64,000 bases of DNA from the IMG/VR virus record IMGVR_UViG_3300045988_083782; one strand, written 5' to 3'. How positions within the stretch are numbered: the first letter of the stretch is position 1; each line of letters starts with the position of its first letter. Below are positions 1 through 64,000 of this stretch, one piece after another. Under the pieces are notes generated by a model. That model was not told the DNA's origin. It searched no databases and saw only the letters and a list, made by a program, of their open reading frames with translations. Origin of the DNA: a virus. The position numbers and the translations under genes were made by a program.

Positions 1-9
1 TTAGTTATA

Positions 10-55
10 AAGCAAGTTCGGAATAGTAACAATTCCGAAAGCAAGTTCGGAATAG
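10..55 (+). repeat. 17-nt direct repeat AAGCAAGTTCGGAATAG (10-26 and 39-55) around ATTCCGAA (32-39); allows two mutually exclusive 8-bp hairpins
   Basis: TTCGGAAT at 17-24 and 46-53 can each pair with ATTCCGAA at 32-39. Read directly from the sequence. Confidence 0.6.
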
Positions 56-185
56 ATTAATATCACTTCGTTTGCAGATCTCGATAAAATCGATATCTCA
101 AACGCCATGGTTATTACAGGTGATGTTGAATGCGATTACACACACTTAAATGGTGAAGTACTAGTAACAGGTTAGGTAACAGAGG

Positions 186-192
186 AAGGAGG
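186..192 (+). promoter_or_regulatory. Shine-Dalgarno-like AAGGAGG 5 nt upstream of the ATG at 198
   Basis: The sequence gaAAGGAGGtaactATG is nearly identical to the element at 5177-5183. Confidence 0.5.
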
Positions 193-197
193 TAACT

Positions 198-1238
198 ATG
201 CTTCCTAATTCTGGTATAACTACTACACTGGTTGCAAATGAATTAGGAGTAAGTACACACTCTGTATCATAGTTGTGTACTAGTTCTAACATAAATATAT
301 TTAGTAAATATAAACCAGTTAAATGGCCCTATACTAATGTAGATGGTGTTACTGATAGGTGGAGATCTGTAAATGGTAATTGTGGAATACTAGTCCCTGA
401 TGCTACGTCTCTTCCTTCATCAGGACCTATGGCTAAATGGTAGCACGATAAACCTAGAGGTGGATCAAGTGAACCATATAGACTTGGAGACTTTAGAGGT
501 TACAATCACAGTGCTCCCGCATTCTTTAAAATGTATCCCGACCCTGCTATGAGAAAAGGAGAAGCATTTAAGTGTTCTATAATGCAGAATCAAGCAGCTG
601 AAATCAATATCAAAGATATTAAAGTTTTATCACAAAGCTATATAGGAATAGTAGTACGTCATACATCTACAGGAGAATTGAGATTCGTTACTCTTACTAC
701 TGATGTAGCTAGTATGTCAGCTAATGAATACTTGTTATCTGTAGATATTCCTAAAAATTGGCCTAATGGGAATGTAGAAGTATACATGGTAGGGTCTATG
801 ATATCTGTTCCAACAGTATAGACAAGTATTGGTACTACTGTTAGATCGCTGAATTAGGAAGATGGTAATGAAGGTTATCGAGTATTTGTACTTAAAGACG
901 AAGAACCAGATAGATTCAGTGTAGATTATGATGTTGAACCAGGATCACTTCCAGGAGAGTATGAAATTACATTTAGTGTTACATCTATTAAGGGTACATT
1001 CTGGATGTATGATGTAACTATGGTTCTTTCATCTGAACCTGCTGGTAACGTAATTCCTATGGGTACTGTAACTAGTGGTGCTGGACCAGATGTTAATATT
1101 ATGACAGGACAAACCTATACATTCCCTCCATATACTGTACACGTTATAAATAGTAGTATTAATTCTTACGTCAATGTAGACCCAACATATCGTGGTACTG
1201 TAATTGGTGGATTTAGTATTCTATTTAGAGCTAAATAA
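198..1238 (+). CDS. Tail fibre / receptor-binding-like virion protein (TAG-recoded)
   Basis: ATG at 198 follows the SD-like site. Track ORFs 531-821 and 1005-1238 share frame 0 with it. In-frame TAGs lie at 270, 441, 819 and 855; the stop is TAA. The N-terminus (LVANELGVSTHSV.QLC..SNINIFSKYKP) and GGSSEPYRLGDFRGYNH resemble phage fibre N-termini, from memory. Confidence 0.75.
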
Positions 1239-1262
1239 AATAAATTTTAATCGATTAAAACA

Positions 1263-1574
1263 ATGAATAAACTAGACGTAACAAAAGAAATTAGACAAGT
1301 TACATATACTTACACGAGTGATAATCTTACTTTTGAAGGTACTTGTAATGTTGACTCAAAGAAGGCAGTATCTGACGTTAATGCTCAGGTGAGTGTTAAA
1401 CAAGGAGAAGCTCCTATGAATATTGGCAGTGTGTCAAGTAATGGTAGTACATCTATCAATATTTGGAACAGTGAATATAAAAGTTTGATTGACACTGTAG
1501 CTACTGCTTTCAAGTCATTGCAGACAGATTTGACTAATTACTATAATGTTCAAAGTGTTAGTGATATCTTATAA
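1263..1574 (+). CDS. Hypothetical virion protein
   Basis: Intact 103-aa ORF with a TAA stop, packed 24 nt after the previous gene. Confidence 0.65.
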   Translation: MNKLDVTKEIRQVTYTYTSDNLTFEGTCNVDSKKAVSDVNAQVSVKQGEAPMNIGSVSSNGSTSINIWNSEYKSLIDTVATAFKSLQTDLTNYYNVQSVSDIL

Positions 1575-1576
1575 TT

Positions 1577-2035
1577 ATGCAAGTAAGTTTTAGAGTAAGT
1601 CCTACAGCACCAAATCCTGCTGAGACTACATATTGGATTGATACTACTGATAACAATTACAAAGGTACTATCAAGTATTACAATGCCAATACAAAGAAAT
1701 GGGAGATAGTAAACGATAGTACCAATAGTCAACAAAATGAAGCTATTAAAGAACTTAGTACTGCACTTCAGGCAATACAAGCAACGGTAAGTACTTTGCA
1801 AAGAGATAAAGTAGACAAGGTATCTGGTAAAACTCTTAGCACTAATGACTATACTACAGATGAAAAGAACAAGTTAGCTGGCATTGCTGCACAAGCAAAC
1901 AAGACTAACATTGTTAATAACCTGACTACATCTGCTGCTGGTTCTGCATTAGATGCACAGCAAGGTAAAGTACTAAAAGATGCTCTTGATGCTTTAACAC
2001 AAAGAGTAACTGCTTTAGAAACACCAGCTGCATAA
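1577..2035 (+). CDS. Tail-fibre-like protein with a coiled coil and a GK.LS.NDYT..EK.KL motif
   Basis: 152-aa ORF. The motif KVDKVSGKTLSTNDYTTDEKNKLAGI is typical of phage tail fibre repeats. TAA stop followed by a terminator. Confidence 0.75.
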   Translation: MQVSFRVSPTAPNPAETTYWIDTTDNNYKGTIKYYNANTKKWEIVNDSTNSQQNEAIKELSTALQAIQATVSTLQRDKVDKVSGKTLSTNDYTTDEKNKLAGIAAQANKTNIVNNLTTSAAGSALDAQQGKVLKDALDALTQRVTALETPAA

Positions 2036-2066
2036 AATACGCTATTAGTACATACTGATATAGGAA

Positions 2067-2101
2067 AAGGGGTAGAAACATAATCTACCCCTTACCGTTT
2101 T
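2067..2101 (+). terminator. Rho-independent terminator
   Basis: AAGGGGTAGA (2067-2076) pairs with TCTACCCCTT (2084-2093), followed by accgTTTT. Confidence 0.7.
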
Positions 2102-2173
2102 ATAATTAGTATCAAAGATATTTCAGTCCTAATCTAACAGATTGGGATTTGTTTTTTAGCTAGAAACAAGTTT

Positions 2174-2809
2174 ATGTTGACATCAATAATTGAGAAACTA
2201 CCAGAAATAATATCATCTATAGCAGCTTTCGCAGCATTGTGGTTTACTTATAATCAATATACAAAGAATAAGATAACTGATTATAAAATTGAAAGTTGGA
2301 AGAAAGAGGAATCACAAAGGAATATAAAGAAAGCTGGAGATATAGCTACTATATATGGCGAACTATGGGAACTATTGCACTTTTTGAAAGCGGATAGAGT
2401 ATACATAATTCAGCCACATCCACTATATAAATCTCTATTTATCTCTGTTACTTTAGAAGTAAAGAGAAGTGATGTGTCTAGCGTGAAACCTCACCTGACA
2501 GATATTACTATCTCAACTATCGCGAAGTTCACTTCTGAATTAGCAAACAAAGATTACATATGGATTGACGACGTAGATAAGGAAGACATCGATAAAAAGA
2601 TGAAACAACTTATGCTTTACAATGGATGCAAGACATTGGCTATTCGTAGAATGACAGATGAAAATGATAACTGGATTGGCAACTTAGTTGTAAGTTATAC
2701 CAGAGGTTTTAATGAAGTAGATGTTACCAAAGACTTAGTAGATAAAATGACTAGATCGAGTGCACAGATGATCTAGTACTTATTACCAGAATACTAGGCA
2801 ACAAAATAA
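2174..2809 (+). CDS. Hypothetical membrane-anchored protein (accessory cargo between two transcription units)
   Basis: The track ORF 2174-2776 ends at TAG. With TAG read as sense it continues through a second TAG (2795) to TAA at 2807-2809. N-terminal hydrophobic helix; no motif recognised. Confidence 0.6.
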
Positions 2810-2899
2810 TTTCAGTGATAATGTATCACATAATGGCGTATTTTCAAATTTGATTTGTTAGTACGCCATTTTTATTTGCCTAGTTTAAAACTAACCATT

Positions 2900-3505
2900 A
2901 TGAATATATTCACAAAATTATTATTAGCAGCAGTGCTTGCATTAGGTCTTACTTGTGTATGGCAAGGTAATAAAATTAAGACACAAGATGCTCGTATATC
3001 TCAGATTTATAACAATTATAAATACTACGAATCGTAGTTCAACGGCACTGAAAAAGAAAATAGAGTCTTATAGCTTACAGTTAATGAATTAAAACTAAGT
3101 AAAGATAGCTTAGTGTAGGCAGTAAATAAGGCTAAGAAAGAATTAAAGGTCAAAGACCAGAATCTCAAAGAGGCTCACGTAATCAATACAGAAATGAAAG
3201 ACACAACTACAGTTAAAATAATAACTAAGGAGGTTGACTTTACTAAAGAGTTAAAGCTTAATTCATTGACAACCATCACGGTTAGCCGAAAAGATTCAAT
3301 CTTAACAACTATACTTGACTTAAAGAATCAGTAGATCCTTATTGTTGAAGAGAAAAAAGAATATCGTAACAAGTATAAAAATGGCTGGTAGAGATTCTGG
3401 CACTTTGACTGGAAAAAAGATAAAGTACAAAAATATCAAATTAAGAACACAAATGATCTTATCAAAGTAACAGATACCAGAGTTATCAAAATGACAGACA
3501 AATAA
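2900..3505 (+). CDS. Signal-anchored coiled-coil protein (spanin-like?), TAG-recoded
   Basis: ATG at 2900 gives MNIFTKLLLAAVLALGLTCVW. Frame 2 stays open through 5 in-frame TAGs to TAA at 3503-3505. The rest is Lys/Glu-rich coiled coil. Confidence 0.6.
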
Positions 3506-3547
3506 TAGAAATAACCCTATTATTAAACTTATTAATCAATAATAAAT

Positions 3548-4159
3548 ATGCATAGACTATTCCGTATTAAGGCTTATGAAGCCGAACATGGTCCTCACTT
3601 TGACGAGGAAATGGCTCGTAAAGCAGTAAGCAAGATGGAAAATGAAGATGGCTCTAGAGGTCAACATTGGTCAATAGAAGAAACCACTTCGTTAGCCAAT
3701 CAGCACGGCATACGTATGGATGAAAAATTCAATAAGTATGACTGGTATGTTGCATTAAATATGGTATACTCAGACTATTACAGAGTAATAGTTAACATGA
3801 CAAATTCTAATAACCCTAAACACTTTGTTGAGCTTGCAAAAGCTTGGATGTGCGATAAGGATATAGAGGAAGGCAAAATGTGGTACTACTATGTATACAT
3901 AATGTGTGACAAAATCAGAAATGCTGAAGAGGAACTTTACGAGAGAGAATATGGCAGACGTCACAAGGAAGACGATGACGATGACGACGAATACGAATAT
4001 CATGGAATGATGCGTAGAGGCGGAAGAAGGTCAGGTATGACGGGTAGACGTTCTGAGTATAATTACGATCGTGATTACGAAAGAGAAGAAAGAAATCGTG
4101 AATACGAACCATATTCGGAATATGGGCATGGACGTTCAATTCGCTATGTTCGTTTTTAA
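3548..4159 (+). CDS. Hypothetical protein with an acidic/Arg-Tyr-rich low-complexity C-terminus
   Basis: Intact 203-aa ORF with a TAA stop. Contains a DDDDDDEYEY run and RRGGRRSGMTGRR. Confidence 0.65.
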   Translation: MHRLFRIKAYEAEHGPHFDEEMARKAVSKMENEDGSRGQHWSIEETTSLANQHGIRMDEKFNKYDWYVALNMVYSDYYRVIVNMTNSNNPKHFVELAKAWMCDKDIEEGKMWYYYVYIMCDKIRNAEEELYEREYGRRHKEDDDDDDEYEYHGMMRRGGRRSGMTGRRSEYNYDRDYEREERNREYEPYSEYGHGRSIRYVRF

Positions 4160-4194
4160 TCAAAACTTAAAAATCAATTTTAAAATAATCAATT

Positions 4195-5172
4195 ATGTTA
4201 GGTGAAGAAAAAATTATTGTACAGGATCGCGGTATCGATGCAGGTATTGCAGCACTGATGCAGAATGCTAACAAAGGTAACATGGACCCCGCAGCTCTTA
4301 TGGCTATGATGAATAACAACTACGGATTCGGTGGTAACGGAGCTTGGTGGATTTGGATTATCCTCCTGTTCTTCTGCTGGGGTGGATTTGGTGGTAATGG
4401 ATTCGGTAGAGGCGCTAACGATGCCAGCAGACTTGCTTCTGAACTGAATACTGACGCTAATACAAACTTGCTAATGCAAGCAATTAATGGTAATAAAGAA
4501 GCTATCAGCTCTCTGTCTAATACACTGAATTGTGACTTTAACTCAGTGACTGCTGCTTTGAACAGCATTAATAGTGGTGTTAGTAAGATCTCTTGTGATG
4601 TGAAATTATCAAGCTGTGAAGTTATTAATGCTATTACTTCTGGTAATGCTGCTTTAGCTTCTAAGCTCGCTGAATGTTGCTGCAACACGCAACGTTCTAT
4701 TGACAGTGTAAACTTGAATCTTACTAAGATGGGTTATGAAGATCAGTTGGCTATGTGTAACTAGACCAATACTCTGGTAAACACTATGAATCAGAATACA
4801 CTGAGCTTACGTGATTCTAACTTAGCTAATACTCAGGCTATACTTCAGAAGATCGATAACTTTGAGAATATTTATCGTCAAGATAAGATGGATAGACTGA
4901 CTTCTGAAAATCTTGCTCTGAAGGGACAGATCTCTCAGGCTAATCAGAATCAGTATATTGCTGCAACAGTACAGGCTAACACTGCACCGATTGTTAATCG
5001 TCTGAACTCATTGCAAAGTGATGTAGATGGTATTAAGTGTAAGTTGCCTAATACAGTAAGTGTACCGTATCCTCAATTAGCAGTTTACAATCCTGAAATC
5101 GCACGTGCTGCTGCATATGGTGCATTTGCAGGTGAAAATTATGGATTGAATACTCAGTGCGGTTGTTGCTAA
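4195..5172 (+). CDS. Cys-rich membrane protein (TAG-recoded)
   Basis: Track ORFs 4195-4764 and 4786-5172 are both frame 1, joined by one TAG (4762). Has a Gly/Trp-rich TM segment WWIWIILLFFCWGGFGG, multiple Cys and a C-terminal GCC. TAA stop. Confidence 0.7.
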
Positions 5173-5176
5173 TAGA

Positions 5177-5183
5177 AAGGAGG
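5177..5183 (+). promoter_or_regulatory. Shine-Dalgarno-like AAGGAGG 5 nt upstream of the ATG at 5189
   Basis: The sequence gaAAGGAGGtaattATG matches the element at 186-192. Confidence 0.5.
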
Positions 5184-5188
5184 TAATT

Positions 5189-5629
5189 ATGTATCCTTTT
5201 TATAATACGAACCAAAGATTATTTCCGTTTCCTTTCTTTCCATTTCCCGGAACAGGATTCAATCGGAGACGTAGATTAAATAGAATATCTGGTATACCAG
5301 TACTTAAAACTACAGGTGTTACCGCTTCAACTACTGAAGTAAGATATGACGTTAATGAAGCAGAATGGAGAGCACTTCCAAATGAAGGCCTTTTCTTCTT
5401 AGATGTAAGACAAGAAGTTCCTACTGCTAGTGCAGATCTTCCAGTAGCTCTTGAAGCTGGAGAACCTACTCCAGCTGGTACTTCTATGTTACGTAGTGCG
5501 TTAGCAGGAGACGTATAGGCAGGTGATTTGAAGATGACAATTAGATATATGATATACTATAATAAGTGTACTAAGACATATCAGTTAGTCAATTCTTATC
5601 CTGCTAATACTCCTACAGCTACTACATAA
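5189..5629 (+). CDS. Hypothetical virion protein (TAG-recoded)
   Basis: The track ORF ends at TAG 5516; the frame continues to TAA at 5627-5629. Confidence 0.6.
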
Positions 5630-5640
5630 GTTTAAACAAA

Positions 5641-5663
5641 GGGCTCCCTTAAAAAAGGAGCCC
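5641..5663. terminator. GC-rich hairpin GGGCTCC/GGAGCCC; the T-tract lies on the (-) side only
   Basis: 7-bp stem with a 9-nt loop. On the (+) strand it is followed by AAAAA; on the (-) strand by TTTGTTT. Confidence 0.4.
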
Positions 5664-5680
5664 AAAAACTTATATTTGTT

Positions 5681-6241
5681 ATGATGTTCAATGAATTAAA
5701 AACAGGAGATAATGTCTATATAGTAGAAGTTCTGGGAACTTTCAAAAAGAATACTAGCTACAGTGTTGGTACAGTCAGTTCTGTTTCAAACGTGTATGAT
5801 GAAGCTCTTCCTCAAGGCTAGTTTTAGATGCCTGGACAAACAAGAAAGAGATTAGTGGATGTCGTTATTACCAGCGACGGAGAATCAAAAAAGTTCACAG
5901 TCCCAGTCGATAGATCCATTATTAGTGACAGTTCTATTGGGCTTACTATTTCCACAAATAAAAACGAAATAGTCAAGATCATCCAAGATCAATACAATAT
6001 TTACAAAGCTAAAAAAGACTCTATCGCTAAATGTGATGAAGAGATGAAAAGATGTCAAGACCTACTTGATAAGTTAGATATTAAACCTGAAGAAAAAGAA
6101 GATCCTCGAATAAAGGAGCTTTAGAATGAAGTCAGTGAATTAAAGAATATTATAAAGCAAGCAAGTCAGATGGTTCCAGCACCAATGAAATAGATGCTAC
6201 CACAGGATATGCAAAATGCTATGAACGAGGCTAGTCATTAA
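5681..6241 (+). CDS. Hypothetical protein (TAG-recoded)
   Basis: ATG 5681 and track ORF 5828-6124 are both frame 2. There are 4 in-frame TAGs. The TAA at 6239-6241 sits in the terminator loop. Confidence 0.65.
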
Positions 6242-6256
6242 GACTAGCCTTTTTTA
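6229..6256 (+). terminator. Rho-independent terminator
   Basis: GGCTAGTC (6229-6236) pairs with GACTAGCC (6242-6249), followed by TTTTTT. Confidence 0.8.
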
Positions 6257-6381
6257 TTGCCCATTTCCTTGCCTTTAAAGAAGAGCTATTACACCATGTG
6301 TGCAATTGTATACCCTATAGCAGAAAGTGCGTAAAAAAGGCTAAGAATGCGTTTTATTTAGATAACGTTATATTTGAAAAG

Positions 6382-7032
6382 ATGAAATTAAATACATTAA
6401 ACACTATAGTGGATGATATACTATTAATATTGAGAAATAGTACCATTGGAGAATCTGAACATATAAGTAGGATTCAGATAGAACAATGGATACATCAATA
6501 TAGAGCATATCTAATAAGATAGGAGATAGATAAAGGTTATGACATAAATAATATGTATGTAACTACTATTCCTATGGTACACTTAGATAAAGTAGAAGAT
6601 ACTCCTGGACACTTTTTATATCAGTCTGAGTATGAACTACCTAAACTAATTCAGTTTCATAAAAGACCAGGACTTATCTTTGTGAAAGATATGTATGGCA
6701 ACCTAATCTAGATAGGTGATGAAACTAAAGCTAAAGCATAGAAGTATCGTAAGTATACTTGCAAAGATTATATTTGCTGGGTAAAGAATAATCGTATATA
6801 CTTAGATGGAGATAGTAATCAATTAGAGTATATTACTATTGGTATTATACCTGAGAATCCTGCTGATGTAGCAGATTGCTTTGATCCTAATGCTCCATAT
6901 CCGGCTCCAGCACACATGATACCTACAATCAAAGATTTAATCTTTAGTAAAGAACTTAGGATTATGCCTCAGATGCCATCTGACGATACTAACAATTCAC
7001 AAGATAATACATAGAATATATATAAGAAATAA
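6382..7032 (+). CDS. Virion structural protein (TAG-recoded), function unknown
   Basis: ATG 6382 in frame 1, with 4 in-frame TAGs and TAA at 7030-7032. The product begins MKLNTLNTIVDD...QIEQWIHQYRAYLIR-TAG-EID. Confidence 0.65.
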
Positions 7033-7499
7033 TGTAGACTGAAAAACTTAACTACAACAGAAAATCTTACACTATTGCAGACTATTATGTAAGCTACAAG
7101 AACTATATAGAATAGGATACAGTATATGATATACCCTATTCTACTTTTAGAAATATAGTATCTGATTACTTTAAATATATTCAATAGGAAGTAATAGAAG
7201 GTAGTAAAGAGTTTAAGTTGCCATGTCGGTTAGGTACGCTATGTATTGTGAAGAGATAGCCTAAGAATTTTGATAGTAAAAGCTTAAGAATAGATTATCA
7301 CGAAAGTAAAGTACAAGGTAAGATAGTATACTTCTTAAATGAACACTCAAACTTTTTTAAATTCAGGTTACACTGGTCAAAGAAAGAGTCACTACTTACT
7401 AATAAAACTAAATATTAGTTTATACTTACTAGAGCAAATAAGAGAAGACTTGCTCAGATAATCAAGAATAAAGAGCATGATTATATTGAAATAACTTAA
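7032..7499 (+). CDS. Hypothetical protein (TAG-recoded)
   Basis: The ATG overlaps the previous TAA (taATG). Frame 0 has 5 in-frame TAGs, including codon 2. TAA at 7497-7499. Confidence 0.55.
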
Positions 7500-7521
7500 C
7501 TAGCCGCTAAAAGATTAAACT

Positions 7522-8430
7522 ATGATAAATAACAATTTAATAAGTTCAAAAGCGGTTGTAGCTAAAATCATTGCTGATAATGACATGTCTGAAGATGATA
7601 TCAGAATATCTGACATCAAAGAGTGGATAGGTGAGGCAATGGAAAAGATTGGTGCTGTACAATAGCTCGAACATAAAGTAGTAGTATTACCTGTTAACTG
7701 CCATTAGACTAAGTTACCATGTGATCTATATAGATTAGACTAGGTTGCTTTTTCATTCAGCAACTCAAGCTGGTTACCTATGCGAAAGGCAACTGGCTCT
7801 TTTGGTATAAATACTTGTGGTACTTGTAATGACCCAAAGATGTTAATACAAGATGAACCACTGATTATACTAGTAAAAAACTTATACAATTTAACTAGTG
7901 ATAAAGAAGCATTAGATATACTTAATTCTTCACCTAATACTAGACAAACACTTAGTGCTTTACTTAATCAATATACTGTGCCTACTGTTAATGGTAAGTA
8001 TGTAGGTTATGATAGTAACTTTATCAGTAATGCATTACAATATACAACTAAACCGGGTTATATTATGACTAATATACCTAACGGCTTTGTTAAAATATCG
8101 TATCATGCAATACCTACTGATGACGAAAGTATGCCAATGATACCAGATAATCCTTCATACTCTGAAGCTATCTATTGGTATGTTACTATGAAGCTAGAGT
8201 TTCCTAACTATAAGACTGGTAAAACTCCTAGATATGTGTACTATGATATTAAGAACTCTTGGAACTTCTATAGGAAACAAGCATACGCAGAAGCAATGAT
8301 GCCTGGTGTAGATGAAATGCAGAGTATACAAAATAGCTGGCTTAGAATATATCCAGAGATAGACGAGCATGATACATTCTTTGATACACTTGGAGATAAA
8401 CAAATAATATACAATTAGAATAGAGTATGA
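7522..8430 (+). CDS. Virion structural protein (TAG-recoded)
   Basis: ATG 7522 and track ORF 7780-8418 are both frame 1. There are 4 in-frame TAGs. The TGA at 8428-8430 forms an ATGA overlap with the next gene. Confidence 0.7.
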
Positions 8431-11400
8431 CCAATACATTTCAAACAAATAGCTTTACATCAGGCATGAATATGGATGTCGATGTGAATCTTATAAAGGA
8501 TAATCAGTACCGTTATGCTGAGAATGTTAGGATCATAACTAATGATAATGGTACTACTGGAGCACTACAAGGTATTGAAGGAGTTAGAAAATACAATGGT
8601 AATATTACTAACGATGAAGTGGTAATAGGTGCAACTACAATTGATAAGATGGCGATCATATTCACTAAAGTAATAGTGAATGGCAACTATTCGCACAATA
8701 AAGTATATAGAGTTGAAGGTTTTGATGATTCTACTCCTAAACAAACAGTAGTATTACAAGGTGACTTAAAGCTCTGCGAATATCCAAATGAAACTAATAT
8801 CAGCTGTGTTGCTAACTATGAAACTGATACTAACATTAAAGTATACTTTACAGATGGCAAAAGTGCTACTAAAGTAATTAATGTAGTAGATGGTAAATAT
8901 ACTGGTACAAGTGCTACTAATCCATTAGTAGATTCTAAAGGATGGATCAAAACTCCAAATGCTATTGACATTACTCCGGGAGCAGTTCTTCCTCCTTTCA
9001 AAATCATTAGACAAGATGGAGGTAACTTGGCATCAGGAGTAATCCAATATTGTTACCAATTATTTAATATACACGGCTCAGAAAGTACTTTATCTTCTCT
9101 TAGTGAGCTTAATCACTTAACAGCTAGTGTTACTACTTAGACAGCACAATAGTATGAAGGAATGGGCTAGAATGTAAGTTCTGGTAAATCCTGTGTACTT
9201 AAAGCTCCTCTAGTTAGTAAAGACTATTAGAAGTGTAGAGTAATAAGTTTATCTTATACTAACAACAATCAACCTCCTAGAATATTTATAGTAGATGAAA
9301 TAGATTTAGTTCCTACTCAATCTGAAATCAACTATATAGATAATGGTAACACTATTATTGGAGAGTTAAGTGTTGAAGAGTTTAATGCATTAACTGGTTA
9401 TCAGTTCATAGCTAAGACTCTTACTCGTATGGATAATAGATTGTTTGCAGCTAATATTCAAGAAGATAGTTGGAATCCTAAGTATGATGCAAGAGCATAC
9501 CGATGTAATAAAGCGGGTACTTTGGTATTACATTCTGCAAATAGTGCTGAAAACATAAGTAAGGTATTACCAACAGATGCTACAGAGTTGAAGCAATTCT
9601 ACGACTCTATACCTGAAAGTCATGACTGTATTAATCCTTTTAATACTACTAAGAGCGTAGATTTTAATGATACAAATAGATATGAATATAGTAATATCAA
9701 ATCTGGTAGTAACAGGTTAAGAGGAGGTAGCGGACCAAATATTGACTATACTTTTGTAACTACTGATTTCAAACTAGATGAAATGGTAGGTAAAGGACAG
9801 TCTGTTGCATCTCAAGACTCAGTTGGTATTAAATGCGCACCTGAAAACATAAGTCAGGTTGTTTTATATAATGCAGATACTAGGTCTCAAGAAGTAGTAC
9901 AAGCTTTGCCTGCACCGGGAGTACGATTACCTAATTATGCTGATCCATACTTAGCTGCTAACTATAGAAGCTATCAGAGAGATGAAGTATACAGATTTGG
10001 TATTGTGTTCTATAATGAAAAAAATATACCGAGTCCTGTACACTGGATTGGTGATATTAGATTCCCACATTCTGTGGAATGCCCAGCATTCGCAGCAGGT
10101 AGTTCTAATTTACAAGCTAGACCATTAGGTATTAAATTCCAAGTAAGAAATGTGCCAGCAGGATGTACTTCATTTGAAATTGTACGATGTGACAGAACTG
10201 AAGCAGATAGAACCATCTTAATGCAAGCAGCTATGTCTATTGTTGGTAATATGTCAGCATCTGATGATACTGGTGAATTAGGAGGTAGTACGGATGTAAG
10301 ACCTTATCTGTTTCTTACTTATCAAGCGGGTGATCTAACAGCTGTTGGTTTCAATGGTACTGATAGAGTACGTAATGCATTCTTACCTAATAATCAAGTA
10401 CAATCTGATTATGTTACTCTTATCTCACCAGAGATATCCTTTATGCAAGATAAGATAGAACAGTCATTCAAAGGTCAACCTACATATGTAGAATCTTTGT
10501 ATGGGTTAGTATCTCAATTCGATGCGGTAGGTGGTAAGCCACGTATTATGATGAATGCTCTTAAGGTAAGAGATACAGATCCTAATGCTGGTGAATTAAC
10601 TAAAGTAAATAAGATAGGAATTGTAACAGATGGATCTGATGGTGCAGTAGGTGTGTTAGTAGATGATACTTCTAAAGCTGGACAAGAAAGTGCTAGTAGT
10701 AGATATGCTTTAAGTTCTGGTATTAGTAAATATTATAGATTACAAAGTTCTGGCAACGGATCTGCATATGGTAGGAAACAAGCTTACATTACTGATGTTA
10801 AGTATCCTCCTATGGCTCCATATAATTCTATCAATGATAAATCACCATACTATGTGAACATTGGTAATATTGCATACTTGAACATGGGCCTTACTAACTT
10901 CCAGTATGCTTTACCTAGAGAGAATACTAGTGATAAATCTGGACCATTTGGACCATGTTTAATTGCATATATTCCTGGAGTTACTTCTGCTATACCTAGA
11001 TTTAGTTCTATTGGTGATGGATCTTCTACTCTAGATTCTGCATATACTCGTAATGCTATACCTGTAGTTAATATAAAGAAAGACGGTAGTCAATATGGAG
11101 GTAATACATTTACTTCTAGACAGAACTCTATCTATATATCTACTAATTCATATAGTAATGATATATCTGGTATTACACATACTCTATATACTTTTGGTGG
11201 TGATACTTACTTGTGTCTATTGGATCAACCTTTGACTATGATCTTCTAGAAGAAAGATCCTCAGGATTGGGATGATTACAAGATGTTCACGGCTGCATAT
11301 ATACCATTTGAATCAAGTATTAACTTGAATTTAGCATATGGTGATGCAGTACACAGAAGCTTTAGAAGTGGCGATAACTTCCTTGATATCTTTACTTAGA

Positions 11401-12623
11401 TAGAACCGGGTCAGTTAGGTGCATATCATGTACAGGATAGACCATACTTCGCTTATAATCCTACTTACTCTTCACAGCCGGGTAGTAGAAAGTATATATC
11501 AGCTTCTATATATGCAGAGAATAATGTAGTTACATCTAATCGTATTGCTTGTTCTGAAGCTAAAACTAACAATGAAATACTTGACAATTGGACTAAGTTC
11601 AAATTTGCCAACTATTTAGATGTAGATAATAAGTATGGCTAGATTACTAATCTAACATCATTCAAAGATAGATTGTTCTTCTGGTAGGATACTGCACTAG
11701 GTATTGCTTCTGTAAATGAAAGATCTCTTATTCAAGATAATAATGTAGGTCAGTTAACATTAGGTACAGGCGGTATTCTTACAAGGGCTGATTATTTAAC
11801 TAATACAAATGGTTCATCTATAGTAAATGATAGAAGTATAGTACACTCTGATAACGTATTATATTGGTACGACTTTGATAAGAATGAAATATGTGCTTAC
11901 ACTGGACAAGTATCATAGATCTCTAAAGAGAAAGGTGTATAGACTTATCTTAATGAAATGTATGTGAATAAGCGTAATGTAAGCTTAGCGTTCTATGATA
12001 AGAAGTACAATGAAGTATGGTTTAAGTTCTATGACAAATCATTGATATTCAATGAACAGTTAGGTCAATTTACTTCATTCTATACATTTAATCCTCAGTG
12101 GGCTCTACCATTCTCTAATAAGATTGTAACTATTAAAGATAACTTCTACTATGTGATTAATACTCTAGATATAGATGGAATACTTCCTGAAACTAAGATT
12201 GCTAAAGTACAATTCTATGTAAACAAGGATACTCTATATACTAAAGTATTTGATAATGTATTCTTTGGTGGAGAATTCAATGACCCTAGTACAGCAGACA
12301 ATCTAACTGCTATGAATAACATAGTAACTAATATTACATTCCATACTAAGGGTCAAGAAGCTAATCCATTACCACCATGTACATATGATAGCACAGTAAA
12401 CACTGATCTTAAGTATGCATATGATTACAGAGAAGATACATATAGATTTGCTATAGGTAGAGAGAACATAAATTTGAGTGATACACAACAGATTGAGAAT
12501 AAAGCAAATGCTGGTAGATTGAGAGGTAAATGGTTACAGTGTGAGTATGTATTCGACTGTAATAATGATAAGACCTTTAAATTACCATACGTTAATACAA
12601 CATATAGATATTCACTAGTATAA
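8427..12623 (+). CDS. Large tail protein (stabilisation / tail-tubular-like), about 1398 codons, TAG-recoded
   Basis: Track ORFs 8427-9140, 9429-11249 and 11958-12623 are all frame 0. The gaps contain only TAG stops (about 10). N-terminal FTSGMNMDVD...YRYAENVR and internal DRLFFW-TAG-DTALG resemble podovirus tail stabilisation proteins, from memory. Confidence 0.8.
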
Positions 12624-14290
12624 TGAAAAAGAAAGGAAAGAAAGCGCGTGCATGTGCATTTGGTGCTAAGATTACACCAGATAGTATTTCAGATATGATA
12701 CAAGGCACAGCAGGCTTATTTGGTAGTTTATCTGGTAAATCTACAGCTACTACATCTGGACAGGCGGTAGAATAGTCCATTGGAAACATATTTAGTGGTG
12801 CAAGTTCAGGTATGCAAATTGGTCAAATGTTTGGACCACAAGGAGCGGCCATAGGAGCTGCCGCTGGAGCAGCTGTGGGTTTAATAGGTAAATCAGGTGG
12901 CATAACTGAAACAGGTGGATTTACTGAAGATAATTAGTATTCGCTTGGTACAGGTTTAATTGGCGCATTTGGTAATAAGCGACTGAAACGTAAGATTGAA
13001 CAAGATAAAGCTAAAGTACAAGCAAATAGAATCGCAGTATCTAATACTGCCAACTTGCAAGCAGATTGGTATAATGACAATAATTATGACACATACACAT
13101 TTGCAGATGGAGGTACGGCTGGCAGTTTGGCTTATGTTGATGATGGAGAGTTGATTCAAACTCCAGACGGTAATGTTAGCAAAGTACCCGAACAAGGTAA
13201 ACCTACTGACTCTAATTTGGTTAACTTGCCTTATGGTACTAAGATACTTAGTGATACTCTAAAAGTTCCCGGAACTAAGAAAACATTTGCACAAATGGGA
13301 GAAGAAATGATGTCGAAAAAGAAAAGTAAAGGTAAAGATAGATATGCTTAGAATGCTGCTAAATTGAATGCTATGAACAATGCTATGATTCATGATGAAT
13401 TATTCAATTAGCAAGAAGTATTAAAATAGAAAAAGGGAATTAAACCAAAGACTAAAGCTTTTGAGGACGGAGGTTTAAATCGTAGATATAACAGAAGTGT
13501 GAACGATACTATGCGAGACATCATTATTGGTTCTCAGCTTGGACAAGATAAAGTACTCACAGGTTTCTACGACAGCAAAGGTATGGGTAGAATGCCTAAT
13601 CTTACTGATAATATTGCATTGCCAGAAATAACAGTAACAGCACCTACTGGTAATACTGGTAAAGGAACTGGAAAAGGAAGGCGTTTTAGTTTTCCTAAAT
13701 TAGGAGACATTGGAGAATATGCCAGCTCAATAGCATCGCTTGCTCCAGTAATATCTAATCTTACTTCAGGTAGTGCAGAGCAAGTAAGAGATGTATAGAA
13801 TCCATATGCAGGAACTGTTGCTAGAATTATGCGTAATCGTAGATACGATATTACTCCAGCATTAAGAGAATTGTCTACTAGTAGAGCAATATCAGATTAT
13901 AATGCTGGTCAATCTAATACTAACACAGGAGCCAATATGGCTTATAGATTACAATCAGCTGTTGGACTAGACAAAGCGATTGCTAATCTGTATAGTCAAG
14001 CTAGTAATATGCAGAATCAATTTGATGCAGATTATGCTAGTACACTTAACAATCTTGGTCAGCAGTATGTTGGAGCTGTTAATCTTTCTAGCGATTTGGG
14101 TGCTAGAAACAGAGCGGCTGCTTATAATATAAGAAATGCAGGTTTAGGACAACTAAGCAAATGGGCACAAACTCAGCAACTTATGCGTAACCAGAAGAGG
14201 AGAGATAAGCAAATGCTTAATTTATATAAACCGTTCTTAGAATCTGGTTTTACTAATACTGATTTAACTAACTTCCTAAGATACGAATAA
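12623..14290 (+). CDS. Internal virion / ejected cargo protein, Gly-rich N-terminus (TAG-recoded)
   Basis: The ATG overlaps the preceding TAA. Track ORFs 13055, 13499 and 13829 are all frame 2. About 6 in-frame TAGs; TAA stop. Confidence 0.7.
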
Positions 14291-14291
14291 T

Positions 14292-16022
14292 ATGGCAGTA
14301 AATAGATATAGCTAGCCAGCATAGGCAGATTTTATCAATACATATGTACCCATTAACTTTGGAGAGTTATATAGAATTGGTACTACTCAAAAAGCAGCTG
14401 TAGATCAAGCAGCTGCTAATTTGCAAAACAACATACAGAAATGGAGTGAATTTCAATCTCCTTCGGCTGTAGATACTAAAAGATATTATGATCTTACTAT
14501 TGGTTCAATGAAGGATTATATTACAGAACTTGCCAGTAATCCTGATTTATTGAAAACACAAGAAGGTAGATCTAGACTGTAGTCAATGATTAATAATGTA
14601 GACTATAATGCTTTAAGCAATCTTAAGCAAAGCAGAGACGCAATGTTGTAGAGACAGAAAGTAGATCAGCAACTTATGTTATCTGACAAGTATAATCCTT
14701 TGTGGCATAAAGTAGATTACACAGGTTATAATACACAAGCTGCTGGTATATTTAATGACGTGTCACCGTTAGCATATAAGTCTGAGGTAGACATTGTGAA
14801 ACCGTTTGTTGATAACCTTAAACCTGGATTCATACGTAATCAAGGAGGATGGGAATACAAAGGTGTATCTGAAGCTAGAACTAGAGAAGAAGTAGATAAG
14901 AATATATCTAGTATACTTAACACTCCTCAAGCACAGAAACACATTGAAGTGTTACAACAGCAAGGTCTTAGTCCCGAAGAAGCTACAAATCAATTTGTCA
15001 ATAGTATATACAGAGCTGCTAAGGAATTTGCTTATGAAGATAGAGAAAGAGATCCTTGGTTCCTTAAAAGCATGGAATTGGCAGCCAGAAGAGCAGCTAA
15101 AGAACAAACTCCTACCATGCTCAACAATCTTACTACTATGATTCATAATGATAGTAGAAAGAAATTACTTGAGAACTTTAGTGGGCTTAATCAACAGACT
15201 ATACAAGGTATGCTTAGGGGTCAAGAACTTACTCCTGAACAGAGGGATACACTTATGTATAATATGTCTCCAGATGTAATTCAAAACAAATTAAAATCTG
15301 GTTTCTTAGAAGTAGCTAAGAATAAAAAGAACTTAAACGCTGGAGCTAAATGGGTATTAGATGTAGTATCTGCACCATTAAGCCCAAGTGCCAATAACAT
15401 ATATGCTAAAGATGGTTCTACTGAAAAATTAAGCGACAATACATACTTAGCAAATGATTCACGTAATTTCATACTCGCTGATAATTTAGCTTACGCTATG
15501 ATGGGTACTAGTAGAAATGCTGTACTTGGTAGAGATGCTGCTAAGAATCCGTTATTACGTAAAAGTATTATCGCTAGAGACAAGTTCAATAAGCTATGGG
15601 AATCTGGAGATAGATTTAACGGCTTTATTGTAAAAGGGGAAGGAAGAACTATTACAGATGGAGGTAGAGTATATCATGTAAAGAATGTATTTATACCTGC
15701 TGATCAGCTAAGTGATTTTACTACTGAAGACAAAGGTTTAATTGGTAAACTAGTTAGACAAGGTGATATTGGTGATTCAGAAACATTGTCAACAGTAAGT
15801 GAATTAGATGATGAAGGAAATGTAATAGACAGAAAGACAAAAAGAACACGTACTAAGAGCGATAATGCTAGTCTCTATTTAAAAGTACAGGTAGTTACTC
15901 CTATCGCAGATGAAGGTGAGAGAGCTATCGAAGCAGATAATATCTATACTAAAAAGACGAGAGGTTTGAGTTCTAAACAGACAGATATTCAGGCCGAAAT
16001 CTCGGAATATGAAAGACTTTAA
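14292..16022 (+). CDS. Virion protein (TAG-recoded)
   Basis: ATG 14292 and track ORF 14676-16022 are both frame 0. There are 4 in-frame TAGs in the first 385 nt. TAA stop. Confidence 0.7.
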
Positions 16023-19000
16023 TATGAAAGCATTCGGTAATGGTCATACAGCTCGTGACTTTTCTAGCGTTGGTGTACAATCGTTCAACACAATGAACTA
16101 TGGTTATGCACCTCAAGAATATGAAAGAGCTAAAACATATAATGAAATAGCAGAGGATGTATCTGAGGAAATTGCAGATATAGACTATGATAAGTTAGCA
16201 GAGTAGAAGGATACATCGGAAGATGCGTCCTCTTCTACTTTTGGTACATTGCTTGCATTCACCAATCCTGTAGTAGCAACTGGTATACAGCTTGCAAGAA
16301 CTGCTAAAGATGCAATTCAGAATGGTGAAACTAGACAGTTATACAATAGTTTAGTAGAAAAGAAACTGCAAACTAATGTTACTAATCTGCAAGGTGATAT
16401 TGTTAAAAATGAAGGTAAAACCATACCTGAGATTGAGTTTGTAAAGCAATACGAAGAACAGTTAGATCTATTTAATAAAACTACTGATCAGGCAAGTAAA
16501 CAAGATCTGTCAACATACTTAGCAGAAAATGAAGAAAGATATAGACAGACTATCTTAAGAAATCCAGAACTACGTAGCATATACTTTGATTTAGGCGATG
16601 CTAATACCAGTGTGGATAGAAGTAATATGTCTGTATGGGATAACATTAAGTATACAGCTAATCAGATATTTGCATCTGGTAAAGAAGACGCTTTAACTGG
16701 AGCTATTGATTCTGGATTAGTAGATTACAATAATATACAGAATCTGAAGTATACAGCTAAAGCAGCTGATAAAGATAGAACTCGCGTTCTTAATGATCTT
16801 GATTTACTTTTACCTCCTAAATTTGCTTCACTAGAAACTAAATAGTAGGAGTTAGAGAATATACAAAGTAAACTCAGACAAGGTACTTGGTACTTTAATC
16901 CTGATGTACTTACTCCAGAGTTTAGAAAGAAGGTAGATGAAAACTAGTTGAATTTCTCAGACCCTTCTTCTATTAAGTACGCGTTACCACAAATTGGTTC
17001 ATCTCTATCTGAGATAGGTGCTATGGCTGGATCTTTTGCTACCTCTCTAGCTGCAAGTAAAGCCGCTAAAGCATTACCCGGATACGGTAAGCTTATTGGT
17101 GTAGCAGAAGCTGGTATTAATACTTGGTTAACATGGTATCAAAGACAAGCTGAGACTAATAGCGAAGTGTTTGATTCTTACTCTTCTAGAGTAATTAATG
17201 CTATTAATGAAAAGAATGTAGACTTTGATAAGATAATTACAGAAGGTAAATAGGAATTAAGCAAGTTAGGTCTTAATACTGATAAATCAGAGTATGATAT
17301 ACTTAACGATATGTTGGTATATAATGTGGCTACAAGTTCTCCTGTATTTGAATAGATTAAGAGAGACTCTTATAATGGTTTAAGACAAGTAGAACAGAGC
17401 AACATGGCATTAGGAGCTTTGGATTTACTTGAAGCATCTGTATTCTCTTATGGCGGTAAAGCCGCTATGAACTCTATACTCAAAGGTACTAAGCTTGCTA
17501 CAGCTGGTTCTAAATTATCTAAAGCAGCAGAAGCTGGTAAAAAGTTTGTAGATAGTAATATCAATAAGGCATTACTCAAGATAACAAGAAGTCCAGGTGC
17601 AGCTAATGAAACTAAACACTTGTTAGGTAGTTTAGGCTCTATGGCGGCTAAAGCTGGCTTCATTGCTGCATTTGAAAGTACTGAAGAAGGTGTACAGAAA
17701 CTTTTGCAGAGTGAATATCAGAAAGGTTTATATGATAAGTACAGAGGAGAAGATACCACAATTTTAGAATCTATTGGTCGTAATGCTAGATTAAGTGTAG
17801 AATCTAATTTGGCATTAGCTGGTTTACATCCTGATGATGCTTTAAATAATGATAACGAACTTATACAGTCAATGAAAGTTGGTTCTCTTATTGGTATTAT
17901 TATGGGTTCTTCTTTATCTGTAGCTAGTGGTTCTTATAATGCATACCAACAGTTGATGGCAGATAATCAAGTAAGACAAATGTCTGCACATGACTTTGCT
18001 AATAGAGAGAATGATGCTAAAGTAGACCAATTTTATAATGCGGCTAAGCGTAAGAAATTTGAATACTTACAGAAATCACTTGAAGATATTAGAGATAACT
18101 TCTTACCAGAGGGCGTAACAACAGAAGATATTAATTCTGATATAGCAGATGCTAGAAAGATTAATATGTTATATCACAACCCTGCATTAGATAATAACTT
18201 TACCGATTTAGGAGTAACTAGAGGAACAGAGAAGCATCGTAACATACTTAAGAATGCTCTTAAGGCTATGAATGTTGAAGAAACATACAGAGCAGATACT
18301 AGAGTAGCAGCAGAAGATTTGAATACTGCCTTAAACAATGCTGACGATGATTCTTATGATGCTACTATCAGAACATTCTATGACCAAGCTATTGCACAAG
18401 ATCCTGAATATGGAGTAGATTATGAATCTTATAAATCTGTATTCAAACAAATAAATCAAATACAGGCAGCAATCAAGTCTCTTACTAAACTTAATAATCA
18501 ATTAAAGAATAGAGAAAACTTCTTAAAGACTATTAAGGATAAGGAAGGATTAGACGTAAATCTTGAAAATATAGCTTCTATTCAAGAATCAGTTAAACAA
18601 GATTTAAAAGAGCATAAAAGTAATTTAAAAGATGTATCTGATATAATTGGAGTAGATCCTAAAGATCTATCAATTGAGTTCAATAATTCTGAAGAAGTTC
18701 AAAATGCTTTTGCGCAAAGTGCTGTAATTAAAGGACTGTACAAAAGAGCTTTAAATCGTAGAATGGCTTATCAAAATGGCTTTGTATTAGACTTTAACTA
18801 CAAATCTGATGTCAATGCTCCTACTTGGAATACACTTAGTGAAGAGCAGAAACAAGAGTAGATCGATAAGGCTAATAAGCAAGCTGAAGAAGCTAACGAA
18901 TCTGCACCTAGCTTGAATAAAATTATTTCTAGATATAATGCAAATATCAAGAAACAATTTGACATAGACGGTAAGAAAGCTACTGCATCTAGACAAGCTG

Positions 19001-22000
19001 CTAACGCTATTATACTTAAAGATTTAGAAAGATTTGAAAAGAATTAGCAATCATACGAAGAATTAGCAGAAGAGCCTAGTATAGAAGAAACTCCAGAAGT
19101 AGACTTTGTTCCAGAAGTAAGTCCTGAAAAGGATGATATTGCTATCAGAAGAACAACTGATAAGTATGAAGATATTTATGGAGAAGAAGTAACTACAGAA
19201 CCTGAAAAGAAGACTATAGTCAAAGAAGAAGTAACCGAAGAAGATATTCCAGAGGATGTTGATACTGAAGATGGAGACTATATTGAGAGCAAACCTGTAA
19301 AATCTACAGAACCTACTCCAGAAGAAGTAGATAAATCTTCACAACTAGAAGAACAAGAGGAAGCAGTTGAGGAAACAGATGAAGCTCCTGAACCCGAACC
19401 AGAACCTGAAGATGAGCCTGTTACAAAACAAGATGTTGTAACAAAGAAAATCGATAGAACTAAACCTCTTAGTCCGTCTTTGTTTAGAGAAGAACCTGAA
19501 GATGTAGATCTTAGAGGAATAGAACAAGGAGTAGAGGAAAAGGAATTCAAAGAAGGTACTGTAAAAGATAAAGTACAGGAAGGCGTTGAAGAAAAAGAGT
19601 TTAAAGAAGGAAGTGTGGTAAAGAAAACTAAAGTAGAACAACCTGCTACTCAAGCTCCTGAATAGACTCCAGATCCAGTTCCTGCTCCAGAAGCAAGAAC
19701 GGGTACATCTATTCCTGATAATAGCAGATACGGGATAGATGAACAAGGTAATGTATTATTAGATGGTAAACCTGTAGATCCAGCTAAGATAGAATTCGCT
19801 GACGCTGAACTACAATTCTTAGATCAAGATGGAAGTAAACTGGATGCTTTAACAGAGTCTGCTAAGAAAGATCCTACTTCTGTAAAAGGAGTAAGCACTT
19901 CACAAACACTAGTAGCTGCTGGTAAAGTTGGTAAAACTTTATTTTACTTACCAGATGCCGTTAAACCATTAGATCTACCATTCAAATTACCACACGAAGG
20001 CAAGTTAAACACTGGAGAAGAACTTGCACACGCACTAGTAGATCCTACTTTCTTAGACAGAGTAAAGGAAGAAGGATAGGCTTATTTTGCTATTGGTAAA
20101 TATGGAAAGAACAATACATTTAATCCTAACGATGCTACTACTTTTGATAGTGCTGATATATACCTTATTATAAAGTTAGGAGATAATGTATACGCTACCG
20201 CTTTACGTAAACCTAAAGATGCAGAAACATTCTATTTAAGACGCGGAGAAAAGAATGTAGACGATGTAAACAGACTTAAAGACTTCCGTAATAAGATCAT
20301 TTCTGCATACTTTCAAGGAAGAACTGATATACCTACTACTGCTCTTACACATGTTGTTCCTACTTCTATGAATAGGACTAATGGAGTATTCAATACATAG
20401 AAAGATGCAGACGGTAATCCTGTATACAGAAAGCTTAATGAAGTAAAAACTTTTGCTATACCAGAAGATCCTTACGCTTTACTTGATGAAGTAACATTTG
20501 GTTATGGTACTGGTATAATGTCAGAGTTGAATCCTATGGCTATCAACTCTTTAGATAAGACTGTCGCACTAGCAGATAGAGGTGGATATTCTGGTAGTAT
20601 CTACATCTTTCCTAAAGTAGAAAATACTCCGTCTAGACGTTATAGTGCACCTATAATGCTTAGTGAAAAGTTCTTTAGAAATCCCAATGTGACATCTCCT
20701 GAAGAAGTTCAGCTGTATGATAAACAGAAAGGTATAAAGAAGAGTTTTCCTGAGTATATATATGACTTACTTGTTGGTAATGTTGAGGATAGATACGGTA
20801 TACTTAACATTATTGTAAACAATGGCGATCATACCAGCGTATCTAACAAGTTAGCTAAGAAAGCAAATTTCTTAGTAGCTAAACAATTGTTCTTCGATCC
20901 TGAAACTAATACACTCAGACTTGGTGTAAAGAATGAAAATACTGGTAGATATGAATCTGTAGTATTAAAAGTAGACTAGATAGAAAGATCTAAGTAGCTT
21001 AAAAGAGAAGTAATATACAACATCATGTAGAACTATCACTGGAATACTGATGTTGATGCTATGATAGCTCCTGTTAGTGAACAGCTAAGAGATCTGATGA
21101 TACAATCTCAGAAAGATAAACTAGTATTATTCCCGGGAGAATTAGAGTTTACTAAAGAAGACTTAGGTATTAAGAAAGTAGGATCAAAACTTGTTAAAGA
21201 TAGAGAAGAAGCTCCTTCATTACTTAATTGGATGATTAGAAGTGGTAAGCTTATGACTGATGTAGGTGAATAGGCTTTCAATGCTCCTTTCTTATATGTT
21301 AATGATATTCAAGTTGATGAAACTAAATTACCTAAACAAGAAGTAAAAGAAAAAGAGGAAGTTAAGCAGCCTGGCCAGACAGCTAAACCCTCTCAAAGTA
21401 GAGCGGCTAAATTCTATAATCAATTAGGAAAAGCTGATAGTAACAGTCCTAAAGTAAATAGACTACTTACTAAAGAAGAAGCTCAAGCTTTGAATATGCG
21501 TACTCCTAAAGGTATGACTCTTTACTATGATGCTAATGGTAAATTAGGTCTTATGGCTACTCCTCAAGGTGTATATTCAGATTCTACTAATGAATAGACT
21601 GGAGCATTTGTAAATACTGAAGAAGCTCGTAAATGGTTAATTAATAAATTAGGTTTAAAACCAGAGCAAGTATTTATTACAGAAGCTGCTATGCGTATGG
21701 GTAATAACCCAGAAGTATATGGTGTTACTAGAGTAGCTGCTGATACTCTACTTGGACAAATTATTCTGTCTAAGAAAGGTAGAGAAGGCATTGAGTATCA
21801 CGAAGCATGGCACTATGTAAACTTATTAGTACATTCTAATACTGAAAGAGAGATACTGTATAGAGAATACTTGAAGCAATATCCAGAATATTCTAATGCT
21901 ACTAAAGCTGAACTAGAAGAGTATTTGGCAGAAGACTTTAGAACATGGATGCTTACTGAGACTAAACCTAGATATATTATCTTAAAAGCATTTAGAAGAA

Positions 22001-25000
22001 TTAAGGACTTCATAAATAAACTGTTTAATAGAAACGATTCCCTACTTAGTAGTGTATATAAGAGAATCAAGAATGGTCAGTACGCAAAAACTCCATTGAA
22101 TGAAGAGTCTATTAAAGAGTTTAAAGATGCTTACTATAAAGGTGTATACTTTAGTATTCCTGGTATAACTAAAGAACAGCAAGAGAAGATTAAGAGCATT
22201 ACTGATCCAGGTACATACTATGATGTAGTAGACTCTCTTACTAATGCCGCTATTAGTTTGTTTGGTATTAGAACTCAAGAAGACATCGATGGACTTAGTG
22301 ATAAGTTCAAACTGTTACTTCAGATACTTGAAACTAGTGTTGAAAGTGGAGCAATACCTGAAGGTAATGAAAACATTGCTAGAGAAGTAGTAGCAAACTA
22401 TGACTTGTTTCACTCAGCTGTAATTGACAATCTTAGAGAGCTTTCTATTAAAGAGATAGAAACTAAAGACGACGAGACTAAAGCTAGTGTAGATACTGGT
22501 GAAGTAAATCCTAAAGAGATATTTGATAGAGTTGCATACGAATTCTCTAAAAAAAGTAATACATCATTTAATGCTAAGTTATTCTTCTATTCTATTCCCA
22601 AAGAAGAATATGTCTATAATGTAGATGAAAATGGTAACGAAGTAAGAGAATTGCAGCCTGTAAAAGATAGTATATTCGGTATGGGAACTACTGTACCGTT
22701 TGATGTTGTTTGGAATAAAATAATGGATAATCTGTGGAGTGTAGAAACTTGGGAAGATATTATAGGTATGTCTCAAGAACTTGCTAAAACAGATCCTTTC
22801 TTCCAATCTCTGTATAACAGTCTTACAGGTGATAATACTCCTGACGAAAATACTCAAACTCAGTTACTTGTTACTATCAAGAGTGCGAAGAATCAACTTA
22901 CTACTATTCAGTTTGAAGAAGCTTTTGAGAAATCTAAATAGAGTAGAGAGTATGATGAAGCTGGAGATATAAAAGAAACAGTAAAAGCTAAAGCCGGTAA
23001 TTGGACTATATTATCTTCAGAGAATCTTAGACTTATTCGCAAATACCCGAGACAATGGAGCACATTATTCTATGTGTCTGGTATGGTAAACAAAGAAGAT
23101 CCTAATGATGTACATGTTGATGAAGCAAGATATAAGAGAATAATCAAAGATTATACCAATATCAAAAAAGAGCTTCATGCAATGGCTCAAGACTTCATAG
23201 GTAAGAAGCGTAGACCGCATACTCAAGATGAAGTAAGAAATCTCGTACTACAATCAAAACAGCAATTAGTAGATATACTTAATACTATAGGTATACCAGT
23301 TGATGTAAATACTATAGATTACTTGTTATACAATGTAGATTCTGTTAATGAAAATCTACCTACTATTTCACAGTTTGATAAATTATTTAGTATGTTATCT
23401 AGTTCAGTTCCGGGTAACTTTACAGATAGTGTATTTGGTAACATTGGTTATTTAGCTGGAGGAAAAGGCAGAAGACAGAATAAGAATGTAAACTATGATA
23501 ATGTATTCGTTGGTGGTGAAAAGTCTATGATATCTCAGTTAGCTGTAGCATATGGTAGAACACATCCAAATCCTGCTGAATTTAGTGTAACTGGTCCTAA
23601 TAACACCACAATGTATCCTATTAGTGAAAATAACTACATTGCTGACCAGATTAGATGGGCAAACAACGATCCTAATGTTGTATAGGAGATGTTAAAATCT
23701 TCTTATAATAAGAGCTCTATTCTTATGAATGGAGTAGCAAACGGGGCTCACCTTAAACTACATACATTTATTGCATTAAAGAGTAAAGATACTAATGAAA
23801 GTAGAGACTATTTTGGAATATCTCCTATTGAGGATTATATTAGTAAAATGGTATTTACTCACAATAACTACATTACTTTACCTACTATGGCTGATAAGAA
23901 GACATGGTATGCAATTAGTGGAGTAAACTTATTCCACGATTTAGTTAGTAAAACTAAAGCAGTAGATGTATTTACAGAAGATGGTTTACAGACTGAATAT
24001 CAACAATTAAGTGATTACAGATTATCTGATAGCACTATTGAGGCTTTCTATAATTACTTAGTAAGTGAATTTAATGCTATTAATGACTATTTTGCAAATA
24101 AACACATTGTTGAATAGAACCCTAATCTTTATATTAAAAACTATCACGGTAAGATAAAGAAAGGAAAGATGGATGCATCTGGTAATGGAGGAAGATTTAG
24201 ATATTTCTCTTCACTTAAGATGCGTACTGAAGATGGTACTTATAAGTATTTCCCACTAAATCAATGGTTATATCAGGCAGAATTAGCTGAATACAATGGA
24301 GTAGAAGGACAAGTTCAAAGAAGACTAGAACAAATAAGCAATAGATTATTTGATGAATCAAATAGATAGGATATTTATGATTCTATCAATGCTACGCTTA
24401 TGGATCTGATTAAGAATGAAGTTAGGTAGCTGAATAATTTAGGTATTATCAAAGTAACTAAAGAAGGTAGCTTAGTCAACAAACTTATACCTGAAAACAT
24501 TATAGAAGAGTATTTTAGTAATACTGCTAAATTGCCTAAAGAACATTCTTCTAGAAGAAATAGATAGGATGCAATATTCTCAGTAATAGCTAACCATACT
24601 CTAAACACCATTATATCTGTCAATGAAGTAGAGAGAATGTTTGTTGGAGATCCAGCATACTACAAATGGCAGAGAAACAAAAAAGATAATTCAGTAATTA
24701 CTGAAAGAGCAGTAGACAAGATTAAACGTCTTAGTTCTGTATTATCTACAGGTTCTAATCTTCGTACTTATTGGGGAGAAGGTGATCCTAGAAATAATTC
24801 TAAATTCACTGTAATGAATCTGTCAGATAATAATGTAGTATCTAGTAGTTATGACGGTTTGTACAGATTGTTTAAAGCTGCTGAAATAAGAAGAGTGCTC
24901 AAGAAAAGAAATCCCAATCTAACTGACGAACAGTTACTTAAAATGACTAGAGATAAGCAGTTAGAAAAGACCTTTAGTACATTTGATAAAGATACTAGAA

Positions 25001-28000
25001 ATAAGATAGATGCCAGTGTATCCAGACAAGCTGGAGCATACGGTATGGATGATAGAGGTAATGGTAATATTAATCAAGCTGATGCTGCTGTATATATCAG
25101 ACCTGCTCTATATAAGAGAATTATTCAAGCTGTAGGAGAATGGTCACCAAAAGTTGAAAAGGCTTTTGACTTAATGGAATCTGATACAAATTGGTTATCT
25201 GATCCAGAGTTATATAGTCAAGCACTAGAAACTCTTATCAAACCTTTGAAGATGGTATACTTTGGTAATCATACTAACCCTCTTCTCAACCTTACAATTC
25301 CTGTATTTGATAAGATGGCAATCTTCCCAATGTTTAAAGTATTAGCAAATGCTGATAACCGTATTATTTATGATAGAATGAATAATGCAGAACTTGGAGA
25401 GATTGATATGATTGCATTTGAATCAGCAATTAAAGTAGGATCTAGAGTATTAGTAGACGCCTATAGTGATGCTCAAAACTCTAAATTCAATGCTGAAAAC
25501 TTCAACAAACCTTCTACATCTACTATCAAAGGATCAGATATAAGAGAGTAGTTAGATAGCAATAACTCTATGCTTCCTACTTATATACAAGATTTAAAGA
25601 ATCTGAGATTACAGATGAATACAGATCCTCACGAACATACTGATAGATCATTTGGTACTCAGGTATCTAAGATCGCTTTATCAAACATTGTTAAAGATCG
25701 TGTGTATGGTTATAATAAGGGTAGAAAGATAACAGGAGAACAGATCATCAACAATGTAATGGGTAGCATTACAGCTTTATCTGATAAAGGAGCAAGCTCT
25801 TTAAAAAGAGAATTCTTCAATAAAGATAAAGAATTAGACAAAAAACAATTATCTAGATTCTTAAAAGAACAAGGTAAACAAAGTGGATTGTCTACTGATG
25901 CTATCATGTCTATGTCATATGATCCTACTACAGGAGAAATGATAGCTCCTTTGTCTTCATTAAGTACTCGTAAGTTCATTGAAAGTAGAATTGTATCTCA
26001 AGTAGGTAAAAAAGCTGTAGATATTAACACTCCGGGTGGATCTGCTATTCAGATGGCATTCTTTGGATTTAAGAAGACAAGTACTTTATCACAAGAAGAT
26101 GTAAGTAGAGCGTATAATGATGGTAAGCCTCTGAAATTCTTGAAAGATAATGGTAGTATGGAATGTATGCTTAGTATAAACTTCTTTAGACACGTAGTAC
26201 CAGAAGAATATCAAACAGATTATACTACTATGCGAGAATGGTTGTTGTCTAAAAATATAATTGGAGACAAAGCTGATCCATTTGCAATTGGTTATCGTAT
26301 TCCGACACAGGGTCTTTCATCTACTGCATCATTAGTAGTTGCAGATGTATTACCCGCAGTAATGGGTGATACTATTGTAGTTCCTGATGAATTTACTGCA
26401 ATGACTGGTTCTGACTTTGATATTGATAAATTGTACATCGCATCATACTGGTATGATAAAGATGGCAATAAGATTGAGTTCGATGAAACTAAGGATACGT
26501 CTATGCACGATATCTATCATGCTAATAATGAAAAAGCATTAGTAAATAGACTGTTAGACATGTATAACCTAGTTATATCTGATGATAGTAATATTGATGA
26601 AACTAGAGCTCCTCTTGATAACCTTACTAACATTCTGAAGAAAGATATTCTTCCTATAGTACAGGCTGCATCAAATGCCGAAGCTGCTCCTTTCTATGAA
26701 GCATTACCATCATATCAGTTATCAAAGAAGTTTGAATATACTGGTGGTAAAATGGGTATTGCTCCGTTTGCTTTGCATTCTACTAACCATGCTATGACAC
26801 AAGCAATGGGTCTAAAGATGGATTTCGGAGCATATGGAAGTATGTTCAATCTTGAACAGATTGATTCTATCACTAGTCAAGACGGTTATCGTATTATGGA
26901 CTGGTTATCTGCAATGGTTAATGCTCATGTAGACGTTGCAAAAGACCCGTACATTATGACATTGAATGTTAATGATGTTACTTATAATATGACTAACTTC
27001 TTACTTAGAACTGGTAAGGGTACTACTACCTTCTATTTCTTACCTCAAGAGATACTTAAGGACTATGTAAATGAAATGCTCAAAGCAAACGGTGTATATG
27101 GTGTAGATCCTAATACTTCTATAGCTAACAGAAAAAAGGATATTATAAATAAATTATATAATACCTATGTATCTTTAGCTCAGAAGAGTATAGAAGAAGT
27201 GGAAGATCCTGATTTGAGAGATCAGTATTCTGATATGTTAAATAACTGGAAAGCATTCCATGCTGGCAAGAAGATCAATAAAGAAGATACTCCAAAACTT
27301 GCAAATGCATTAGATCAATCTATTCTAAAAGAGAATCTAATCAAGAACAATAAAGGTGAAAAAGACTTTATGTATTACTATAATCAGTTATTGGTATTTA
27401 GAACATTTAACGCTCTTACTCCAATGTCTGATACACTTAACACATTAGTTCAGAGATCTCAGATTGATACTAAGAAGTATGGTAATACTTTAGCTCTAGA
27501 AAGTAATTTCTACAATCAGGTACAAGACTTTATAACTGGAGAACAGGATTCATTCTTTATGACAGATGCAAATGGTAAGACATTAGAAGTAAATGCTTTA
27601 CTTCAGTATTATAATAATACATTCTTATCTACTAAATTAGAGCATGCTGTATTTATACCCAGATAGATTCTTAAAACACAACTTATTACTGCTACTTATC
27701 AATATAAGAATATAAACAATTATGTGTTAGGTAGTGTAGTAGGTAAAACTTATACTCAAGATCCTATTACTGGAGATGAAATAGTAAGAAGTAAATCTAC
27801 AGGTAATAAAGACTTAGTTACACAAGTAGCAGATGCTACAGAGACATACATTAGAACTCATAACCAGCAAGAGAAAATGTTTAATCTTACTGATGAATAG
27901 ATCAATAGTATGTTGTTTGGAGATAAGAGTATGTGTAAGAGATTATTTAATCTTAAACACAACATAATGAATAATCCAGCAAGCTATCCTGAATTAGTAG

Positions 28001-29229
28001 ATGCTGAAGGCAATATCACTAATGAATTACTTAACTATTTGATACCTGTACCAGCTACAGATAAAGATGTAGAAGGCACAGCAGATAGAATTCAATTGAT
28101 GAACTCTTCAATGTCTAACAGTTCTAACTTTGAGAATAGACTTATCGCTTACTTTACTGATCTATTGGATAGTAAAGATGAACGCATTAGGAATTTTGCA
28201 AATGACCTTGCTAGATATGCTTACTTAACATCTAATGATAATAAGGGTGTAAATACATTCTTCCATTTAGTTCCAATGGATTGGAAGATGCAACACGGTT
28301 ATATCGAATCTGTAAAAGATGTAATTCACGTACTCAATAATAGTGACTCAATAGATAAAATAATCACAGATATAGACAATCATTCTATAAGTAGTTATCC
28401 ATCTATTTCATTGTCAGTAGCTCGTAATAACTGGAATAATGAAACTATTGTACCTACTAGATCTATTCCTAAATCTGGCGCTGGTAGTATTATTGCAGAT
28501 GATATACTTCCTAACTCAGTATCTAGAAAATATAGAAAAGGGGTTAAATATGCTCTTAGTTTTGTGGATAGTAAAAACAGTAATTCTGACTTTGTTAAAG
28601 TGTCTTATGATGGAAATCCATAGAATGATGTACTCTATGTTAAAGTAGGTAAAGTAAAAGCATTTGATAAGAATGACCCTAGCAAACCCCTTAAAGGTGA
28701 AACTAAGACAGTTTATATGGCTATACCTAAATTAGGTTCGTTATAGAATGGTAAGCTTATACAAGAGTATCATAAGAACTATGATGAAAAGTCAGCATTT
28801 GATAATAACAATATACAAACATTAACATCTGAATAGATTATGACTTTCTACAATTCACACGAAAGAGGAAATTATGCAATATCTTATAAAGGTCTTAAGT
28901 TTGATGATATTATTGTTGAATTTACTCCGAATGAATACCTTGAAGGAGGATTAGATTATAAGTTAAGTGATGCAGGTCAAAAAGCTGTTGACAGAGATGT
29001 AAATAATGCTCTTGGTGATTATGGATTACTTGAAAATCCAGCATTTAAAGATAAGATGGAATAGAGATTGGCAATTGCAGAAGCAATAGGAGATGCTCCT
29101 GTAAAGAAAACAAGCAAAGTTCTTGATTATCGTATGTTTAAAGAAGAACCTGAGAACTTTAAATTTGAAGATAATATTACTGAAGAGTATTTAACTAAAA
29201 AAGATGATGATCCCAGTAGTCATTGTTAA
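16009..29229 (+). CDS. Giant virion-packaged RNA polymerase-like polyprotein (about 4400 codons), TAG-recoded
   Basis: 24 track ORFs from 16009 to 29064 are all frame 1, interrupted only by TAG (about 28, including a TAG-TAG doublet at 16843-16848). Single TAA at 29227-29229. Carries DFDID at 26413-27 after IGYRIPTQGLSS, HEAWH (HExxH) at 21799-21813, and an acidic E/P-rich repeat linker near 19050-19700. Confidence 0.85.
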
Positions 29230-29240
29230 AAATAAATAAT

Positions 29241-32200
29241 ATGTTTTGTCCTTAGATAAATAATTAGAAGGTAAGAGATTCCTTCAACGATATAGTGGAA
29301 GCTCTTGGTGGTGAACCTTTGACCATCGAGGAGTTTAAAGACGGAGAATTAAGGAGACAAAGAACAGGTGTGAATTATGCGGCTATGAATGCCGCATATT
29401 CCATCTGGGATATGAATAATGGCAATAGCATAGATAGAGCACCTAATGGTGAGCCTTCTATACTTTTTCAAACTCTTATGGAAAAGTATGATGGAGACAC
29501 TATGTAGGCTATTTAGGCTAAGTCCAAAGTATATAGCAACGGATTCAAGAAATGGTTTGGCGATTGGATAAATAATCCAGAAGAATCATCTAAAGTAGTC
29601 GATGAAAATGGAGAACCGTTAATAGTGTATCATGGTACACCCCAAGATGAAATAAAAGAGTTCTCTATAGATAAAGTAAAGATGCCAGATTCACAGAAAA
29701 TAGCTGACGTATTTACTAAAGGTTTTTATTTTTCTAAAAATCGTGATACTGCTAAATATACGTATTCTATAAAATACGAAACAGTAGGAAAAGGTGCAGA
29801 AAACCTATAGTATGGATCTGTAATAGGTTGTTATTTGAATATAAAAAATTTATATAAAGCTGAAATAGATAGTAAAGAGAAGAATCTTGTTGATGAAAGT
29901 ATAAATGTACGTAAAAAAGTTCTGGATAATATCGATAACAATGATGGAGCGGAAATGATTATATACGATATAGATCAAGGAGACCCCGAATTACATTCAA
30001 TATAGACTTAGTTTGTAGTAAAAGATGCAACCAATATAAAATCTGTAGACAATAGTGGTAGATTCATATCTAATTCTCCTAATCTATTTGATGGTGTATT
30101 CTCCCCAGAAGCATTAAAATTCAATGAAGTAAACATAAATAAAGCACAAGAAGCTCTGAATAACTTTAGAGCTAACAGATATGACTTTTCAAATGTTACA
30201 GCCAATCTAAGACAAAGAATTAGAGATGGTGTTAAACAAAGAATTAAAGCAATTAATAATAGAAATATACCTAATAAGTCTGCTATAATAACTTCATTAG
30301 AATACCAGCTAAATAACTTAGAAAACAAAACTGTATCAGATCTTGAGAATATAGTATTCTTTATTAAAGATGTATGGTCTAATATGGAAAGTCCTATTGG
30401 TCTTATACTTAGAGCTTAGAAGAATATTACCGAAGGTAAAGACAGTGGATTGAGTAATAATTAGCTTATTCAATTTCAGCAGGACTACTACGGAATGTAT
30501 AATACACTTAGTAATGAAATTGCTGCTGAATTATTCAACTCAGATAGATACAGAGACTTATTAGGAGCTCAAGAATTCGACGATCTTAAAGCTTAGATAA
30601 AGTAGATCCAAGAGATGTTTGGATATGCTCAAACAGCCTTAAATGACGTAATAACAGACCATGCTGCAAAGACACTGTTAATGCGAGGTATTGATGCAGG
30701 ATCTAATACTATACGTAACTATGTTAATACTTAGCTTACTTCTACCGCTAACGATATGTCTATGTTAGTAAGACTTATTGGTGCTGGAGATAAGATGTCT
30801 GATGAAGCTCTTAGAGTAATGTTTAATATAGTACAGAGAGCAGAGGATAAAATTGCTGAAAACACTTATATTAAAGGTAGAAAGCTATTAAAGTTACTTG
30901 ATAAAGTAGGCACTAAGCAGTTGAAACTATTTGAAACTGATTCTAAAGGAAAGAAGACAGGTTATTTAGTTAGAGATAAAAAGTATGGATAGTTTAGAGC
31001 TGAGTTTAAAGACTTTATGAAAGCTCTTAAGGCTAGATACAATGTATCTGAAGATAGACAAGTGCCAGATGATATCAATGTAAGAAAGCAATTTAATGCC
31101 GAAAAGAATGCGTGGCTTGAAGACCACTGTGAAAGAAGATTTACAGCAGAATACTATAACTTATTTAATAGCCTTAGTGATGAAACTATTGCCGCTAGAG
31201 ACGCTATCCAATTTAAGATCTATACTTTATTAGATAAAGCAAGAGACAAGCACGGTAATGTAAATTTGGAGAAACTAAGCGATGCAGAATGGGATCAGTT
31301 ACAAGGATACTATGTTTAGAAAAAGCAATTAGCTTCTATTTACTATCCTAGTGGAGCAAAGAAACAAGATATTGAATTATAGATAGCTCTCGAATTACAA
31401 GATTTAAATAAACAGCTTAGTGGAGCTTTAGAGTATAAAGTAAATCAAAAGAAATTTGATGAAGTAAAAGCTGAAAAGAAAAGAACTTTATCAGAAGAAG
31501 AATTCAAGAAGTGGGAACAAAGAAATACTAGAGTAGAAATAGATCCTAAATTCTGGGAACAGTTAAAGAAGATACAAAGACGAGAATATGGTGAAGAGTA
31601 TGCTAGAATTCAAGAAGTAAAGAGAGAAATACTTAATACTTATAGAGATGAAAGAACTGGTACTCCCAATACTCACTTAATGTCTCGTGAAGTAATAAAA
31701 ACACTTAAAGCTCTTGATAGAGATTTACGTAGAATTAGAAGAAAAACTAAAAAATCAGGTAAGAAAGGTGAATTACAGTTTAAAGATATTGCTAAAACTG
31801 TAACTACTTGGCAGTATAAGAGAGATAAAAAGGAAGCAATTGCCAAAGAAGCTACAAATCCTGGTTATTATGCTTCTTGGGAAGCACAACATCACACGTA
31901 TACTGCCGAAGGTAAGGCAATACCTAATTCTTACTATACTACTATTGTACCACTTAATGAAGAGTATATTCATATAGTACCTAGTAGAGCATTCTCAGAA
32001 TTATCTGAAGATTCACAATTCTACAATAAGAATTATAATGAAAATTCAGATGAATACTATCAACCTAAATCTTCTTTATATGGCAATGAAAAGCAGTTCG
32101 CTGAACTGATGAAAGACAAAGATCTAAAGGCTCTATATTCTGCTATATTAGAGACTATGCACGAATCCAACGAAAAATTACCATTCTTAACAAAGAATGA

Positions 32201-34001
32201 TCCATACAAATTACCACAGATTAGTGGTAGTATGTATCAGTTTGTAAAGAGTTAGGACAATCTGATTAAAGGCATGTTAAAGTATACAGCAGATTCCTTT
32301 GTAGCTAATTCTGATGACGTTGGTTTTGCTCCAGAAAAGATAACAACTAGACCTGATGGATCTCCATTACGTATGGTTCCTACTTACTATATTAAAGATT
32401 TAGACGATGTAACCACAATGACTAATGACTTAGTAGGAGCTGTTGTTTCTTACTATAAAATGGCAGAGAATTTCAAGTAGAAGACAGCAATTGCTCCAGA
32501 CCTTGAGATTATAAAGAATCAGTTAGGTTTAAGAAACTTTACTGGTACTAATACTACTATGGATAGAGCGAAGAAATGGTTATTGTAGAAACAAGATCCT
32601 AAGAAAGGTACAGAAACGCGTGTATACGAGTTTGCTAAGAACTTTATAGATATGCAAGTATATGGGGAGCTTACTAAAGGTAACTTCTTTACTATAAAAG
32701 GCAAACAGTATAATTTGTCTAAGTTACTTTCGAAACTGAAGAATTGGGGAACCACTATTAACTTGGGTTTGAATTTCATTAGTGCTTCTGTAGGTTTTAT
32801 TACTGCTTTACATACTTCTTTCATGATGGCTGTGCAAGGTAGGTATTTCAATATGGGTAATTATATGCACGCTTGGAAAAACACTATAACTAATCTTCAT
32901 AAATCTGCGTGGAACATAGGTGCTAACAATATTAATAATAAGTATATTAACCTAATGGAATACTTTGAGGTTGGTACTGAACAAGATAGATTGTTTAAAG
33001 AATCAAATCTTAATAGAGCGGTAAAAGTAGCTAAACGAGATTGGGCATTCGGAATTTACTCCATGTCTGATTTTATAATTAAAGGCACTATCTTAAATTC
33101 CGTTATGTTAAACTTTAGGTACTTCAATGGCGAATTTCTGACAATGGAATAGTTCATGTAGAACTATAAAAACAATGAAGCAGAAGGAAAAGCAGTTTGG
33201 AGTACGTTACCTACTTCTTATGATGTAGTAAGTGTAGAGAATGGCATAATTAAAGTAGATCCTAAGTATGCTAAAGCATTTGAAGCTAAGAAGTTTGTAA
33301 TTAAAAACACCGCAGCTACTATGGCAGCTACAGCAGATGGTATGTTAACTCCATTACAGAGAACATAGATGCAAGCAAATGCTTGGGGCGCATTGTGTAT
33401 GATGCATAGACAGTATCTTCCTAATATGATATAGGAAAGACTTACTATGAAAAAACACTATGACTATAATACTGGAACTACTAGAGAAGCTCTTTATAGA
33501 ACACCACTTAGAGTAGCTAAAATGCTAATAAAAGACTGGGGTCAAAAGAAACAAATACTAGAAAGTTTAGATGCTTCTGATAGAGCTAATTTAAGACAAA
33601 TAATGACAGAATTACCATTACTGTTTGTAGTATATCCATTAATCTCTATAGCATTATCAGCAGAAGCAGATGATGATAAAGATAATTGGTTGAAACAATT
33701 ATGTGCATTACTTGTAGTTAGGTCTAAATTCGAAGCAGGAGCTCCATATAATGTATTAGATATTGTAAATACAGTTAAATCTCCATCTGCTATATTTAGT
33801 ATGACAGATAATATTTCTACTGTAATTAACTATCCTATATACTTGTTTAATAATGGCGATAAAGTATCCAAGTATGGCCCATATAAAGGATGGACTAAAC
33901 TAGAAAAATCATTACTTAAATTAACACCATTTAAGAATGTATGGGAACTTCAAGATCCAGCTATTAAGCGAAGGTACTTCTAGACACAAATTGATAAATA
34001 A
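29241..34001 (+). CDS. Large polyvalent ejected/cargo protein (about 1590 codons), TAG-recoded; possible ART-like domain and C-terminal TM helices
   Basis: Track ORFs 29295, 29625, 30756, 31017, 31680, 32274, 32652 and 33447 are all frame 0. About 23 in-frame TAGs; TAA at 33999-34001. Contains WFGDW...SKVVDENGEPLIVYHGT...GFYFS. The start is uncertain: ATG 29241 or GTG 29295. Confidence 0.75.
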
Positions 34002-34006
34002 AAGTA

Positions 34007-34042
34007 AAGGCTACTATCCTCACGGACGGTAGCCTTTTTATT
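34007..34042. terminator. Bidirectional terminator between the convergent late (+) and early (-) modules
   Basis: AAGGCTAC (34007-14) pairs with GTAGCCTT (34029-36). T-rich tracts flank it on both strands. Confidence 0.75.
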
Positions 34043-34068
34043 GCTATGTTAACTGTGATATGTTTAAT

Positions 34069-34581
34069 TTAGATTTCTTCTAGAAACTTAGTATAACTAG
34101 GCTCTAGAACGTCCTTTAATGGAACTGTTTCTATGCATTTGCCTGAATAGGAAATGTCATAGATATAATCTTCTATATCAATTCTGTTAGAATATTTCCA
34201 TAACTTAAAGATTGCGACTTTATGTTTTGGAGTAAGACATCTATTACCACTATTCTTAAGTGCTTTAAATTCATGTCTAAAACACATTGGAACAGTAAAG
34301 ATAGCTAAGTCATAAAATACTCCATCTATCCTAATAGAATATCTATTATAGAAATTTCTATTTCTTTCTAACATTTGATCTAGTTGATCTACTTGTTTTA
34401 TAGTGTTACACTTAAATAGGATAAACAAATGATTCTCAAACCATGGGTAGTCTTTACTTTCATTGTACATGTTAACAAACATAGGACATTCAAGTAATTC
34501 ATTATTATCCATAATCAACTGCGACATAAACATTGCAGTTTTATTTAAGTTCCTCAATTCCGTCATTCTCGTAGTATTCAC
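34069..34581 (-). CDS. Hypothetical protein
   Basis: Intact ORF with a TAA stop. The true start may be the Met at 34533 (MFMSQL), just after the upstream stop. Confidence 0.6.
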   Translation of the reverse strand: MNTTRMTELRNLNKTAMFMSQLIMDNNELLECPMFVNMYNESKDYPWFENHLFILFKCNTIKQVDQLDQMLERNRNFYNRYSIRIDGVFYDLAIFTVPMCFRHEFKALKNSGNRCLTPKHKVAIFKLWKYSNRIDIEDYIYDISYSGKCIETVPLKDVLEPSYTKFLEEI

Positions 34582-35548
34582 GAGTATGTTCCCAATTACC
34601 AGAATTGATATGATATGATATTCCTTTTAAAGCGTCTGATATTACTTCTGACCTTTTGGATAACTCCTCAGGGTTCAACATATTGAACACTCTAATTTGA
34701 TTATTACCATTTGTTTGAATAGCTATTATATATGCCCTCTTTTCATATTCAGACATATCAATACCTAGTTCATTAGTAAAATACCAATCTAGAGCTTCAA
34801 AGTAAAATTCAAGCTGCCTATAATAGTCGTACTCTTCTACAGAATGCTTAAAGTTAAAAGCATCTGAAGTAGTTTTAAGGTCAATAAGAGTAACTACTTT
34901 ATTCTTATGATCTAATATAACTCTATCAATAAGAGATTTACAGTCTATTCCTGAAGACGAATGCGTCCAGTTAATATGAAATTCATTATGACTTTCTACA
35001 TCTTCGGTCCATAACAATTTCTTAGCTGCTACATGATTTTCTAGATTTGATTTAATGTTCTTTAACATATTCAAATCTGCAAAGGATATAATATTCTTAA
35101 AGTTTCTAGTTCTAAGATATTTTATATAGTTAGTATAAGTATCTACTAATTTAGTAGCATCATCTAATACAACTTCATCCTTTTTACTGTTACTATAAGA
35201 GCTCCTATATGCTTTAATCTTTAAAGTATCTACTGATTCTAGTGGTTCTGTAGACAATAGATTAGCATAGCATTCGCAGAAGGTCTTCTGCTGAGGTGCC
35301 TTAGGTGTATCAAAATCAAGTATTTCATAGTCTTTCCAGAATTCCTCTGGCTGTAAAATGTACTCGTGGATCATAGTACCTCTTTCAAGAAACTTACCAC
35401 TAAGTCCTTCCTCTTTATTATCGAGCATATCTCTTAGATATTGAGGCCCCTTATTAAGAAACCAACCTATCGCAGAGTTCGAAATACGAGTATTATCTTC
35501 ATAATAAGGAATTATTATTTCCATATTATGCAGCCTCACATTTTTCAA
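34541..35548 (-). CDS. PD-(D/E)XK nuclease (RecB/Cas4-like exonuclease)
   Basis: 335-aa ORF with IDRVILD...VTLIDLKTT...YYRQL motifs (D, D/ExK, QxxxY). Confidence 0.8.
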   Translation of the reverse strand: MKNVRLHNMEIIIPYYEDNTRISNSAIGWFLNKGPQYLRDMLDNKEEGLSGKFLERGTMIHEYILQPEEFWKDYEILDFDTPKAPQQKTFCECYANLLSTEPLESVDTLKIKAYRSSYSNSKKDEVVLDDATKLVDTYTNYIKYLRTRNFKNIISFADLNMLKNIKSNLENHVAAKKLLWTEDVESHNEFHINWTHSSSGIDCKSLIDRVILDHKNKVVTLIDLKTTSDAFNFKHSVEEYDYYRQLEFYFEALDWYFTNELGIDMSEYEKRAYIIAIQTNGNNQIRVFNMLNPEELSKRSEVISDALKGISYHINSGNWEHTREYYENDGIEELK

Positions 35549-35603
35549 GAACAGAACTGTTCATGTAGTTATTAAAGTCTTTAACTTCCTTTAATTTTTC
35601 TTC

Positions 35604-35795
35604 CTACATTTTAATGCGTCTGTATGCAAAAAATGCACCTTTTGCATCACCATTGATTATGTTAGTCTCAAAATCTTCTCTAGCTTCTTCTAACATACGT
35701 TCTTGCTCGTTAAGAAAATTACACAATGATCTTCTGAACTTTACTTCAGATGCAAGGTTCTTTACCTTTTTAATAATACTTTGTAGTACATTCAT
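35604..35795 (-). CDS. Small hypothetical protein
   Basis: 63-aa ORF in the operon orientation, helical and charged. Confidence 0.45.
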   Translation of the reverse strand: MNVLQSIIKKVKNLASEVKFRRSLCNFLNEQERMLEEAREDFETNIINGDAKGAFFAYRRIKM

Positions 35796-35897
35796 AATTT
35801 AAAATTTTTTCAACCTCTCAATTTTTCATCTTTCAAAAAACTGATTCCTCAGTTTACGTGTGAAATAGGGAGTAACCAAACTCCCTATTCCTATACT

Positions 35898-36839
35898 TTA
35901 ATTCATTCTTATATTCTGTAAAAACTCTTCAAAATTAATTACAGGAATATCTTCGTCGTCATCATCATCTTCGTAGTCATCAAAACTAGCTTCGCAATTA
36001 TCATCTTCTTCACAAGAAGTATCTTCACAATCATGAATTTCTTCTTCTTCAGTTGAATCAATTGGTTTTGAATTCTTAAGCTCAATATTCATATCCTGAG
36101 CAATTACTGTATTAGACAGTTCAGGGAACATAAGCTTTTCATCGATAAATGATAAAATGTTATCAATAGATAACAAACAGAAGTTATTAATAATGAAATT
36201 ATAAGTATTTTCAATTTCGTTCAAAGCAATACCTTTATCTCTAAGGATTTCCTTCAAGAAACGAGCATTATCGTTTGCTTCAAAGTGTCTCTTGTAACGA
36301 ATGCGAGAACAGCGATTCTGTAAGAATTCACTAATATTGTTTTCATTATTACAAGTAAAGAGTACTAGCTTTTTAGCATTAGTCTGTACACCATCTAACC
36401 ATCCTAACAGTTCCTCTGTATTCCAATGCTTATCCACTTCATCAAAGATAACTGCTACTGGAATAGAGAACTTACGGAAAAAATCATTGATTCTTCCTGT
36501 AGGGAAATCTTCATCAACGACAATAACTGGTAGATTCGAATTCTGTGCAATGACTTTAGCCATAACAGTCTTTCCGGTACCTTTAACACCAGAAAGCATT
36601 ACGCCAGTTGATAATTTATCAGTTTTCTCAAAGTAAGTATTTACACGTTTAATGAAGATTTTATCTTCATCTGTAGAATACACTTTAGAAGGCAAGTTTA
36701 GTGAACCATCCTCTTCAAAGTAAGACATACCTTCATACCGATTATACTTTAGATTATAGACTTTGCCATGCTCTAATTCATAATCTAATCCTTTGGGTTT
36801 ACTAATAATCTTATCACCTAGTTTAATAAATTCTGCCAT
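35898..36839 (-). CDS. AAA+ ATPase with an acidic C-terminal tail
   Basis: Walker A is GVKGTGKT and Walker B is VIFDEVD. The C-terminus is D/E-rich (DDYEDDDDDED). Confidence 0.8.
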   Translation of the reverse strand: MAEFIKLGDKIISKPKGLDYELEHGKVYNLKYNRYEGMSYFEEDGSLNLPSKVYSTDEDKIFIKRVNTYFEKTDKLSTGVMLSGVKGTGKTVMAKVIAQNSNLPVIVVDEDFPTGRINDFFRKFSIPVAVIFDEVDKHWNTEELLGWLDGVQTNAKKLVLFTCNNENNISEFLQNRCSRIRYKRHFEANDNARFLKEILRDKGIALNEIENTYNFIINNFCLLSIDNILSFIDEKLMFPELSNTVIAQDMNIELKNSKPIDSTEEEEIHDCEDTSCEEDDNCEASFDDYEDDDDDEDIPVINFEEFLQNIRMN

Positions 36840-36845
36840 AATTTG

Positions 36846-37235
36846 TTATTTTTTTGAAAGTTCGTTGACCATCTCGTCAACTTGTTTCTGATTACGGACT
36901 AAAAACAACTTATAGTCCTTGTTTTCTTGTTTTAAATAATACTTAAAGATCTTCCATCTTAACGGAAAACTATCCGTTACAAGACCTTTACATTCTATGA
37001 TAAAGTTTTTTCCAACAAAATCGGGAAGATAAGTCATAGCTCTTACCTTTTCTCCATTATATTCAAACTTTGGAATAAGCTCAAAGTGAGTAGATTCATA
37101 TTCTGCATCTATTCCAGCTTCTTTAAGCTTTTTGTAGGTATAAGTTTCGAGTTTACTTCTAAACTTTATACCATCATATATATTTGGAGTAGCATTACGT
37201 ACTTTTCCCTACGATTTCTTCTTACTTTTATTCAT
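36846..37235 (-). CDS. Small PD-(D/E)XK nuclease, DUF1064/Holliday-junction-resolvase-like, with an in-frame TAG at codon 9
   Basis: The track shows only the C-terminal 63 aa (YLPDF...IIECKG). The frame stays open upstream through DGIKFRSKLETYTYKKLKEAG to ATG 37233-37235. That ATG overlaps the upstream gene's stop. The single TAG lies at 37209-37211 on the (-) strand. There is no in-frame ATG, GTG or TTG between the TAG and the conserved core. Confidence 0.7.
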
Positions 37236-37464
37236 AACTAATATGAGTGTATGAAATATTTTTGTGAATAAGATATTCTGGTTCCTTTTTAGCAATATTA
37301 TTAATTGCCTTAGCTACACGTCGAGTATCTTCTTGAAGTGAAGACAGCATATATGCTAAATATAATTTCGGAAAGAACCGAATAATAAAAGGAACAAACA
37401 CAAAAATCTCAAGTAATGCTAATAGAAACGCTGCTAAGGTTAAGTATAAAATAAATGCTGTCAT
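37228..37464 (-). CDS. Small membrane protein
   Basis: 78-aa ORF with an N-terminal hydrophobic helix pair. It overlaps its neighbours by 4-8 nt. Confidence 0.6.
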   Translation of the reverse strand: MTAFILYLTLAAFLLALLEIFVFVPFIIRFFPKLYLAYMLSSLQEDTRRVAKAINNIAKKEPEYLIHKNISYTHISYE

Positions 37465-38438
37465 ATTTTTTTCTTTTTTAGTTCTTTATCTAGCCATTGG
37501 CTAACTTCTTGGAATGATGTACTCTTAATAGAATCAGAGACATCTTTAGAGTGAAATTTCTTATGCATTAACATGACTTCTAAGTCATATTGTTTACCTA
37601 TTTTACGACTATACTTAACACCAGCTTTATCTCTATCAAATAGTACGATAATACGCTTAAATCGCTTCTTTAGGTCCTCTAAGACTACATTAGGTATAAA
37701 TGTGGATTCACTTGATGGAGATATAGCACTATATCCCATTTCATGCAAACACATTACATCCTTCATACTCTTAGTAATAAACAGTATATCACCAGAATCT
37801 GGCAATTGTTTAAAACCTTGAATATCCATTTCGGTTAAGTTATTACGCCATTTCGTATACTTATCTCCTAATGGTCTATATATCTTAAAGTTGTTATATA
37901 CCTTATAGGCATACATAGGATTTTCATTCTTGTAAACTCCTTTAACAATACCATTACATAAATAGTATTTAATACTAAATACATCATATTTCTTTAGTGT
38001 ATCTAGGGAAATATTAAACTGAGCCCAGTAATTGATATCAATTTGTGTAAAGTCTTGCCTTACGATACCAATTACTGTCTCTGTTGACGGTATATATTGC
38101 TTAGAGCTAACGAGTTTTGTTTTGTTGGTAATCTTTAGTTTGTCTACTATATCCTTTAGGATTTCATTGTAATCTGTAATACCAGTATATAATGAAACAA
38201 ACTTTATTACATTACCACATTCACCTGTTCCATGATCCTTAAATAAGAGTTGTTTGGTACGCTTACTATAATATATTCCAAATGAAGGATTCTTATCCTT
38301 TCTAAATGGACTATTATAGATCATACCTACTTTAAAGCTACCAATATACTGAGCATATATGTCATACTCAGTTACTTTAGATAGTATATAATCTAAAGTA
38401 ATATTAGTAGGTAGTTTTACTCTTTTTTTATCGTACAT
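37461..38438 (-). CDS. DNA primase (TOPRIM domain)
   Basis: N-terminal NSPFRKDKNPSF...FKDHGTGECG. C-terminal TOPRIM-like ILFITKSMKD...VLFDRDKAG. Confidence 0.8.
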   Translation of the reverse strand: MYDKKRVKLPTNITLDYILSKVTEYDIYAQYIGSFKVGMIYNSPFRKDKNPSFGIYYSKRTKQLLFKDHGTGECGNVIKFVSLYTGITDYNEILKDIVDKLKITNKTKLVSSKQYIPSTETVIGIVRQDFTQIDINYWAQFNISLDTLKKYDVFSIKYYLCNGIVKGVYKNENPMYAYKVYNNFKIYRPLGDKYTKWRNNLTEMDIQGFKQLPDSGDILFITKSMKDVMCLHEMGYSAISPSSESTFIPNVVLEDLKKRFKRIIVLFDRDKAGVKYSRKIGKQYDLEVMLMHKKFHSKDVSDSIKSTSFQEVSQWLDKELKKKKI

Positions 38439-38439
38439 G

Positions 38440-38838
38440 TTATTTCTTTAATAAAGATAATTCCCTATCTAGTACTTTTCTGAAAACAGCTTCATCATCA
38501 ATTGAACAAACTCCACCATGTAGTGCATCATCACTAGGACTATATGGTTTAATTGTACGTATATATTTGTCTTCTTTACCACTTAATGAAAAGCTCCACA
38601 CTTCTCCTCCACGGATATCATATGATTCTTTGTAGTATAATAGATCTCTTTCATAGTCAAAACCTTTAACTAGAAACAATCTATTGAAATTAATATCTAC
38701 TACATATGTATTAGGTTTAATATCCTTAATATTAGGTATAATTAAATCTAACAGATCACTAATCATATAGTGTAAATGATCAAATCTATTTTTATTTCCA
38801 ATTTTAGTTAATTCTTTCTCTAAGAAACTTTTTTTCAT
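38440..38838 (-). CDS. Hypothetical protein
   Basis: 132-aa ORF starting 1 nt after the primase start region, with a TAA stop. Confidence 0.6.
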   Translation of the reverse strand: MKKSFLEKELTKIGNKNRFDHLHYMISDLLDLIIPNIKDIKPNTYVVDINFNRLFLVKGFDYERDLLYYKESYDIRGGEVWSFSLSGKEDKYIRTIKPYSPSDDALHGGVCSIDDEAVFRKVLDRELSLLKK

Positions 38839-38919
38839 TATCAGTAAGTTCTCGCTCTCGCTTAATCTTTCTGAATTTACGTAATTTTCTGATAGTCATA
38901 ACTATAGATTTTAATGTGA

Positions 38920-38997
38920 TATGCAGAGAAACCAATCTCTGCATACCTAAACTAACTAATAGGAATCCAACCTATGTAATCATTGATCCAATGATTA
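38920..38997. repeat. Intergenic spacer with two perfect inverted repeats (10 bp at 38920-38945; 9 bp at 38977-38997)
   Basis: TATGCAGAGA pairs with TCTCTGCATA, and TAATCATTG pairs with CAATGATTA. Both lie in the 288-nt non-coding gap between two (-) genes. Confidence 0.6.
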
Positions 38998-39126
38998 ATA
39001 TAACTAACATCGCAACTCTGGTCTACACGTGTACGGCGTGAGTACACTCGATTGAACATGATTAGTTATACTCGCTATCGCACTTGCGTATAGTTAGTCG
39101 ATTAACGCGCTAATCTAAAAAATATC

Positions 39127-39930
39127 TTAATCCTCTTCCTCTACATCATCATTAAACAAACGGGAAATACTCCGCAGTTTGTGTGCAGCATCTCCTGTGG
39201 TTAAACATTCACCTCTGCCGATATAAATATCTTGTTTGGTTTCTGTATATTTAACTGAAGCAGATGCTCCCATACAGGGATCTACGTAGAATTTAGCAGC
39301 TCTGAATTTGAACATCCAGAATCTAAACATCCACGAAGATACTGAAGTTAGAATTAATGGTTTAATTAGAGTTTCCTCTGGCTTCTTTACCATTACTTCT
39401 ACATGCAACAAGTCAATATCTTCACCTCTATAGGATCCAACGTTTTTAGTATCTGTATAAACAGAAATACCAATTCTATAACCTTGATCCTCTAGATAAT
39501 CAACAAGTCGCATTACTGTATAAGCTCTGATCATTAATGATTCAGAGCTACACCAGGAATTTTCACAAATACAAACATGTAAATTAATAAACTTACCTTG
39601 TCCAGCACCGTGATTTCGTATACGTTTTTTCATGGCAGGCATCCGTTCTAAGAACCGATCATAATTCATATCATCGCCATCAAATTCGTCATACTTATAT
39701 TTCTTTCTTGAACCTCCAAGAAATAAATCTTCTTCGATTTTCTTAAGATTATCTAGACCTTCTTTGTAAGAAAACTTACTTTCTAGAATCTTTTCTCTAG
39801 ATAGACCTACCCATTCTGGATCGTTTCGTCTATCCATTTCTTCCCATATATTCAGTCGACCGGTTTCTTCAACTTTGTCGGCTTCAATATAGAACTGTTC
39901 TACACTTGGTAACTTAATAGATAAATTCAT
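39127..39930 (-). CDS. Hypothetical protein, translationally coupled partner of the upstream AAA+ ATPase
   Basis: 267-aa ORF. Its ATG overlaps the ATPase stop (ATTATG/TAA junction at 39930). Confidence 0.65.
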   Translation of the reverse strand: MNLSIKLPSVEQFYIEADKVEETGRLNIWEEMDRRNDPEWVGLSREKILESKFSYKEGLDNLKKIEEDLFLGGSRKKYKYDEFDGDDMNYDRFLERMPAMKKRIRNHGAGQGKFINLHVCICENSWCSSESLMIRAYTVMRLVDYLEDQGYRIGISVYTDTKNVGSYRGEDIDLLHVEVMVKKPEETLIKPLILTSVSSWMFRFWMFKFRAAKFYVDPCMGASASVKYTETKQDIYIGRGECLTTGDAAHKLRSISRLFNDDVEEED

Positions 39931-41219
39931 TATGCTGCATATTTAACTTGATAACGATCATTAGTTGATAGTGGATTGTTTAAACGATCAAACACAATTC
40001 GTTTTTCATTATCAGACCAGTTAATAATTAATCGGTCTTTCCAATCAGCAAAATAGTTATTCTTCATTGTATGACCTGCTTGAATCATACGAGTAGAAGC
40101 AATACGGCGTAACTGTTCATCTTTAATGATGCAACGAAGTGAGTTAACATAACTAACAACCTCTTCATCATATTGAGATTCAAACTTGTCAGAGTAATTA
40201 ACATCAATAATACCTCCAACAAATCGGTCAATAGTTGATGCATCTAACTGGTTATTAGCTACATACTGACGATCAGCACCATTACCAAATGTATTTGAAG
40301 TAGCAATAATAATGCACTCCGGATGACGATGAACAAGACCTGTTGTAGTCTCAATTTCACCATTCGCTAGAGCGGCATTACATACCTGTGCTACAGCAGG
40401 ATCCAATGCAGTAAACTCGTCAATAAGAATTACAGACGGTTTATTATAATACTCGCTGAATTTCGTACTTTCTCGTTCCGGATACTTATATCCTACAAAC
40501 TCAGTTGCAGAAGTACCGATACCACAAGAAATACACAAGTAAGGAAGATTAAGTTGTTTTGCTACATTACGAGCAATAGTTGATTTACCACAACCTGCTG
40601 GTCCTACCATCCAAATGTTTGTTACACCAGATTCGATAGTCTTAAGTAGTTTTTCTTCAGGTTCAAGTTTAGCAAAGTCAATAGCTTTTGCTTTAAATTC
40701 TTCCTCTGCTTTACGCTTTTCTTCCTCTTTCTTCTTTCTTTCTTCTTCCTGTTTCTCAGCTTCTTCCATAGCTTTTTTCAATTCTTCGAGTTTAGACTGT
40801 AAATCACTATAACTACGTAACTGGATACCTGATTTAGAAGTTTTATATTCAGTTCCACTTTCACTACGTAATGTGAATTTGTATTCTCCTTTTGTTACAT
40901 TCTTATCTACAGCAACAACAAGAAAGAATCCTGTAGGATTTACTCGTATAGATTTTCCTTCTTTGTCTTTAATACTACTATTAATAGTAGCAAAGATAGT
41001 ATCACCTACTTTTAAATCTTTTATTGATGTTTTACTTTTTGCATCAATAAAATCATCACAGTTAGGTTTTTCCTTTCTGGAGTTAGGTTTTTTCTTTCTG
41101 GTAGGAGGAGTAGGATCTCCCGATCCATCTTCTCCATTAGTTGGTGTAGTACTAGCTTCTTCAAAAGGAGCGTTCCCTTGAAAAGTAGTTACATTACATA
41201 GTTTTTCAATCTCAATCAT
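39930..41219 (-). CDS. AAA+ ATPase (AAA_5/MoxR/CobS-like) with an N-terminal coiled coil
   Basis: Walker A is GPAGCGKST, Walker B is VILIDEF, sensor region is IIATSN, and there is a DASTIDRF motif. The start is taken as MIEIEKL at 41219, because the track's upstream extension runs into the tRNA-like element. Confidence 0.8.
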   Translation of the reverse strand: MIEIEKLCNVTTFQGNAPFEEASTTPTNGEDGSGDPTPPTRKKKPNSRKEKPNCDDFIDAKSKTSIKDLKVGDTIFATINSSIKDKEGKSIRVNPTGFFLVVAVDKNVTKGEYKFTLRSESGTEYKTSKSGIQLRSYSDLQSKLEELKKAMEEAEKQEEERKKKEEEKRKAEEEFKAKAIDFAKLEPEEKLLKTIESGVTNIWMVGPAGCGKSTIARNVAKQLNLPYLCISCGIGTSATEFVGYKYPERESTKFSEYYNKPSVILIDEFTALDPAVAQVCNAALANGEIETTTGLVHRHPECIIIATSNTFGNGADRQYVANNQLDASTIDRFVGGIIDVNYSDKFESQYDEEVVSYVNSLRCIIKDEQLRRIASTRMIQAGHTMKNNYFADWKDRLIINWSDNEKRIVFDRLNNPLSTNDRYQVKYAA

Positions 41220-41259
41220 GATATGATAAAATTTGTAAATAATTCGATAAATAAAAACG

Positions 41260-41385
41260 TGGAGAGAGTAGTGGAATCGAACCACTCCCTGTTTAAGCAT
41301 AATTTACTCAATTAATGAATTAAACTGTCCTAAATATGATACAGATTTTTTATAATCTTATCGCACCTTGCAGACGCACTCTCTC
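41260..41385 (-). ncRNA. tRNA-like element, 126 nt, 8-bp acceptor + 5-bp T-stem, oversized central region
   Basis: On the (-) strand, GAGAGAGT pairs with ACTCTCTC. T-arm is AGTGG-TTCGATT-CCACT. D-arm-like CGT-CTGCAAGGT-GCG. The central 75 nt gives a 5-bp stem with a 6-nt loop (AGATT-ATAAAA-AATCT) plus a GTTTAATT-CATT-AATTGAGT hairpin. No canonical 7-nt anticodon loop was found. Confidence 0.4.
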
Positions 41386-41403
41386 GTTGCCGTTATTCTT
41401 CTA

Positions 41404-42057
41404 TTAGAACGGCAATTGATTAGGGTTTGAATCTTCTCCTGAAGTAAAATCATTTGTAGTAAATGAATTAACAGAAGAAGTACCCATAGCATTCAGTGTA
41501 AGTGAAGTAGCCAAATTTGTTACTGTCTTTTCACTGTCTGCTGTTACCGGTTTTGTGAATTGGTCAATACCTAATTCAACAATAGCGGATGCAGAACCTT
41601 CTGGTAATACCATAGGTTCGATAAATGTATACTTTGCATACGAAGGCAAAGTAGTATAACCATCTTTATTATAAACTACTTTAACACGTAAGAGCTTGGA
41701 CTTGTCTGCATTATTAAGATATGTTACTACCTCGTTTGCAAATTCTTCAAAGCTAGTACCATTAAAGACTAGTTCTTCATTCTTATAGAAACAAAGCAAA
41801 ATCTGCATCATACGCGAAAACTGAGTATCTTCTTTTGCTTGAAGCTGTTCGTCAGTCATACCTTCGAACTTAGTAGGCTTCCACTCTGTTTGCGTAAGAG
41901 TTGCTCCTTCCTTCTCGAAAGTGATTTCCAAGAAATCTTTTCCGGTAGGAGATTTGGCTACTCTTGCTGATTTTAATGTTACGTTTTCGATAATTCCTGT
42001 AGGAATAAACTTTACATCTTTCTTTGCTATTGTTAAGGCTCTTTCTTTACTATACAT
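41404..42057 (-). CDS. Putative single-stranded DNA-binding protein
   Basis: 217-aa ORF located between ATPase genes. It has a flexible Ser/Thr-rich C-terminus ending ...EDSNPNQLPF, like the SSB acidic/IPF tip. Confidence 0.5.
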   Translation of the reverse strand: MYSKERALTIAKKDVKFIPTGIIENVTLKSARVAKSPTGKDFLEITFEKEGATLTQTEWKPTKFEGMTDEQLQAKEDTQFSRMMQILLCFYKNEELVFNGTSFEEFANEVVTYLNNADKSKLLRVKVVYNKDGYTTLPSYAKYTFIEPMVLPEGSASAIVELGIDQFTKPVTADSEKTVTNLATSLTLNAMGTSSVNSFTTNDFTSGEDSNPNQLPF

Positions 42058-42073
42058 GTTCTTTCTAATTTAT

Positions 42074-42814
42074 TTATTCTGGTAAAAATATTTTATCCCA
42101 ATGAACGGTTACTTCATTGTTTTCATTGCTATCTGCAATTGCTATTTTCTGTCCTCTAAGATGTGGAGCTCGTGCCTCTCTTACTGAGTTATCGCCACCT
42201 TCGAACGAAATTATAGTTTCATTCTTTTTACGGTATACATAACCTACAGCATCAGCTTCCCCGCAGACAATATCACCTAAACGTCCAACAAGGTCAATAG
42301 CCATTTCTGTGAGCTCTTCTCCATCTTTATTGATCATCTTATCTTTAGTATGACCAATTAGGATAAAGTTATCACATAGTTCCTTGAACATATTAATAAC
42401 TTTCTTTACAGCTTCTCTAATATAGAGATATCCAGCACCATTAGGTAACTGTCTAACATCTTCTCCTTTGAATGATTTACCCATTGGAGTTTGTCTATAT
42501 AGAGATGCTGCAAATGGTAAACATATCTCCTCTAAACGAGTAGCATTATCAATTGCAATATACTTGTAAGGTCTCTTACCAGTCTCTGCAATCTTCTGTC
42601 TAATAGCATTTGCGATTTCTCCAAGATCATTGACTGTTCTAGCCTGAATTGAGAGGGCTTCGAGAAACTCGGAGCCACCCTCTAAATCGACTATAAGACA
42701 GCCATCTAACTTAGAAATCAATGTAGTTTTACCAGATTTTGGTTTGCCAAATAAGATCAGAAATCTAGGATTCTGCACCTTTGGCGCATTCTTTTCAGTA
42801 GGTAGTACTAACAT
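42074..42814 (-). CDS. RecA-fold ATPase, AAA_24/Sak4-like
   Basis: Walker A is LILFGKPKSGKTT. Also YIAIDNATRLEE and LIGHTKDK motifs. Confidence 0.75.
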   Translation of the reverse strand: MLVLPTEKNAPKVQNPRFLILFGKPKSGKTTLISKLDGCLIVDLEGGSEFLEALSIQARTVNDLGEIANAIRQKIAETGKRPYKYIAIDNATRLEEICLPFAASLYRQTPMGKSFKGEDVRQLPNGAGYLYIREAVKKVINMFKELCDNFILIGHTKDKMINKDGEELTEMAIDLVGRLGDIVCGEADAVGYVYRKKNETIISFEGGDNSVREARAPHLRGQKIAIADSNENNEVTVHWDKIFLPE

Positions 42815-42840
42815 ATTTGTTTTGTTAGATACTGCTTTAC

Positions 42841-42886
42841 GTTATCTGAAAGAATCTGAAAAAGTTATCTGAAAGAATCTGAAAAA
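42841..42886. repeat. Perfect tandem duplication of a 23-nt unit GTTATCTGAAAGAATCTGAAAAA (four ATCTGAAA cores)
   Basis: The two units occupy 42841-42863 and 42864-42886, in the 91-nt gap upstream of the (-) gene starting at 42814. Confidence 0.85.
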
Positions 42887-42905
42887 GTTGAGTAAAGTAG
42901 TATAA

Positions 42906-43406
42906 TTAAAGATTAATTACGGTTGTAGTTTTGTTTACCACCATGATGAAATTCAGAACGAATTTTCTTTGATATGATGATAGATTTTCCAAACAATAAA
43001 CATTGTTACGCTTCGGGATGATTGTATTACCAACCTGAACATACGAGTCATATTCTCGTACCGGAAGTCCTCCGATTTTATAGTCATACCCACGAGGTAG
43101 ATTACGCATCTCTGCATAATCGTGCAATTTCTTCAATGCACGTTCAAAATCCGTTGCAAGGTTATAATTACAACAGTTATTATTAAACGGACACATACAT
43201 TTAGATACGTGATAGCGCGGATTACATCCAAAGCCTACACGTTCTCCCGGACCGATATACTGATAACTTGTTTCAGTCTCAGGTCCATCAATACCATCGA
43301 TAGTCAATTCAGGATATGAATTATTCAGTTGATTCAACAAATACTGTTTGTATACGCCACGAGCGTCTGCTTTTTTATTCGGAAGTGTAATTGTAAAAGA
43401 TTTCAT
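42906..43406 (-). CDS. Hypothetical Cys-rich protein
   Basis: 166-aa ORF containing CNPRYHVSKCMCPFNNNCCNYN. Confidence 0.6.
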   Translation of the reverse strand: MKSFTITLPNKKADARGVYKQYLLNQLNNSYPELTIDGIDGPETETSYQYIGPGERVGFGCNPRYHVSKCMCPFNNNCCNYNLATDFERALKKLHDYAEMRNLPRGYDYKIGGLPVREYDSYVQVGNTIIPKRNNVYCLENLSSYQRKFVLNFIMVVNKTTTVINL

Positions 43407-43444
43407 TTCAGCCTAATTTTAAAGTAAATAAATAATTTCTTGCG

Positions 43445-44371
43445 TTATTTTTCGACTAAGTTACCATATTTCAATTCATTCTCGAATTCTAGTATGAATG
43501 GTTCTCCATCTCTTACTTTAAGAAAATGAAGATACACTTTGTCTTTTACAGGTAGACGGTCTATACCATAAGCTGTTATATTTAACAACTCTGGTCGAGA
43601 TAGAGCTGTCACATAGTCGCTAGCCTGAAAAATAGCATCAGATGCTGCAAGATCACTACGCATTGGATAATGCATAGAAGGGTTGTTAATACGATCCGGT
43701 TGTTCAATATTTCGATTCATCTGTGAAATCTGTATAATACTCGTATTAGAAAGCTTCTTTTTACGAATAAACATTTTCTGTAAATCGACAATAGTACCTC
43801 TTTCAGATTCACCTTGGCCCTCTACAAGCAGGGCATGGTCAAGTATAACTATAAGCCATTTGCCTTTAGCTATGTTCTCGTGAAAGTAGTCAATAGTTTT
43901 TTCCATGTTCTCTACAGTACTTGGCGTATCAATATAATATATTGGATACTTTTTGATCTTATCTGCAACTTCTTCAATTTTATTGAATTCAGTATTAGAT
44001 AGACTTTGATCAGAACTATAGAGTTCTGCTGTAGTCTTTCTCAGTTTATTACTGAGCTTTCTACCTACCTGTCTGTAAGATAACATTTCATAACTAAAAG
44101 ATAGTATAACTATTTCCTGATCCGGATTTAAATCAATTAAGTCAGTTTCAAGCGTATTTGCAAATGCAGATTTACCACTACCACTGCCTCCAGCTATAGT
44201 AACAATCATATTTGGCTCAATACCACCACAACATACTTTATTAAATTTATTCCACCTAGTCTTAAGTGGAACAATCGTTTTGTCTTTTCTCTTGCGAATG
44301 TATTCTAATGATTCATCAGCTACTTCAGAGATAGACCTGAATGGTAAAGTATTAAAGGATTTTTGTTCCAT
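43445..44371 (-). CDS. Replicative DNA helicase, DnaB-like RecA-fold domain
   Basis: Walker A is IAGGSGSGKSAF and Walker B is LIVILDH. The QISQMNR motif is DnaB_C-like. Confidence 0.8.
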   Translation of the reverse strand: MEQKSFNTLPFRSISEVADESLEYIRKRKDKTIVPLKTRWNKFNKVCCGGIEPNMIVTIAGGSGSGKSAFANTLETDLIDLNPDQEIVILSFSYEMLSYRQVGRKLSNKLRKTTAELYSSDQSLSNTEFNKIEEVADKIKKYPIYYIDTPSTVENMEKTIDYFHENIAKGKWLIVILDHALLVEGQGESERGTIVDLQKMFIRKKKLSNTSIIQISQMNRNIEQPDRINNPSMHYPMRSDLAASDAIFQASDYVTALSRPELLNITAYGIDRLPVKDKVYLHFLKVRDGEPFILEFENELKYGNLVEK

Positions 44372-44918
44372 ACTGAACCTCCTTTGCTTGTTGTGATAGT
44401 TGCATTTCCTCCTCGTAACACTCCCACTCGTGTTGAGTGAGCCATTTCCACATCGTCTTCATATAACCTAACTTACCAGAAGTTACTTTATTGTCAATCT
44501 CCCACTTCAGACATCCTAATAGGTAGTCATGCATAGCTCTTGATTTTCCAATAATTTTATTATACTCTTTACGACATTTGTTTACATTAGCCCTTAAGAA
44601 TCCTTTAGTTCCATCAGGTCTTATAACATAAACTGGAAATACTTCATAGAATTCATCAAACATACTTTCTTTATCACTTTTAGTGACTTCAGCAAGTTGT
44701 TCAGATGCTCTATAAATTTTATTATCGTCAGTTATGGTCTCTACGATAATGTTACGTTGAATTAAATCTTGTATCTCTTCGTCACTTACTCGGCTGAGAA
44801 GTTCGTGAACGTCTTGATGATTATTTTGATTTTCGCTCAATACAAGATTAATAAATACTAACTGATTTATTGATATGTTGAATTTCTTCAACAGAGATGT
44901 ATCTAATTCTAGTATCAT
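44352..44918 (-). CDS. Hypothetical protein (possible helicase loader/replication organiser by position)
   Basis: 188-aa ORF overlapping the helicase start by 20 nt. Confidence 0.6.
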   Translation of the reverse strand: MILELDTSLLKKFNISINQLVFINLVLSENQNNHQDVHELLSRVSDEEIQDLIQRNIIVETITDDNKIYRASEQLAEVTKSDKESMFDEFYEVFPVYVIRPDGTKGFLRANVNKCRKEYNKIIGKSRAMHDYLLGCLKWEIDNKVTSGKLGYMKTMWKWLTQHEWECYEEEMQLSQQAKEVQYGTKIL

Positions 44919-44973
44919 AAAAGTTTCACTTTATGACATTTATCTAGATTCTGATACAGTATGATAAGTTATG

Positions 44974-47109
44974 TTAAAATAACGATAACTGTCTTGGTTT
45001 TAAATCTTCGATTATCTTATAGCATTCTCTTAAATAATATCTATAATTAATCTTACGATCTTCTATTGGTTTATCATCGAACATATTTAGTAGAGTAACA
45101 CCAGATGCCGTAAGCATATTCTGATACTGTTTAGTATCAGGTACTAAAGGTGGATTATACGGATCTTTACCTTCTTGAATTAAACTCCAATATGCCATAT
45201 CTGATAATTCGCTTGGATTCCAAGCATAGTGTTCTCCTATTCCTTTCCATTTCCATAAATATGCACCATCTGTAGATGCATAGAAACGATTCGTTCGCTG
45301 TATTTCTTGATTCATGTATTCAACATGCCACTGTTTACCAGTCTTTTCAGACATCAAGAATTTCTTAATATCTGTGCAACCTTTAACAGTGTCTTCAACA
45401 GGAATTCCATCTACAAAATACTTTATAATAGCTTCAGGTATGATTTTAGGTGATAAACCCTTACCTAGTAATACTTCGGTAATAAACATTCCTTTAGTTT
45501 TTATATAGTCTTTGCGAATTTCATCCATATTTCTGTATGTTTCTCCTTTTGCATTCGTAGCTCCATACTTAATATGATCTCCTGTTTTAGGATCCATTAC
45601 TGCTGTAAAATCTCTGAATTCATGCTTTTTCTTAGCATAACCTTCTTTTACTGCAATATAGTCATTGATCGCATATTGATACATAGCCTCAAAACGATCT
45701 TCTTCTAATGTTAGTTTAGTTAATTGTTCCCACTCTCTACATACGATGTTTACTTTATCATATACAGATTTCTTAAGTAAGACAAATAAACCATCAGTAT
45801 TTGCTTGTACTATTCGGCACCCTAGCTCTACTAATTTCTCTGCTAACATTAATAACAATAACTGTCCATTAATACGTATTTGCATTACTGCAAATGGACT
45901 ATAACAGAAGTTATGTTCATTTTGAAGATTACCACTCAAACCATTAAGTGCTAACTTCAATGTACTATCTTTAATTTTATCTCCGTTATGTTTAGCTTCT
46001 ATTCTTTCAGATCTAATCTGAGAATATACTTCTAAGAATTCTGGACCTAAATGTTTAGGATAAAATCCATATTCTATCAACATACTTGGATATAGTGACG
46101 CTACGTCAATATCGATAAGCATTTCATCTTCTGCTGGAATTATTATTTCAGGATCATTCTTAGAATGAATCCCACCAACTCCAACAGTATATCTCAATCC
46201 ACCAAATACAAAGTTCTTTTCATAACCTTTTCTGCCAGGAGAAACTACTTGAGTTTTCATTTCATCTAGTATAGATTTAAGTATAGGACTATCGTATTTA
46301 ATAAAAGGTAATATAACATCTTTCAGTGGTATATAGGCTTGAGGAGATCTTAAGTCTTTAATATCCCACCATGTTAAGCCTGTCTTTTCAAGATATTTGT
46401 GAGTTAGAATTTTCATTCCAATATTCACTCCATCTTTACTAAGAACTTTTACACCATACTCGTCTTCAATAGCTAATCGCAAATCAATATCTTTCTTACA
46501 CCTATCAAGTAATGCAGAAGTAGATTCAATATCATTGATATTATAATCTATCATACTGTCAAAATCTTCAATAGGCAAAGGCTTACTCCAATCACATACA
46601 AATTCCTGTACATTCTTGTATTGCATAGTAACCTGAATTTCTTTCAAGCCTACTCTAAGTTTATTAGAGTAAAGCATAGTGAGAATATCAAAGCTATCAA
46701 ACCATACTTGATATTTCCATCTTTTCCATTTTTCTATATTCTCTCCAGAGTTGGTAATCTCTCTACTTAGATTGAATATAGAATTAGTAATTACAGGTAC
46801 AGGATTTTCAGCAAGTACATGTTCATACTCTATAATGTAATTGATGACAGGATTATCATAATGTAAATTGTTATAACCGCAGAATATTTTATCTGAGTCG
46901 ATACTACAATTCGTAGTATAGTTATCATTCCATGAAACAGGCAAATTTACTTGTTTAAAGAACGATATAAGTTCAGATAACTGATTTTTACGAGGAGATA
47001 TTTCAAACTTATGTATTTCTTTTGTTTCTGTATTAATAGCAGAACAATGAAAGATATTTTGAAATACTTCGATATCATATACAAATACGGTTTTACCTCT
47101 GATTTGCAT
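44974..47109 (-). CDS. Family B DNA polymerase
   Basis: Exo I is VYDIEV, Exo II is YNNLHYDNPV, Exo III is YNINDIES. Motif A is DVASLYPS, motif B is KLALNGLSGN, motif C is ANTDG. Confidence 0.9.
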   Translation of the reverse strand: MQIRGKTVFVYDIEVFQNIFHCSAINTETKEIHKFEISPRKNQLSELISFFKQVNLPVSWNDNYTTNCSIDSDKIFCGYNNLHYDNPVINYIIEYEHVLAENPVPVITNSIFNLSREITNSGENIEKWKRWKYQVWFDSFDILTMLYSNKLRVGLKEIQVTMQYKNVQEFVCDWSKPLPIEDFDSMIDYNINDIESTSALLDRCKKDIDLRLAIEDEYGVKVLSKDGVNIGMKILTHKYLEKTGLTWWDIKDLRSPQAYIPLKDVILPFIKYDSPILKSILDEMKTQVVSPGRKGYEKNFVFGGLRYTVGVGGIHSKNDPEIIIPAEDEMLIDIDVASLYPSMLIEYGFYPKHLGPEFLEVYSQIRSERIEAKHNGDKIKDSTLKLALNGLSGNLQNEHNFCYSPFAVMQIRINGQLLLLMLAEKLVELGCRIVQANTDGLFVLLKKSVYDKVNIVCREWEQLTKLTLEEDRFEAMYQYAINDYIAVKEGYAKKKHEFRDFTAVMDPKTGDHIKYGATNAKGETYRNMDEIRKDYIKTKGMFITEVLLGKGLSPKIIPEAIIKYFVDGIPVEDTVKGCTDIKKFLMSEKTGKQWHVEYMNQEIQRTNRFYASTDGAYLWKWKGIGEHYAWNPSELSDMAYWSLIQEGKDPYNPPLVPDTKQYQNMLTASGVTLLNMFDDKPIEDRKINYRYYLRECYKIIEDLKPRQLSLF

Positions 47110-47130
47110 ATAAATTAAAGATTAGTTTAG

Positions 47131-47243
47131 ATCCCGTAGAAGGATTCGAACCTTCGTCTTAAACCTTATTAGCTCAGTCGGATTTTACAAAGACTACTAC
47201 CTTGCTATACAGCTATATATGTCTAGCAGCTAAGTGTACGGGA
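47131..47243 (-). ncRNA. tRNA-like element, 113 nt
   Basis: On the (-) strand, TCCCGTA pairs with TACGGGA for the acceptor. T-arm is GAAGG-TTCGAAT-CCTTC. The interior forms TTAGC/GCTAA, TGCTA/TAGCA and TAGTC/GACTG helices instead of a standard D/anticodon cloverleaf. Confidence 0.4.
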
Positions 47244-47248
47244 AACAT

Positions 47249-47272
47249 CTCGTTTTTCCTAGAACGAGAAAA
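47249..47272 (-). terminator. Hairpin TCTCGTT/AACGAGA between gene 47291-47509 and the tRNA-like element
   Basis: 7-bp stem with an 8-nt loop; no clear U-tract. Confidence 0.4.
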
Positions 47273-47290
47273 CTACGTCTAAAGATAAAT

Positions 47291-47509
47291 TTATGAAGTT
47301 TGTAATTCTAGTAGAAATAAATCTATCCTAGAATCATCATAGTAACAATCATACTTTGTGTTTCGTAGATTGTTTGTGGCATCTGGGTACAAGCGATATG
47401 CTTCTGCAAATACTGCTTGCCCTAATCGTACTTGTCCATTTACTTTTATGGACTTCTCTGCATTCCTTTTAATCATAATGCAGTCAACTTGATCTGGATT
47501 ACGCGGCAT
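47291..47509 (-). CDS. Small hypothetical protein
   Basis: 72-aa ORF overlapping the upstream gene by 11 nt. Confidence 0.55.
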   Translation of the reverse strand: MPRNPDQVDCIMIKRNAEKSIKVNGQVRLGQAVFAEAYRLYPDATNNLRNTKYDCYYDDSRIDLFLLELQTS

Positions 47510-48113
47510 GTTTATATATATAATAACGTGGATAATCTTTCTTTATACCTTCTTGTGTATATATACGAATACTTGCAAAGTCTTCCCATTTCTGTTCTAA
47601 CTTGTCACGAAGTCCCTCTCCGATACGTCTAAGTTCCTCTACGCTCTTATTACTAGGGTTACTACTAAAAGCATACGGAAGCTTATTGCGATCTAATCGG
47701 TATACTACTAACCAATTAGTCTTTTCCTTCTTCTTTCGGGACTCTTGCGTCTTTTTAAAGCGAAAATCCTTCTGTTGCTCAATGATCTCCTTGATTCGTT
47801 TTTCATGAAGTGCGCGAGCAGTTTGTTGTTTAAGCAATCGGTTTTCCTTACCGTATACTTGTGCAACTAGTAAATTGTGTTTATTACTAAACGGCAATTT
47901 TTCATAACGTTCTGACTTCGGAGCCTTCTTAGTAAGCTCTTTCTTTACTGGTGTCGTAAACGTTAGTTCATCAAGTACTGGATGACGAAGCATATAATGA
48001 CGATTATTACTATCTCTCACTTTTTGTTCCTGATTAGCTTTCTTACTTGCTAAACCTTGTTCTGTCCAATAATTGATATATGTATTATTCTTCACTTGAA
48101 ATGTTTTATTCAT
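47499..48113 (-). CDS. Basic hypothetical protein (Lys/Arg-rich)
   Basis: 204-aa ORF preceded by the recurring leader motif. Confidence 0.65.
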   Translation of the reverse strand: MNKTFQVKNNTYINYWTEQGLASKKANQEQKVRDSNNRHYMLRHPVLDELTFTTPVKKELTKKAPKSERYEKLPFSNKHNLLVAQVYGKENRLLKQQTARALHEKRIKEIIEQQKDFRFKKTQESRKKKEKTNWLVVYRLDRNKLPYAFSSNPSNKSVEELRRIGEGLRDKLEQKWEDFASIRIYTQEGIKKDYPRYYIYKHAA

Positions 48114-48141
48114 TTTTTGATAAATTTAAATAGTTTGTAAT
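48114..48141 (-). promoter_or_regulatory. Recurring AT-rich leader motif (..TTTAAA..TTATCAAAAA-ATG)
   Basis: The (-) strand reads attacaaactaTTTAAAtTTATCAAAAA immediately before the ATG at 48113. Confidence 0.45.
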
Positions 48142-48150
48142 AAGTTTGTT

Positions 48151-48176
48151 AAGGGCGATTTCTCGCCCTTTTTTGT
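48151..48176 (+). terminator. Strong hairpin AGGGCGA/TCGCCCT with its T-tract on the (+) strand, inside the (-) module
   Basis: 7-bp GC-rich stem with a TTTC loop, followed by TTTTTTG on the (+) strand. On the (-) strand it is followed by TTAACAAAC. Confidence 0.6.
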
Positions 48177-48185
48177 AATTGCTAC

Positions 48186-48692
48186 TTATGCAGCAAGGCA
48201 CATTGGTGCCTCGGAGAGATCAACCTCCATCTTACTATTGAACTCTTTAACTTTCTTATCGAGTTCGTTGATCACTAACTGACATTCAGCCTGACGGGCT
48301 TTGATGTAGTTGTGCGTTAACACTTCTGTTACCGGCAGTTTACGTTTCCCTTTCTTAGCCTTCTGAGTTGGATTGATAGTATTTACAAATCCAAGACGAA
48401 CGCTATATTCTTTCATGGCAGATAGACGATAGATATTAACTACATTAGCATCCGGAGATAACTCCTTCAGTTTCATCCCCATATTTACACATTGGATACG
48501 TAGTTTAACTATTACCTGCTCTTCATAAAGCTCTTTGATTTTCTCAAGTAGGTTTTTCATATCGTAATTACGACTGAACCCTTTCTTGATTACATTCTCA
48601 GTATTTATGATACGCCAATATTTGTTTATATCAGCAGTTAATTGGTCACGTTTTGCTATTAAATAGTCTACTTTTACTATATTGTTATTCAT
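48186..48692 (-). CDS. Hypothetical protein
   Basis: 168-aa ORF with a TAA stop. Confidence 0.65.
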   Translation of the reverse strand: MNNNIVKVDYLIAKRDQLTADINKYWRIINTENVIKKGFSRNYDMKNLLEKIKELYEEQVIVKLRIQCVNMGMKLKELSPDANVVNIYRLSAMKEYSVRLGFVNTINPTQKAKKGKRKLPVTEVLTHNYIKARQAECQLVINELDKKVKEFNSKMEVDLSEAPMCLAA

Positions 48693-49021
48693 TTGATTTC
48701 TTTTATATTTAGTTGATACTTATGTTGATTAAATATACTAGAAACCGTCACCTGTTGTGCTCGCATCTAAATCGATCTAGCAGCACACTTCTTCTTCTCG
48801 TGGCTTTCCTTATTATACGTCAGTTACGGCGTACGTATTGCGAGCGTGTAGAAAGTAAATTTAAGAAGCCTCGACCCATCGTCTTGAGGCTCTTAAAATT
48901 TACAGAATTTGTGCTTTATCTTTGTTACTCTGTATTTCATATACTTCATACATCATCCATATACTTCTTACTTTGTTACTTAGATATTGCAGAAATTTTG
49001 TTCAATTTTAAGTGTATAATA

Positions 49022-49047
49022 AAGCGTTACATCTGCTTAACGCTTAA
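49022..49047 (-). terminator. Hairpin AAGCGTTA/TAACGCTT downstream of gene 49082-49618
   Basis: 8-bp stem, followed on the (-) strand by TATTATAC. It contains the TAA that would end the TAG read-through extension. Confidence 0.5.
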
Positions 49048-49081
49048 AACTTGAACGAATTGTTGTTTTAGATTGTAGATA

Positions 49082-49618
49082 CTACTTTTCCTCGATATAA
49101 AGATCTACTGGAATACATCCTCCACCTAGATCAATTCCGATTGTAGTCTTACCTACTCTCCGGTAATTTGTCCCTTGGTCTTTACAGCTATTGTTGTCAG
49201 GTTGCCGTAATTCACCTCCACGTTTGAGTTTATATTCGCCTTCCGTTACACCTAGAATAGCGTTTAAAAACAATCTGTCCACGACGTAATCATAGTTCTT
49301 ACTGTCAATAGCATGATCTACAATCTCGTCCTTAATTGCATCCCGGAATCTACTCGAAGCCGGTGTATACCGAGCAAGTGCATCTCTAATAAGAAACGCT
49401 AGATCCGAAAATGACATAGTTCTTTTATGACCATAGCGGAAAAGCCATGCCCACCAAGTATCTGGAACAGATCTGAAAGTTGTCGACCCATCATCTTTGA
49501 TAACTACAGATGCTGCTTTTTCTCCATTTACAAGAACTAATTCACCAATGCGCGGATCCTCTAAGAGTAATCGAAGTAGTTTTTTACGGGATTCAGAAAT
49601 TAACTGTACTCCTTTCAT
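49082..49618 (-). CDS. Hypothetical protein; the only (-) gene ending at TAG
   Basis: 178-aa ORF with its stop at 49082-49084 (cta on the + strand). Read-through would add Q + 14 aa, ending at TAA 49037-49039. Confidence 0.65.
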   Translation of the reverse strand: MKGVQLISESRKKLLRLLLEDPRIGELVLVNGEKAASVVIKDDGSTTFRSVPDTWWAWLFRYGHKRTMSFSDLAFLIRDALARYTPASSRFRDAIKDEIVDHAIDSKNYDYVVDRLFLNAILGVTEGEYKLKRGGELRQPDNNSCKDQGTNYRRVGKTTIGIDLGGGCIPVDLYIEEK

Positions 49619-49625
49619 AGCCTAC

Positions 49626-50162
49626 TTACTCCTTCAATCCGAGTGACCGGTAATATTCGTCGTTGTTCGTTACAAGAATTTTGTTGATGTCGTCATAAGC
49701 CGAAGACCAGCCAACAATCTCTTCCAAGAGATCATCTGCTTTCTTCTTCTCGATCTTGTTCAGCTTAGTAACAACATCAGTCAGGCGATTGAGATCCCGG
49801 AAGAACGTAGTTTCCTTGGTATCTTCCATTTTCTTAATAGCAGCCGTAACGGTTTCCATAGATACTTCTTTAAACTCACACGGAGCAAGCGGGAACTGCA
49901 AGGTAGTATCACCATTCAGAGTAATAACCATACCGTTTTCATCCGGAAGTGGATCGAGTTTAGCAGAAGTAATGTCAATCATTTTGATTGAATATTTCCG
50001 TAAGGGCTTAGTAAGCCGTAAGAGACCTTCACGTACTTTGTCATTGTGACTCAGGTCCATATTGTCAGCTTCGATGCAACACAAAGTTTGACCAATAAGA
50101 TTCCAAGTAGCCAGAATAGCCCGGTACTTGTTCATGTCGAAATTAGAATTGTTAGTTGCCAT
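49626..50162 (-). CDS. Hypothetical protein
   Basis: The start is taken at MATNNSNF (50162). The track's upstream extension looks non-coding. Confidence 0.6.
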   Translation of the reverse strand: MATNNSNFDMNKYRAILATWNLIGQTLCCIEADNMDLSHNDKVREGLLRLTKPLRKYSIKMIDITSAKLDPLPDENGMVITLNGDTTLQFPLAPCEFKEVSMETVTAAIKKMEDTKETTFFRDLNRLTDVVTKLNKIEKKKADDLLEEIVGWSSAYDDINKILVTNNDEYYRSLGLKE

Positions 50163-50240
50163 AATTTTTTGTTCCTTTCTTGATTTATACCCTTTTTGAT
50201 GGGGTGGATTAATAACTAGTTTTACTTTTAAAATTCGCAT

Positions 50241-52250
50241 GTTACTCTTTTCTCTTCAATTCAGTTAGTCTGCTCAGTCTCTTAGAGCCGCTTTAAAAAA
50301 GCTATGAAAGTAGACAGATGGAATTGGTCAATTCAATGACTTAGAGTAACACTACGCATCCAAAATCTGTAAATGTTTGATAATTTTGGTAATTTCTATT
50401 GCCGTAAAAATATCGAAAACAAAAATAAGATATGTAATGTCACTGTATAATAGCTGTGACACATGCCCGGATCAGACCTTCTTTTTACTGTAGCTGATCA
50501 ATCAATACGAAACAGTTTTTTGTGCCTAGTTCATATCACTATTAGATGCAATATAAACAACTTATCATCAATTCAACGAATCTCCAAGTATATTAGCATT
50601 ACAACAATCTAAGCGATTGAGGGACTTTTTATCTAAAAGTTGCAAAACTCACAAGCTGTCCGATTTTTCAGGACACCCACTTGACCTTATCAGGGATTCT
50701 TTATTTATAGTACTCGAATACTTAGGATTTCCACCTAATCAGCCTTAATGGAGGCCTCAGCGTTCTCTTACATATAATGTTGCGCATTATACTTTACGAG
50801 TTTCTTATGTCAGCGTAACGGTTGGTACTCAAAGAGTAAGGAATTACTCAAATTAGTTCTTTACAAATTCATCTATACTCGTAAGTATAAACTTCATGCA
50901 GGTGATTTACTAACAATACTCTTTAATGCTTTAAGTTAAACATGTTCATTCTCTCCTTATTTGGTATAGCTGTTCGTTTCAGCGTAGGCACTCTCCAACG
51001 AGTTCTTACAATCCTTATGTTACCTCACATACAGGAACGCTCGTCAGGGCAATACACAGAATTGCTTCTGCTTCGTGTCGGCCCCTTATGATCTCTTGCT
51101 TCGCTTCATACTGGATGTATGCGCTGCTCACTTGAGAAAACTTAGTTAAAGATACTTTGCTTACTTTGTCTGAAATTCATACGTAGTTCCAGTCCTACGG
51201 TCTCGCATTTCCTCTTACAAATATAATCCTTATACTAATCAGATTATACACAATTCAGACTTATTGCGGCCTCAAATCGCAAGTTAAGATTATATCCCTG
51301 TTGCAAAGCACTCTAGGGTTTTATAGTGACATCACTTAACATAGTCACTCTTTGCAGTTAAATACTTCAAATCACTTTGCCCTAATGGACAATACAGTGT
51401 TGCAACTGTAAGTATGAGCTGTAGACACGCAATTTACTTCTCAGACGCTAACTCTAGGTTCACATCATTACGTATAGGTTTGGCACCTAATCCGGGTAAC
51501 CTGTCATACACACTATCTAACAACGATAGTCTTGCATATGGGCCATAGCCACTCAGCCATGTCAATTTCTAGTGCTAATTTAACTTCAAAAATTCTACCT
51601 TCAGATGTATTACTTTAAATCTACCTTGTAGACTCACTTCCAATTAAATGATTTCAATCCAACGAGGTGCTATTACTCCTCTTATTAAACTATATAGACA
51701 GTATAGTCTAATATTTCATTAGTCAACGTGATAATACAGAAACACTGTAGTAGTATATGCTTTATGCTCTTACACCTAAGTAAGTGGGCAAAGGAGGGTT
51801 TGGAGCCAATCCTTAGAACGTTAGTCAGTTCATGATTACAAACATCTTTTTTTGTGACCACTCGTGTTATCGTTCCTTCTTGATTTCATCTTTGAGTTGA
51901 TCCACGAACGATTACGGAAGTTAACGATACTCCCTGCTTTGTTTAGTCTCTGCAATCTGCTCACTGCATATCACTGCGTCTTCAGTCACCAATCCGGTTC
52001 TCACTATGGGTTATGCACGCTCTCCCATTTTCCTATTATATTCTTCATGTAGATAAGTAATCAATCTACTATAATAGGTTATCATACTATAGTTATAACT
52101 TGTAGTGGTAGCTACTTATTAAACATTTCAGTATCATGTATTACTTATAATCTATCTGCAACTGATCAGGTCTAAACAGAATGTCGTAGCATTTACGATG
52201 CCCTTCGAATGTAATTCTATAGCTCTTATATACCGCTTAATTACTCTCTA
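50241..52250. other. About 2-kb ORF-free block; candidate structured non-coding RNA locus or regulatory region
   Basis: No ORF of 60 aa or more on either strand except a weak one at 51864-52052 (+). Stops of all three kinds occur in every frame I sampled. Composition is visibly less A/T-run-rich than the flanks. Local hairpins lie at 50439-50460, 51047-51084 and 52183-52199. Confidence 0.5.
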
Positions 52251-52637
52251 TTAGCGGTCGCCGTTTCTCTTCGGGCTAAGATTTAATCCAAGTTGTGGAT
52301 TAGGAAGCGGCATAAGCCGATTAAGCAATTTTGTTGTCTTAATAGTATTTTCTACATAAACCTCCTTTTCTACTTCTTTTGTTATATACTCTAGACGTGT
52401 CTCAACATCTTTTGTTATGGTCACAGTAGCATCTGCGGATGTTTCTCCTACAGTTACTTTGTCAGTTCTGAGATCAATATTCAGAGCTAGGTTCTTTCCA
52501 TTGTTAGGTACGTCTACCACACGAGGAATAACCATTTCTCCGGCTTGAACTGCCTGACTTGGGGTAAATGGATCATATCCAATAAACCCTCCGAAAATTA
52601 CTGCAAATGCAGCAATTGCCAAATTTCTGAGCTTCAT
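52251..52637 (-). CDS. Secreted/exported small protein
   Basis: 128-aa ORF with an N-terminal signal-like MKLRNLAIAAFAVIFGGFIG. Confidence 0.65.
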   Translation of the reverse strand: MKLRNLAIAAFAVIFGGFIGYDPFTPSQAVQAGEMVIPRVVDVPNNGKNLALNIDLRTDKVTVGETSADATVTITKDVETRLEYITKEVEKEVYVENTIKTTKLLNRLMPLPNPQLGLNLSPKRNGDR

Positions 52638-52648
52638 TGATTGATGCT

Positions 52649-54142
52649 TTATTCGGCATACGCGGATTTGTCAACGTAATTAGTAAGACGATTAACCGGC
52701 GCGTTGTACAGTTTACTGATTTCTGCAATCTTGTCTTTCAGGATAGATTCAGAATCACCGTACGCAGCGGATAATTTCTTATAAACGTTGTCGCCATTGA
52801 CGGTTTCAAAGGGCTTTTTGTCCTCGTCTACAATCTGGATTTTCTTTTCCTTCTTGAGAACACCGTCAAGAACGTTCTGCTGCAATCCCAACTTAATATT
52901 ATGAGTTACGATTACTAAGTTATTAGCAACACCTGTTTCAGTTGCTGCAATGTCTAAACGTCCTTTAGCTTTTTCATTCCACGATGCACATTGTTTTTCA
53001 ACATGACGACTGATAAATACTTTTACCAGCTGTGAAATATTTTTATCATCTGCTGTAGGATTCCAAGCCTTCAACAGAGCATGAGGTGCAAGAACAGTAT
53101 GCTCAGAATTGAGACTACCATACATTGCACTGGTTACGGCATCAAGTGCGCCGTTCCAGGAGCTACCAACTTTAAGCATAATGAATGCAAGAATCTGTGC
53201 CGGAAGAGAATCTTCCATGCTATAAGCTACACGACACCATTCAATTGCTTGGTTGATCTTTCCAAATACACTTTTGTTCGTAGTTGACTGAACAAGAATT
53301 GCACGAAGGACCTTCTCCTTCTCTGATTCTTCCATATCCTTATTCGGTTCAGGAATTGCTGCTACCTCTGTACGGGCTCTAGCATCGGCTTTTGCAGCTT
53401 CCTTAACCTCTTTAGGAATGTTAGAACCAGTGAAGTCAATTACCATCTGCTGATCATTCTTTTTGTCAGGCAACGCTTTCAGTTCGATACCCCACATAGC
53501 TTTAGCTTCCTCTTGCAAGGCGTTAAATACATCGCGGTTAACACGAACACCGAACGTTTGCATGTCTGCTTCTACCTGAGCTCCGTACAAAAGGATTTCA
53601 GACATCAACAGACCACGATAGTACGTTTTAGCAGCTTTACGAGCGGGTTCGCTGAGAGTATCGTCTTTGACGAATTCATCTGCAAACATCTTCATCAACG
53701 TAATACCGCTATCATGACTAATGCGGTCATTGCCTCCGGCTTCTAACAGACCCTTACCAATGTCTACCGGTTTGTTTTTAGGATCCTCTACTTTGACTTC
53801 CGGAGCGGGGACTTCAACCTTTGTTTCCTCAGGTTTCACTTCCTCGGCTACAACAGTTTCAACTTTCTCAGCCTTCGGTTTGATATCAACCTTAGGCTTA
53901 TCTTTTGCTGCGGCTTTTTCCTGTTTTTTATCTTTTGCTTTCTCAGCCTTCGGTTTCTCTATTTTCGGAGTTTCCGGAGCTGGAGTTGGTGCCGGCGTAG
54001 GAGCAGGCTCTTCTACAGGTTTTTCCACTTTAGTTTCTACTTTTGTAGTTTCTACTTTATTAGTAGGTTCAGCTGTTGCTACTTTAGTTGCATTTGCTTT
54101 CTTAGCAGCTAATGTTGCTGCTTTCTTTCTGTTCTTAGACAT
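52649..54142 (-). CDS. Protein with a Lys/Pro/Glu-rich histone-H1-like N-terminal region (about 130 aa) and a 360-aa globular domain
   Basis: 497-aa ORF with AAKKANATK, PAPTPAPTPAPE and KPKAEKAKDKK runs. Preceded by the recurring leader motif. Visibly higher GC than its neighbours. Confidence 0.75.
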   Translation of the reverse strand: MSKNRKKAATLAAKKANATKVATAEPTNKVETTKVETKVEKPVEEPAPTPAPTPAPETPKIEKPKAEKAKDKKQEKAAAKDKPKVDIKPKAEKVETVVAEEVKPEETKVEVPAPEVKVEDPKNKPVDIGKGLLEAGGNDRISHDSGITLMKMFADEFVKDDTLSEPARKAAKTYYRGLLMSEILLYGAQVEADMQTFGVRVNRDVFNALQEEAKAMWGIELKALPDKKNDQQMVIDFTGSNIPKEVKEAAKADARARTEVAAIPEPNKDMEESEKEKVLRAILVQSTTNKSVFGKINQAIEWCRVAYSMEDSLPAQILAFIMLKVGSSWNGALDAVTSAMYGSLNSEHTVLAPHALLKAWNPTADDKNISQLVKVFISRHVEKQCASWNEKAKGRLDIAATETGVANNLVIVTHNIKLGLQQNVLDGVLKKEKKIQIVDEDKKPFETVNGDNVYKKLSAAYGDSESILKDKIAEISKLYNAPVNRLTNYVDKSAYAE

Positions 54143-54169
54143 TTTGATAATGTTTTTTAAATTGTTAAT
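54143..54169 (-). promoter_or_regulatory. Recurring leader motif ATTAACAATTTAAAAAACATTATCAAA-ATG
   Basis: Read on the (-) strand immediately upstream of the ATG at 54142. Confidence 0.5.
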
Positions 54170-54213
54170 TACTCTAGTTATTTAAATGATGTTGCCCGTA
54201 TTTATAAATACAT

Positions 54214-54609
54214 TCAACTATCATCTATATAACCACATTTTTCTCTCACTGTAGGTAATCCTTCTGTTTCAGCGATAGAGTTGTCACTTTCTAATAATAT
54301 AGGCTCCTGACTCACAGAGTCTTGTTCAGCTAATTCTGCATTCCATACAACGGATGTAGAATTACTCTGTGTGGGATGATTAGAAATCTCTACTGCTACT
54401 ACAGCTTTCTCAGGAGTTTCCATTAATTTCTTAATGTGTTTTACTCCTGCACCTACAACTAAGCCTAATACTAGTAACATAATAGCTCTAGTAAAGACTT
54501 TTGGGTCCTTCATGCACATCGCGATTACATAAAGAACGACTATTGCAAAGAGCAATAATCCAACTACATTTGCCATAATTTGTAAGTATTGGTTATTTAT
54601 AATCTTCAA
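54214..54609 (-). CDS. Single-pass membrane protein downstream of the sigma factor (anti-sigma-like by position)
   Basis: 131-aa ORF overlapping the sigma gene's end by 17 nt. Has two hydrophobic segments, VVGLLLFAIVVLYVIAM and IMLLVLGLVVGAGV. Confidence 0.6.
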   Translation of the reverse strand: MKIINNQYLQIMANVVGLLLFAIVVLYVIAMCMKDPKVFTRAIMLLVLGLVVGAGVKHIKKLMETPEKAVVAVEISNHPTQSNSTSVVWNAELAEQDSVSQEPILLESDNSIAETEGLPTVREKCGYIDDS

Positions 54610-55144
54610 AAAGTTGTCTTAGTTTTGCTCTTGCCTTATTGAGACACGTTTTCACGGTTGCCTCAGGAATAGCAAGCTCTTCGGATATTTGATGGTAAGA
54701 CTTCCCATCTAGGCGAGCATAGATAAGATCCCTATACTTCTTACGAAGCAATGGAATACATTTCATAATAACTTCTACATTCTGACTTAAAATCATCTGT
54801 TCTTCAGGGCTCTTTGTATTAGAATCAAGTTGACCAGTATATTCATCATCATCAATATAGTTGTTAAGTTGCTCTTTTTTAGTTCTTCTTATATAGTCAA
54901 TTGAAGTATTAACAGCAATTGTTTTTAACCACATTTCAAATGAAATATGACTTACATAAGTTTGAAGCTTCTCGTAAACCTTTGTAAATACTACTGATGT
55001 TAAATCATCTGCTACATCACTGTTTTTAACAATGTTATAAATAGTAAACCAAATAGTTTTATTATACTTTTGATATAACTTTGAGAATGCTTTCTCAGAA
55101 CCGTCTCTAGCTTGCTCTACTAAAAGTTTTTCTTCCTCTTTCAT
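54593..55144 (-). CDS. ECF-type sigma-70 family RNA polymerase sigma factor
   Basis: Region 2-like DLTSVVFTKVYEKL...FEMWLKTIAVNTSIDYIRR. Region 4-like YRDLIYARLDGKSYHQISEELAIPEATVKTCLNKARAKLR. Confidence 0.85.
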   Translation of the reverse strand: MKEEEKLLVEQARDGSEKAFSKLYQKYNKTIWFTIYNIVKNSDVADDLTSVVFTKVYEKLQTYVSHISFEMWLKTIAVNTSIDYIRRTKKEQLNNYIDDDEYTGQLDSNTKSPEEQMILSQNVEVIMKCIPLLRKKYRDLIYARLDGKSYHQISEELAIPEATVKTCLNKARAKLRQLFEDYK

Positions 55145-55162
55145 AGTGCTAGATTATAGTGA

Positions 55163-55188
55163 TATGCGGTCAACCCAATGACCGCATA
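55163..55188 (-). terminator. 10-bp hairpin TATGCGGTCA/TGACCGCATA between 55194-55712 and the sigma gene
   Basis: Perfect stem with a 6-nt loop. On the (-) strand it is followed by TCACTATAATCTAGCACT-ATG, which contains TATAAT. Confidence 0.55.
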
Positions 55189-55193
55189 CCGTA

Positions 55194-55712
55194 TTAGAAT
55201 GGTACTTTCTCGATGTTATCGATTCTCCACTCTGTAATTGCTCTCTTGCGGGCCCAATATAAATCTTGGATCCATTTACCGTATAGGAGCAATGTAGATT
55301 TGTCAATTGACTCTACAGACATAATCATACTATATCCAATTCGTAATCGAACTACTTCTGTCTTACTTTGCGTAGCAATAGTAGATAACATATAGTTGAA
55401 TAAGTTTCTTTCGAGCCAATCAATAATGTACTTAATAGTACGATTATTGCGACAAGTTAAATTAAGACCTGCAAGCAATGCACCGTCACCATTATTAACA
55501 TGCATAAGTCCATACCATGTTTCTCCCTCTTTCCATCTGCCAGTAAATACTGGAAATGGTGTTACTGTATTTTGGTCAATAACAATAGGTACACTAGCTG
55601 GATAATACTGACATTCTGCATTCAAGCGCTTGTTAATTTCTTTCTTTAACTCGTCAAAAGTAATTTGAGTATCTTTATACATACACAAATTTGGAGGTAC
55701 TTCTGTATTCAT
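55194..55712 (-). CDS. Hypothetical protein
   Basis: 172-aa ORF sharing an ATG/TAA junction with the upstream gene at 55712. Confidence 0.65.
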   Translation of the reverse strand: MNTEVPPNLCMYKDTQITFDELKKEINKRLNAECQYYPASVPIVIDQNTVTPFPVFTGRWKEGETWYGLMHVNNGDGALLAGLNLTCRNNRTIKYIIDWLERNLFNYMLSTIATQSKTEVVRLRIGYSMIMSVESIDKSTLLLYGKWIQDLYWARKRAITEWRIDNIEKVPF

Positions 55713-56167
55713 TATTGTGCCATTTTAGTACGACGTATAATTTCCTTCAAAATAGTACCTACCTGCGACTTAGAATACCTTGTATTCTTAAGTAGATAGA
55801 TTGTGAATTTTGGTTCCCAATTGTCTTTATACAAAGACAAATATTCTTTGTATGTGCTAACCCATTCGTTGAATTGTTTGTCACTATACTCGACATTCTT
55901 GTTAACCTCTTTCTCAAATCCAGACTTTTCGATTGATTCGCTGATACTGGGTAATTCGTAGATATAATCATTAGGATTACAAATAATATCCTGAATTTCA
56001 GGATCATTTGGACCTAATACTACAACTTCACCACTTGGAGATGCCATTTTATTCAATAGCACTCCGCTCACAATGTTTAACATCGGAGCAGTTCCGACTA
56101 CACGGATTAATACGTTTGTTGTTGCTCCTTGAGCAATATACAAACCTGCTTTTGTTAATTCGACCAT
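55712..56167 (-). CDS. Hypothetical protein
   Basis: 151-aa ORF. Confidence 0.65.
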   Translation of the reverse strand: MVELTKAGLYIAQGATTNVLIRVVGTAPMLNIVSGVLLNKMASPSGEVVVLGPNDPEIQDIICNPNDYIYELPSISESIEKSGFEKEVNKNVEYSDKQFNEWVSTYKEYLSLYKDNWEPKFTIYLLKNTRYSKSQVGTILKEIIRRTKMAQ

Positions 56168-56170
56168 ATT

Positions 56171-56368
56171 TTACTCTTTATAGAATTGATTTGCTACAAA
56201 TAACGCATCATTCATTGACAAATTGAATTTGTCTTTAACTTTAGTTGCAAACGATGTTTTACTAGAACTTGATTGCATTAGTTCAAGCATCTTTTCCTTT
56301 GCACCTGGAGTATTGAATCTCACCCAACGAGTGACTTCAATTGCTGGCTTTTGTGTATTTACTTCCAT
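56171..56368 (-). CDS. Small hypothetical protein
   Basis: 65-aa ORF, tightly packed. Confidence 0.5.
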   Translation of the reverse strand: MEVNTQKPAIEVTRWVRFNTPGAKEKMLELMQSSSSKTSFATKVKDKFNLSMNDALFVANQFYKE

Positions 56369-56649
56369 TTCTGTTGATTTTCTAAAATAGTATTATATAC
56401 TTCATTCCATTTACTATAATCAGGGTCATTTGGACTGAATAAAGTTAGAAATCCAGTATTCTCAAATAAGTGCACTATTCGAGCTACAGAATGTCTGTGC
56501 ATATTCTTGGCAGCACTTTTCTTGCGCCATTCATATGGTACAAACCTAGTATACACATAATTAACAAACTTTGTCAACACTCTGTGTTGACGTAGAGCAA
56601 TATACCATTCTGATGGCATACGATCTTTAATTGCGTCTTTTACACCCAT
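56359..56649 (-). CDS. Small hypothetical protein (loosely similar to the 61187-61761 paralog pair)
   Basis: 96-aa ORF, Trp/Tyr-rich, ending ...KWNEVYNTILENQQKWK. Confidence 0.55.
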   Translation of the reverse strand: MGVKDAIKDRMPSEWYIALRQHRVLTKFVNYVYTRFVPYEWRKKSAAKNMHRHSVARIVHLFENTGFLTLFSPNDPDYSKWNEVYNTILENQQKWK

Positions 56650-56704
56650 ACGCTTTTCATTTTTATTGATTAAAAATTTAATAATACTTTATAGATCAAA
56701 TAGG

Positions 56705-56929
56705 TCATAAATTTACTGCTCTTCTGCTGACATTAGAAATTATTTCATAAGCTATAAAGGGAGAAATCATCCCTATTCCGTGCAATCTATGAATTTCTTT
56801 TTTAATATCGCAAAGTAATGATAAATCGTCTATAGTGTTACAATAACTATTACTAATACAGCTCATTGCTTTACTAGTAAGATCTCCTTGTCTATATTTC
56901 TTACCATGTTTTTTCTTACCTCTTGCCAT
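56705..56929 (-). CDS. Small basic hypothetical protein
   Basis: 74-aa ORF starting MARGKKKHGKKYRQ. Confidence 0.5.
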   Translation of the reverse strand: MARGKKKHGKKYRQGDLTSKAMSCISNSYCNTIDDLSLLCDIKKEIHRLHGIGMISPFIAYEIISNVSRRAVNL

Positions 56930-57060
56930 ATTACATATGATTTAGTAAATCAGTAATGATATACCATTCAATGAATATAACAATACCTAAAAACAGTAAG
57001 ATAAGATATTGATACCATTTCATAGTTTCTGTATTATTATGATTTAACAAGTTAAAGGAA

Positions 57061-57126
57061 GGACAAAGGGTGGGATTCGAACCCACCATCTCTATTTCTA
57101 GCGTATTACCACAATACTACTTTGTC
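57061..57126 (-). ncRNA. 66-nt tRNA-like mini-element lacking a normal anticodon arm
   Basis: On the (-) strand, GACAAAG pairs with CTTTGTC for a perfect 7-bp acceptor. D-arm is GTAT-TGTGGTA-ATAC. T-arm is GGTGGG-TTCGAAT-CCCACC (6 bp). Only 15 nt (GCTAGAAATAGAGAT) lie between the D- and T-arms, enough for just CTA-GAAA-TAG. Confidence 0.45.
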
Positions 57127-57440
57127 TTATTAAGTTCTAATATTTTACAGGGTCGAGAGCTTACAACAACACCTAACCAATTTATTACACGCAGGGATAT
57201 GACGTGGCTTTTTACGGCATTAGCTTAGCCGTTTGACTATTCTCAAGCACTCAGGCGAGTATAGTCAGATACGAAAGTTTTGCCAGTTATTGGCTTTATT
57301 GACCTATTCATTCTCTTCTTATCGCTGTCAAAAACCATAATGCCCCAGGTTTATACCGTTCAAAGATTTAAGAACTTGAAGCACGGTATCACACTATCAA
57401 AAACTCTAGTTCTATTTCCTTAGTAGCTTTTAATAAAGCG

Positions 57441-57553
57441 TGGAGCATGAGGGGGTCGAACCCTCGTCCAAACGACGAATCAAATGACCTAACAGTCAAT
57501 GTGAATAGGCAGTTAACCAAAACTACCTACTCTAATATAAACAAATACTCTCC
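57441..57553 (-). ncRNA. tRNA-like element, 113 nt
   Basis: T-arm is GAGGG-TTCGACC-CCCTC. Acceptor is GGAGAGT/ATGCTCC (6 of 7 pairs) with discriminator A. The interior has a 7-bp TAGGTAG-TTTTGGTTAA-CTGCCTA hairpin (D-like loop with GG) and TGAC-TGTTAG-GTCA (6-nt loop). Confidence 0.35.
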
Positions 57554-57959
57554 TTGTTACATATGTTAGTCCAAAAAATTATTAATTAGGGGCACATGTA
57601 ACTCGCACAAAGCATAGATAATATTCATTTAAGATTTTGAAAATTCTGTCTGTATACGGCGCTCAGAATCCTACTCAAGAGCAGAAGAGCTATACTCGTA
57701 AGGGTACAAAGACCACTCAGACTCAAATTGATTTTGTGCTCCTTTATCGTCATTAGACTAGTATCAGATAATCTCTTATCATACGTAGTACAAGACCATT
57801 GTATTCGATACAAAAAGCGCACATGGCAAATTTTTCTTTACTTACTCTTAGTAGATATATATCTACACATGCTGTTAATTCAGCTAATCCTAGGATAACT
57901 ATGTCTATTTTGGACTTATTGACACTGCCTGCTGATCTCGTTCAATCCAATTCAGATAA

Positions 57960-57982
57960 GTAGCCTCTACAAGAGAGGCTAC
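57960..57982 (-). terminator. Hairpin GTAGCCTCT/AGAGGCTAC downstream of gene 58011-58484
   Basis: 9-bp perfect stem with a 5-nt loop, 28 nt after the TAA. Confidence 0.6.
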
Positions 57983-58010
57983 TCGAGTATTTTAATGTAA
58001 ATAGTTAATG

Positions 58011-58484
58011 TTACCAGTATAATCCGGCAGCATTACAATAGCTTTCACCTTTCGGGTAAGCTTTGTTGAGATTACGAATCTCAGAACGTCTTTGTTCACA
58101 AAGTTCAGACGCTTCTTTCTCTTTCTGTTCACGGAATGACATCAGTTTCTTACGGTGTTCTTCCGTATCCTTGTCACCGGCAGCATACGCGCGATTTTCC
58201 TCAGTTTGCAGTTTCAGATACTTGACTTCAAGCTCACCTGTTTTTCTCTTGTAACGAGCCTCGATGGCTGTACGACTCTGTGAGTATTCATCAATAATAA
58301 GCTGACGTTTTGCTTCATCTTTAGCAAGCTGTTCACGTTCTGTAGCCATCTCCTGTTTTGCAGCTTCTACTGCATTCTTTGAAGGTGATTTGAACGAATC
58401 TGCTGCGCCGCAAAAAGTTTCAGGGTTAAATTCTTCACACAACAACACTGTTGTCATTAGACAGAAAGATAAATTTGTTTTCAT
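58011..58484 (-). CDS. Exported coiled-coil protein
   Basis: 157-aa ORF. Signal-like MKTNLSFCLMTTVLLC, then a Glu/Lys/Arg-rich helix. Preceded by the leader motif. Confidence 0.65.
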   Translation of the reverse strand: MKTNLSFCLMTTVLLCEEFNPETFCGAADSFKSPSKNAVEAAKQEMATEREQLAKDEAKRQLIIDEYSQSRTAIEARYKRKTGELEVKYLKLQTEENRAYAAGDKDTEEHRKKLMSFREQKEKEASELCEQRRSEIRNLNKAYPKGESYCNAAGLYW

Positions 58485-58510
58485 ACTTTGATAGTTTTTA
58501 ATTGTTAATA
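58485..58510 (-). promoter_or_regulatory. Recurring leader motif ATTATTAACAATTAAAAACTATCAAAGT-ATG
   Basis: Read on the (-) strand immediately upstream of the ATG at 58484. Confidence 0.5.
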
Positions 58511-58908
58511 ATATAGTTATTTAAACGAAATTCAAAAAGAAGACTACTCTACTTATTTCTAATACTTATTCGTAGATAACCCTTTTCCTTCTCCTGACCC
58601 TATTATAGGGTTGACCGTTGTATAGTCCATAGTACTCTAGCTCACGCTTGTGGCTTCCTTTAGGGGTTTGGTATATTTGTAGTCTTCGGGGGACTGGTTC
58701 ACCATTTACTAACATTTAGTTGAGTAAAAAACCTACAGTCTATCTGGCGGAAATCCTGTAGTTCAAAAATTGTAAACTGTAATCCGATCATTGATTGCAA
58801 TTCTGCAAAGCACTTCTACGGTCATACGGATCCATTTTACGGATCTTTTTAGTTGAACGTTTTCGTGCCTGAGCTTTCTGAGAAAGCTTTGAGCCTGGAT
58901 ATGAGTCC

Positions 58909-59334
58909 TTAAAGGTTTTTCCCATTTTTGTCAGTAGTAAGAATCGTTAATAATCCTTTTGCCAATTTACTGTAATAAGCACCATGTAAGTCCATACCTA
59001 TAACATGATCTCTTTTAGACATTGGTCCTGTGGCAAGTGCTTGCAGTATAGGCATCTCAATCAGATTACTGGTAACACATTCTAGAAATCTGTTTGTGAT
59101 GTCTGCACTGTGAAAATCAATCAATTCATTGACTGCTTTCAAAGCTTTGATAAACTTACTGTCTTCAATGTCTGTGCAAGCTCTTACACATTCACCTCCT
59201 GGCAGTAAATCTTCATCACTTAGTACATTAATACCAATTGTACTGACATTTAGCATTTCTGCTAATTTAGCCCCAAGCTCTGTTACTTGGTCTTCGCTAA
59301 TCCTGTTAGGAACAGCAATAATAATTAATTCCAT
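58909..59334 (-). CDS. Hypothetical protein
   Basis: The start is taken at MELIIIAVPN (59334), where the leader motif abuts the ATG. The track extension to 59394 overlaps the upstream gene. Confidence 0.6.
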   Translation of the reverse strand: MELIIIAVPNRISEDQVTELGAKLAEMLNVSTIGINVLSDEDLLPGGECVRACTDIEDSKFIKALKAVNELIDFHSADITNRFLECVTSNLIEMPILQALATGPMSKRDHVIGMDLHGAYYSKLAKGLLTILTTDKNGKNL

Positions 59335-59360
59335 TTTGATAATGTAATTTAAGTTATTTA
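59335..59360 (-). promoter_or_regulatory. Recurring leader motif ..AACTTAAATTACATTATCAAA-ATG
   Basis: Read on the (-) strand immediately upstream of the ATG at 59334. Confidence 0.45.
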
Positions 59361-59594
59361 CTTGGAAATATTCTTTCCGATTTGATGCACACAATACTCG
59401 TGTTCATGATATTTCTGATGACAACGAGTGCAGTAAATTCTCTGCTTTAACTTCTTTCCATCAACATTCTCAGGATCAAAGTCATTAATCCAAGCATGAC
59501 CATGCCTTGCACAGTATGCTTCTTTACTTTTCTGAATACTAAAATAAGATTTAATCCATTTCAGTACAGATTTTAATTTGTTTGGTTTATCCAT
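59358..59594 (-). CDS. Small Cys/His-rich (zinc-ribbon-like) protein
   Basis: 78-aa ORF containing CARHGH...CTRCHQKYHEHEYCVH. Confidence 0.55.
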   Translation of the reverse strand: MDKPNKLKSVLKWIKSYFSIQKSKEAYCARHGHAWINDFDPENVDGKKLKQRIYCTRCHQKYHEHEYCVHQIGKNISK

Positions 59595-59627
59595 TTTACA
59601 TAATATTTAAAATTTTAATGTTAATAC
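59595..59627 (-). promoter_or_regulatory. Recurring leader motif GTATTAACATTAAAATTTTAAATATTATGTAAA-ATG
   Basis: Read on the (-) strand immediately upstream of the ATG at 59594. Confidence 0.45.
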
Positions 59628-59980
59628 TAATTTGATGACGTCTACTATTCTGCACCATAGTAGAATGTTAATAAAGACAACTCTTTGTCTTGGTATTATG
59701 CAGATACCACGTTTGCTACATACACTAACTTATTAAGCATGAAATCTTGTAACTAATTAATCTTAACTCCCACTAAGCACTTTTAAAGTTATGCAGAAAT
59801 CACGTGGAAATGAAATCTTACTAACTACCTGATTTTTACGTCCGCACGATCATAAGTATAGATGTAATAACTCTTTGCACGTCACGATACATCTACGTGA
59901 ACAGTGACTGATCTGAGTTTCTAATATACTTACTTACGCCCCACAGGTTTGTCATTTTCTGATGATTTAAAGTAATTTAA

Positions 59981-60000
59981 AGAGAGATCGCTATCTCTCT
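59981..60000 (-). terminator. Hairpin AGAGAGAT/ATCTCTCT right after the stop of 60008-60409
   Basis: 8-bp stem with a CGCT loop, followed on the (-) strand by TTAAATTACTTT. Confidence 0.6.
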
Positions 60001-60007
60001 TATGAAC

Positions 60008-60409
60008 TTAGAAATTTAAGCGAATATTATCCGCAAATCTATCGTCTTGTCCAATTATCCAATCACGGATTGTGTGAAATTCTTCAACAGTAACCCACTT
60101 ATTTAATATACATGGAGCACTGCCTACAGCATCTTTAGCTTCTTCTAATCCTAAGCCAAATGCATCTCGTATTAGTTTAACAAAGACTATTCTATCACAC
60201 TTTGGTGGAATAATAAGTACTTTATACTTGACATTACTAGATGATGAATTAGAATCTTTTTTGTTCTTTGTTTTTATAAGAGTACCAATAAACTCTGATG
60301 AACCGTAACCTTCAATTTTATCTAGATTGTCTAAAGCAGTAATAAGCATATCTAATGTTATGCCTTCTTTATGCAACTGTTCAAGTGCATATCTTGTAAT
60401 TATATCCAT
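60008..60409 (-). CDS. Protein with a ribosomal protein L7/L12 C-terminal-domain-like region
   Basis: The C-terminal half reads KVLIIPPKCDRIVFVKLIRDAFGLGLEEAKDAVGSAPCILNKWVTVEEF. Compare E. coli bL12 [48 protein letters not shown] (recalled). The N-terminal 45 aa resemble the N-terminus of 62531-63148. Confidence 0.75.
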   Translation of the reverse strand: MDIITRYALEQLHKEGITLDMLITALDNLDKIEGYGSSEFIGTLIKTKNKKDSNSSSSNVKYKVLIIPPKCDRIVFVKLIRDAFGLGLEEAKDAVGSAPCILNKWVTVEEFHTIRDWIIGQDDRFADNIRLNF

Positions 60410-60433
60410 TTTGATAATGTTTAAAGTTAATAC
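60410..60433 (-). promoter_or_regulatory. Recurring leader motif GTATTAACTTTAAACATTATCAAA-ATG
   Basis: Read on the (-) strand immediately upstream of the ATG at 60409. Confidence 0.5.
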
Positions 60434-60475
60434 TGAATACAGCTATTCTCACGAACCGCTGTATATAATCTGAAC

Positions 60476-60919
60476 TTAATTCAAATGAGCCGAATCTGTT
60501 TTGTGAATTACATTTTTCTGTATTTCCGAGCCCCAGATGACATTCTTATACAAGTCTGGATTAGCTTCATACTCCTGAACAATCTGTTCAATTGTAGATT
60601 CTGTACCAATCTTCATAAGAACTGCAATTAATGCAGCTTCCGGCATAGCCATAAATACTGAGTCTTTCCTTTGCGACTCTTTTGTAAGTTTACGAGCCTC
60701 TAATACCTCCTGTACAGTTGGCATTTTAATAGTGTCTCGTTTAATGACCGGTTCAACAGTCATAACTTCGTCCTGTTCCTGATGGAACATGTTGTTGATT
60801 TTGCGATTTACTTCACCTGATTTTCCCCATTGTAGTCCTAAAAATACAATAGCTCCAATCACGATAATAATAAATGCCCACAAACCTGCCCACTTATATG
60901 GGCTTCTTTTTTCATCCAT
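60476..60919 (-). CDS. Single-pass membrane protein
   Basis: The start is taken at MDEKRSPYKWAGLWAFIIIVIGAIVFLGL (60919), abutted by the leader motif. Confidence 0.6.
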   Translation of the reverse strand: MDEKRSPYKWAGLWAFIIIVIGAIVFLGLQWGKSGEVNRKINNMFHQEQDEVMTVEPVIKRDTIKMPTVQEVLEARKLTKESQRKDSVFMAMPEAALIAVLMKIGTESTIEQIVQEYEANPDLYKNVIWGSEIQKNVIHKTDSAHLN

Positions 60920-60947
60920 CTTTGATAATGGTTTTAAATTGTTAAAC
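60920..60947 (-). promoter_or_regulatory. Recurring leader motif GTTTAACAATTTAAAACCATTATCAAAG-ATG
   Basis: Read on the (-) strand immediately upstream of the ATG at 60919. It overlaps the stop of 60942-61190. Confidence 0.5.
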
Positions 60948-61190
60948 TTTATTGAACTTATCAAGCACAATACTTGTGCTCTTTTCTTTGATCTTGATTA
61001 GATGATTTAAAGCTTTCATAGCCCTCCGAATGTACTTAATTTCTTCATCAGTAAGTTCCATGAATTCACTTTCCTTATTGTGTTGAATTAAGTTATTTAG
61101 ATTACTATATACTAATGCATATCTACCACCTATTAGGTTTCGTTTGCACTGCATCCAAGATCTTGAATTCCAAACATGCTGCTTATTCAT
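60942..61190 (-). CDS. Small hypothetical protein
   Basis: 82-aa ORF with a 4-nt overlap with the upstream gene. Confidence 0.55.
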   Translation of the reverse strand: MNKQHVWNSRSWMQCKRNLIGGRYALVYSNLNNLIQHNKESEFMELTDEEIKYIRRAMKALNHLIKIKEKSTSIVLDKFNKV

Positions 61191-61480
61191 AGGCTATCAC
61201 GATGTTCACGAAGCCAATCAGAAATATTCATCCAATACTTAAGTCCTTCTTCAGTACGACCCCAAGGAAACATTCTATTTAACCATATATATCCATTTCC
61301 ATTCCATTCTTTGTATTTACAATCATAATTCTCTGGAAAGAAAGTAGGATAATATATTAAAGAATATTCTAAGAATTTACTTAGAACCTTAAAGTGCAAC
61401 AAAGTATGTAATAGACTATACGGCATATTTACAATTAAATCATGCCTTAATTGCTGTTTTCTTTTTTTTGTTAGTTTCAT
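61187..61480 (-). CDS. Small hypothetical protein, paralog A
   Basis: 97 aa. Shares K..L.VNMPY.LLH.LL..K.L and W.N..F.W..T.EG..YW.NI with 61477-61761. Confidence 0.6.
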   Translation of the reverse strand: MKLTKKRKQQLRHDLIVNMPYSLLHTLLHFKVLSKFLEYSLIYYPTFFPENYDCKYKEWNGNGYIWLNRMFPWGRTEEGLKYWMNISDWLREHRDSL

Positions 61481-61761
61481 AAGCCTCGTTTTATTTTTAT
61501 GGCAGCTTGTTCAAAGATATTTACCCAAAATTCTCTTCCTTCAGGAGTGTATTTCCAATAGAATGCACTATTTAGCCATACTAATGGATTGTTACTACAT
61601 GTATAGTAAATGCTACTAAAAAAGTCAGCTTTAGTAGAAAGTACATTATTACAGTACAAACCTAATGCTTTGTTTTTTAGAAGTACATGTAATATTACAT
61701 ATGGCATATATACTAACAATTTGTGTTTATACTCCTTTCTGGTTAGTTCCTTTCTTTTCAC
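61477..61761 (-). CDS. Small hypothetical protein, paralog B
   Basis: 94 aa; tandem paralog of 61187-61480 with ATGA-type overlaps. Confidence 0.6.
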   Translation of the reverse strand: MKRKELTRKEYKHKLLVYMPYVILHVLLKNKALGLYCNNVLSTKADFFSSIYYTCSNNPLVWLNSAFYWKYTPEGREFWVNIFEQAAIKIKRGL

Positions 61762-62048
61762 TTGATTGTATCTCCTATGAATTTATTGAAATAAATATAG
61801 TCCTTAACAAGTATAACATAATCTACTCTTAATTCATTCTCGTGTATATACGGATTGTATAATTTCAATTTGTATGTATTATCCTTGTTTTCTTTTCCTA
61901 CTATTATACAATTCTTATAGGTATTCTTCATCTCAATATAATTATACACTTTCGGATGACGATCGTGTAAATATATAAGACCTAGAGTAATAATAAGAAT
62001 CAGTATAATTGTAGTACTAATATTATTCAGGATATAACTCCCTTTCAT
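61758..62048 (-). CDS. Small membrane protein
   Basis: 96 aa with an N-terminal TM segment ISTTIILILIITLGLIYL. Confidence 0.55.
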   Translation of the reverse strand: MKGSYILNNISTTIILILIITLGLIYLHDRHPKVYNYIEMKNTYKNCIIVGKENKDNTYKLKLYNPYIHENELRVDYVILVKDYIYFNKFIGDTIK

Positions 62049-62260
62049 AGTGGTTCTACATTTAATCCAAGATGTTGCAATTTATTAATAGCAGTCTCAC
62101 TATCAACAGTTAAAGTTATTTCTTCTCCTGCTTGTAGTTTAGACATCATAAGAGTATAACCAAAGTTAGAGATACCAGCAGTTGCATGTTGGTTAAATAC
62201 TTTGATCGGCTCGAGTCTGTTTTTACAGTCTCCAATTTTGATTTTGATAATCTTTTCCAT
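62045..62260 (-). CDS. Small hypothetical protein
   Basis: The start is taken at MEKIIKIKIGD (62260). The track extension to 62308 is AT-rich leader. Confidence 0.5.
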   Translation of the reverse strand: MEKIIKIKIGDCKNRLEPIKVFNQHATAGISNFGYTLMMSKLQAGEEITLTVDSETAINKLQHLGLNVEPL

Positions 62261-62375
62261 AATATCTGTATATTTATAATTATAAATGTTTACAAATAAA
62301 AATAGCAATACCTACTTCACAGTAGCATTTGCTATTAAGAGTTCTCCTTCTATCGAGTTAATAAAACGAATACAT

Positions 62376-62393
62376 ACAATCACGCTTGATTGT
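62376..62393 (-). terminator. Hairpin ACAATCA/TGATTGT directly after the tRNA, followed by a U-rich tract
   Basis: 7-bp stem with a 4-nt loop. The (-) strand continues ATGTATTCGTTTTATT. Confidence 0.55.
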
Positions 62394-62395
62394 AG

Positions 62396-62477
62396 TGCTA
62401 GTTCAAGGATTCGAACCTCGATGGATTCCTCCACATTCTCAATGAGAATGCGCGTCTACCAATTCCGCCAAACTAGC
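62396..62477 (-). tRNA. Type II (tRNA-Leu-like) tRNA with a non-canonical anticodon loop UCAUUGA
   Basis: On the (-) strand, parsed by arm. Acceptor and linker: GCTAGTT-TG. D-arm: GCGGAATTGGTAGACGC-G. Anticodon arm: CATTC-TCATTGA-GAATG. Variable arm: TGGAGGAATCCAT. T-arm: CGAGG-TTCGAAT-CCTTG. 3' acceptor and discriminator: AACTAGC-A. The D-arm matches bacterial tRNA-Leu. Position 33 is C, and the 'anticodon' would be AUU. The arm can zip into a 7-bp helix with an AUU triloop. Confidence 0.7.
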
Positions 62478-62481
62478 ATAT

Positions 62482-62507
62482 GCTACTGCTATAAAAATAA
62501 CAGTAGC
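62482..62507 (-). terminator. Hairpin GCTACTG/CAGTAGC between gene 62531-63148 and the tRNA
   Basis: 7-bp stem with a 12-nt loop. Confidence 0.4.
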
Positions 62508-62530
62508 TAAATTAATTTTTTTGTCTTGAC

Positions 62531-63148
62531 TTACTTTTCAAACCACTCTTTAGCAGCATGATCTATACTGTAATATTTGTCCAGTGTATATATAATCATA
62601 CAGTCATCCCAAAATTTACTAGGAACTTTGGATATTATCTTAGCAAAGATAGTCTCGCAGTCTTTTAATGTAAATAGACGGTTAATATTTTTTCCACGTA
62701 TATTAACATTGATACTTTGCATAAAAAGATTTGAGAATCTACAGGTATTCTGCATAATATTATATATATCCGCTTCAGTAATACCTGTCCATATAGGTAA
62801 ACGGATGTATAGATGGTATTTTCCCATACTACTTGAATTCTTTATGTAACGATAAGCTGTATTAGTAATATAATTTTCCAAATCAGCCTCTGTTTTAGCT
62901 GCTAGCTTTGACATAAATTCATATGCCTTTGTTCTGCCAGAGTTGTAAGTATTAGAGTCAAGTACAGTTTGTTGATGTAACTCTTCTTCATATATTACAC
63001 CATCTAACAATATCTCTATAGCCTGCTCAGGTGTCAAGATATTGTCTCTCGTCTGATTCTCGATCGCTTTAACCAGACTCTTAATGTGTTCCTTTGAAAT
63101 ACCTTGTTCTATAAGGCAATTCAATGCGTAATTTGTTATTCGTTTCAT
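62531..63148 (-). CDS. Hypothetical protein sharing an N-terminal domain with the L12-like protein
   Basis: 205 aa. MKRITNYALNCLIEQGISKEHIKSLVKAIE resembles MDIITRYALEQLHKEGITLDMLITALDNLD of 60008-60409. Confidence 0.65.
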   Translation of the reverse strand: MKRITNYALNCLIEQGISKEHIKSLVKAIENQTRDNILTPEQAIEILLDGVIYEEELHQQTVLDSNTYNSGRTKAYEFMSKLAAKTEADLENYITNTAYRYIKNSSSMGKYHLYIRLPIWTGITEADIYNIMQNTCRFSNLFMQSINVNIRGKNINRLFTLKDCETIFAKIISKVPSKFWDDCMIIYTLDKYYSIDHAAKEWFEK

Positions 63149-63169
63149 ATTTTGATAATATTAAATTAT
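63149..63169 (-). promoter_or_regulatory. Recurring leader motif ATAATTTAATATTATCAAAAT-ATG
   Basis: Read on the (-) strand immediately upstream of the ATG at 63148. Confidence 0.45.
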
Positions 63170-63180
63170 AGGCTTTCGCC

Positions 63181-63399
63181 TTACCTAAAGATAGCTTCAA
63201 ATATACATTTGATTAGAGCGTATACTCCTAATAAAAAAGGAGCAGCACAAATAATTACTGCAAAGGTTTCCCATAGAAGCTCTAATATCTCTTCTAGGAT
63301 AGACTGTTTGTTGTCTTTGTTCTCTTCCATATCACTTTGAATTAAATTGTATTTTACATCTAAAACCTGAACACAAATACACGAGTTTTCATATATCAT
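63181..63399 (-). CDS. Small membrane protein
   Basis: 72 aa with a C-terminal TM segment FAVIICAAPFLLGVYALI. Confidence 0.5.
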   Translation of the reverse strand: MIYENSCICVQVLDVKYNLIQSDMEENKDNKQSILEEILELLWETFAVIICAAPFLLGVYALIKCIFEAIFR

Positions 63400-64000
63400 T
63401 GTGTTGATATAATAGTTAGATACCTAAAGAAATTTGACACTTATTGTTCAGTTAGTGTCAGACTGTCAAGCACCTCATTAAGCATATCGAGGTAATAGCT
63501 TATTCCCATCTATACTTGCTTTGGTTAGTTGCTACTAAAGGATGCACTCACAGCGAACCTAACTGTGTCCTTACCATATGGTTTTACTATTATAATCTAT
63601 TAATGTGCATTTTACACCTAAAACTTAAAACTAAAGGAATTCTCTACTCTGGCATTATGACCCTAGGGATCAATGTTGTAGTAGCTAAGTATTTATGTGG
63701 ATAGTCCACAACCTTTAGATTCACATAAGAAACTGGTGCCCTCAATGTCTTGGGAAGTTATTGAGTTTTTTAGAGTGAGATACACATTAGGCAAAGCTCT
63801 CGAGTTTGTACGTGAGAGAGTACACAGATTTATAAAGGTCTTATATGCCCTTTTGACCTATAAATTCAATATAAGGCTTTGTAATTTCATCAAAAGCCTT
63901 TAGAAAACTTCCAGTATTTCACTATGACTGCATTTCACATAGTGTTACTTGAATCTCGCTCAAGTGCAAAGTTCTAATCTCGTAGAACACAATATAGACT
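63400..64000. other. ORF-poor non-coding stretch running to the window edge
   Basis: Only two weak (+) ORFs of 62 and 68 aa. Hairpins lie at 63885-63912 (AAGGCTTT/AAAGCCTT) and 63921-63948 (CACTATG/CATAGTG). Composition resembles 50241-52250. Confidence 0.4.

What the first reader, a model, noticed from the sequence alone, without database searches (positions are those of the whole stretch)
198..34001. The late (+) module is translatable only if TAG is a sense codon
Between 198 and 34001 the ORF-track fragments sit in shared frames and are separated only by TAG.
- 8427-9140, 9429-11249 and 11958-12623 are all frame 0; I read the gaps codon by codon and found TAG only.
- 24 track ORFs from 16009 to 29064 are all frame 1.
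- 8 track ORFs from 29295 to 33983 are all frame 0.

Read this way the region becomes 17 tightly packed genes, several with ATGA/TAATG overlaps. Each ends at TAA (16) or TGA (1), so TAG is never needed as a terminator.

My hand count is on the order of 90-100 in-frame TAGs, including a TAG-TAG doublet at 16843-16848. Contexts such as RLFFW-TAG-DTA are compatible with Gln but do not prove it.

TAG-to-Gln recoding concentrated in late genes is established for some crAss-like and Lak gut phages. The identity of the inserted residue here is inference.
Basis: partly seen in the sequence, partly recalled or inferred. Interest (0 to 1): 0.75.

Follow-up and report, generated by a model that had tools for sequence, protein, structure and literature searches.

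The report
Amber-recoded late genes, crAss-like phage
This is the late (lysis, tail and virion-cargo) gene block of a gut crAss-like phage in which the stop codon TAG is read as glutamine, a real but already well-documented trick of this phage family.

Summary
With TAG read as sense, + strand 198-34001 becomes 17 tightly packed genes covering 98.3% of the region. They hold 102 in-frame TAG in 11,067 codons and no in-frame TAA or TGA. Sixteen end in TAA and one in TGA.

The 38 TAG-free genes I called in the minus-strand replication module hold no in-frame TAG in 7,281 codons (Fisher p = 5e-23).

The window is a Crassvirales phage of family Suoliviridae (the "Delta" crAss group). It is collinear with cr53_1, cr115_1, cr125_1, cr6_1 and cr52_1, whose homologous genes are also interrupted only by TAG.

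Window TAGs align mostly with Gln or TAG. Gln beats the next residue by 106 and 687 log-likelihood units in two data sets. In 98-100% identical strains, 59 of 70 replacements are CAG or CAA.

No tRNA(CUA) lies in the window. All five near-identical contigs that extend further carry one, right before the first TAG-containing gene.

This matches Yutin 2021, Borges 2021 and Peters 2022, so it is already known.

Side observations:
- A conserved single amber codon in the leader of a resolvase gene inside the replication module.
- One early gene that probably ends at TAG.
- A two-piece tmRNA candidate.
- A conserved 1.65 kb ORF-free element.

The parts
198..2035 (+). g1 (198-1238, 4 TAG), g2 (1263-1574, 0 TAG) and g3 (1577-2035, 0 TAG). 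These are the first genes of the late block in the window. Function is unknown, probably tail or fibre related.
   Evidence: Strong SD (GGAAGGAGG) before 198. No PHROG for g1.
2174..3505 (+). Lysis-cassette slot. g4 (2174-2809) is a membrane protein in the holin position with 2 TAG. g5 (2900-3505) is a homologue of the gene annotated 'lysis regulatory protein-like', with 5 TAG (2.5 per 100 aa).
   Evidence: tblastn collinearity with annotated cr53_1, cr115_1 and cr52_1 genes. TAG densities.
3548..8430 (+). g6-g12, small virion and tail genes:
- g7: phrog_16490
- g10: virion structural protein, phrog_9863
- g11: phrog_12177, 5 TAG including codon 2
- g12: tail tubular homologue, phrog_33740, the only gene ending in TGA

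TAG counts for g6 to g12 are 0, 1, 1, 4, 4, 5 and 4.
8427..12623 (+). g13, a 1,398-aa tail stabilisation / virion structural protein (phrog_28748) with 10 TAG.
   Evidence: PHROG E = 6e-206. Full-length single-piece tblastn match to 25 Crassvirales records.
12623..16022 (+). g14 (12623-14290, 6 TAG) and g15 (14292-16022, 4 TAG). They are homologues of the two genes that follow the stabilisation protein in all Suoliviridae references.
16009..29229 (+). g16, a giant 4,406-aa protein with 29 TAG, including the TAG-TAG doublet at 16843-16848. It has a DFDID motif at residues 3469-3473. It is the homologue of the 4.4-4.6 k-aa genes of the references and is inferred to be the virion RNA polymerase / cargo protein.
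   Evidence: Reference annotation.
29241..34001 (+). g17, a 1,586-aa protein with 23 TAG. It is the last gene of the + block and ends where the GC skew changes sign.
   Evidence: Weak phrog_37651 'virion structural protein' hit on one fragment.
34069..63399 (-). Replication / early-middle module: PD-(D/E)XK nuclease, AAA ATPases, primase, AAA_24 / Sak4-like protein, DnaB helicase, DNA polymerase and many small ORFs. The 38 TAG-free genes I called hold no in-frame TAG. Their stops are 31 TAA and 7 TGA.
36846..37235 (-). DUF1064 / Holliday-junction-resolvase gene with one in-frame TAG at codon 9 (37211-37209), in a Lys-rich leader. No in-frame ATG, GTG or TTG lies between the TAG and the conserved GKVRNATPN motif.
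   Evidence: Pfam DUF1064 E = 1.5e-12. DNA read. cr53_1 homologue has TAG at codon 4. 76 of 79 IMG/VR homologues have a leader TAG, and none of 80 has a TAG in the body.
49082..49618 (-). Early gene that probably terminates at TAG (49084-49082), i.e. it is read in the standard code.
   Evidence: Sequence after the TAG changes frame and length among 98-100% identical relatives. C-terminal TAGs are also seen in cr53_1 early genes.
35526..35798 (-). Small early gene with a private amber codon at codon 64 (35606-35604).
   Evidence: Six near-identical relatives have TGG (Trp) at this position.

Best explanation
The window is about two thirds of a ~97 kb genome of a crAss-like phage (Crassvirales, Suoliviridae, the Delta group).

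Its + strand block 198-34001 is the distal part of the late operon: a lysis cassette, tail proteins, a tail stabilisation protein, and the giant virion RNA-polymerase/cargo proteins. This block is written in genetic code 15, where TAG is decoded as glutamine and only TAA or TGA terminate.

The divergent replication module on the minus strand is compatible with the host's standard code.

The likely mechanism is a phage-encoded amber-suppressor tRNA(CUA). It lies outside the window, immediately upstream of the first TAG-containing late gene. Once it is made, ribosomes read through the roughly 100 TAGs. Before that, every late mRNA terminates within a few to a few hundred codons. The recoding therefore acts as a translational lock on lysis and virion genes.

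Shown here:
- The gene structure.
- The TAG-only interruption.
- Homology and collinearity with reference phages.
- The Gln signal opposite TAG.
- The module asymmetry.
- The tRNA in near-identical relatives.

Inferred:
- That the window's own genome carries the tRNA.
- That the tRNA is charged with Gln.
- The timing function.
For: **Structure and statistics**
- 17 genes, 102 TAG, no in-frame TAA or TGA, 98.3% coverage, p = 5e-23 against the other module.

**Family placement**
- Best protein hits are Suoliviridae phages at 37-45% identity.
- Gene order is identical from the holin slot to the 4.4 k-aa gene.

**Relatives are interrupted only by TAG**
- 547 TAG, no TAA or TGA in five references.
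- 4,465 TAG against 1 TAA and 1 TGA in 72 loci.

**Residue identity**
- Q is favoured by 106 and 687 log-likelihood units.
- Strain-level TAG-to-CAG/CAA exchange accounts for 59 of 70 replacements.
- TAG-less resolvase leaders have Q at the TAG site, KKQGKV against KKK-TAG-GKV.

**Suppressor tRNA**
- tRNA with anticodon loop CUCUAAA found in L010, which is 95-96% identical to window 58-64 kb, about 7 kb past the window's end.
- Present in all five near-identical contigs that reach that region.
- Followed by tRNA-Met, then genes with 12, 11, 1 and 7 TAG. The four + strand genes upstream have none.
- Homologous to the cr53_1 tRNA(CUA) annotated tRNA-Gln just before terL, with compensatory changes in the anticodon stem.

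**Literature**
- PMC9523058 detects peptides with Gln at TAG in two crAss-like phages.
- bioRxiv 10.1101/2021.08.26.457843 proposes the late-gene and lysis timing model.
Against: - No tRNA(CUA) is present in the 64 kb window.
- No release factor or aminoacyl-tRNA synthetase was found among the minus-strand proteins scanned.
- The decoding machinery is therefore inferred from relatives.
- The Rfam score of the relatives' tRNA(CUA) is just under the gathering threshold, 27.3 against 29 bits.
- Many window TAGs sit at variable positions opposite E, K, P, T or S. One conserved position is Tyr in relatives (g14 residue 392). The per-site evidence is therefore statistical, not absolute.
- Expression timing was not measured.
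Confidence: 0.93

Rival explanations
1. TAG is sense but encodes another residue (Glu, Lys, Tyr, Trp, Leu, Ser or pyrrolysine) rather than glutamine.
For: - ARAGORN labels the relatives' tRNA(CUA) 'Pyl', but this is from the anticodon alone.
- E and K are the next most common residues opposite TAG.
- One TAG aligns with an invariant Tyr.
Against: - Likelihoods: Q -801.7, E -907.4, K -941.9.
- In 72 loci: Q -6348, E -7035, K -7498.
- In near-identical strains the replacements are CAG 43 and CAA 16, against 11 of all other kinds.
- TAG and CAG differ by one transition.
- Proteomics in related phages found Gln (PMC9523058).
- No pyl genes were seen among the proteins scanned.
Confidence: 0.03
2. 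TAG is read through without a dedicated phage tRNA. This would be by a host suppressor, near-cognate decoding, or depletion or inhibition of release factor 1.
For: - No tRNA(CUA) in the window.
- A 2026 preprint reports a TAG-recoded Crassvirales genome with no detectable suppressor (10.64898/2026.08.21.746148).
Against: - Five of five near-identical contigs carry the tRNA(CUA) at the head of the recoded block.
- The same is true of cr53_1.
- A single ORF with 29 TAGs needs near-quantitative decoding.
- The window simply ends about 7 kb short of the syntenic site.
Confidence: 0.04
3. The fragments are independent short genes or decaying pseudogenes, and TAG is an ordinary stop.
For: Under code 11 the region still yields 27-59 ORFs covering 58-75% of it.
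Against: - No TAA or TGA in 11,067 codons, while off-frame density is about 87 per 1000.
- Alignments run straight through the TAGs to single full-length genes.
- TAG positions are themselves conserved in 76-98% of distant relatives at 11 sites.
- Fragment ends do not coincide with homologue ends.
Confidence: 0.01

Closest known systems
Delta-group crAss-like phages (Suoliviridae) cr53_1, cr115_1, cr125_1, cr6_1 and cr52_1 (Yutin et al. 2021, PMC7886860)
   Same: - Same gene order from the lysis cassette to the giant cargo genes.
- In-frame TAG only in the structural and late block.
- Replication module on the opposite strand essentially TAG-free.
- tRNA(CUA) before terL in cr53_1.
- Resolvase with an N-terminal TAG in cr53_1.
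- A 2 kb unannotated gap at the same site.

   Different: - Only 37-45% amino-acid identity in the tail stabilisation protein.
- No nucleotide-level match.
- No reverse-transcriptase gene upstream of the holin slot in the window.
- Near-identical (98-100%) unnamed contigs exist in IMG/VR.
crAss-like phages with proteomically validated code 15 (Peters et al. 2022, PMC9523058)
   Same: TAG read as Gln in structural and late proteins, a suppressor tRNA, and a standard-code early region.
   Different: Those are other genomes (94 kb and 191 kb). No peptide data exist for this phage.
Lak megaphages and the other recoded gut phage clades of Borges et al. (bioRxiv 10.1101/2021.08.26.457843)
   Same: - Late and lysis genes are locked by in-frame stop codons.
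- A suppressor tRNA is part of the code-change machinery.
- In the TGA-recoded Agate phages a single recoded homing-endonuclease gene sits inside an early gene. This is analogous to the amber-gated resolvase seen here.
   Different: - Lak phages are over 500 kb, and some encode RF2.
- No RF or aaRS was found among the window proteins scanned.
- The resolvase gate itself is not mentioned in that paper: zero hits for 'resolvase' or 'Holliday'.

Membership tests
Code-15 (TAG->Gln) recoded crAss-like phage, Suoliviridae / Delta group | Conserved late genes are interrupted only by TAG and become full-length homologues when TAG is sense. | tested here: met
Code-15 (TAG->Gln) recoded crAss-like phage, Suoliviridae / Delta group | TAG positions align preferentially with Gln (and with TAG) in homologues. 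| tested here: met
   Q is best by 106 and 687 log-units. CAG/CAA make up 59 of 70 strain-level replacements.
Code-15 (TAG->Gln) recoded crAss-like phage, Suoliviridae / Delta group | The early / replication block is compatible with the standard code. | tested here: met
   0 TAG in the 38 TAG-free genes called (7,281 codons). Exceptions: resolvase codon 9, one private amber mutation, one probable TAG terminator.
Code-15 (TAG->Gln) recoded crAss-like phage, Suoliviridae / Delta group | Phage-encoded suppressor tRNA with a CUA anticodon. | tested here: inconclusive
   Absent from the window. Present in 5 of 5 near-identical contigs and in cr53_1, at a site about 7 kb beyond the window's end.
Code-15 (TAG->Gln) recoded crAss-like phage, Suoliviridae / Delta group | Crassvirales signature genes and synteny: tail stabilisation protein, tail tubular protein, giant RNAP-containing gene. 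| tested here: met
   phrog_28748 and phrog_33740 hits, the DFDID motif, and collinearity. TerL, portal and MCP lie outside the window and were not tested.
Code-15 (TAG->Gln) recoded crAss-like phage, Suoliviridae / Delta group | Peptides with Gln at TAG positions. | not testable with these tools
   Needs virion or metaproteome mass spectrometry.
Code 4 (TGA->Trp) recoded phages | In-frame TGA in conserved genes. | tested here: not met
   0 in-frame TGA in 11,067 + 7,281 codons. TGA terminates 8 genes.
Pyrrolysine decoding of UAG | pylT together with pylS/pylBCD, and UAG aligned with Lys or Pyl in a few specific enzymes. | tested here: not met
   102 TAGs are spread over 14 structural genes. 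Lys is 140 to 1,150 log-units worse than Gln. No such genes were found among the proteins scanned.
Lak-type code-change module (suppressor tRNA plus RF2 and/or aaRS) | Phage-encoded release factor 2 or Gln-tRNA synthetase. | tested here: not met
   No RF or aaRS family hit among the 17 minus-strand proteins of 165 aa or more that were scanned with Pfam. The 205-aa ORF at 62531-63148 and the smaller minus-strand ORFs were not scanned. The rest of the genome was not seen.

The most novel reading that the evidence does not exclude
The amber code may be used gene by gene as a translational timer, not only as a property of the late operon.

The replication module reads TAG as stop. One window gene, and several cr53_1 genes, appear to end at TAG. 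Inside that module, a DUF1064 Holliday-junction resolvase carries exactly one TAG in its short Lys-rich leader.

This holds in 76 of 79 relatives (27 of 30 distinct leader sequences). The TAG sits at several different codon positions, and none of the 80 gene bodies holds a TAG.

The resolvase would then be made only after the suppressor tRNA appears, so branched DNA is cut only at packaging time.

More speculatively, the two-piece tmRNA conserved in this lineage could cope with the read-through caused by suppression.
Probability: 0.45. Interest if true: 0.5.

Novelty: already known. Interest (0 to 1): 0.22.

Why it matters
**For annotation.** Calling this region with code 11 shatters 17 genes into dozens of fragments and hides, among others, a 4,406-aa virion RNA-polymerase-containing protein.

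**For biology.** It is one more instance of a documented strategy: stop-codon recoding as a lock on lysis and virion genes. It does not change what is known.

**What could be new.** The side observations are modest but testable:
- The amber-gated resolvase inside a standard-code operon.
- Both meanings of TAG apparently in use within one genome.
- The associated non-coding RNAs.

These give concrete handles on how and when the code switch acts.

Tried and rejected
- Megablast of 8400-16000 against the phage collection found nothing. Only protein-level searching placed the phage.
- ARAGORN and a 3-mismatch pattern search found no tRNA(CUA) in the window.
- The window's class-II tRNA-like gene (62396-62477) and the weak tRNA-like hit (57062-57126) were examined as possible suppressors. 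Neither has a CUA anticodon loop, so both were rejected.
- PHROG scans of ten TAG-free fragments of g16 and g17 gave one weak hit only.
- Pfam found no RF or aaRS among the proteins scanned.
- TGA or TAA as the reassigned codon was rejected. Neither yields long ORFs: the longest are 2,148 and 2,250 nt, against 13,260 nt with TAG as sense.
- For the resolvase leader, a short upstream ORF with re-initiation was considered. It was rejected as the main reading, because 76 of 77 TAG-bearing leaders have no in-frame ATG, GTG or TTG after the TAG.
- RNAalifold on the conserved ORF-free element did not separate sense from antisense, -249 against -225 kcal/mol with similar covariation counts. Neither structure nor strand is established.
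- Literature searches for a crAss ncRNA or tmRNA link gave nothing specific.


Full report
**1.

The window is 33.9% G+C. GC skew is positive up to about 34 kb and negative afterwards, which marks two divergent gene blocks.

With TAA and TGA as the only stops, the + strand from 180 to 34001 resolves into long ORFs:
- a 4,420-codon ORF at 15970-29229
- a 1,597-codon ORF at 29211-34001
- a 1,408-codon ORF at 8400-12623

With first-ATG starts there are 17 genes. One search gives these figures:
- 102 in-frame TAG in 11,067 codons
- no in-frame TAA or TGA
- 16 TAA terminators and 1 TGA terminator
- 98.3% coverage of 198-34001, against 58-75% for code-11 ORFs in the same frames

- the three frame-0 fragments of g13
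- the TAG-TAG doublet at 16843-16848
- the RLFFW-TAG-DTA context
- the ATGA and TAATG overlaps

Off-frame TAA plus TGA occur at about 87 per 1000 triplets in these genes. ORFs of thousands of codons therefore cannot arise by chance.

Reading TGA or TAA as sense instead gives no long ORFs.

**2. What the region is**

There is no nucleotide-level match in the phage collection. The 1,398-aa g13 protein (phrog_28748, E = 6e-206) matches 79 phage records, the listed ones being crAss-like phages or unnamed gut phage records. The best hits are Suoliviridae phages cr53_1, cr115_1, cr125_1, cr114_1, cr4_1, cr6_1 and cr52_1 at 37-45% identity over the full length.

The annotated neighbourhoods of five of these are collinear with the window. 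The shared order is:
1. holin slot
2. lysis-regulatory-like gene
3. several small virion genes
4. tail tubular protein
5. stabilisation / virion structural protein
6. two genes of about 600 aa
7. one gene of 4.4-4.6 thousand aa
8. one gene of 1.6-1.8 thousand aa

After that come oppositely oriented replication genes.

g16 carries a DFDID motif at residues 3469-3473. This fits the virion RNA-polymerase-containing giant proteins of this order. That assignment rests on general knowledge of Cellulophaga phage phi14:2 gp66 and on the transcription-block description in PMC7886860.

The minus-strand block encodes a DNA polymerase, primase, DnaB-like helicase, AAA ATPases, a Sak4-like / AAA_24 protein and a PD-(D/E)XK nuclease.

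**3. TAG is sense, and it is glutamine**

tblastn with X at every TAG shows alignments running through the TAGs. All 547 in-frame stops inside the five references' aligned genes are TAG. In 72 more distant IMG/VR loci the counts are 4,465 TAG, 1 TAA and 1 TGA.

Opposite the window's TAGs, the five references show Q 68, TAG 68, E 43, K 24 and D 20.

I built substitution profiles for each amino acid from the same alignments and compared likelihoods:

| Data set | Q | E | K |
|---|---|---|---|
| 5 references | -801.7 | -907.4 | -941.9 |
| 72 IMG/VR loci | -6348 | -7035 | -7498 |

The link holds in the other direction too. The references' TAGs align with window Q far more often than with any other residue: 7.5% of Q positions, against 2% or less for the others.

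The cleanest evidence comes from eight contigs that are 98-100% identical to the window. At the window's TAG sites they have TAG 402, CAG 43, CAA 16 and everything else 11. TAG and Gln codons therefore interchange like synonyms, mainly by the single C/T transition.

Eleven TAG sites are themselves TAG in 76-98% of the distant loci.

Some TAGs sit opposite conserved non-Gln residues, for example Tyr at g14:392 and Pro at g9:49. The inference is statistical rather than site by site.

**4. Module asymmetry and the two meanings of TAG**

The 38 TAG-free minus-strand genes I called hold no in-frame TAG in 7,281 codons and end in TAA (31) or TGA (7). Fisher p against the + genes is 5.4e-23.

There are three minus-strand exceptions:

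(a) **ORF 49082-49618.** It has a TAG 15 codons before the next TAA. In six relatives of 98-100% identity, the sequence after the TAG changes frame and length. The TAG is therefore most likely the real terminator.

In cr53_1, whose records were translated with TAG as sense, the early-module TAGs are of three kinds:
- six genes have them within the last 22 codons;
- one is a TAG-TAG pair where two genes seem to have been fused;
- the resolvase has one near its start.

The early module therefore appears to use TAG as stop.

(b) **ORF 35526-35798.** It has TAG at codon 64, where six near-identical relatives have TGG. This is a private amber mutation.

(c) **The DUF1064 / Holliday-junction-resolvase gene, 36846-37235.** See section 6.

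**5. How the TAGs are probably decoded**

ARAGORN and Rfam find no CUA-anticodon tRNA in the window.

An exact-match search with the last 37 bases of the window found five IMG/VR contigs. One of them, L010, is 95-96% identical over most of window 58-64 kb, with one 90% block.

In L010 a tRNA with anticodon loop CUCUAAA lies about 7.1 kb beyond the window's end, in the window's + orientation. A tRNA-Met(CAU) follows it. Its Rfam score is 27.3 bits, against a threshold of 29.

The same tRNA sequence occurs in all five close-relative contigs that reach that region. One of them is the 97,441-nt contig 3300045988_044053.

In that contig the layout on the + strand is:
1. four genes with no TAG
2. 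tRNA(CUA)
3. tRNA-Met
4. genes with 12, 11, 1 and 7 TAGs, of terL and portal size

cr53_1 has the homologous tRNA, annotated tRNA-Gln. It has a CUA anticodon and sits between the small early + strand genes and terL. The two tRNAs share acceptor and D arms and differ by compensatory changes in the anticodon stem.

Taken together, the code boundary on the + strand coincides with the suppressor gene. The window starts downstream of it and ends upstream of it.

Still inferred: that the window's own genome has the tRNA, that the tRNA is charged with Gln, and that its appearance times late translation.

No RF or aaRS was found among the proteins scanned.

**6. An amber codon in the resolvase leader (side finding, followed up)**

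The minus-strand gene at 36846-37235 matches Pfam DUF1064 (E = 1.5e-12) and, more weakly, phage endonuclease I.

Its only upstream in-frame ATG is at 37235. Codon 9 is TAG. No ATG, GTG or TTG lies between the TAG and the conserved GKVRNATPN motif.

The cr53_1 homologue is annotated as a Holliday junction resolvase and has TAG at codon 4.

Among 80 IMG/VR homologues at 62-100% identity:
- 79 contain the motif.
- 76 of those 79 (27 of 30 distinct leaders) have an ATG, then 3-14 codons, then a TAG. The TAG lies 1, 3, 6, 7, 8, 9 or 20 codons before the motif, and no later start codon follows it.
- None of the 80 has a TAG in the 117-120-codon body.
- Three leader variants have Q directly before the motif where the window has TAG (KKQGKV, KRQGKV, KNQGKV, against KKS-TAG-GKV in the window). 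One of them, KKQGKV, has no TAG at all.

The simplest reading is a single-codon gate. It would keep a DNA-branch-cutting nuclease untranslated until the suppressor is present.

Borges et al. describe an analogous recoded homing endonuclease inside an early gene of TGA-recoded Agate phages. Their text does not mention a resolvase.

**7. Comparison with what is known, and verdict**

- Yutin et al. [quoted passage not shown] - Borges et al. propose the lysis and late-gene timing model.
- Peters et al. 2022 (PMC9523058) show Gln at TAG by mass spectrometry in two crAss-like phages.
- A 2026 preprint summarises the 'low-amber / high-amber domain' picture.

The finding is therefore a correct reading of a known phenomenon in a lineage whose near-identical genomes are already public. 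Interest is low for the finding itself. The resolvase gate, the apparent dual use of TAG, and the ncRNA content are the parts that might repay more work.

**8. Other things seen**

- **ncRNA-rich distal minus-strand region.** It holds RAGATH-7 with a sub-threshold RAGATH-7-assoc hit, RAGATH-9 and a Hatchet ribozyme.
- **Two-piece tmRNA candidate, 57152-57532.**
  - Read by eye, it has a 7-bp acceptor stem with a G3.U70 pair.
  - Its tag is GKTFVSDYTRLSA.
  - ARAGORN finds similar permuted tmRNAs in five diverged relatives, with tags GNFYVTDYTRIAA and GNTSYIMNYSRIAA.
- **ORF-free stretch, 50255-52251.**
  - It is about 69% identical over 1.2 kb to unannotated gaps at the same site in cr115_1, cr114_1 and cr125_1.
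  - Shorter conserved patches occur in seven more Suoliviridae.
  - It has no Rfam match.
  - The RNAalifold result is inconclusive.
- **Class-II tRNA-like gene, 62396-62477.**
  - Its anticodon arm is a 7-bp hairpin with a 3-nt loop.
  - The called anticodon differs among 95-99% identical strains.

Noticed in passing
window 36846-37235 (-), TAG at 37211-37209: A DUF1064 / Holliday-junction-resolvase gene inside the otherwise TAG-free replication module has one in-frame TAG at codon 9 of a Lys-rich leader. 76 of 79 IMG/VR homologues and cr53_1 also have a single leader TAG, at varying positions. None of 80 has a TAG in the body. In three leader variants (one with no TAG at all) Q sits directly before the conserved motif, where the window has its TAG. 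This looks like a conserved amber 'gate'.
   Followed up: yes
window 49082-49618 (-), TAG at 49084-49082: This early gene probably terminates at TAG. In 98-100% identical relatives the 10-16 codons after the TAG change frame and length. cr53_1 early genes likewise have TAGs at their extreme C-termini. TAG therefore seems to mean stop in the early module and Gln in the late one.
   Followed up: yes
window 35526-35798 (-), TAG at 35606-35604: A small early ORF has TAG at codon 64, where six near-identical relatives have TGG (Trp). This is a private amber mutation in this genome.
   Followed up: yes
L010 1058-1129 (-); L180 2227-2298 (+); L012 6664-6738 (+): A suppressor tRNA(CUA), followed in the close relatives by tRNA-Met(CAU), lies about 7 kb beyond the window's right end in all five near-identical contigs. 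It sits exactly at the boundary between TAG-free and TAG-containing + strand genes. It is homologous to the cr53_1 gene annotated 'tRNA-Gln'.
   Followed up: yes
window 57152-57532 (-): Two-piece (permuted) tmRNA candidate.
- ARAGORN tag GKTFVSDYTRLSA*.
- Rfam tmRNA_permuted scores 36.3 bits, below the gathering score of 47.
- Read by eye, the acceptor stem GGGGCAU/AUGCUCC has a G3.U70 pair.
- ARAGORN calls similar permuted tmRNAs in relatives L199, L200, L209, L216 and L218.

The two crAss recoding papers checked do not mention it.
   Followed up: partly
window about 50500-52150 (inside the ORF-free stretch 50255-52251): A conserved non-coding element of about 1.65 kb.
- About 69% identity over 1.2 kb with unannotated gaps at the syntenic site of cr115_1, cr114_1 and cr125_1.
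- Patches of 78-95% identity in cr55, cr1, cr6, cr4, cr53 and cr50, and about 70% in cr52.
- Invariant blocks such as GAGAACCG and AACACG.
- No Rfam hit.
- The RNAalifold consensus does not separate the two strands.

   Followed up: partly
window 62396-62477 (-): Class-II tRNA-like gene (Rfam tRNA, 45.4 bits) whose anticodon arm is a 7-bp hairpin with a 3-nt loop (CATTCTC-ATT-GAGAATG). ARAGORN calls the anticodon ATT here and CCT in 95-99% identical strains. The arm varies while the rest of the gene is nearly invariant among the close relatives. The syntenic cr53_1 gene is a normal tRNA-Leu(TAA).
   Followed up: partly
window 57062-57126 (-): Weak tRNA hit (31.7 bits) with good acceptor, D and T arms. 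Only about 16 nt stand in place of the anticodon arm and variable region.
   Followed up: no
window 58537-58697, 59827-59966, 63351-63430, 63435-63633 (all -): Rfam matches in the intergenic gaps of the distal minus-strand block:
- RAGATH-9, 127.9 bits
- Hatchet ribozyme, 87.5 bits
- RAGATH-7-assoc, 42.9 bits, below threshold
- RAGATH-7, 147.8 bits
   Followed up: no
window 16009-29229 (+), residues 3469-3473: A DFDID motif in the 4,406-aa protein, consistent with the catalytic motif of crAss-type virion RNA polymerases. PHROGs has no family for nine of the ten fragments tested.
   Followed up: partly
window 11-55 (+): A 16-nt direct repeat, AGCAAGTTCGGAATAG (11-26 and 40-55), overlaps an inverted repeat TTCGGAAT...ATTCCGAA, just upstream of the first gene.
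   Followed up: no

What the first reader, a model, noticed from the sequence alone, without database searches (positions are those of the whole stretch)
36846..37235. A resolvase-like nuclease in the early module carries a single in-frame TAG at codon 9
The track shows only a 63-aa ORF (36846-37037) holding the catalytic half YLPDF...IIECKG. The same frame stays open for another 57 codons upstream. That stretch encodes ...NIYDGIKFRSKLETYTYKKLKEAGIDAEY..., which looks like the conserved N-terminal half of DUF1064-type small PD-(D/E)XK Holliday-junction-resolvase-like proteins.

The only in-frame start is ATG 37233-37235, which overlaps the stop of the upstream gene (tATGAATAA). It is followed by MNKSKKKS and then TAG at 37209-37211. 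No ATG, GTG or TTG lies between the TAG and the conserved core.

Under the standard code this gene would yield an 8-aa peptide. With suppression it yields a 129-aa nuclease. This would make one replication-module enzyme, needed late for resolving branched DNA before packaging, dependent on the code switch.
Basis: partly seen in the sequence, partly recalled or inferred. Interest (0 to 1): 0.7.

Follow-up and report, generated by a model that had tools for sequence, protein, structure and literature searches.

The report
Amber-gated junction resolvase in crAss-like phage
A small DNA-junction-cutting enzyme sits among the early replication genes of a gut crAss-like phage, and it can only be made once the phage reads the stop codon TAG as glutamine; relatives keep one such TAG near the gene's start, so it looks like a built-in translational delay.

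Summary
On the minus strand, ATG 37235-37233 is followed by eight codons, TAG 37211-37209, then 120 open codons to TAA 36848-36846. No ATG, GTG or TTG occurs before Met67.

The read-through product is a DUF1064 / T7-endonuclease-I-like PD-(D/E)XK nuclease (Pfam 48.8 bits, cutoff 24.7). One catalytic Glu (E30) lies upstream of Met67. That upstream half is under purifying selection (dN/dS 0.04-0.26).

The window is a TAG-recoded Suoliviridae (crAss-like) phage. Plus-strand late genes are full of in-frame TAGs. The minus-strand replication block has none, except this gene.

Across about 100 related loci, 70 of 71 distinct TAG-bearing orthologues have a TAG within codons 3-16, and 68 carry no other TAG. 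The TAG sits at different sites in different N-terminal tails, sometimes aligned with CAA-Gln. The rest of the gene almost never has one (5 TAG against 216 CAA/CAG).

Best reading: a selected single-codon amber gate that ties resolvase synthesis to the late code.

Caveats:
- RefSeq and the protein databases already translate this gene through the TAG.
- The general idea that recoding delays late functions is published.
- No CUA suppressor tRNA was found.
- Some recoded relatives lack the TAG.
- Timing is inferred, not measured.

The parts
36846..37235 (-). Full read-through CDS: 129 sense codons (TAG at codon 9 read as Gln) plus TAA stop 36848-36846. Encodes a DUF1064 / T7-endonuclease-I-like junction resolvase.
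   Evidence: The identical 129-aa protein is in public databases.
37233..37235 (-). The only in-frame start codon (ATG). It overlaps the TAA stop of the upstream ORF (tATGAATAA).
37212..37235 (-). Eight codons before the TAG (MNKSKKKS). Under the standard code this 8-aa peptide would be the whole product.
37209..37211 (-). In-frame amber codon TAG, codon 9: the proposed gate. It sits immediately before the conserved GKV(R/K)NATPN core. The same position is CAA (Gln) in cr4_1, L017 and L058.
37038..37208 (-). Codons 10-66: the N-terminal half missed by standard-code ORF calling. It contains catalytic Glu30 (GAA 37148-37146) in the FRSKLE motif.
   Evidence: family hits for this stretch alone; invariant Glu aligned to T7 endonuclease I FRSGLE; dN/dS 0.04-0.26.
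36846..37037 (-). The 63-aa standard-code ORF starting at Met67, with its TAA stop. It holds the PD...ExK part of the active site: D72 (37022-37020), E81 (36995-36993), K83 (36989-36987). Met67 is not conserved as Met; other lineages have Ile or Leu.
37228..37464 (-). Upstream 78-aa hydrophobic ORF of the same operon. Its stop overlaps the resolvase start. No Pfam hit.
35898..36839 (-). Downstream AAA-type ATPase gene. It starts 6 nt after the resolvase stop, is TAG-free, and belongs to the same operon.
37461..38438 (-). DnaG-type primase gene of the replication block. No TAG in 26,408 aligned codons across 82 related loci. It serves as the contrast for the resolvase.
1..34001 (+). Late (structural and giant-protein) block, heavily TAG-recoded: 102 TAGs in 11,067 codons, including 29 in the 4419-codon ORF 15970-29229. 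It shows that the phage reads TAG as a sense codon.

Best explanation
The locus is one intact gene for a 129-aa homologue of T7 endonuclease I (Pfam DUF1064, PD-(D/E)XK fold), a junction-resolving nuclease. Translation starts at ATG 37235 and must pass an amber codon at codon 9.

This phage reads TAG as glutamine in its late genes (genetic code 15), while its replication block avoids TAG altogether. While TAG still terminates, ribosomes that start on this gene would release an 8-residue peptide and make no nuclease. Once TAG is decoded, the full enzyme is made.

The gene sits inside an early operon: its start overlaps the upstream stop, and the next gene begins 6 nt after its own stop. The single TAG near the 5' end therefore uncouples the nuclease's synthesis from that of its neighbours without needing a separate promoter. 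It also avoids producing long truncated fragments.

What is shown:
- the reading frame and the family assignment;
- that the N-terminal half is needed for the active site;
- that TAG is a sense codon in this phage;
- that the resolvase is the only gene of the replication block with a TAG;
- that relatives keep one N-proximal TAG while its site changes.

What is inferred:
- that TAG terminates early in infection;
- that the delay is adaptive, by analogy with T7 gene 3 and T4 gene 49, where junction resolution is needed before packaging and a free resolvase is harmful (my own knowledge of those systems, not tested here);
- what agent decodes TAG.
For: Anatomy.

Family:
- DUF1064 scores 48.8 bits against a cutoff of 24.7.
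- PHROG 190 'Holliday junction resolvase' scores E 1e-14.
- A profile of 15 diverse orthologues gives T7 endonuclease I as its four best PDB hits (1m0d E 0.004, 3cae, 1fzr, 2pfj). FRSxLE, TYxPDF and ExKG align, and E30, D72, E81 and K83 are invariant.
- E30 lies upstream of Met67.

The N-terminal half is coding: dN/dS is 0.04-0.26, with dS at or above 1.

Code usage:
- Late plus-strand genes have 102 TAG in 11,067 codons.
- The early minus-strand block has no other well-supported gene that needs read-through.
- Across 95 related loci, the primase has 0 TAG in 26,408 codons and the 715-aa gene 0 in 43,097. Only 3 stray internal TAGs were found in all other early genes.

TAG reads as Gln: it aligns with CAA-Gln in relatives, both at the gate site (KKQGKV) and at an internal site (NQKQVDE against T*KQVDE).

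Conservation with turnover:
- 27 distinct N-terminal tails each carry exactly one TAG, at codons 3-16.
- Near-identical cores have different tails and different TAG sites.
- Among 71 distinct TAG-bearing genes, TAG makes up 70 of 95 Gln-type codons in the N-proximal segment, against 5 of 221 in the rest. 68 of the 71 have exactly one TAG.

Non-recoded relatives (cr118_1, cr55_1, cr50_1, L046, L058) have no TAG.

Literature:
- Recoding as a block on late functions has been proposed, and TAG read as Gln has been shown by proteomics in crAss-like phages.
- Those papers describe the crAss-like replication machinery as standard-coded and do not mention this gene.
Against: - There are no expression or timing data for this phage. 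The early/late assignment rests on gene content and strand.
- No tRNA with a CUA anticodon was found in the 64-kb window or in the complete genome of relative cr115_1, so the decoding agent and the time at which it acts are unknown.
- Several TAG-recoded relatives make the same enzyme without an N-terminal TAG: Oafivirinae cr7_1, cr131_1 and cr273_1, and cr4_1 with L063-65. cr6_1 has only an internal TAG. The gate is therefore dispensable.
- If the gene were translated only after the switch, internal TAGs should be nearly neutral, yet they are rare. That fits a limit on dose as well as it fits a timer.
- A Lys-rich, probably disordered tail (AAG is one step from TAG, and Lys-to-Gln should be tolerated there) is also where a neutral TAG would most easily arise.
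- The sequences are phylogenetically related, so the Fisher p-value is descriptive only.
Confidence: 0.65

Rival explanations
1. Tolerated, not selected. TAG is just another Gln codon here. Because the resolvase is only needed late, a TAG could drift into the one mutable, Lys-rich part of the gene. The enzyme still depends on TAG decoding, but the codon has no regulatory purpose.
For: TAG aligns with ordinary CAA-Gln in relatives. AAG-rich tails are one mutation from TAG. Recoded Oafivirinae, and cr4_1 with its close relatives, do without the TAG.
Against: There is exactly one TAG in each of 27 distinct tails, never zero or two within the two subfamilies apart from cr4_1 (with L063-65) and cr6_1. 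This holds despite saturated synonymous divergence (dS at or above 1) and repeated replacement of the tail. The TAG share of Gln-type codons is 74% in the N-proximal segment, against 2% in the rest of the gene and 20-41% in late genes. L117 keeps a TAG at codon 7 although ordinary Gln codons sit at codons 3 and 16.
Confidence: 0.2
2. Dose limiter rather than timer. The amber codon is read through inefficiently whenever the operon is translated. This keeps a toxic nuclease at a low level relative to its operon neighbours throughout infection.
For: The TAG is single and sits at the very start. Internal TAGs are avoided (5 against 216), as expected if each extra TAG cut the yield further. No dedicated suppressor tRNA was found.
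Against: Late ORFs carry up to 29 TAGs in 4419 codons, so decoding must be efficient when those genes are translated. All other early genes avoid TAG completely, which argues that TAG is close to a full stop when they are translated. The base following the TAG varies (G, A, C, T), so no conserved leaky context exists.
Confidence: 0.12
3. There is no read-through. Either the real product is the 63-aa ORF from Met67, or a protein started at a non-canonical codon after the TAG, or the gene is decaying. The ATG-to-TAG mini-ORF would then be an unrelated leader peptide.
For: Standard-code ORF calling gives only the 63-aa ORF.
Against: Codons 10-66 are under strong purifying selection. They carry the invariant catalytic Glu. 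They score as DUF1064 on their own. Met67 is Ile or Leu in other lineages. No ATG, GTG or TTG lies between the TAG and the core in any tail, and every tail has an in-frame ATG upstream of its TAG.
Confidence: 0.03

Closest known systems
Bacteriophage T7 endonuclease I (gene 3; PDB 1m0d, 1fzr, 2pfj, 3cae)
   Same: It is the best solved-structure match to a profile of the orthologues. FRSxLE, (T/L)PDF and ExKG align, and all four corresponding catalytic residues are invariant. A Pfam Phage_endo_I hit has E 5e-05. The protein has a basic N-terminal tail, is small, and is encoded by a phage among DNA-metabolism genes.
   Different: Sequence similarity is marginal: the score is below Pfam's Phage_endo_I cutoff, and PDB E-values are 0.004-0.03. 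The protein is shorter, 129 aa against the 149-aa 2pfj chain. The T7 gene has no in-frame stop. Junction cleavage and the domain-swapped dimer were not tested here. The AlphaFold model was too poor to compare.
Pfam DUF1064 (PF06356) / PHROG 190 'Holliday junction resolvase'
   Same: The score is above the curated cutoff and covers profile positions 10-104 of 117. PHROG 190 scores E 1e-14. The family was predicted to be PD-(D/E)XK nucleases related to T7 endonuclease I (PMC1189080).
   Different: The family name itself says the function is unknown. The resolvase label is an annotation, not an assay.
Code-15 (TAG read as Gln) recoding of late genes in crAss-like phages (Yutin 2021 PMC7886860; Borges 2021 preprint 10.1101/2021.08.26.457843; Peters 2022 PMC9523058)
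   Same: The genome architecture is the same: a TAG-rich late block on one strand and a TAG-free replication block on the other. The relatives belong to the Suoliviridae ('Delta' group).
   Different: Those papers describe the crAss-like replication machinery as standard-coded and single out lysis and tail genes as preferentially recoded. Here one replication-block gene carries a single conserved TAG near its 5' end. No suppressor tRNA was found, as already noted for Suoliviridae.
Group I intron homing endonuclease with in-frame TGA inside an early gene of Agate phages (Borges 2021 preprint)
   Same: It is a nuclease embedded in an early transcription unit whose in-frame recoded stops are proposed to hold back its production until late.
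   Different: It belongs to a different phage clade, uses a different codon (TGA read as Trp) and is a different enzyme (a mobile-element endonuclease). That case is defined by a general preference for the recoded codon across the gene, not by one gate codon at the N-terminus with site turnover.
RefSeq orthologues annotated 'Holliday junction resolvase' (cr125_1 YP_010113164.1, cr115_1 YP_010113055.1, cr113_1 YP_010112833.1, cr60_1 YP_010112429.1)
   Same: They are the same gene in the same neighbourhood (primase, resolvase, ATPase, exonuclease) at 60-80% identity. They are annotated through their in-frame TAG at codon 4, 9 or 10.
   Different: The annotation simply applies code 15 to the whole genome. 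The positional pattern of the TAG is not commented on in the papers read here.
Phage T4 gene 49 (endonuclease VII), delayed by translational control on early transcripts (recalled from the literature, not checked here)
   Same: It is a junction resolvase needed before packaging. Its synthesis is held back at the level of translation even though early transcripts contain the gene.
   Different: The mechanism there is RNA secondary structure that hides the ribosome-binding site, not a stop codon. The protein family also differs (endonuclease VII fold).

Membership tests
Pfam DUF1064 (PF06356) | Whole-protein HMM score at or above the curated gathering cutoff (24.7 bits) | tested here: met
   48.8 bits, E 1.1e-12, residues 19-104 matched to profile positions 10-104 of 117. 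The database copies also carry PF06356.
T7 endonuclease I family (Pfam Phage_endo_I, PF05367) | HMM score at or above the curated cutoff (29.1 bits) | tested here: not met
   23.4 bits, E 5.2e-05, residues 21-86. This makes it related, but not a member by Pfam's criterion.
T7 endonuclease I family (Pfam Phage_endo_I, PF05367) | Catalytic Glu, Asp, Glu, Lys in the motifs FRSGLE, PD and ExK | tested here: met
   E30, D72, E81 and K83 are invariant in 15 diverse orthologues and align to the T7 motifs in the hmmsearch alignment to 1m0d and 3cae.
T7 endonuclease I family (Pfam Phage_endo_I, PF05367) | Domain-swapped homodimer that cleaves four-way junctions | not testable with these tools
   The AlphaFold2 monomer model had pLDDT 63, and Foldseek against the PDB gave no hit with E at or below 0.001.
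PD-(D/E)XK nuclease superfamily | PD...(D/E)xK active-site motif on a conserved core | tested here: met
   YLPDF...IIECKG, invariant across orthologues.
Code-15 (TAG read as Gln) recoded crAss-like phage | Conserved late genes are interrupted by in-frame TAG only, and ORFs are restored when TAG is read as sense | tested here: met
   The fraction of the window covered by long ORFs rises from 0.46 to 0.71 with TAG as sense, and only from 0.46 to 0.48 with TGA as sense. A 4419-codon ORF carries 29 TAGs.
Code-15 (TAG read as Gln) recoded crAss-like phage | TAG positions align with Gln in homologues | tested here: met
   In the resolvase itself, *GKV aligns with QGKV and T*KQVDE with NQKQVDE.
Code-15 (TAG read as Gln) recoded crAss-like phage | Phage-encoded suppressor tRNA with anticodon CUA | tested here: not met
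   None was found in the 64-kb window or in the complete cr115_1 genome. Relaxed ARAGORN settings gave only noise. About a third of the window's own genome was not available. The literature reports the same absence in Suoliviridae.
Code-15 (TAG read as Gln) recoded crAss-like phage | Peptide evidence for Gln at TAG | not testable with these tools
   Shown for other crAss-like phages by Peters 2022, not for this gene.
Recoded-stop translational gate on a late-acting gene (Borges model) | In-frame recoded stop in a gene embedded among standard-coded early genes | tested here: met
   It is the only well-supported minus-strand gene in the window that needs read-through. The neighbouring genes are TAG-free across 95 loci.
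Recoded-stop translational gate on a late-acting gene (Borges model) | The feature is maintained across diverged relatives beyond what drift predicts | tested here: met
   27 tail variants each carry one N-proximal TAG at varying sites. 70 of 71 distinct TAG-bearing genes have it. dS is at or above 1. Caveat: no formal phylogenetic model was fitted, and exceptions exist.
Recoded-stop translational gate on a late-acting gene (Borges model) | The protein appears only after the code switch | not testable with these tools
   This needs time-resolved proteomics, Ribo-seq or reporter assays in an infected host.

The most novel reading that the evidence does not exclude
The N-proximal amber codon is an actively selected single-codon timer. 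It has been re-created or moved many times as the N-terminal tail was replaced (at least nine different distances from the core, in 27 tails). It always leaves exactly one TAG within the first 16 codons of an otherwise TAG-free nuclease gene in a standard-code operon. If so, it is a natural reporter of the moment at which a Suoliviridae phage starts reading TAG as Gln. That clade has no recognisable suppressor tRNA, so the gate could be used to find and time the unknown decoding agent.
Probability: 0.5. Interest if true: 0.65.

Novelty: new member of a known kind. Interest (0 to 1): 0.5.

Why it matters
The idea that recoded phages use stop codons to hold back late functions rests mostly on block-level patterns. 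Here the pattern is reduced to one codon, in one gene, inside an operon whose other genes avoid that codon. Comparative evidence shows that the codon is kept while its position changes.

This gives a sharp, testable prediction: resolvase protein should appear later than primase protein made from the same transcript, and a TAG-to-CAA change should abolish the delay. It also provides a compact reporter (the first 20 or so codons) for when and how TAG decoding is switched on in a phage family that lacks an obvious suppressor tRNA.

For annotation, it shows that genomes with two codes cannot be split cleanly into a standard-code block and a code-15 block.

Tried and rejected
- **Structure:** AlphaFold2 on codons 10-129 with a shallow 12-sequence alignment gave pLDDT 63 and pTM 0.63. 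Foldseek against the PDB returned nothing with E at or below 0.001. No structural claim is made.
- **Single-sequence searches:** Single-sequence and shallow-profile searches of PDB sequences were not significant for T7 endonuclease I. Only the more diverse profile reached it. NCBIfam gave no hit.
- **Suppressor tRNA:**
  - ARAGORN default, ARAGORN with introns and the Rfam gathering search found none in the window or in cr115_1.
  - ARAGORN at a relaxed threshold produced dozens of obvious false positives, including one 'cta' call on the wrong strand in cr115_1. I disregarded it.
- **Other amber-gated early genes:** Apparent TAGs in orthologues of ORFs 42906-43418, 43445-44458, 34541-35548 and 42074-42841 lie upstream of the real Met or past the natural stop. 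They were artefacts of my stop-to-stop queries.
- **Convergence in another family:** Steigviridae orthologues (cr108_1 and 17 IMG/VR loci) have no TAG. Their fetched flanks showed little sign of TAG recoding (in most, the long-ORF fraction rises by only 0.02-0.06 with TAG as sense), so the test was uninformative.
- **Code-change machinery:** Pfam scans of 20 early ORFs found no release factor or aminoacyl-tRNA synthetase. They found only an ECF-like sigma factor and an L7/L12 C-terminal-domain protein.
- **Frameshifting:** I considered programmed frameshifting on the A-rich Lys codons and rejected it, because the zero frame is the one that continues into the conserved core.

Full report
**1. 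The observation**

Reading the minus strand confirms every stated fact.
- ATG 37235-37233 overlaps the TAA of the upstream 78-aa ORF (tATGAATAA).
- It is followed by MNKSKKKS and then TAG at 37211-37209.
- The frame then stays open for 120 more codons to TAA 36848-36846.
- The mechanical ORF list gives only the 63-aa ORF 36846-37037, starting at Met67. So no ATG, GTG or TTG lies in the 57 codons between the TAG and Met67.
- The TAG is not an error. Six independent IMG/VR contigs at 98-100% identity carry it. The identical read-through protein is recorded on at least 1000 contigs in public assemblies.

**2. What the gene encodes**

With Gln at codon 9, the 129-aa product scores 48.8 bits on Pfam DUF1064 (cutoff 24.7) over residues 19-104. 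It scores E 1e-14 on PHROG 190, 'Holliday junction resolvase'. The 57-codon stretch alone still hits both.

Pfam Phage_endo_I (T7 endonuclease I) is hit at E 5e-05, below its cutoff. A profile of 15 orthologues spanning 54-86% identity gives T7 endonuclease I entries (1m0d, 3cae, 1fzr, 2pfj) as its four best PDB matches, with E 0.004-0.03. FRSKLE aligns with FRSGLE, YLPDF with YTPDF, and IECKG with VETKG. E30, D72, E81 and K83 are invariant.

E30 lies upstream of Met67, so the 63-aa ORF cannot be a complete active site. Met67 is Ile or Leu in other lineages. Codons 12-66 evolve with dN/dS of 0.04-0.26 while synonymous sites are saturated. They are therefore translated.

An AlphaFold model was too poor to use.

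**3. The genome context**

The window belongs to a crAss-like phage of the family Suoliviridae. The closest RefSeq relatives are cr115_1 and cr125_1 (Uncouvirinae), at about 80% identity in this protein.
- Plus-strand genes in 1-34001 are full of in-frame TAG: 102 in 11,067 codons, including 29 in one 4419-codon ORF.
- Reading TAG as sense raises the fraction of the window covered by long ORFs from 0.46 to 0.71.
- The minus-strand block from 34069 onward (primase, helicase, polymerase, ATPases, exonuclease) is TAG-free.
- After discarding out-of-frame and non-coding frames, the resolvase is the only well-supported gene there that needs read-through.
- At least two early ORFs appear to use TAG as their stop: 35604-35795 and 49082-49618.

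The resolvase is packed into the operon. Its start overlaps the upstream stop, and the next gene starts 6 nt after its own stop.

**4. Comparative evidence**

I collected 80 IMG/VR loci with flanks of up to 10 kb on each side, 16 stretches of RefSeq/GenBank phage records around the gene, and 3 further contigs.

*The neighbours.* In orthologues of 15 neighbouring early genes, almost no in-frame TAG occurs: 0 in 26,408 primase codons and 0 in 43,097 codons of the 715-aa gene. Only three stray internal TAGs were found in all the other early genes. Apparent exceptions proved to lie upstream of the true Met or beyond the natural stop.

*The resolvase.* In contrast, the resolvase carries a TAG in 71 of 84 distinct genes.
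- 70 of those 71 have it within codons 3-16, and 68 have exactly one TAG.
- Within these genes, TAG makes up 70 of 95 Gln-type codons in the N-proximal segment but only 5 of 221 elsewhere.
- In late genes the share is 0.20-0.41.

*Turnover of the site.* The site is not fixed. There are 27 distinct N-terminal tails, for example MNKSKKKS*GKV, MKPKNKKK*TKGRV, MKRLTKKKG*KKV, MAKLKSKIPKKKKN*GKV, MEQKKK*GKV, MKK*KKQGRV, MKR*RKKKEGKV, MRRKK*LNSKV, MLK*DHSVAKKKQ..., MRQKKK*KIGKV and MARKRIKKEGKVKNA*PN. Each has one TAG, at nine or more different distances from the core.

Genes with nearly identical cores can have different tails and TAG sites: L039 against L051, L017 against L030, and L072 against L069. 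Where the TAG sits elsewhere, the window's site is CAA-Gln or Glu. An internal TAG in cr113_1 and cr60_1 aligns with the Gln of NQKQVDE. Both observations fit TAG being read as Gln.

*Relatives without the TAG.*
- Relatives without TAG recoding (cr118_1, cr55_1, cr50_1, L046, L058) have no TAG.
- Several recoded relatives also lack it: Oafivirinae cr7_1, cr131_1 and cr273_1, and cr4_1 with L063-65. cr6_1 has only an internal TAG.

The feature is therefore characteristic of Uncouvirinae-like and Loutivirinae-like lineages. It is not universal.

**5. Mechanism**

What the sequence shows is that the nuclease can be made only by ribosomes that read TAG as sense. Its operon neighbours are built to be translatable when TAG is a stop.

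The complete avoidance of TAG by all other replication genes implies that TAG is costly when they are translated. The density of TAG in late genes implies efficient decoding when those genes are translated.

The simplest model is a translational gate. Early on, initiation at ATG 37235 yields an 8-residue peptide. Later it yields the full resolvase.

Placing the gate in the first codons avoids truncated nuclease fragments, and it needs no separate promoter inside a tightly packed operon. The biological rationale is borrowed from T7 gene 3 and T4 gene 49 (my knowledge, not tested here): junction resolution is needed before packaging, and a free resolvase is harmful earlier.

That the codon is selected, rather than merely tolerated, is supported by three findings: exactly one TAG per tail, retention through turnover of the site, and saturated synonymous divergence.

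Arguments against selection:
- some recoded relatives do without it;
- a Lys-rich, disordered tail is where a neutral TAG would most easily arise;
- internal TAGs are rare, which a pure timer does not predict but a dose limiter does.

I put the gate at about 0.65, neutral tolerance at 0.2, a constitutive dose limiter at 0.12, and any model without read-through at 0.03.

**6. The decoding agent**

No tRNA with anticodon CUA was found in the window or in the complete cr115_1 genome. cr115_1 has only tRNA-Leu(UAA) twice and tRNA-Arg(UCU). A 2026 preprint notes the same absence for Suoliviridae. About a third of the window's own genome was not available to me. The 'code switch' in this clade is therefore an inference from codon distribution, not an identified mechanism.

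**7. What is already known**

- RefSeq annotates the orthologues as 'Holliday junction resolvase' straight through their TAG.
- Large protein collections already hold the 129-aa product with Q at codon 9.
- The hypothesis that recoded stops delay late functions is published. So is a case of a homing endonuclease inside an early gene of TGA-recoded Agate phages.
- TAG read as Gln has been shown by proteomics in crAss-like phages.
- Those papers describe the crAss-like replication machinery as standard-coded. None of the papers I searched mentions the resolvase or an N-terminal gate codon.

**8. Verdict**

This is a new, well-conserved instance of a known kind of regulation. It has one unusual feature: a single amber codon near the 5' end that changes position among relatives but is always retained. 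Interest is 0.5. It is not a new principle, but it is a clean and directly testable handle on the code switch.

Noticed in passing
window 62396-62477 (-): A tRNA gene (Rfam 45 bits) with a type-II, Leu-like body but an odd anticodon loop, TCATTGA. ARAGORN calls it Asn(att). The relative cr115_1 has two tRNA-Leu(taa) genes, which align poorly with it in the anticodon arm. It is not an amber suppressor.
   Followed up: partly
window 59827-59966 (-), 58537-58697 (-), 63435-63633 (-): A Hatchet ribozyme (87.5 bits), a RAGATH-9 RNA (127.9 bits) and a RAGATH-7 RNA (147.8 bits) lie among small early ORFs. All score above Rfam's gathering cutoffs. Hatchet (two copies) and RAGATH-9 also occur in cr115_1 (L084 38623-38746, 40799-40937, 42359-42538).
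   Followed up: partly
window 57152-57532 (-): ARAGORN calls a permuted tmRNA here (tag peptide GKTFVSDYTRLSA). Rfam's gathering search finds no tmRNA. RefSeq cr115_1 carries an equivalent 'SsrA' annotation at 42525-42886, so the call is conserved but unverified.
   Followed up: partly
window 60008-60409 (-): An early ORF of 133 aa has a ribosomal protein L7/L12 C-terminal domain (PF00542, 29.4 bits, cutoff 25.9). A phage copy of the domain that recruits translation GTPases could bear on how TAG decoding is changed. Peters 2022 detected a 'ribosomal protein' from the standard-code region of a recoded crAss-like phage.
   Followed up: no
window 54593-55144 (-): An early ORF of 183 aa is an ECF-type sigma factor (Sigma70_r2 45.9 bits, Sigma70_r4_2 38.6 bits).
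   Followed up: no
window 35604-35795 (-) and 49082-49618 (-): Two early-block ORFs end in TAG. If TAG becomes a sense codon later, they would be extended by 25 and 14 codons up to the next TAA or TGA. This is the converse of the resolvase case.
   Followed up: partly
whole window; L084 and L085 (complete cr115_1): No tRNA with anticodon CUA was detected, although late genes are heavily TAG-recoded. The agent that decodes TAG in this Suoliviridae lineage is unidentified.
   Followed up: partly
L002 3450-3496, L003 3447-3493, L085 11717-11775: In cr113_1, cr60_1 and cr115_1 the resolvase N-terminal tail, including its TAG, overlaps the annotated 3' end of the primase gene in another frame by 47-59 nt. 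I did not check whether that primase end is real or an artefact of code-15 annotation reading through a TAG stop.
   Followed up: no
L118 10001-10402; L002 and L003 resolvase genes; L090 (cr6_1): Rare internal TAGs occur in the resolvase: LMQ*NSNY in L118, T*KQVDE in cr113_1 and cr60_1, I*ADYE in cr60_1, and YTY*KLKE in cr6_1. The last replaces a conserved Lys, and cr6_1 lacks the N-terminal TAG.
   Followed up: partly

Follow-up and report, generated by a model that had tools for sequence, protein, structure and literature searches.

The window analysed here, a 64,000-nt stretch of viral DNA from IMG/VR record IMGVR_UViG_3300045988_083782, contains between positions 50241 and 52250 a block that the initial annotation described as free of reading frames. 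It considered a large structured non-coding RNA, a cluster of small RNAs, a replication origin or packaging region, and a decayed gene cluster. The question is therefore whether this block acts as RNA, as DNA or as a remnant of protein-coding genes, and, if it acts as RNA, whether it encodes one molecule or several.

Coding potential of the block

The block and its borders carry the following potential genes:

52251..52637, minus strand: upstream gene, 128 aa, without known family, the end of a conserved run (sigma factor, 131 aa, 497 aa, 128 aa)
51864..52052, plus strand: 62-aa ORF, antisense to domain D1 (see below), to be compared with a shuffle median of 71 aa; judged spurious
49626..50240, minus strand: downstream gene, 204 aa, without known family, followed by a 178-aa gene

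The 62-aa frame is the sole ORF of at least 60 aa on either strand of the block, so that the description as ORF-free stands with one exception of chance size: in 500 shuffled versions the largest ORF had a median of 71 aa, i.e. the ORF content is as in random sequence. Across all six frames the stop-free runs reach 67 codons at most, compared with a minimum of 95 and a median of 226 codons in all other 2010-nt windows, and TAA, TAG and TGA together account for about 9% of the codons in each of the three minus-strand frames. It had also been noted that no single stop reassignment rescues a frame, and we agree, because the longest runs obtained by reading one stop as sense are only 105 codons for TAG, 85 for TGA and 108 for TAA; the first two values are below the minimum of all other 2-kb windows and the third is far below their median of 277. 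The autocorrelation of mismatches decays smoothly in the block, with no signal at lags 3, 6 and 9, while the same test yields peaks at exactly these lags in an adjacent gene. The 62-aa ORF is judged spurious in view of its position antisense to D1, its chance size and the lack of codon periodicity in the block, and we conclude that the block is non-coding as judged from its sequence. The supposed difference in composition did not hold up: GC content is 0.34-0.40 in the block and 0.30-0.46 in the flanks, and the GC skew is unchanged.

Synteny and conservation in Suoliviridae

The window derives from a crAss-like phage, as had been guessed, and belongs to the family Suoliviridae. All five subfamilies of this family possess an ORF-free gap of 1.9-2.5 kb in the same syntenic position, where the initial annotation had envisaged that relatives might instead carry intact protein-coding genes. 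In a sample of more than 110 loci, which include 29 lineages below 90% identity, the gap was found in 37/37 loci and then in 80/80 further ones, as well as in 12 GenBank genomes that span the five subfamilies. Its length ranges from 1920 to 2514 nt across the 29 lineages; position, total length and the order of the domains D1 to D4 are constant, and in none of the 29 is an ORF, an intron or an endonuclease inserted between the domains. The upstream gene ends in a stop codon of its own, the downstream gene begins with an ATG of its own, and both are complete in every relative. We conclude from these comparisons that the block is a hallmark of all five Suoliviridae subfamilies, with fixed position, size and domain order.

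The neighbouring proteins provide few functional clues. Searches against Pfam and PHROGs returned nothing beyond the ECF-type sigma factor, the 204-aa and 178-aa downstream proteins are not paralogues, and the AlphaFold model of the 497-aa neighbour, whose tail is lysine-rich, is poor (pLDDT 56.7, first 150 residues disordered), with an empty Foldseek search against the PDB at E <= 0.001. Genes for a DNA polymerase and a helicase lie 3-8 kb from the block, in the replication/early gene module. A few kb upstream there are small RNAs, whose kinds and order differ among relatives (RAGATH, Hatchet and tmRNA-like RNAs).

The block is more strongly conserved than the genes next to it. Lineages L001 and L002 are 79% identical in the block and 63% in the adjacent 497-aa gene; the corresponding values for the window and L001 are 59% and 49%. 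Purifying selection is stronger on the block than on the neighbouring genes in all 29 lineages. Invariant motifs, namely GAGAGCGUG, GAGAACCG, AAGACGC, AGCAG and AAGUGGGUG, occupy loops and junctions, and poor sequence conservation is found at block positions 450-650, 1350-1500 and beyond 1750. One segment is conserved across subfamilies:

50722..50825, minus strand: 81-92% identity with cr6_1, cr4_1 and cr53_1; contains the hairpin UUAGGUGGAAAUCCUAA

It was detected by blastn (matches H12-H15, E = 1e-10 to 2e-12), and compensatory changes are present in its helices 50738-50722 and 50756-50741. The 3' part of the block in lineage L042 resembles that of cr4_1, which hints that this part was exchanged among subfamilies and that the element may be modular.

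These data bear on the possibility that the block is decayed or recoded coding DNA, or a group I or group II intron without an ORF. Both stop reassignment and numerous introns are known in Suoliviridae (PMC7886860), and relatives have group I introns within a few kb of the block. However, there is no codon periodicity, all three stops are dense in every frame, and the constraint exceeds that on real genes in every lineage, which also speaks against the decayed gene cluster suggested at the outset. As for introns, no model matches at E <= 10, no catalytic core of group I or group II is detected in the block, and the complete flanking genes leave no split reading frame. We give practically no credence to this explanation, which can be considered already refuted as far as sequence analysis goes.

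A conserved fold on the minus strand

Alignment of the block to its relatives, the check proposed at the outset, reveals pronounced covariation: RNAalifold finds 166 covarying pairs, compared with 59.5 +/- 7 in shuffled alignments, and a consensus energy of -587 kcal/mol against -396 +/- 9.6 in the shuffles. The corresponding z-score is -20 on the minus strand and -11.7 (about -12) on the plus strand; the minus strand folds better by about 80 kcal/mol and contains many G-U pairs. In sliding windows the z-score is between -4 and -6.6 over block positions 0-1780, the sense strand being at or below the antisense strand there, while coding controls in the flanks range from 0 to about -3 (-2.9). 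Twenty-five helices located between 52078 and 50487 are stringently supported, and the poorly conserved linkers also exhibit covarying helices and significant z-scores. All alignments were sequence-based, with the exception of the model-based A5. With compensatory changes above controls and stronger on one strand, we conclude that the block specifies a conserved RNA structure, folded from the minus strand, i.e. the strand of the flanking genes, with dozens of compensated helices and at least one pseudoknot. Its predicted extent is:

50470..52258, minus strand: entire structured region of non-coding RNA, about 1.8 kb, from the hairpin at the upstream gene's stop codon to the last well-supported helices

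Among the options raised by the initial annotation, the large structured RNA or cluster of small RNAs thus agrees with conservation above the flanks, absence of codon periodicity, strand-specific covariation and a family-wide match of the covariance model described below. An element acting at the DNA level, such as an origin of replication or a packaging or recombination site with hairpins in the DNA, would fit the location in the replication/early module, with DNA polymerase and helicase 3-8 kb off, and a conserved palindrome of 10-12 bp (AACATGUUUA in RNA sense) at about 50948-50937. The palindrome is, however, missing in the closest relative, and the fold advantage of one strand together with the many G-U pairs favours RNA. 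Moreover, the GC skew, which had been named as one test for an origin, stays negative with the same slope across the block and shows no inflection; there are no iterons, the repeats being short, two-copy, at chance level and without tandem structure, and with GC of 0.34-0.40 no AT-rich unwinding region exists. We regard an origin, packaging or recombination site as very improbable.

Architecture of the predicted RNA

The features of the fold, from 5' to 3' in the RNA, are as follows:

52232..52258, minus strand: 5' hairpin ACCGC / GCGGU, with the TAA stop (52253-52251) of the 128-aa gene in its loop; the conserved GGUAUAUAAGAGCUAUA is next
52189..52201, minus strand: hairpin GCAU-CGUAA-AUGC, with a conserved CGUAA/CGUAU loop and covarying stems
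51908..52092, minus strand: domain D1, the most conserved 5' domain, defined by covariance model R1 and pair counts
52078-52071 / 52039-52032, minus strand: helix A of D1, with a nested hairpin
52027-52024 / 52010-52007, minus strand: helix B of D1, UGGG / CCCA
within D1, minus strand: GAGAACCG-NNUGGUG hairpin, AGCAG-loop hairpin and hairpin GGGAGU/ACUUCC
51995..52002, minus strand: GAGAACCG, near-invariant signature of the family, exact in 25/29 lineages
51976..52020, minus strand: pseudoknot of GCGU 52020-52017 (loop of helix B) with ACGC 51979-51976, downstream of the GAGAACCG hairpin
51410..51565, minus strand: domain D2, with hairpin CAUGGCU-GAGU-GGCUAUG, an enclosing helix and hairpin UAGGU-GCCAA-ACCUA
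50984..51085, minus strand: domain D3, closing helix GGGGCC / GUGCCUAC around inner hairpins and helix CUGACGAG / CUCGUUGG
50657..50682, minus strand: D4 core, AAGUGGGUG followed by the covarying hairpin UGUCC...GGACA and CAGCU
50241..50469, minus strand: tail, weakly structured, z -2 to -3.5, in the range of the coding controls
about 50302-50290, minus strand: small conserved hairpin GCUUU-UUU-AAAGC in the tail

The arms of the 5' hairpin, read directly from the lineage sequences, covary freely: ACCGC/GCGGU, ACCGU/ACGGU, UCGCA/UGCGA, CGCGC/GCGCG, AGCGG/CCGCU and AGUGG/CCACU. A conserved 19-nt motif at the 5' end, GCGGTATATAAGAGCTATA, has a single occurrence in the window and is therefore not a recurring promoter. 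The second hairpin corresponds to the one noticed earlier at 52183-52199; its stems vary as AGCAA/UUGCU, GACAA/UUGUC, CUGG/CCAG and CUAG/CUAG across lineages.

For D1, the covariance model R1 (181 positions, 39 pairs) yields one match per locus, always on the minus strand, in 28/29 lineages and 79/80 further loci (107/109). Of its cells 88.8% are paired, as compared to 64.8 +/- 1.0% in shuffles; 36 of the 39 pairs have changes on both sides, and the covariation score is 0.527, against 0.170 for shuffled and 0.04-0.07 for slid controls. The pseudoknot is paired in 89/89 cells and includes one covarying pair (CG 18, AU 3, UA 1), for which an independent MAFFT alignment gives CG 20, AU 3, GC 3 and UA 2. 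The signature GAGAACCG has one change in the remaining 4/29 lineages and is always located within the first 400 nt of the block.

In D2, the RNAalifold consensus of 10 lineages from at least two subfamilies has double changes in 7/20 pairs (e.g. UA 6 / CG 4; AU 8 / GC 2), and the domain is strand-specific because of its G-U pairs. The closing helix of D3 comprises 6 pairs, of which 4 are compensatory, with 0/36 cells unpaired, and the inner helix comprises 9 pairs, 6 of them compensatory; a conserved GCUG-AAACGAA-CAGC follows. The hairpins noticed previously at 51047-51084 thus turn out to lie inside a covarying domain (51085-50984). CUGACGAG at about 51048 looks like part of a hammerhead, which we reject since it is one arm of a covarying helix and there is no hammerhead core. 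In D4, the arms of the hairpin covary as GUCC/GGAC, GUCU/AGAC, GCUG/CAGC, GUUUU/AAAAC, GCUU/AAGC and ACA/UGU, and in Uncouvirinae-like, Bearivirinae-like, Loutivirinae and Oafivirinae lineages AAGUGGGUG follows GAGAACCG at a distance of 1090-1361 nt. The third hairpin of the initial annotation, GTCAC/GTGAC at 50439-50460, does coincide with a predicted helix, albeit a weaker one; all three hairpins noticed there belong to the conserved, covarying fold. The small hairpin of the tail covaries with GCUUA-UAA-UAAGC in L009; the tail itself is probably a spacer, a promoter or the 5' UTR of the downstream 204-aa gene. Roles in dimerisation, in protein binding or as a mini-ORF were considered for the palindrome AACATGTTTA and the Shine-Dalgarno-like AAGGAGAG and rejected; neither is essential, because the mini-ORF lacks conservation and in the closest relative other sequence takes the place of the entire segment.

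The two ends of the fold raise the possibility of a giant cis-acting element, either a structured 3' UTR belonging to the sigma-factor operon or else a 5' leader of the two downstream genes. It would account for the overlap of the first hairpin with the upstream stop codon, for the failure to find a promoter of its own and for the weak structure of the last 230 nt ahead of the downstream gene. However, conservation of the block exceeds that of the genes under its supposed control, and we know of no bacterial or phage cis-regulator that approaches 1.8 kb with about 80 helices, a pseudoknot and invariant loops. We consider a cis-regulatory role improbable.

One RNA or several

The domains may form one molecule or several. 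The explanation we favour, with a probability of roughly 0.6, is that the block is a non-coding gene for one multi-domain structured RNA of about 1.8 kb (about 52258-50470, minus strand). A single transcript would cover it, probably because transcription of the upstream sigma-factor operon reads through into the block, as suggested by the overlap of the first hairpin with the last stop codon of the operon and by the lack of a detectable promoter: scans for sigma-70-type promoters and for the Bacteroides -33/-7 pattern remained at chance level with none in the block, and no terminator was found either. The transcript would fold co-transcriptionally to form no fewer than four domains (D1-D4), each 100-300 nt long, and, by analogy with GOLLD and ROOL, may act in trans during infection as a shaped RNA. 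Candidate roles include a scaffold, the core of a ribonucleoprotein or a catalytic RNA, rather than base-pairing to a target.

Alternatively, the block could be an island of 4-8 independent structured RNAs of 100-300 nt each, co-transcribed and perhaps processed. Supported helices are mostly local, the supported domain-closing helices span about 100-240 nt (mostly not more than about 240), poorly conserved linkers separate conserved domains, the 3' module has apparently been exchanged among subfamilies, and the same phages have many separate small structured RNAs nearby. Long-range covarying stacks are not in excess: an all-pairs scan of 41 sequences found 6 stacks that span at least 300 nt, compared with 4 in a parallel-strand control, a crude test whose MAFFT alignment missed most of the known local helices as well. 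In the absence of such an excess, long-range helices provide no physical tie of the domains into one molecule. A 714-nt helix proposed by RNAalifold (51201-51195 / 50493-50487) was rejected, as it competes with a better local covarying hairpin, CGUAG/CUACG. On the other hand, unlike the small RNAs upstream, the block keeps its position, its length of 1920-2514 nt and its domain order in 29/29 lineages; nothing (ORF, intron or endonuclease) has been inserted between the domains, no self-cleaving ribozyme or known processing element resides within, and the linkers too contain covarying helices and significant z-scores. We therefore regard the island as a serious alternative to the single RNA, albeit on the unlikely side.

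A stronger version of the single-RNA model can be proposed only tentatively, at somewhat short of even odds: that the RNA of about 1.8 kb has a single defined architecture, is a universal and exclusive hallmark of Suoliviridae and represents a new type of RNA machine, which could catalyse reactions, assemble with itself or form the core of a ribonucleoprotein specific to the phage.

Relationship to known RNAs

A scan of positions 49900-52600 of the window with Rfam 15 at E <= 10 gave no match in the block, nor did scans of the blocks of 13 relatives at the gathering score (10) or at E <= 0.5 (5), although the same scans of relatives did detect RAGATH, Hatchet, group I intron and tmRNA a few kb away. 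Thus GOLLD, ROOL and the group I and II introns, the families that had been named for this comparison, have no match in the block or in the 13 relatives; for GOLLD and ROOL in particular, no covariance-model match was obtained in the block at E <= 10 or in the relatives. Hatchet, hammerhead, twister, pistol and RAGATH-1 to -22 were rejected likewise, with no model match in the block, and a match to Parabacteroides-1 (19 bits, E = 1.6) reflects merely a shared UACG-type hairpin. We conclude from these scans that the block falls outside all Rfam families. When 185,579 genomes of bacteria and archaea were scanned with a motif, three chance matches turned up, in GC-rich bacteria, all of which were rejected by R1, and the element appears to be confined to phages. 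Our literature search found no description of it, it is absent from a review of Crassvirales (PMC10136315), and it is missing from the annotations of those relatives' genomes that we inspected.

Large, intricately folded RNAs are rare, and nearly all of the understood ones are fundamental (ribosomes, RNase P, introns, tmRNA), while the orphans among them, GOLLD, ROOL, OLE and raiA, have long been puzzling. GOLLD measures about 800 nt and ROOL about 580 nt. The block shares with these two the phage origin, very large size, many helices, highly conserved loops and junctions, a pseudoknot and the lack of an obvious protein partner. GOLLD is located in phages or prophages, often beside tRNA genes; the block is located in a phage, and tRNA genes lie 1.3-1.5 kb downstream of it in cr115_1, cr114_1 and cr4_1, but none is near the block in the window. 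In contrast, it is roughly twice the length of GOLLD or more, it matches neither Rfam model at E <= 10, and it is found in Bacteroidota-infecting Crassvirales rather than in phages of Lactobacillales or rumen bacteria. GOLLD and ROOL are large ornate RNAs of phages and prophages, which according to cryo-EM form RNA-only cages (PMC12286853).

RAGATH RNAs and the Hatchet ribozyme are structured RNAs discovered by covariation, mostly without an assigned function (Weinberg et al. 2017, PMC5737381). They share genomes, strand and the early/replication-side module with the block; however, they are 70-210 nt long, variable in presence and order, and included in Rfam, whereas the block exceeds them about tenfold in size, keeps an invariant position and has no match among them. 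The stretch at 63400 of the window, which had been described as similar-looking, is a RAGATH-7 RNA (63435-63633, minus strand). With rRNA, RNase P RNA, tmRNA and the group I and II introns the block shares a multi-domain organization with locally closed domains, and it falls into the size class of 16S rRNA with a comparable density of helices, but it has no covariance-model match and no exon context, and it is present in one phage family and in no cellular genomes. A covariation screen of intergenic regions of IMG/VR phages (Fremin et al. 2023, PMC10690425) yielded 10,006 motifs of 29-151 nt and does not mention crAss-like phages or kb-sized elements; pieces of the block may be among its motifs.

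Significance

The Suoliviridae, which as a family rank among the most abundant phages in the human gut, account for 13-18% of crAss-like reads in one study (PMC7886860) and for a sizeable part of human gut viral DNA. The element that they carry, new to Rfam according to our scans, is about twice the size or more of the orphan RNAs GOLLD, ROOL, OLE and raiA, and it is kept by every member of the family examined. Should it prove to be a single fold of about 1.8 kb, it would be, to our knowledge, the largest structured non-ribosomal RNA of bacteria and their phages. It offers a new, well-sampled target for structural work on large RNAs and for studies of the roles of RNA in phage infection. With one match per genome in 107/109 loci, R1 provides an easy sequence marker of Suoliviridae, and ORF calls within the block in deposited genomes are probably spurious.

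An ORF-free block conserved throughout Suoliviridae

Between two minus-strand genes, one ending at 52251 and the next starting at 50240, lies a block of DNA in which the only ORF of at least 60 aa is one of 62 aa on the plus strand, compared to a median of 71 aa for the largest ORF in shuffled sequences of the same composition. Stop-free runs in it extend to 67 codons at most, compared with a minimum of 95 (median 226) for the longest run in every other 2-kb window, and stop codons of all three kinds are frequent in each of the three minus-strand frames. The initial annotation described this block as ORF-free, and its ORF content is indeed at the level of chance, unlike that of the remaining window; the accompanying claim that no single stop reassignment rescues a frame also holds, as reading one stop codon as sense opens at most 108 codons. 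On the other hand, the compositional shift claimed for the block is absent. Substitutions in the block are clustered, yet they lack the three-base periodicity of the adjacent gene, which peaks at lags 3, 6 and 9; the absence of periodicity excludes a recoded or decayed gene. Some GenBank records annotate a "hypothetical protein" within the block, namely of 53 aa in cr114_1 (L002 4981-5142), of 61 aa in cr10_1 (L111 9613-9798) and, on the opposite strand, of 160 aa in cr7_1 (L116 9879-10361). Since these small ORFs are not conserved in other lineages, they are probably spurious calls.

According to blastn, the source of the window is a crAss-like phage of the family Suoliviridae, in agreement with its earlier assignment as crAss-like. 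In the nearest deposited genomes, cr115_1 and cr114_1 (Uncouvirinae, ~78% identity in the best-conserved genes), the matching DNA is an unannotated ~2-kb gap between the same two flanking genes. Three anchors served to gather further loci, namely the 497-aa flanking protein, a nearby sigma factor and a conserved DNA motif, and each locus collected shows a gap of 1.9-2.5 kb without ORFs in the same place. The gap is kept in 37 of 37 loci, in 12 GenBank genomes (from Uncouvirinae, Boorivirinae, Loutivirinae, Bearivirinae and Oafivirinae) and in all 80 additional IMG/VR loci; the order is sigma factor, ~125 aa, ~480 aa, ~130 aa, gap, two ~185-aa genes. Clustering at 90% identity yielded 29 lineages with a median block length of 2111 nt. 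Between L001 and L002, two of the relatives' loci, the block is 79% identical and the adjacent gene 63%; between the window and L001 the values are 59% and 49%. Moreover, across four lineages that share ~33% identity in the flanking protein, 42% of block columns are invariant. Judging from these identities, the constraint on the block exceeds that on its protein-coding neighbours.

Covariation and folding

For the 5' domain of the block (D1), a structure was drawn by hand on an alignment of 14 lineages and converted into a covariance model, R1. This model finds exactly one match, in the expected place and strand, in 28 of 29 lineages, with no other match in the 416 kb searched, and it matches 79 of the 80 further loci.

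Pairing in the R1 alignment, which is fitted to the model itself (observed; shuffled)
Cells paired: 88.8%; 64.8 +/- 1.0% (observed value reached in 0 of 500 shuffles)
Pairs changed on both sides: 36 of 39; 26.2 +/- 1.9
Double-change cells: 237; 73
Covariation score: 0.527; 0.170 (0.04-0.07 with partners slid)

The covarying helices of D1 recur when all 29 lineages are aligned independently with MAFFT. D1 also contains a pseudoknot, in which the helix loop GAGAGCGUG pairs with a downstream AAGACGC; no cell is left unpaired, and CG, AU, GC and UA pairs all occur at one position.

The whole block was folded with RNAalifold on the six closest lineages, with 24 column shuffles as control.

Consensus folding of the block (energy; pairs with compensatory double changes; z)
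Minus strand (sense): -587 kcal/mol; 166; -20
Plus strand (antisense): -508 kcal/mol; 118; -11.7
Column shuffles: -396 +/- 9.6 kcal/mol; 59.5 +/- 7 (maximum 75)

Covariation among related genomes, proposed earlier as a check, is thus far above the shuffles. In sliding windows, z stays between -4 and -6.6 over roughly the first 1780 positions of the block (52250-50470), where sense never scores worse than antisense; the signal in the last 230-330 nt is no better than in controls, and flanking coding regions treated in the same way give z of 0 to -2.9. Under stringent criteria (4 or more pairs, 2 or more of them compensatory, no more than 10% of cells unpaired), 25 helices remain, spread over 52078 to 50487, and the three hairpins reported initially are parts of the conserved structure.

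Structural domains of the block, 5' to 3'
52092-51908 (-), D1: 5' domain with pseudoknot
51565-51410 (-), D2: three helices, which carry double changes among 10 lineages spanning two or more subfamilies
51085-50984 (-), D3: closing helix with 4 of 6 pairs compensatory, enclosing one of the reported hairpins
D4: core AAGUGGGUG and a covarying hairpin

In four subfamilies the D4 core follows GAGAACCG at a distance of 1090-1361 nt, and part of D4 is 81-92% identical to Loutivirinae and Bearivirinae genomes. About 100 nt of the 3' part of the block are nearly identical between L042 (~7990-8100, Uncouvirinae-like) and cr4_1 (L110, ~11540-11650, Loutivirinae), while the remaining block is only ~46% identical, which suggests recombination of RNA modules between subfamilies.

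The block is non-coding, strand-specific, family-wide and heavily base-paired, with invariant loops and a pseudoknot. We put the probability that it is a conserved structured RNA at about 90%; all DNA-level or coding readings, even taken together, are highly improbable.

One RNA or several

The supported helices are mostly local, as would be expected of several co-transcribed RNAs, and a crude search for long-range covariation found 6 stacks with spans of at least 300 nt versus 4 in a parallel-strand control, on a MAFFT alignment that missed most known local helices. However, position, size and domain order are fixed, with zero insertions in 29 lineages, while the small RNAs nearby, unlike the block, come and go between relatives. 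We regard a set of separate molecules as rather doubtful, and lean towards one large RNA. At the 5' edge, a covarying hairpin carries the upstream gene's stop codon in its loop, so that the RNA would most simply be made by read-through from the upstream operon; neither a promoter nor a terminator could be detected for the block. It may be a trans-acting shaped RNA, expressed with early or replication-side genes.

Comparison with known RNAs

Rfam 15 gave no family match to the block, whether in the window at a cut-off as lax as E <= 10, in ten relatives at gathering score or in five relatives at E <= 0.5. The same scans detect, a few kb upstream, RAGATH-7, -9, -20 and -22, Hatchet, RAGATH-1-hammerhead, group I introns, permuted tmRNA and tRNAs. 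The empty scans rule out GOLLD, ROOL and any intron or ribozyme class; GOLLD, ROOL and group I/II introns had been named in the initial annotation as families to check. As an ornate phage RNA it would be of a kind with GOLLD and ROOL, though without relation to either and at least about double their size. In 185,579 bacterial and archaeal genomes the motif is absent save for three chance matches, and R1 matched none of these three loci. Our incomplete literature search found no mention of the block, e.g. in Yutin 2021 (on oddities of crAss-like genomes), the 2023 Crassvirales review, Weinberg 2017 or Fremin 2023, nor do the titles and abstract openings of the 25 top-ranked among 71 papers naming Suoliviridae mention it. 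The block is a real feature, undescribed as far as could be found. A hallmark of Suoliviridae, it would be either a structured phage RNA of a new, very large class or a set of RNAs in tight linkage.

Neighbouring genes and minor features

Small RNAs in the window above the Rfam gathering score
63435-63633 (-), RAGATH-7 RNA
59827-59966 (-), Hatchet ribozyme
58537-58697 (-), RAGATH-9 RNA

The first of these accounts for the stretch at 63400 earlier thought to resemble the block. In the same region, relatives carry other sets (RAGATH-20, -22, -7-assoc, RAGATH-1-hammerhead, group I introns). A permuted tmRNA-like gene called by ARAGORN (57152-57532 (-), tag peptide GKTFVSDYTRLSA) lies within the ORF-poor 56168-58010; in the window it falls short of the Rfam gathering score. 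The syntenic spot in relatives matches Rfam tmRNA_permuted (L111, L116, L117 and L118), and GenBank labels it a tmRNA. A tRNA gene at 62395-62477 (-) scores 45 bits in Rfam and is called tRNA-Asn, with the unusual anticodon ATT, by ARAGORN.

The neighbouring proteins provide no functional lead. An ECF-type sigma factor (54593-55144 (-), Sigma70 r2 and r4 domains) is encoded three genes upstream of the block in all Suoliviridae genomes examined, and 394 IMG/VR stretches encode its relatives. The 497-aa protein (52649-54142 (-)) has no Pfam or PHROG family and a poor AlphaFold model; its first ~150 residues are K/E/P/A-rich and predicted to be disordered. That this basic tail, encoded beside the putative giant RNA, could serve in nucleic acid binding is pure speculation.

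Within the RNA, at about 50937-50960 (-), the palindrome GAACATGTTTAAC comes after a Shine-Dalgarno-like AAGGAGAG; this segment is kept in many lineages, including the distant Oafivirinae, and wholly replaced in L123, the closest relative. A small hairpin module, GAUUAGGUG-N5-CCUA, occurs twice, 752 nt apart (51475-51492 and 50723-50740 (-)), and the motif AAGUAAUACAU is repeated at about 52146 and 51615.
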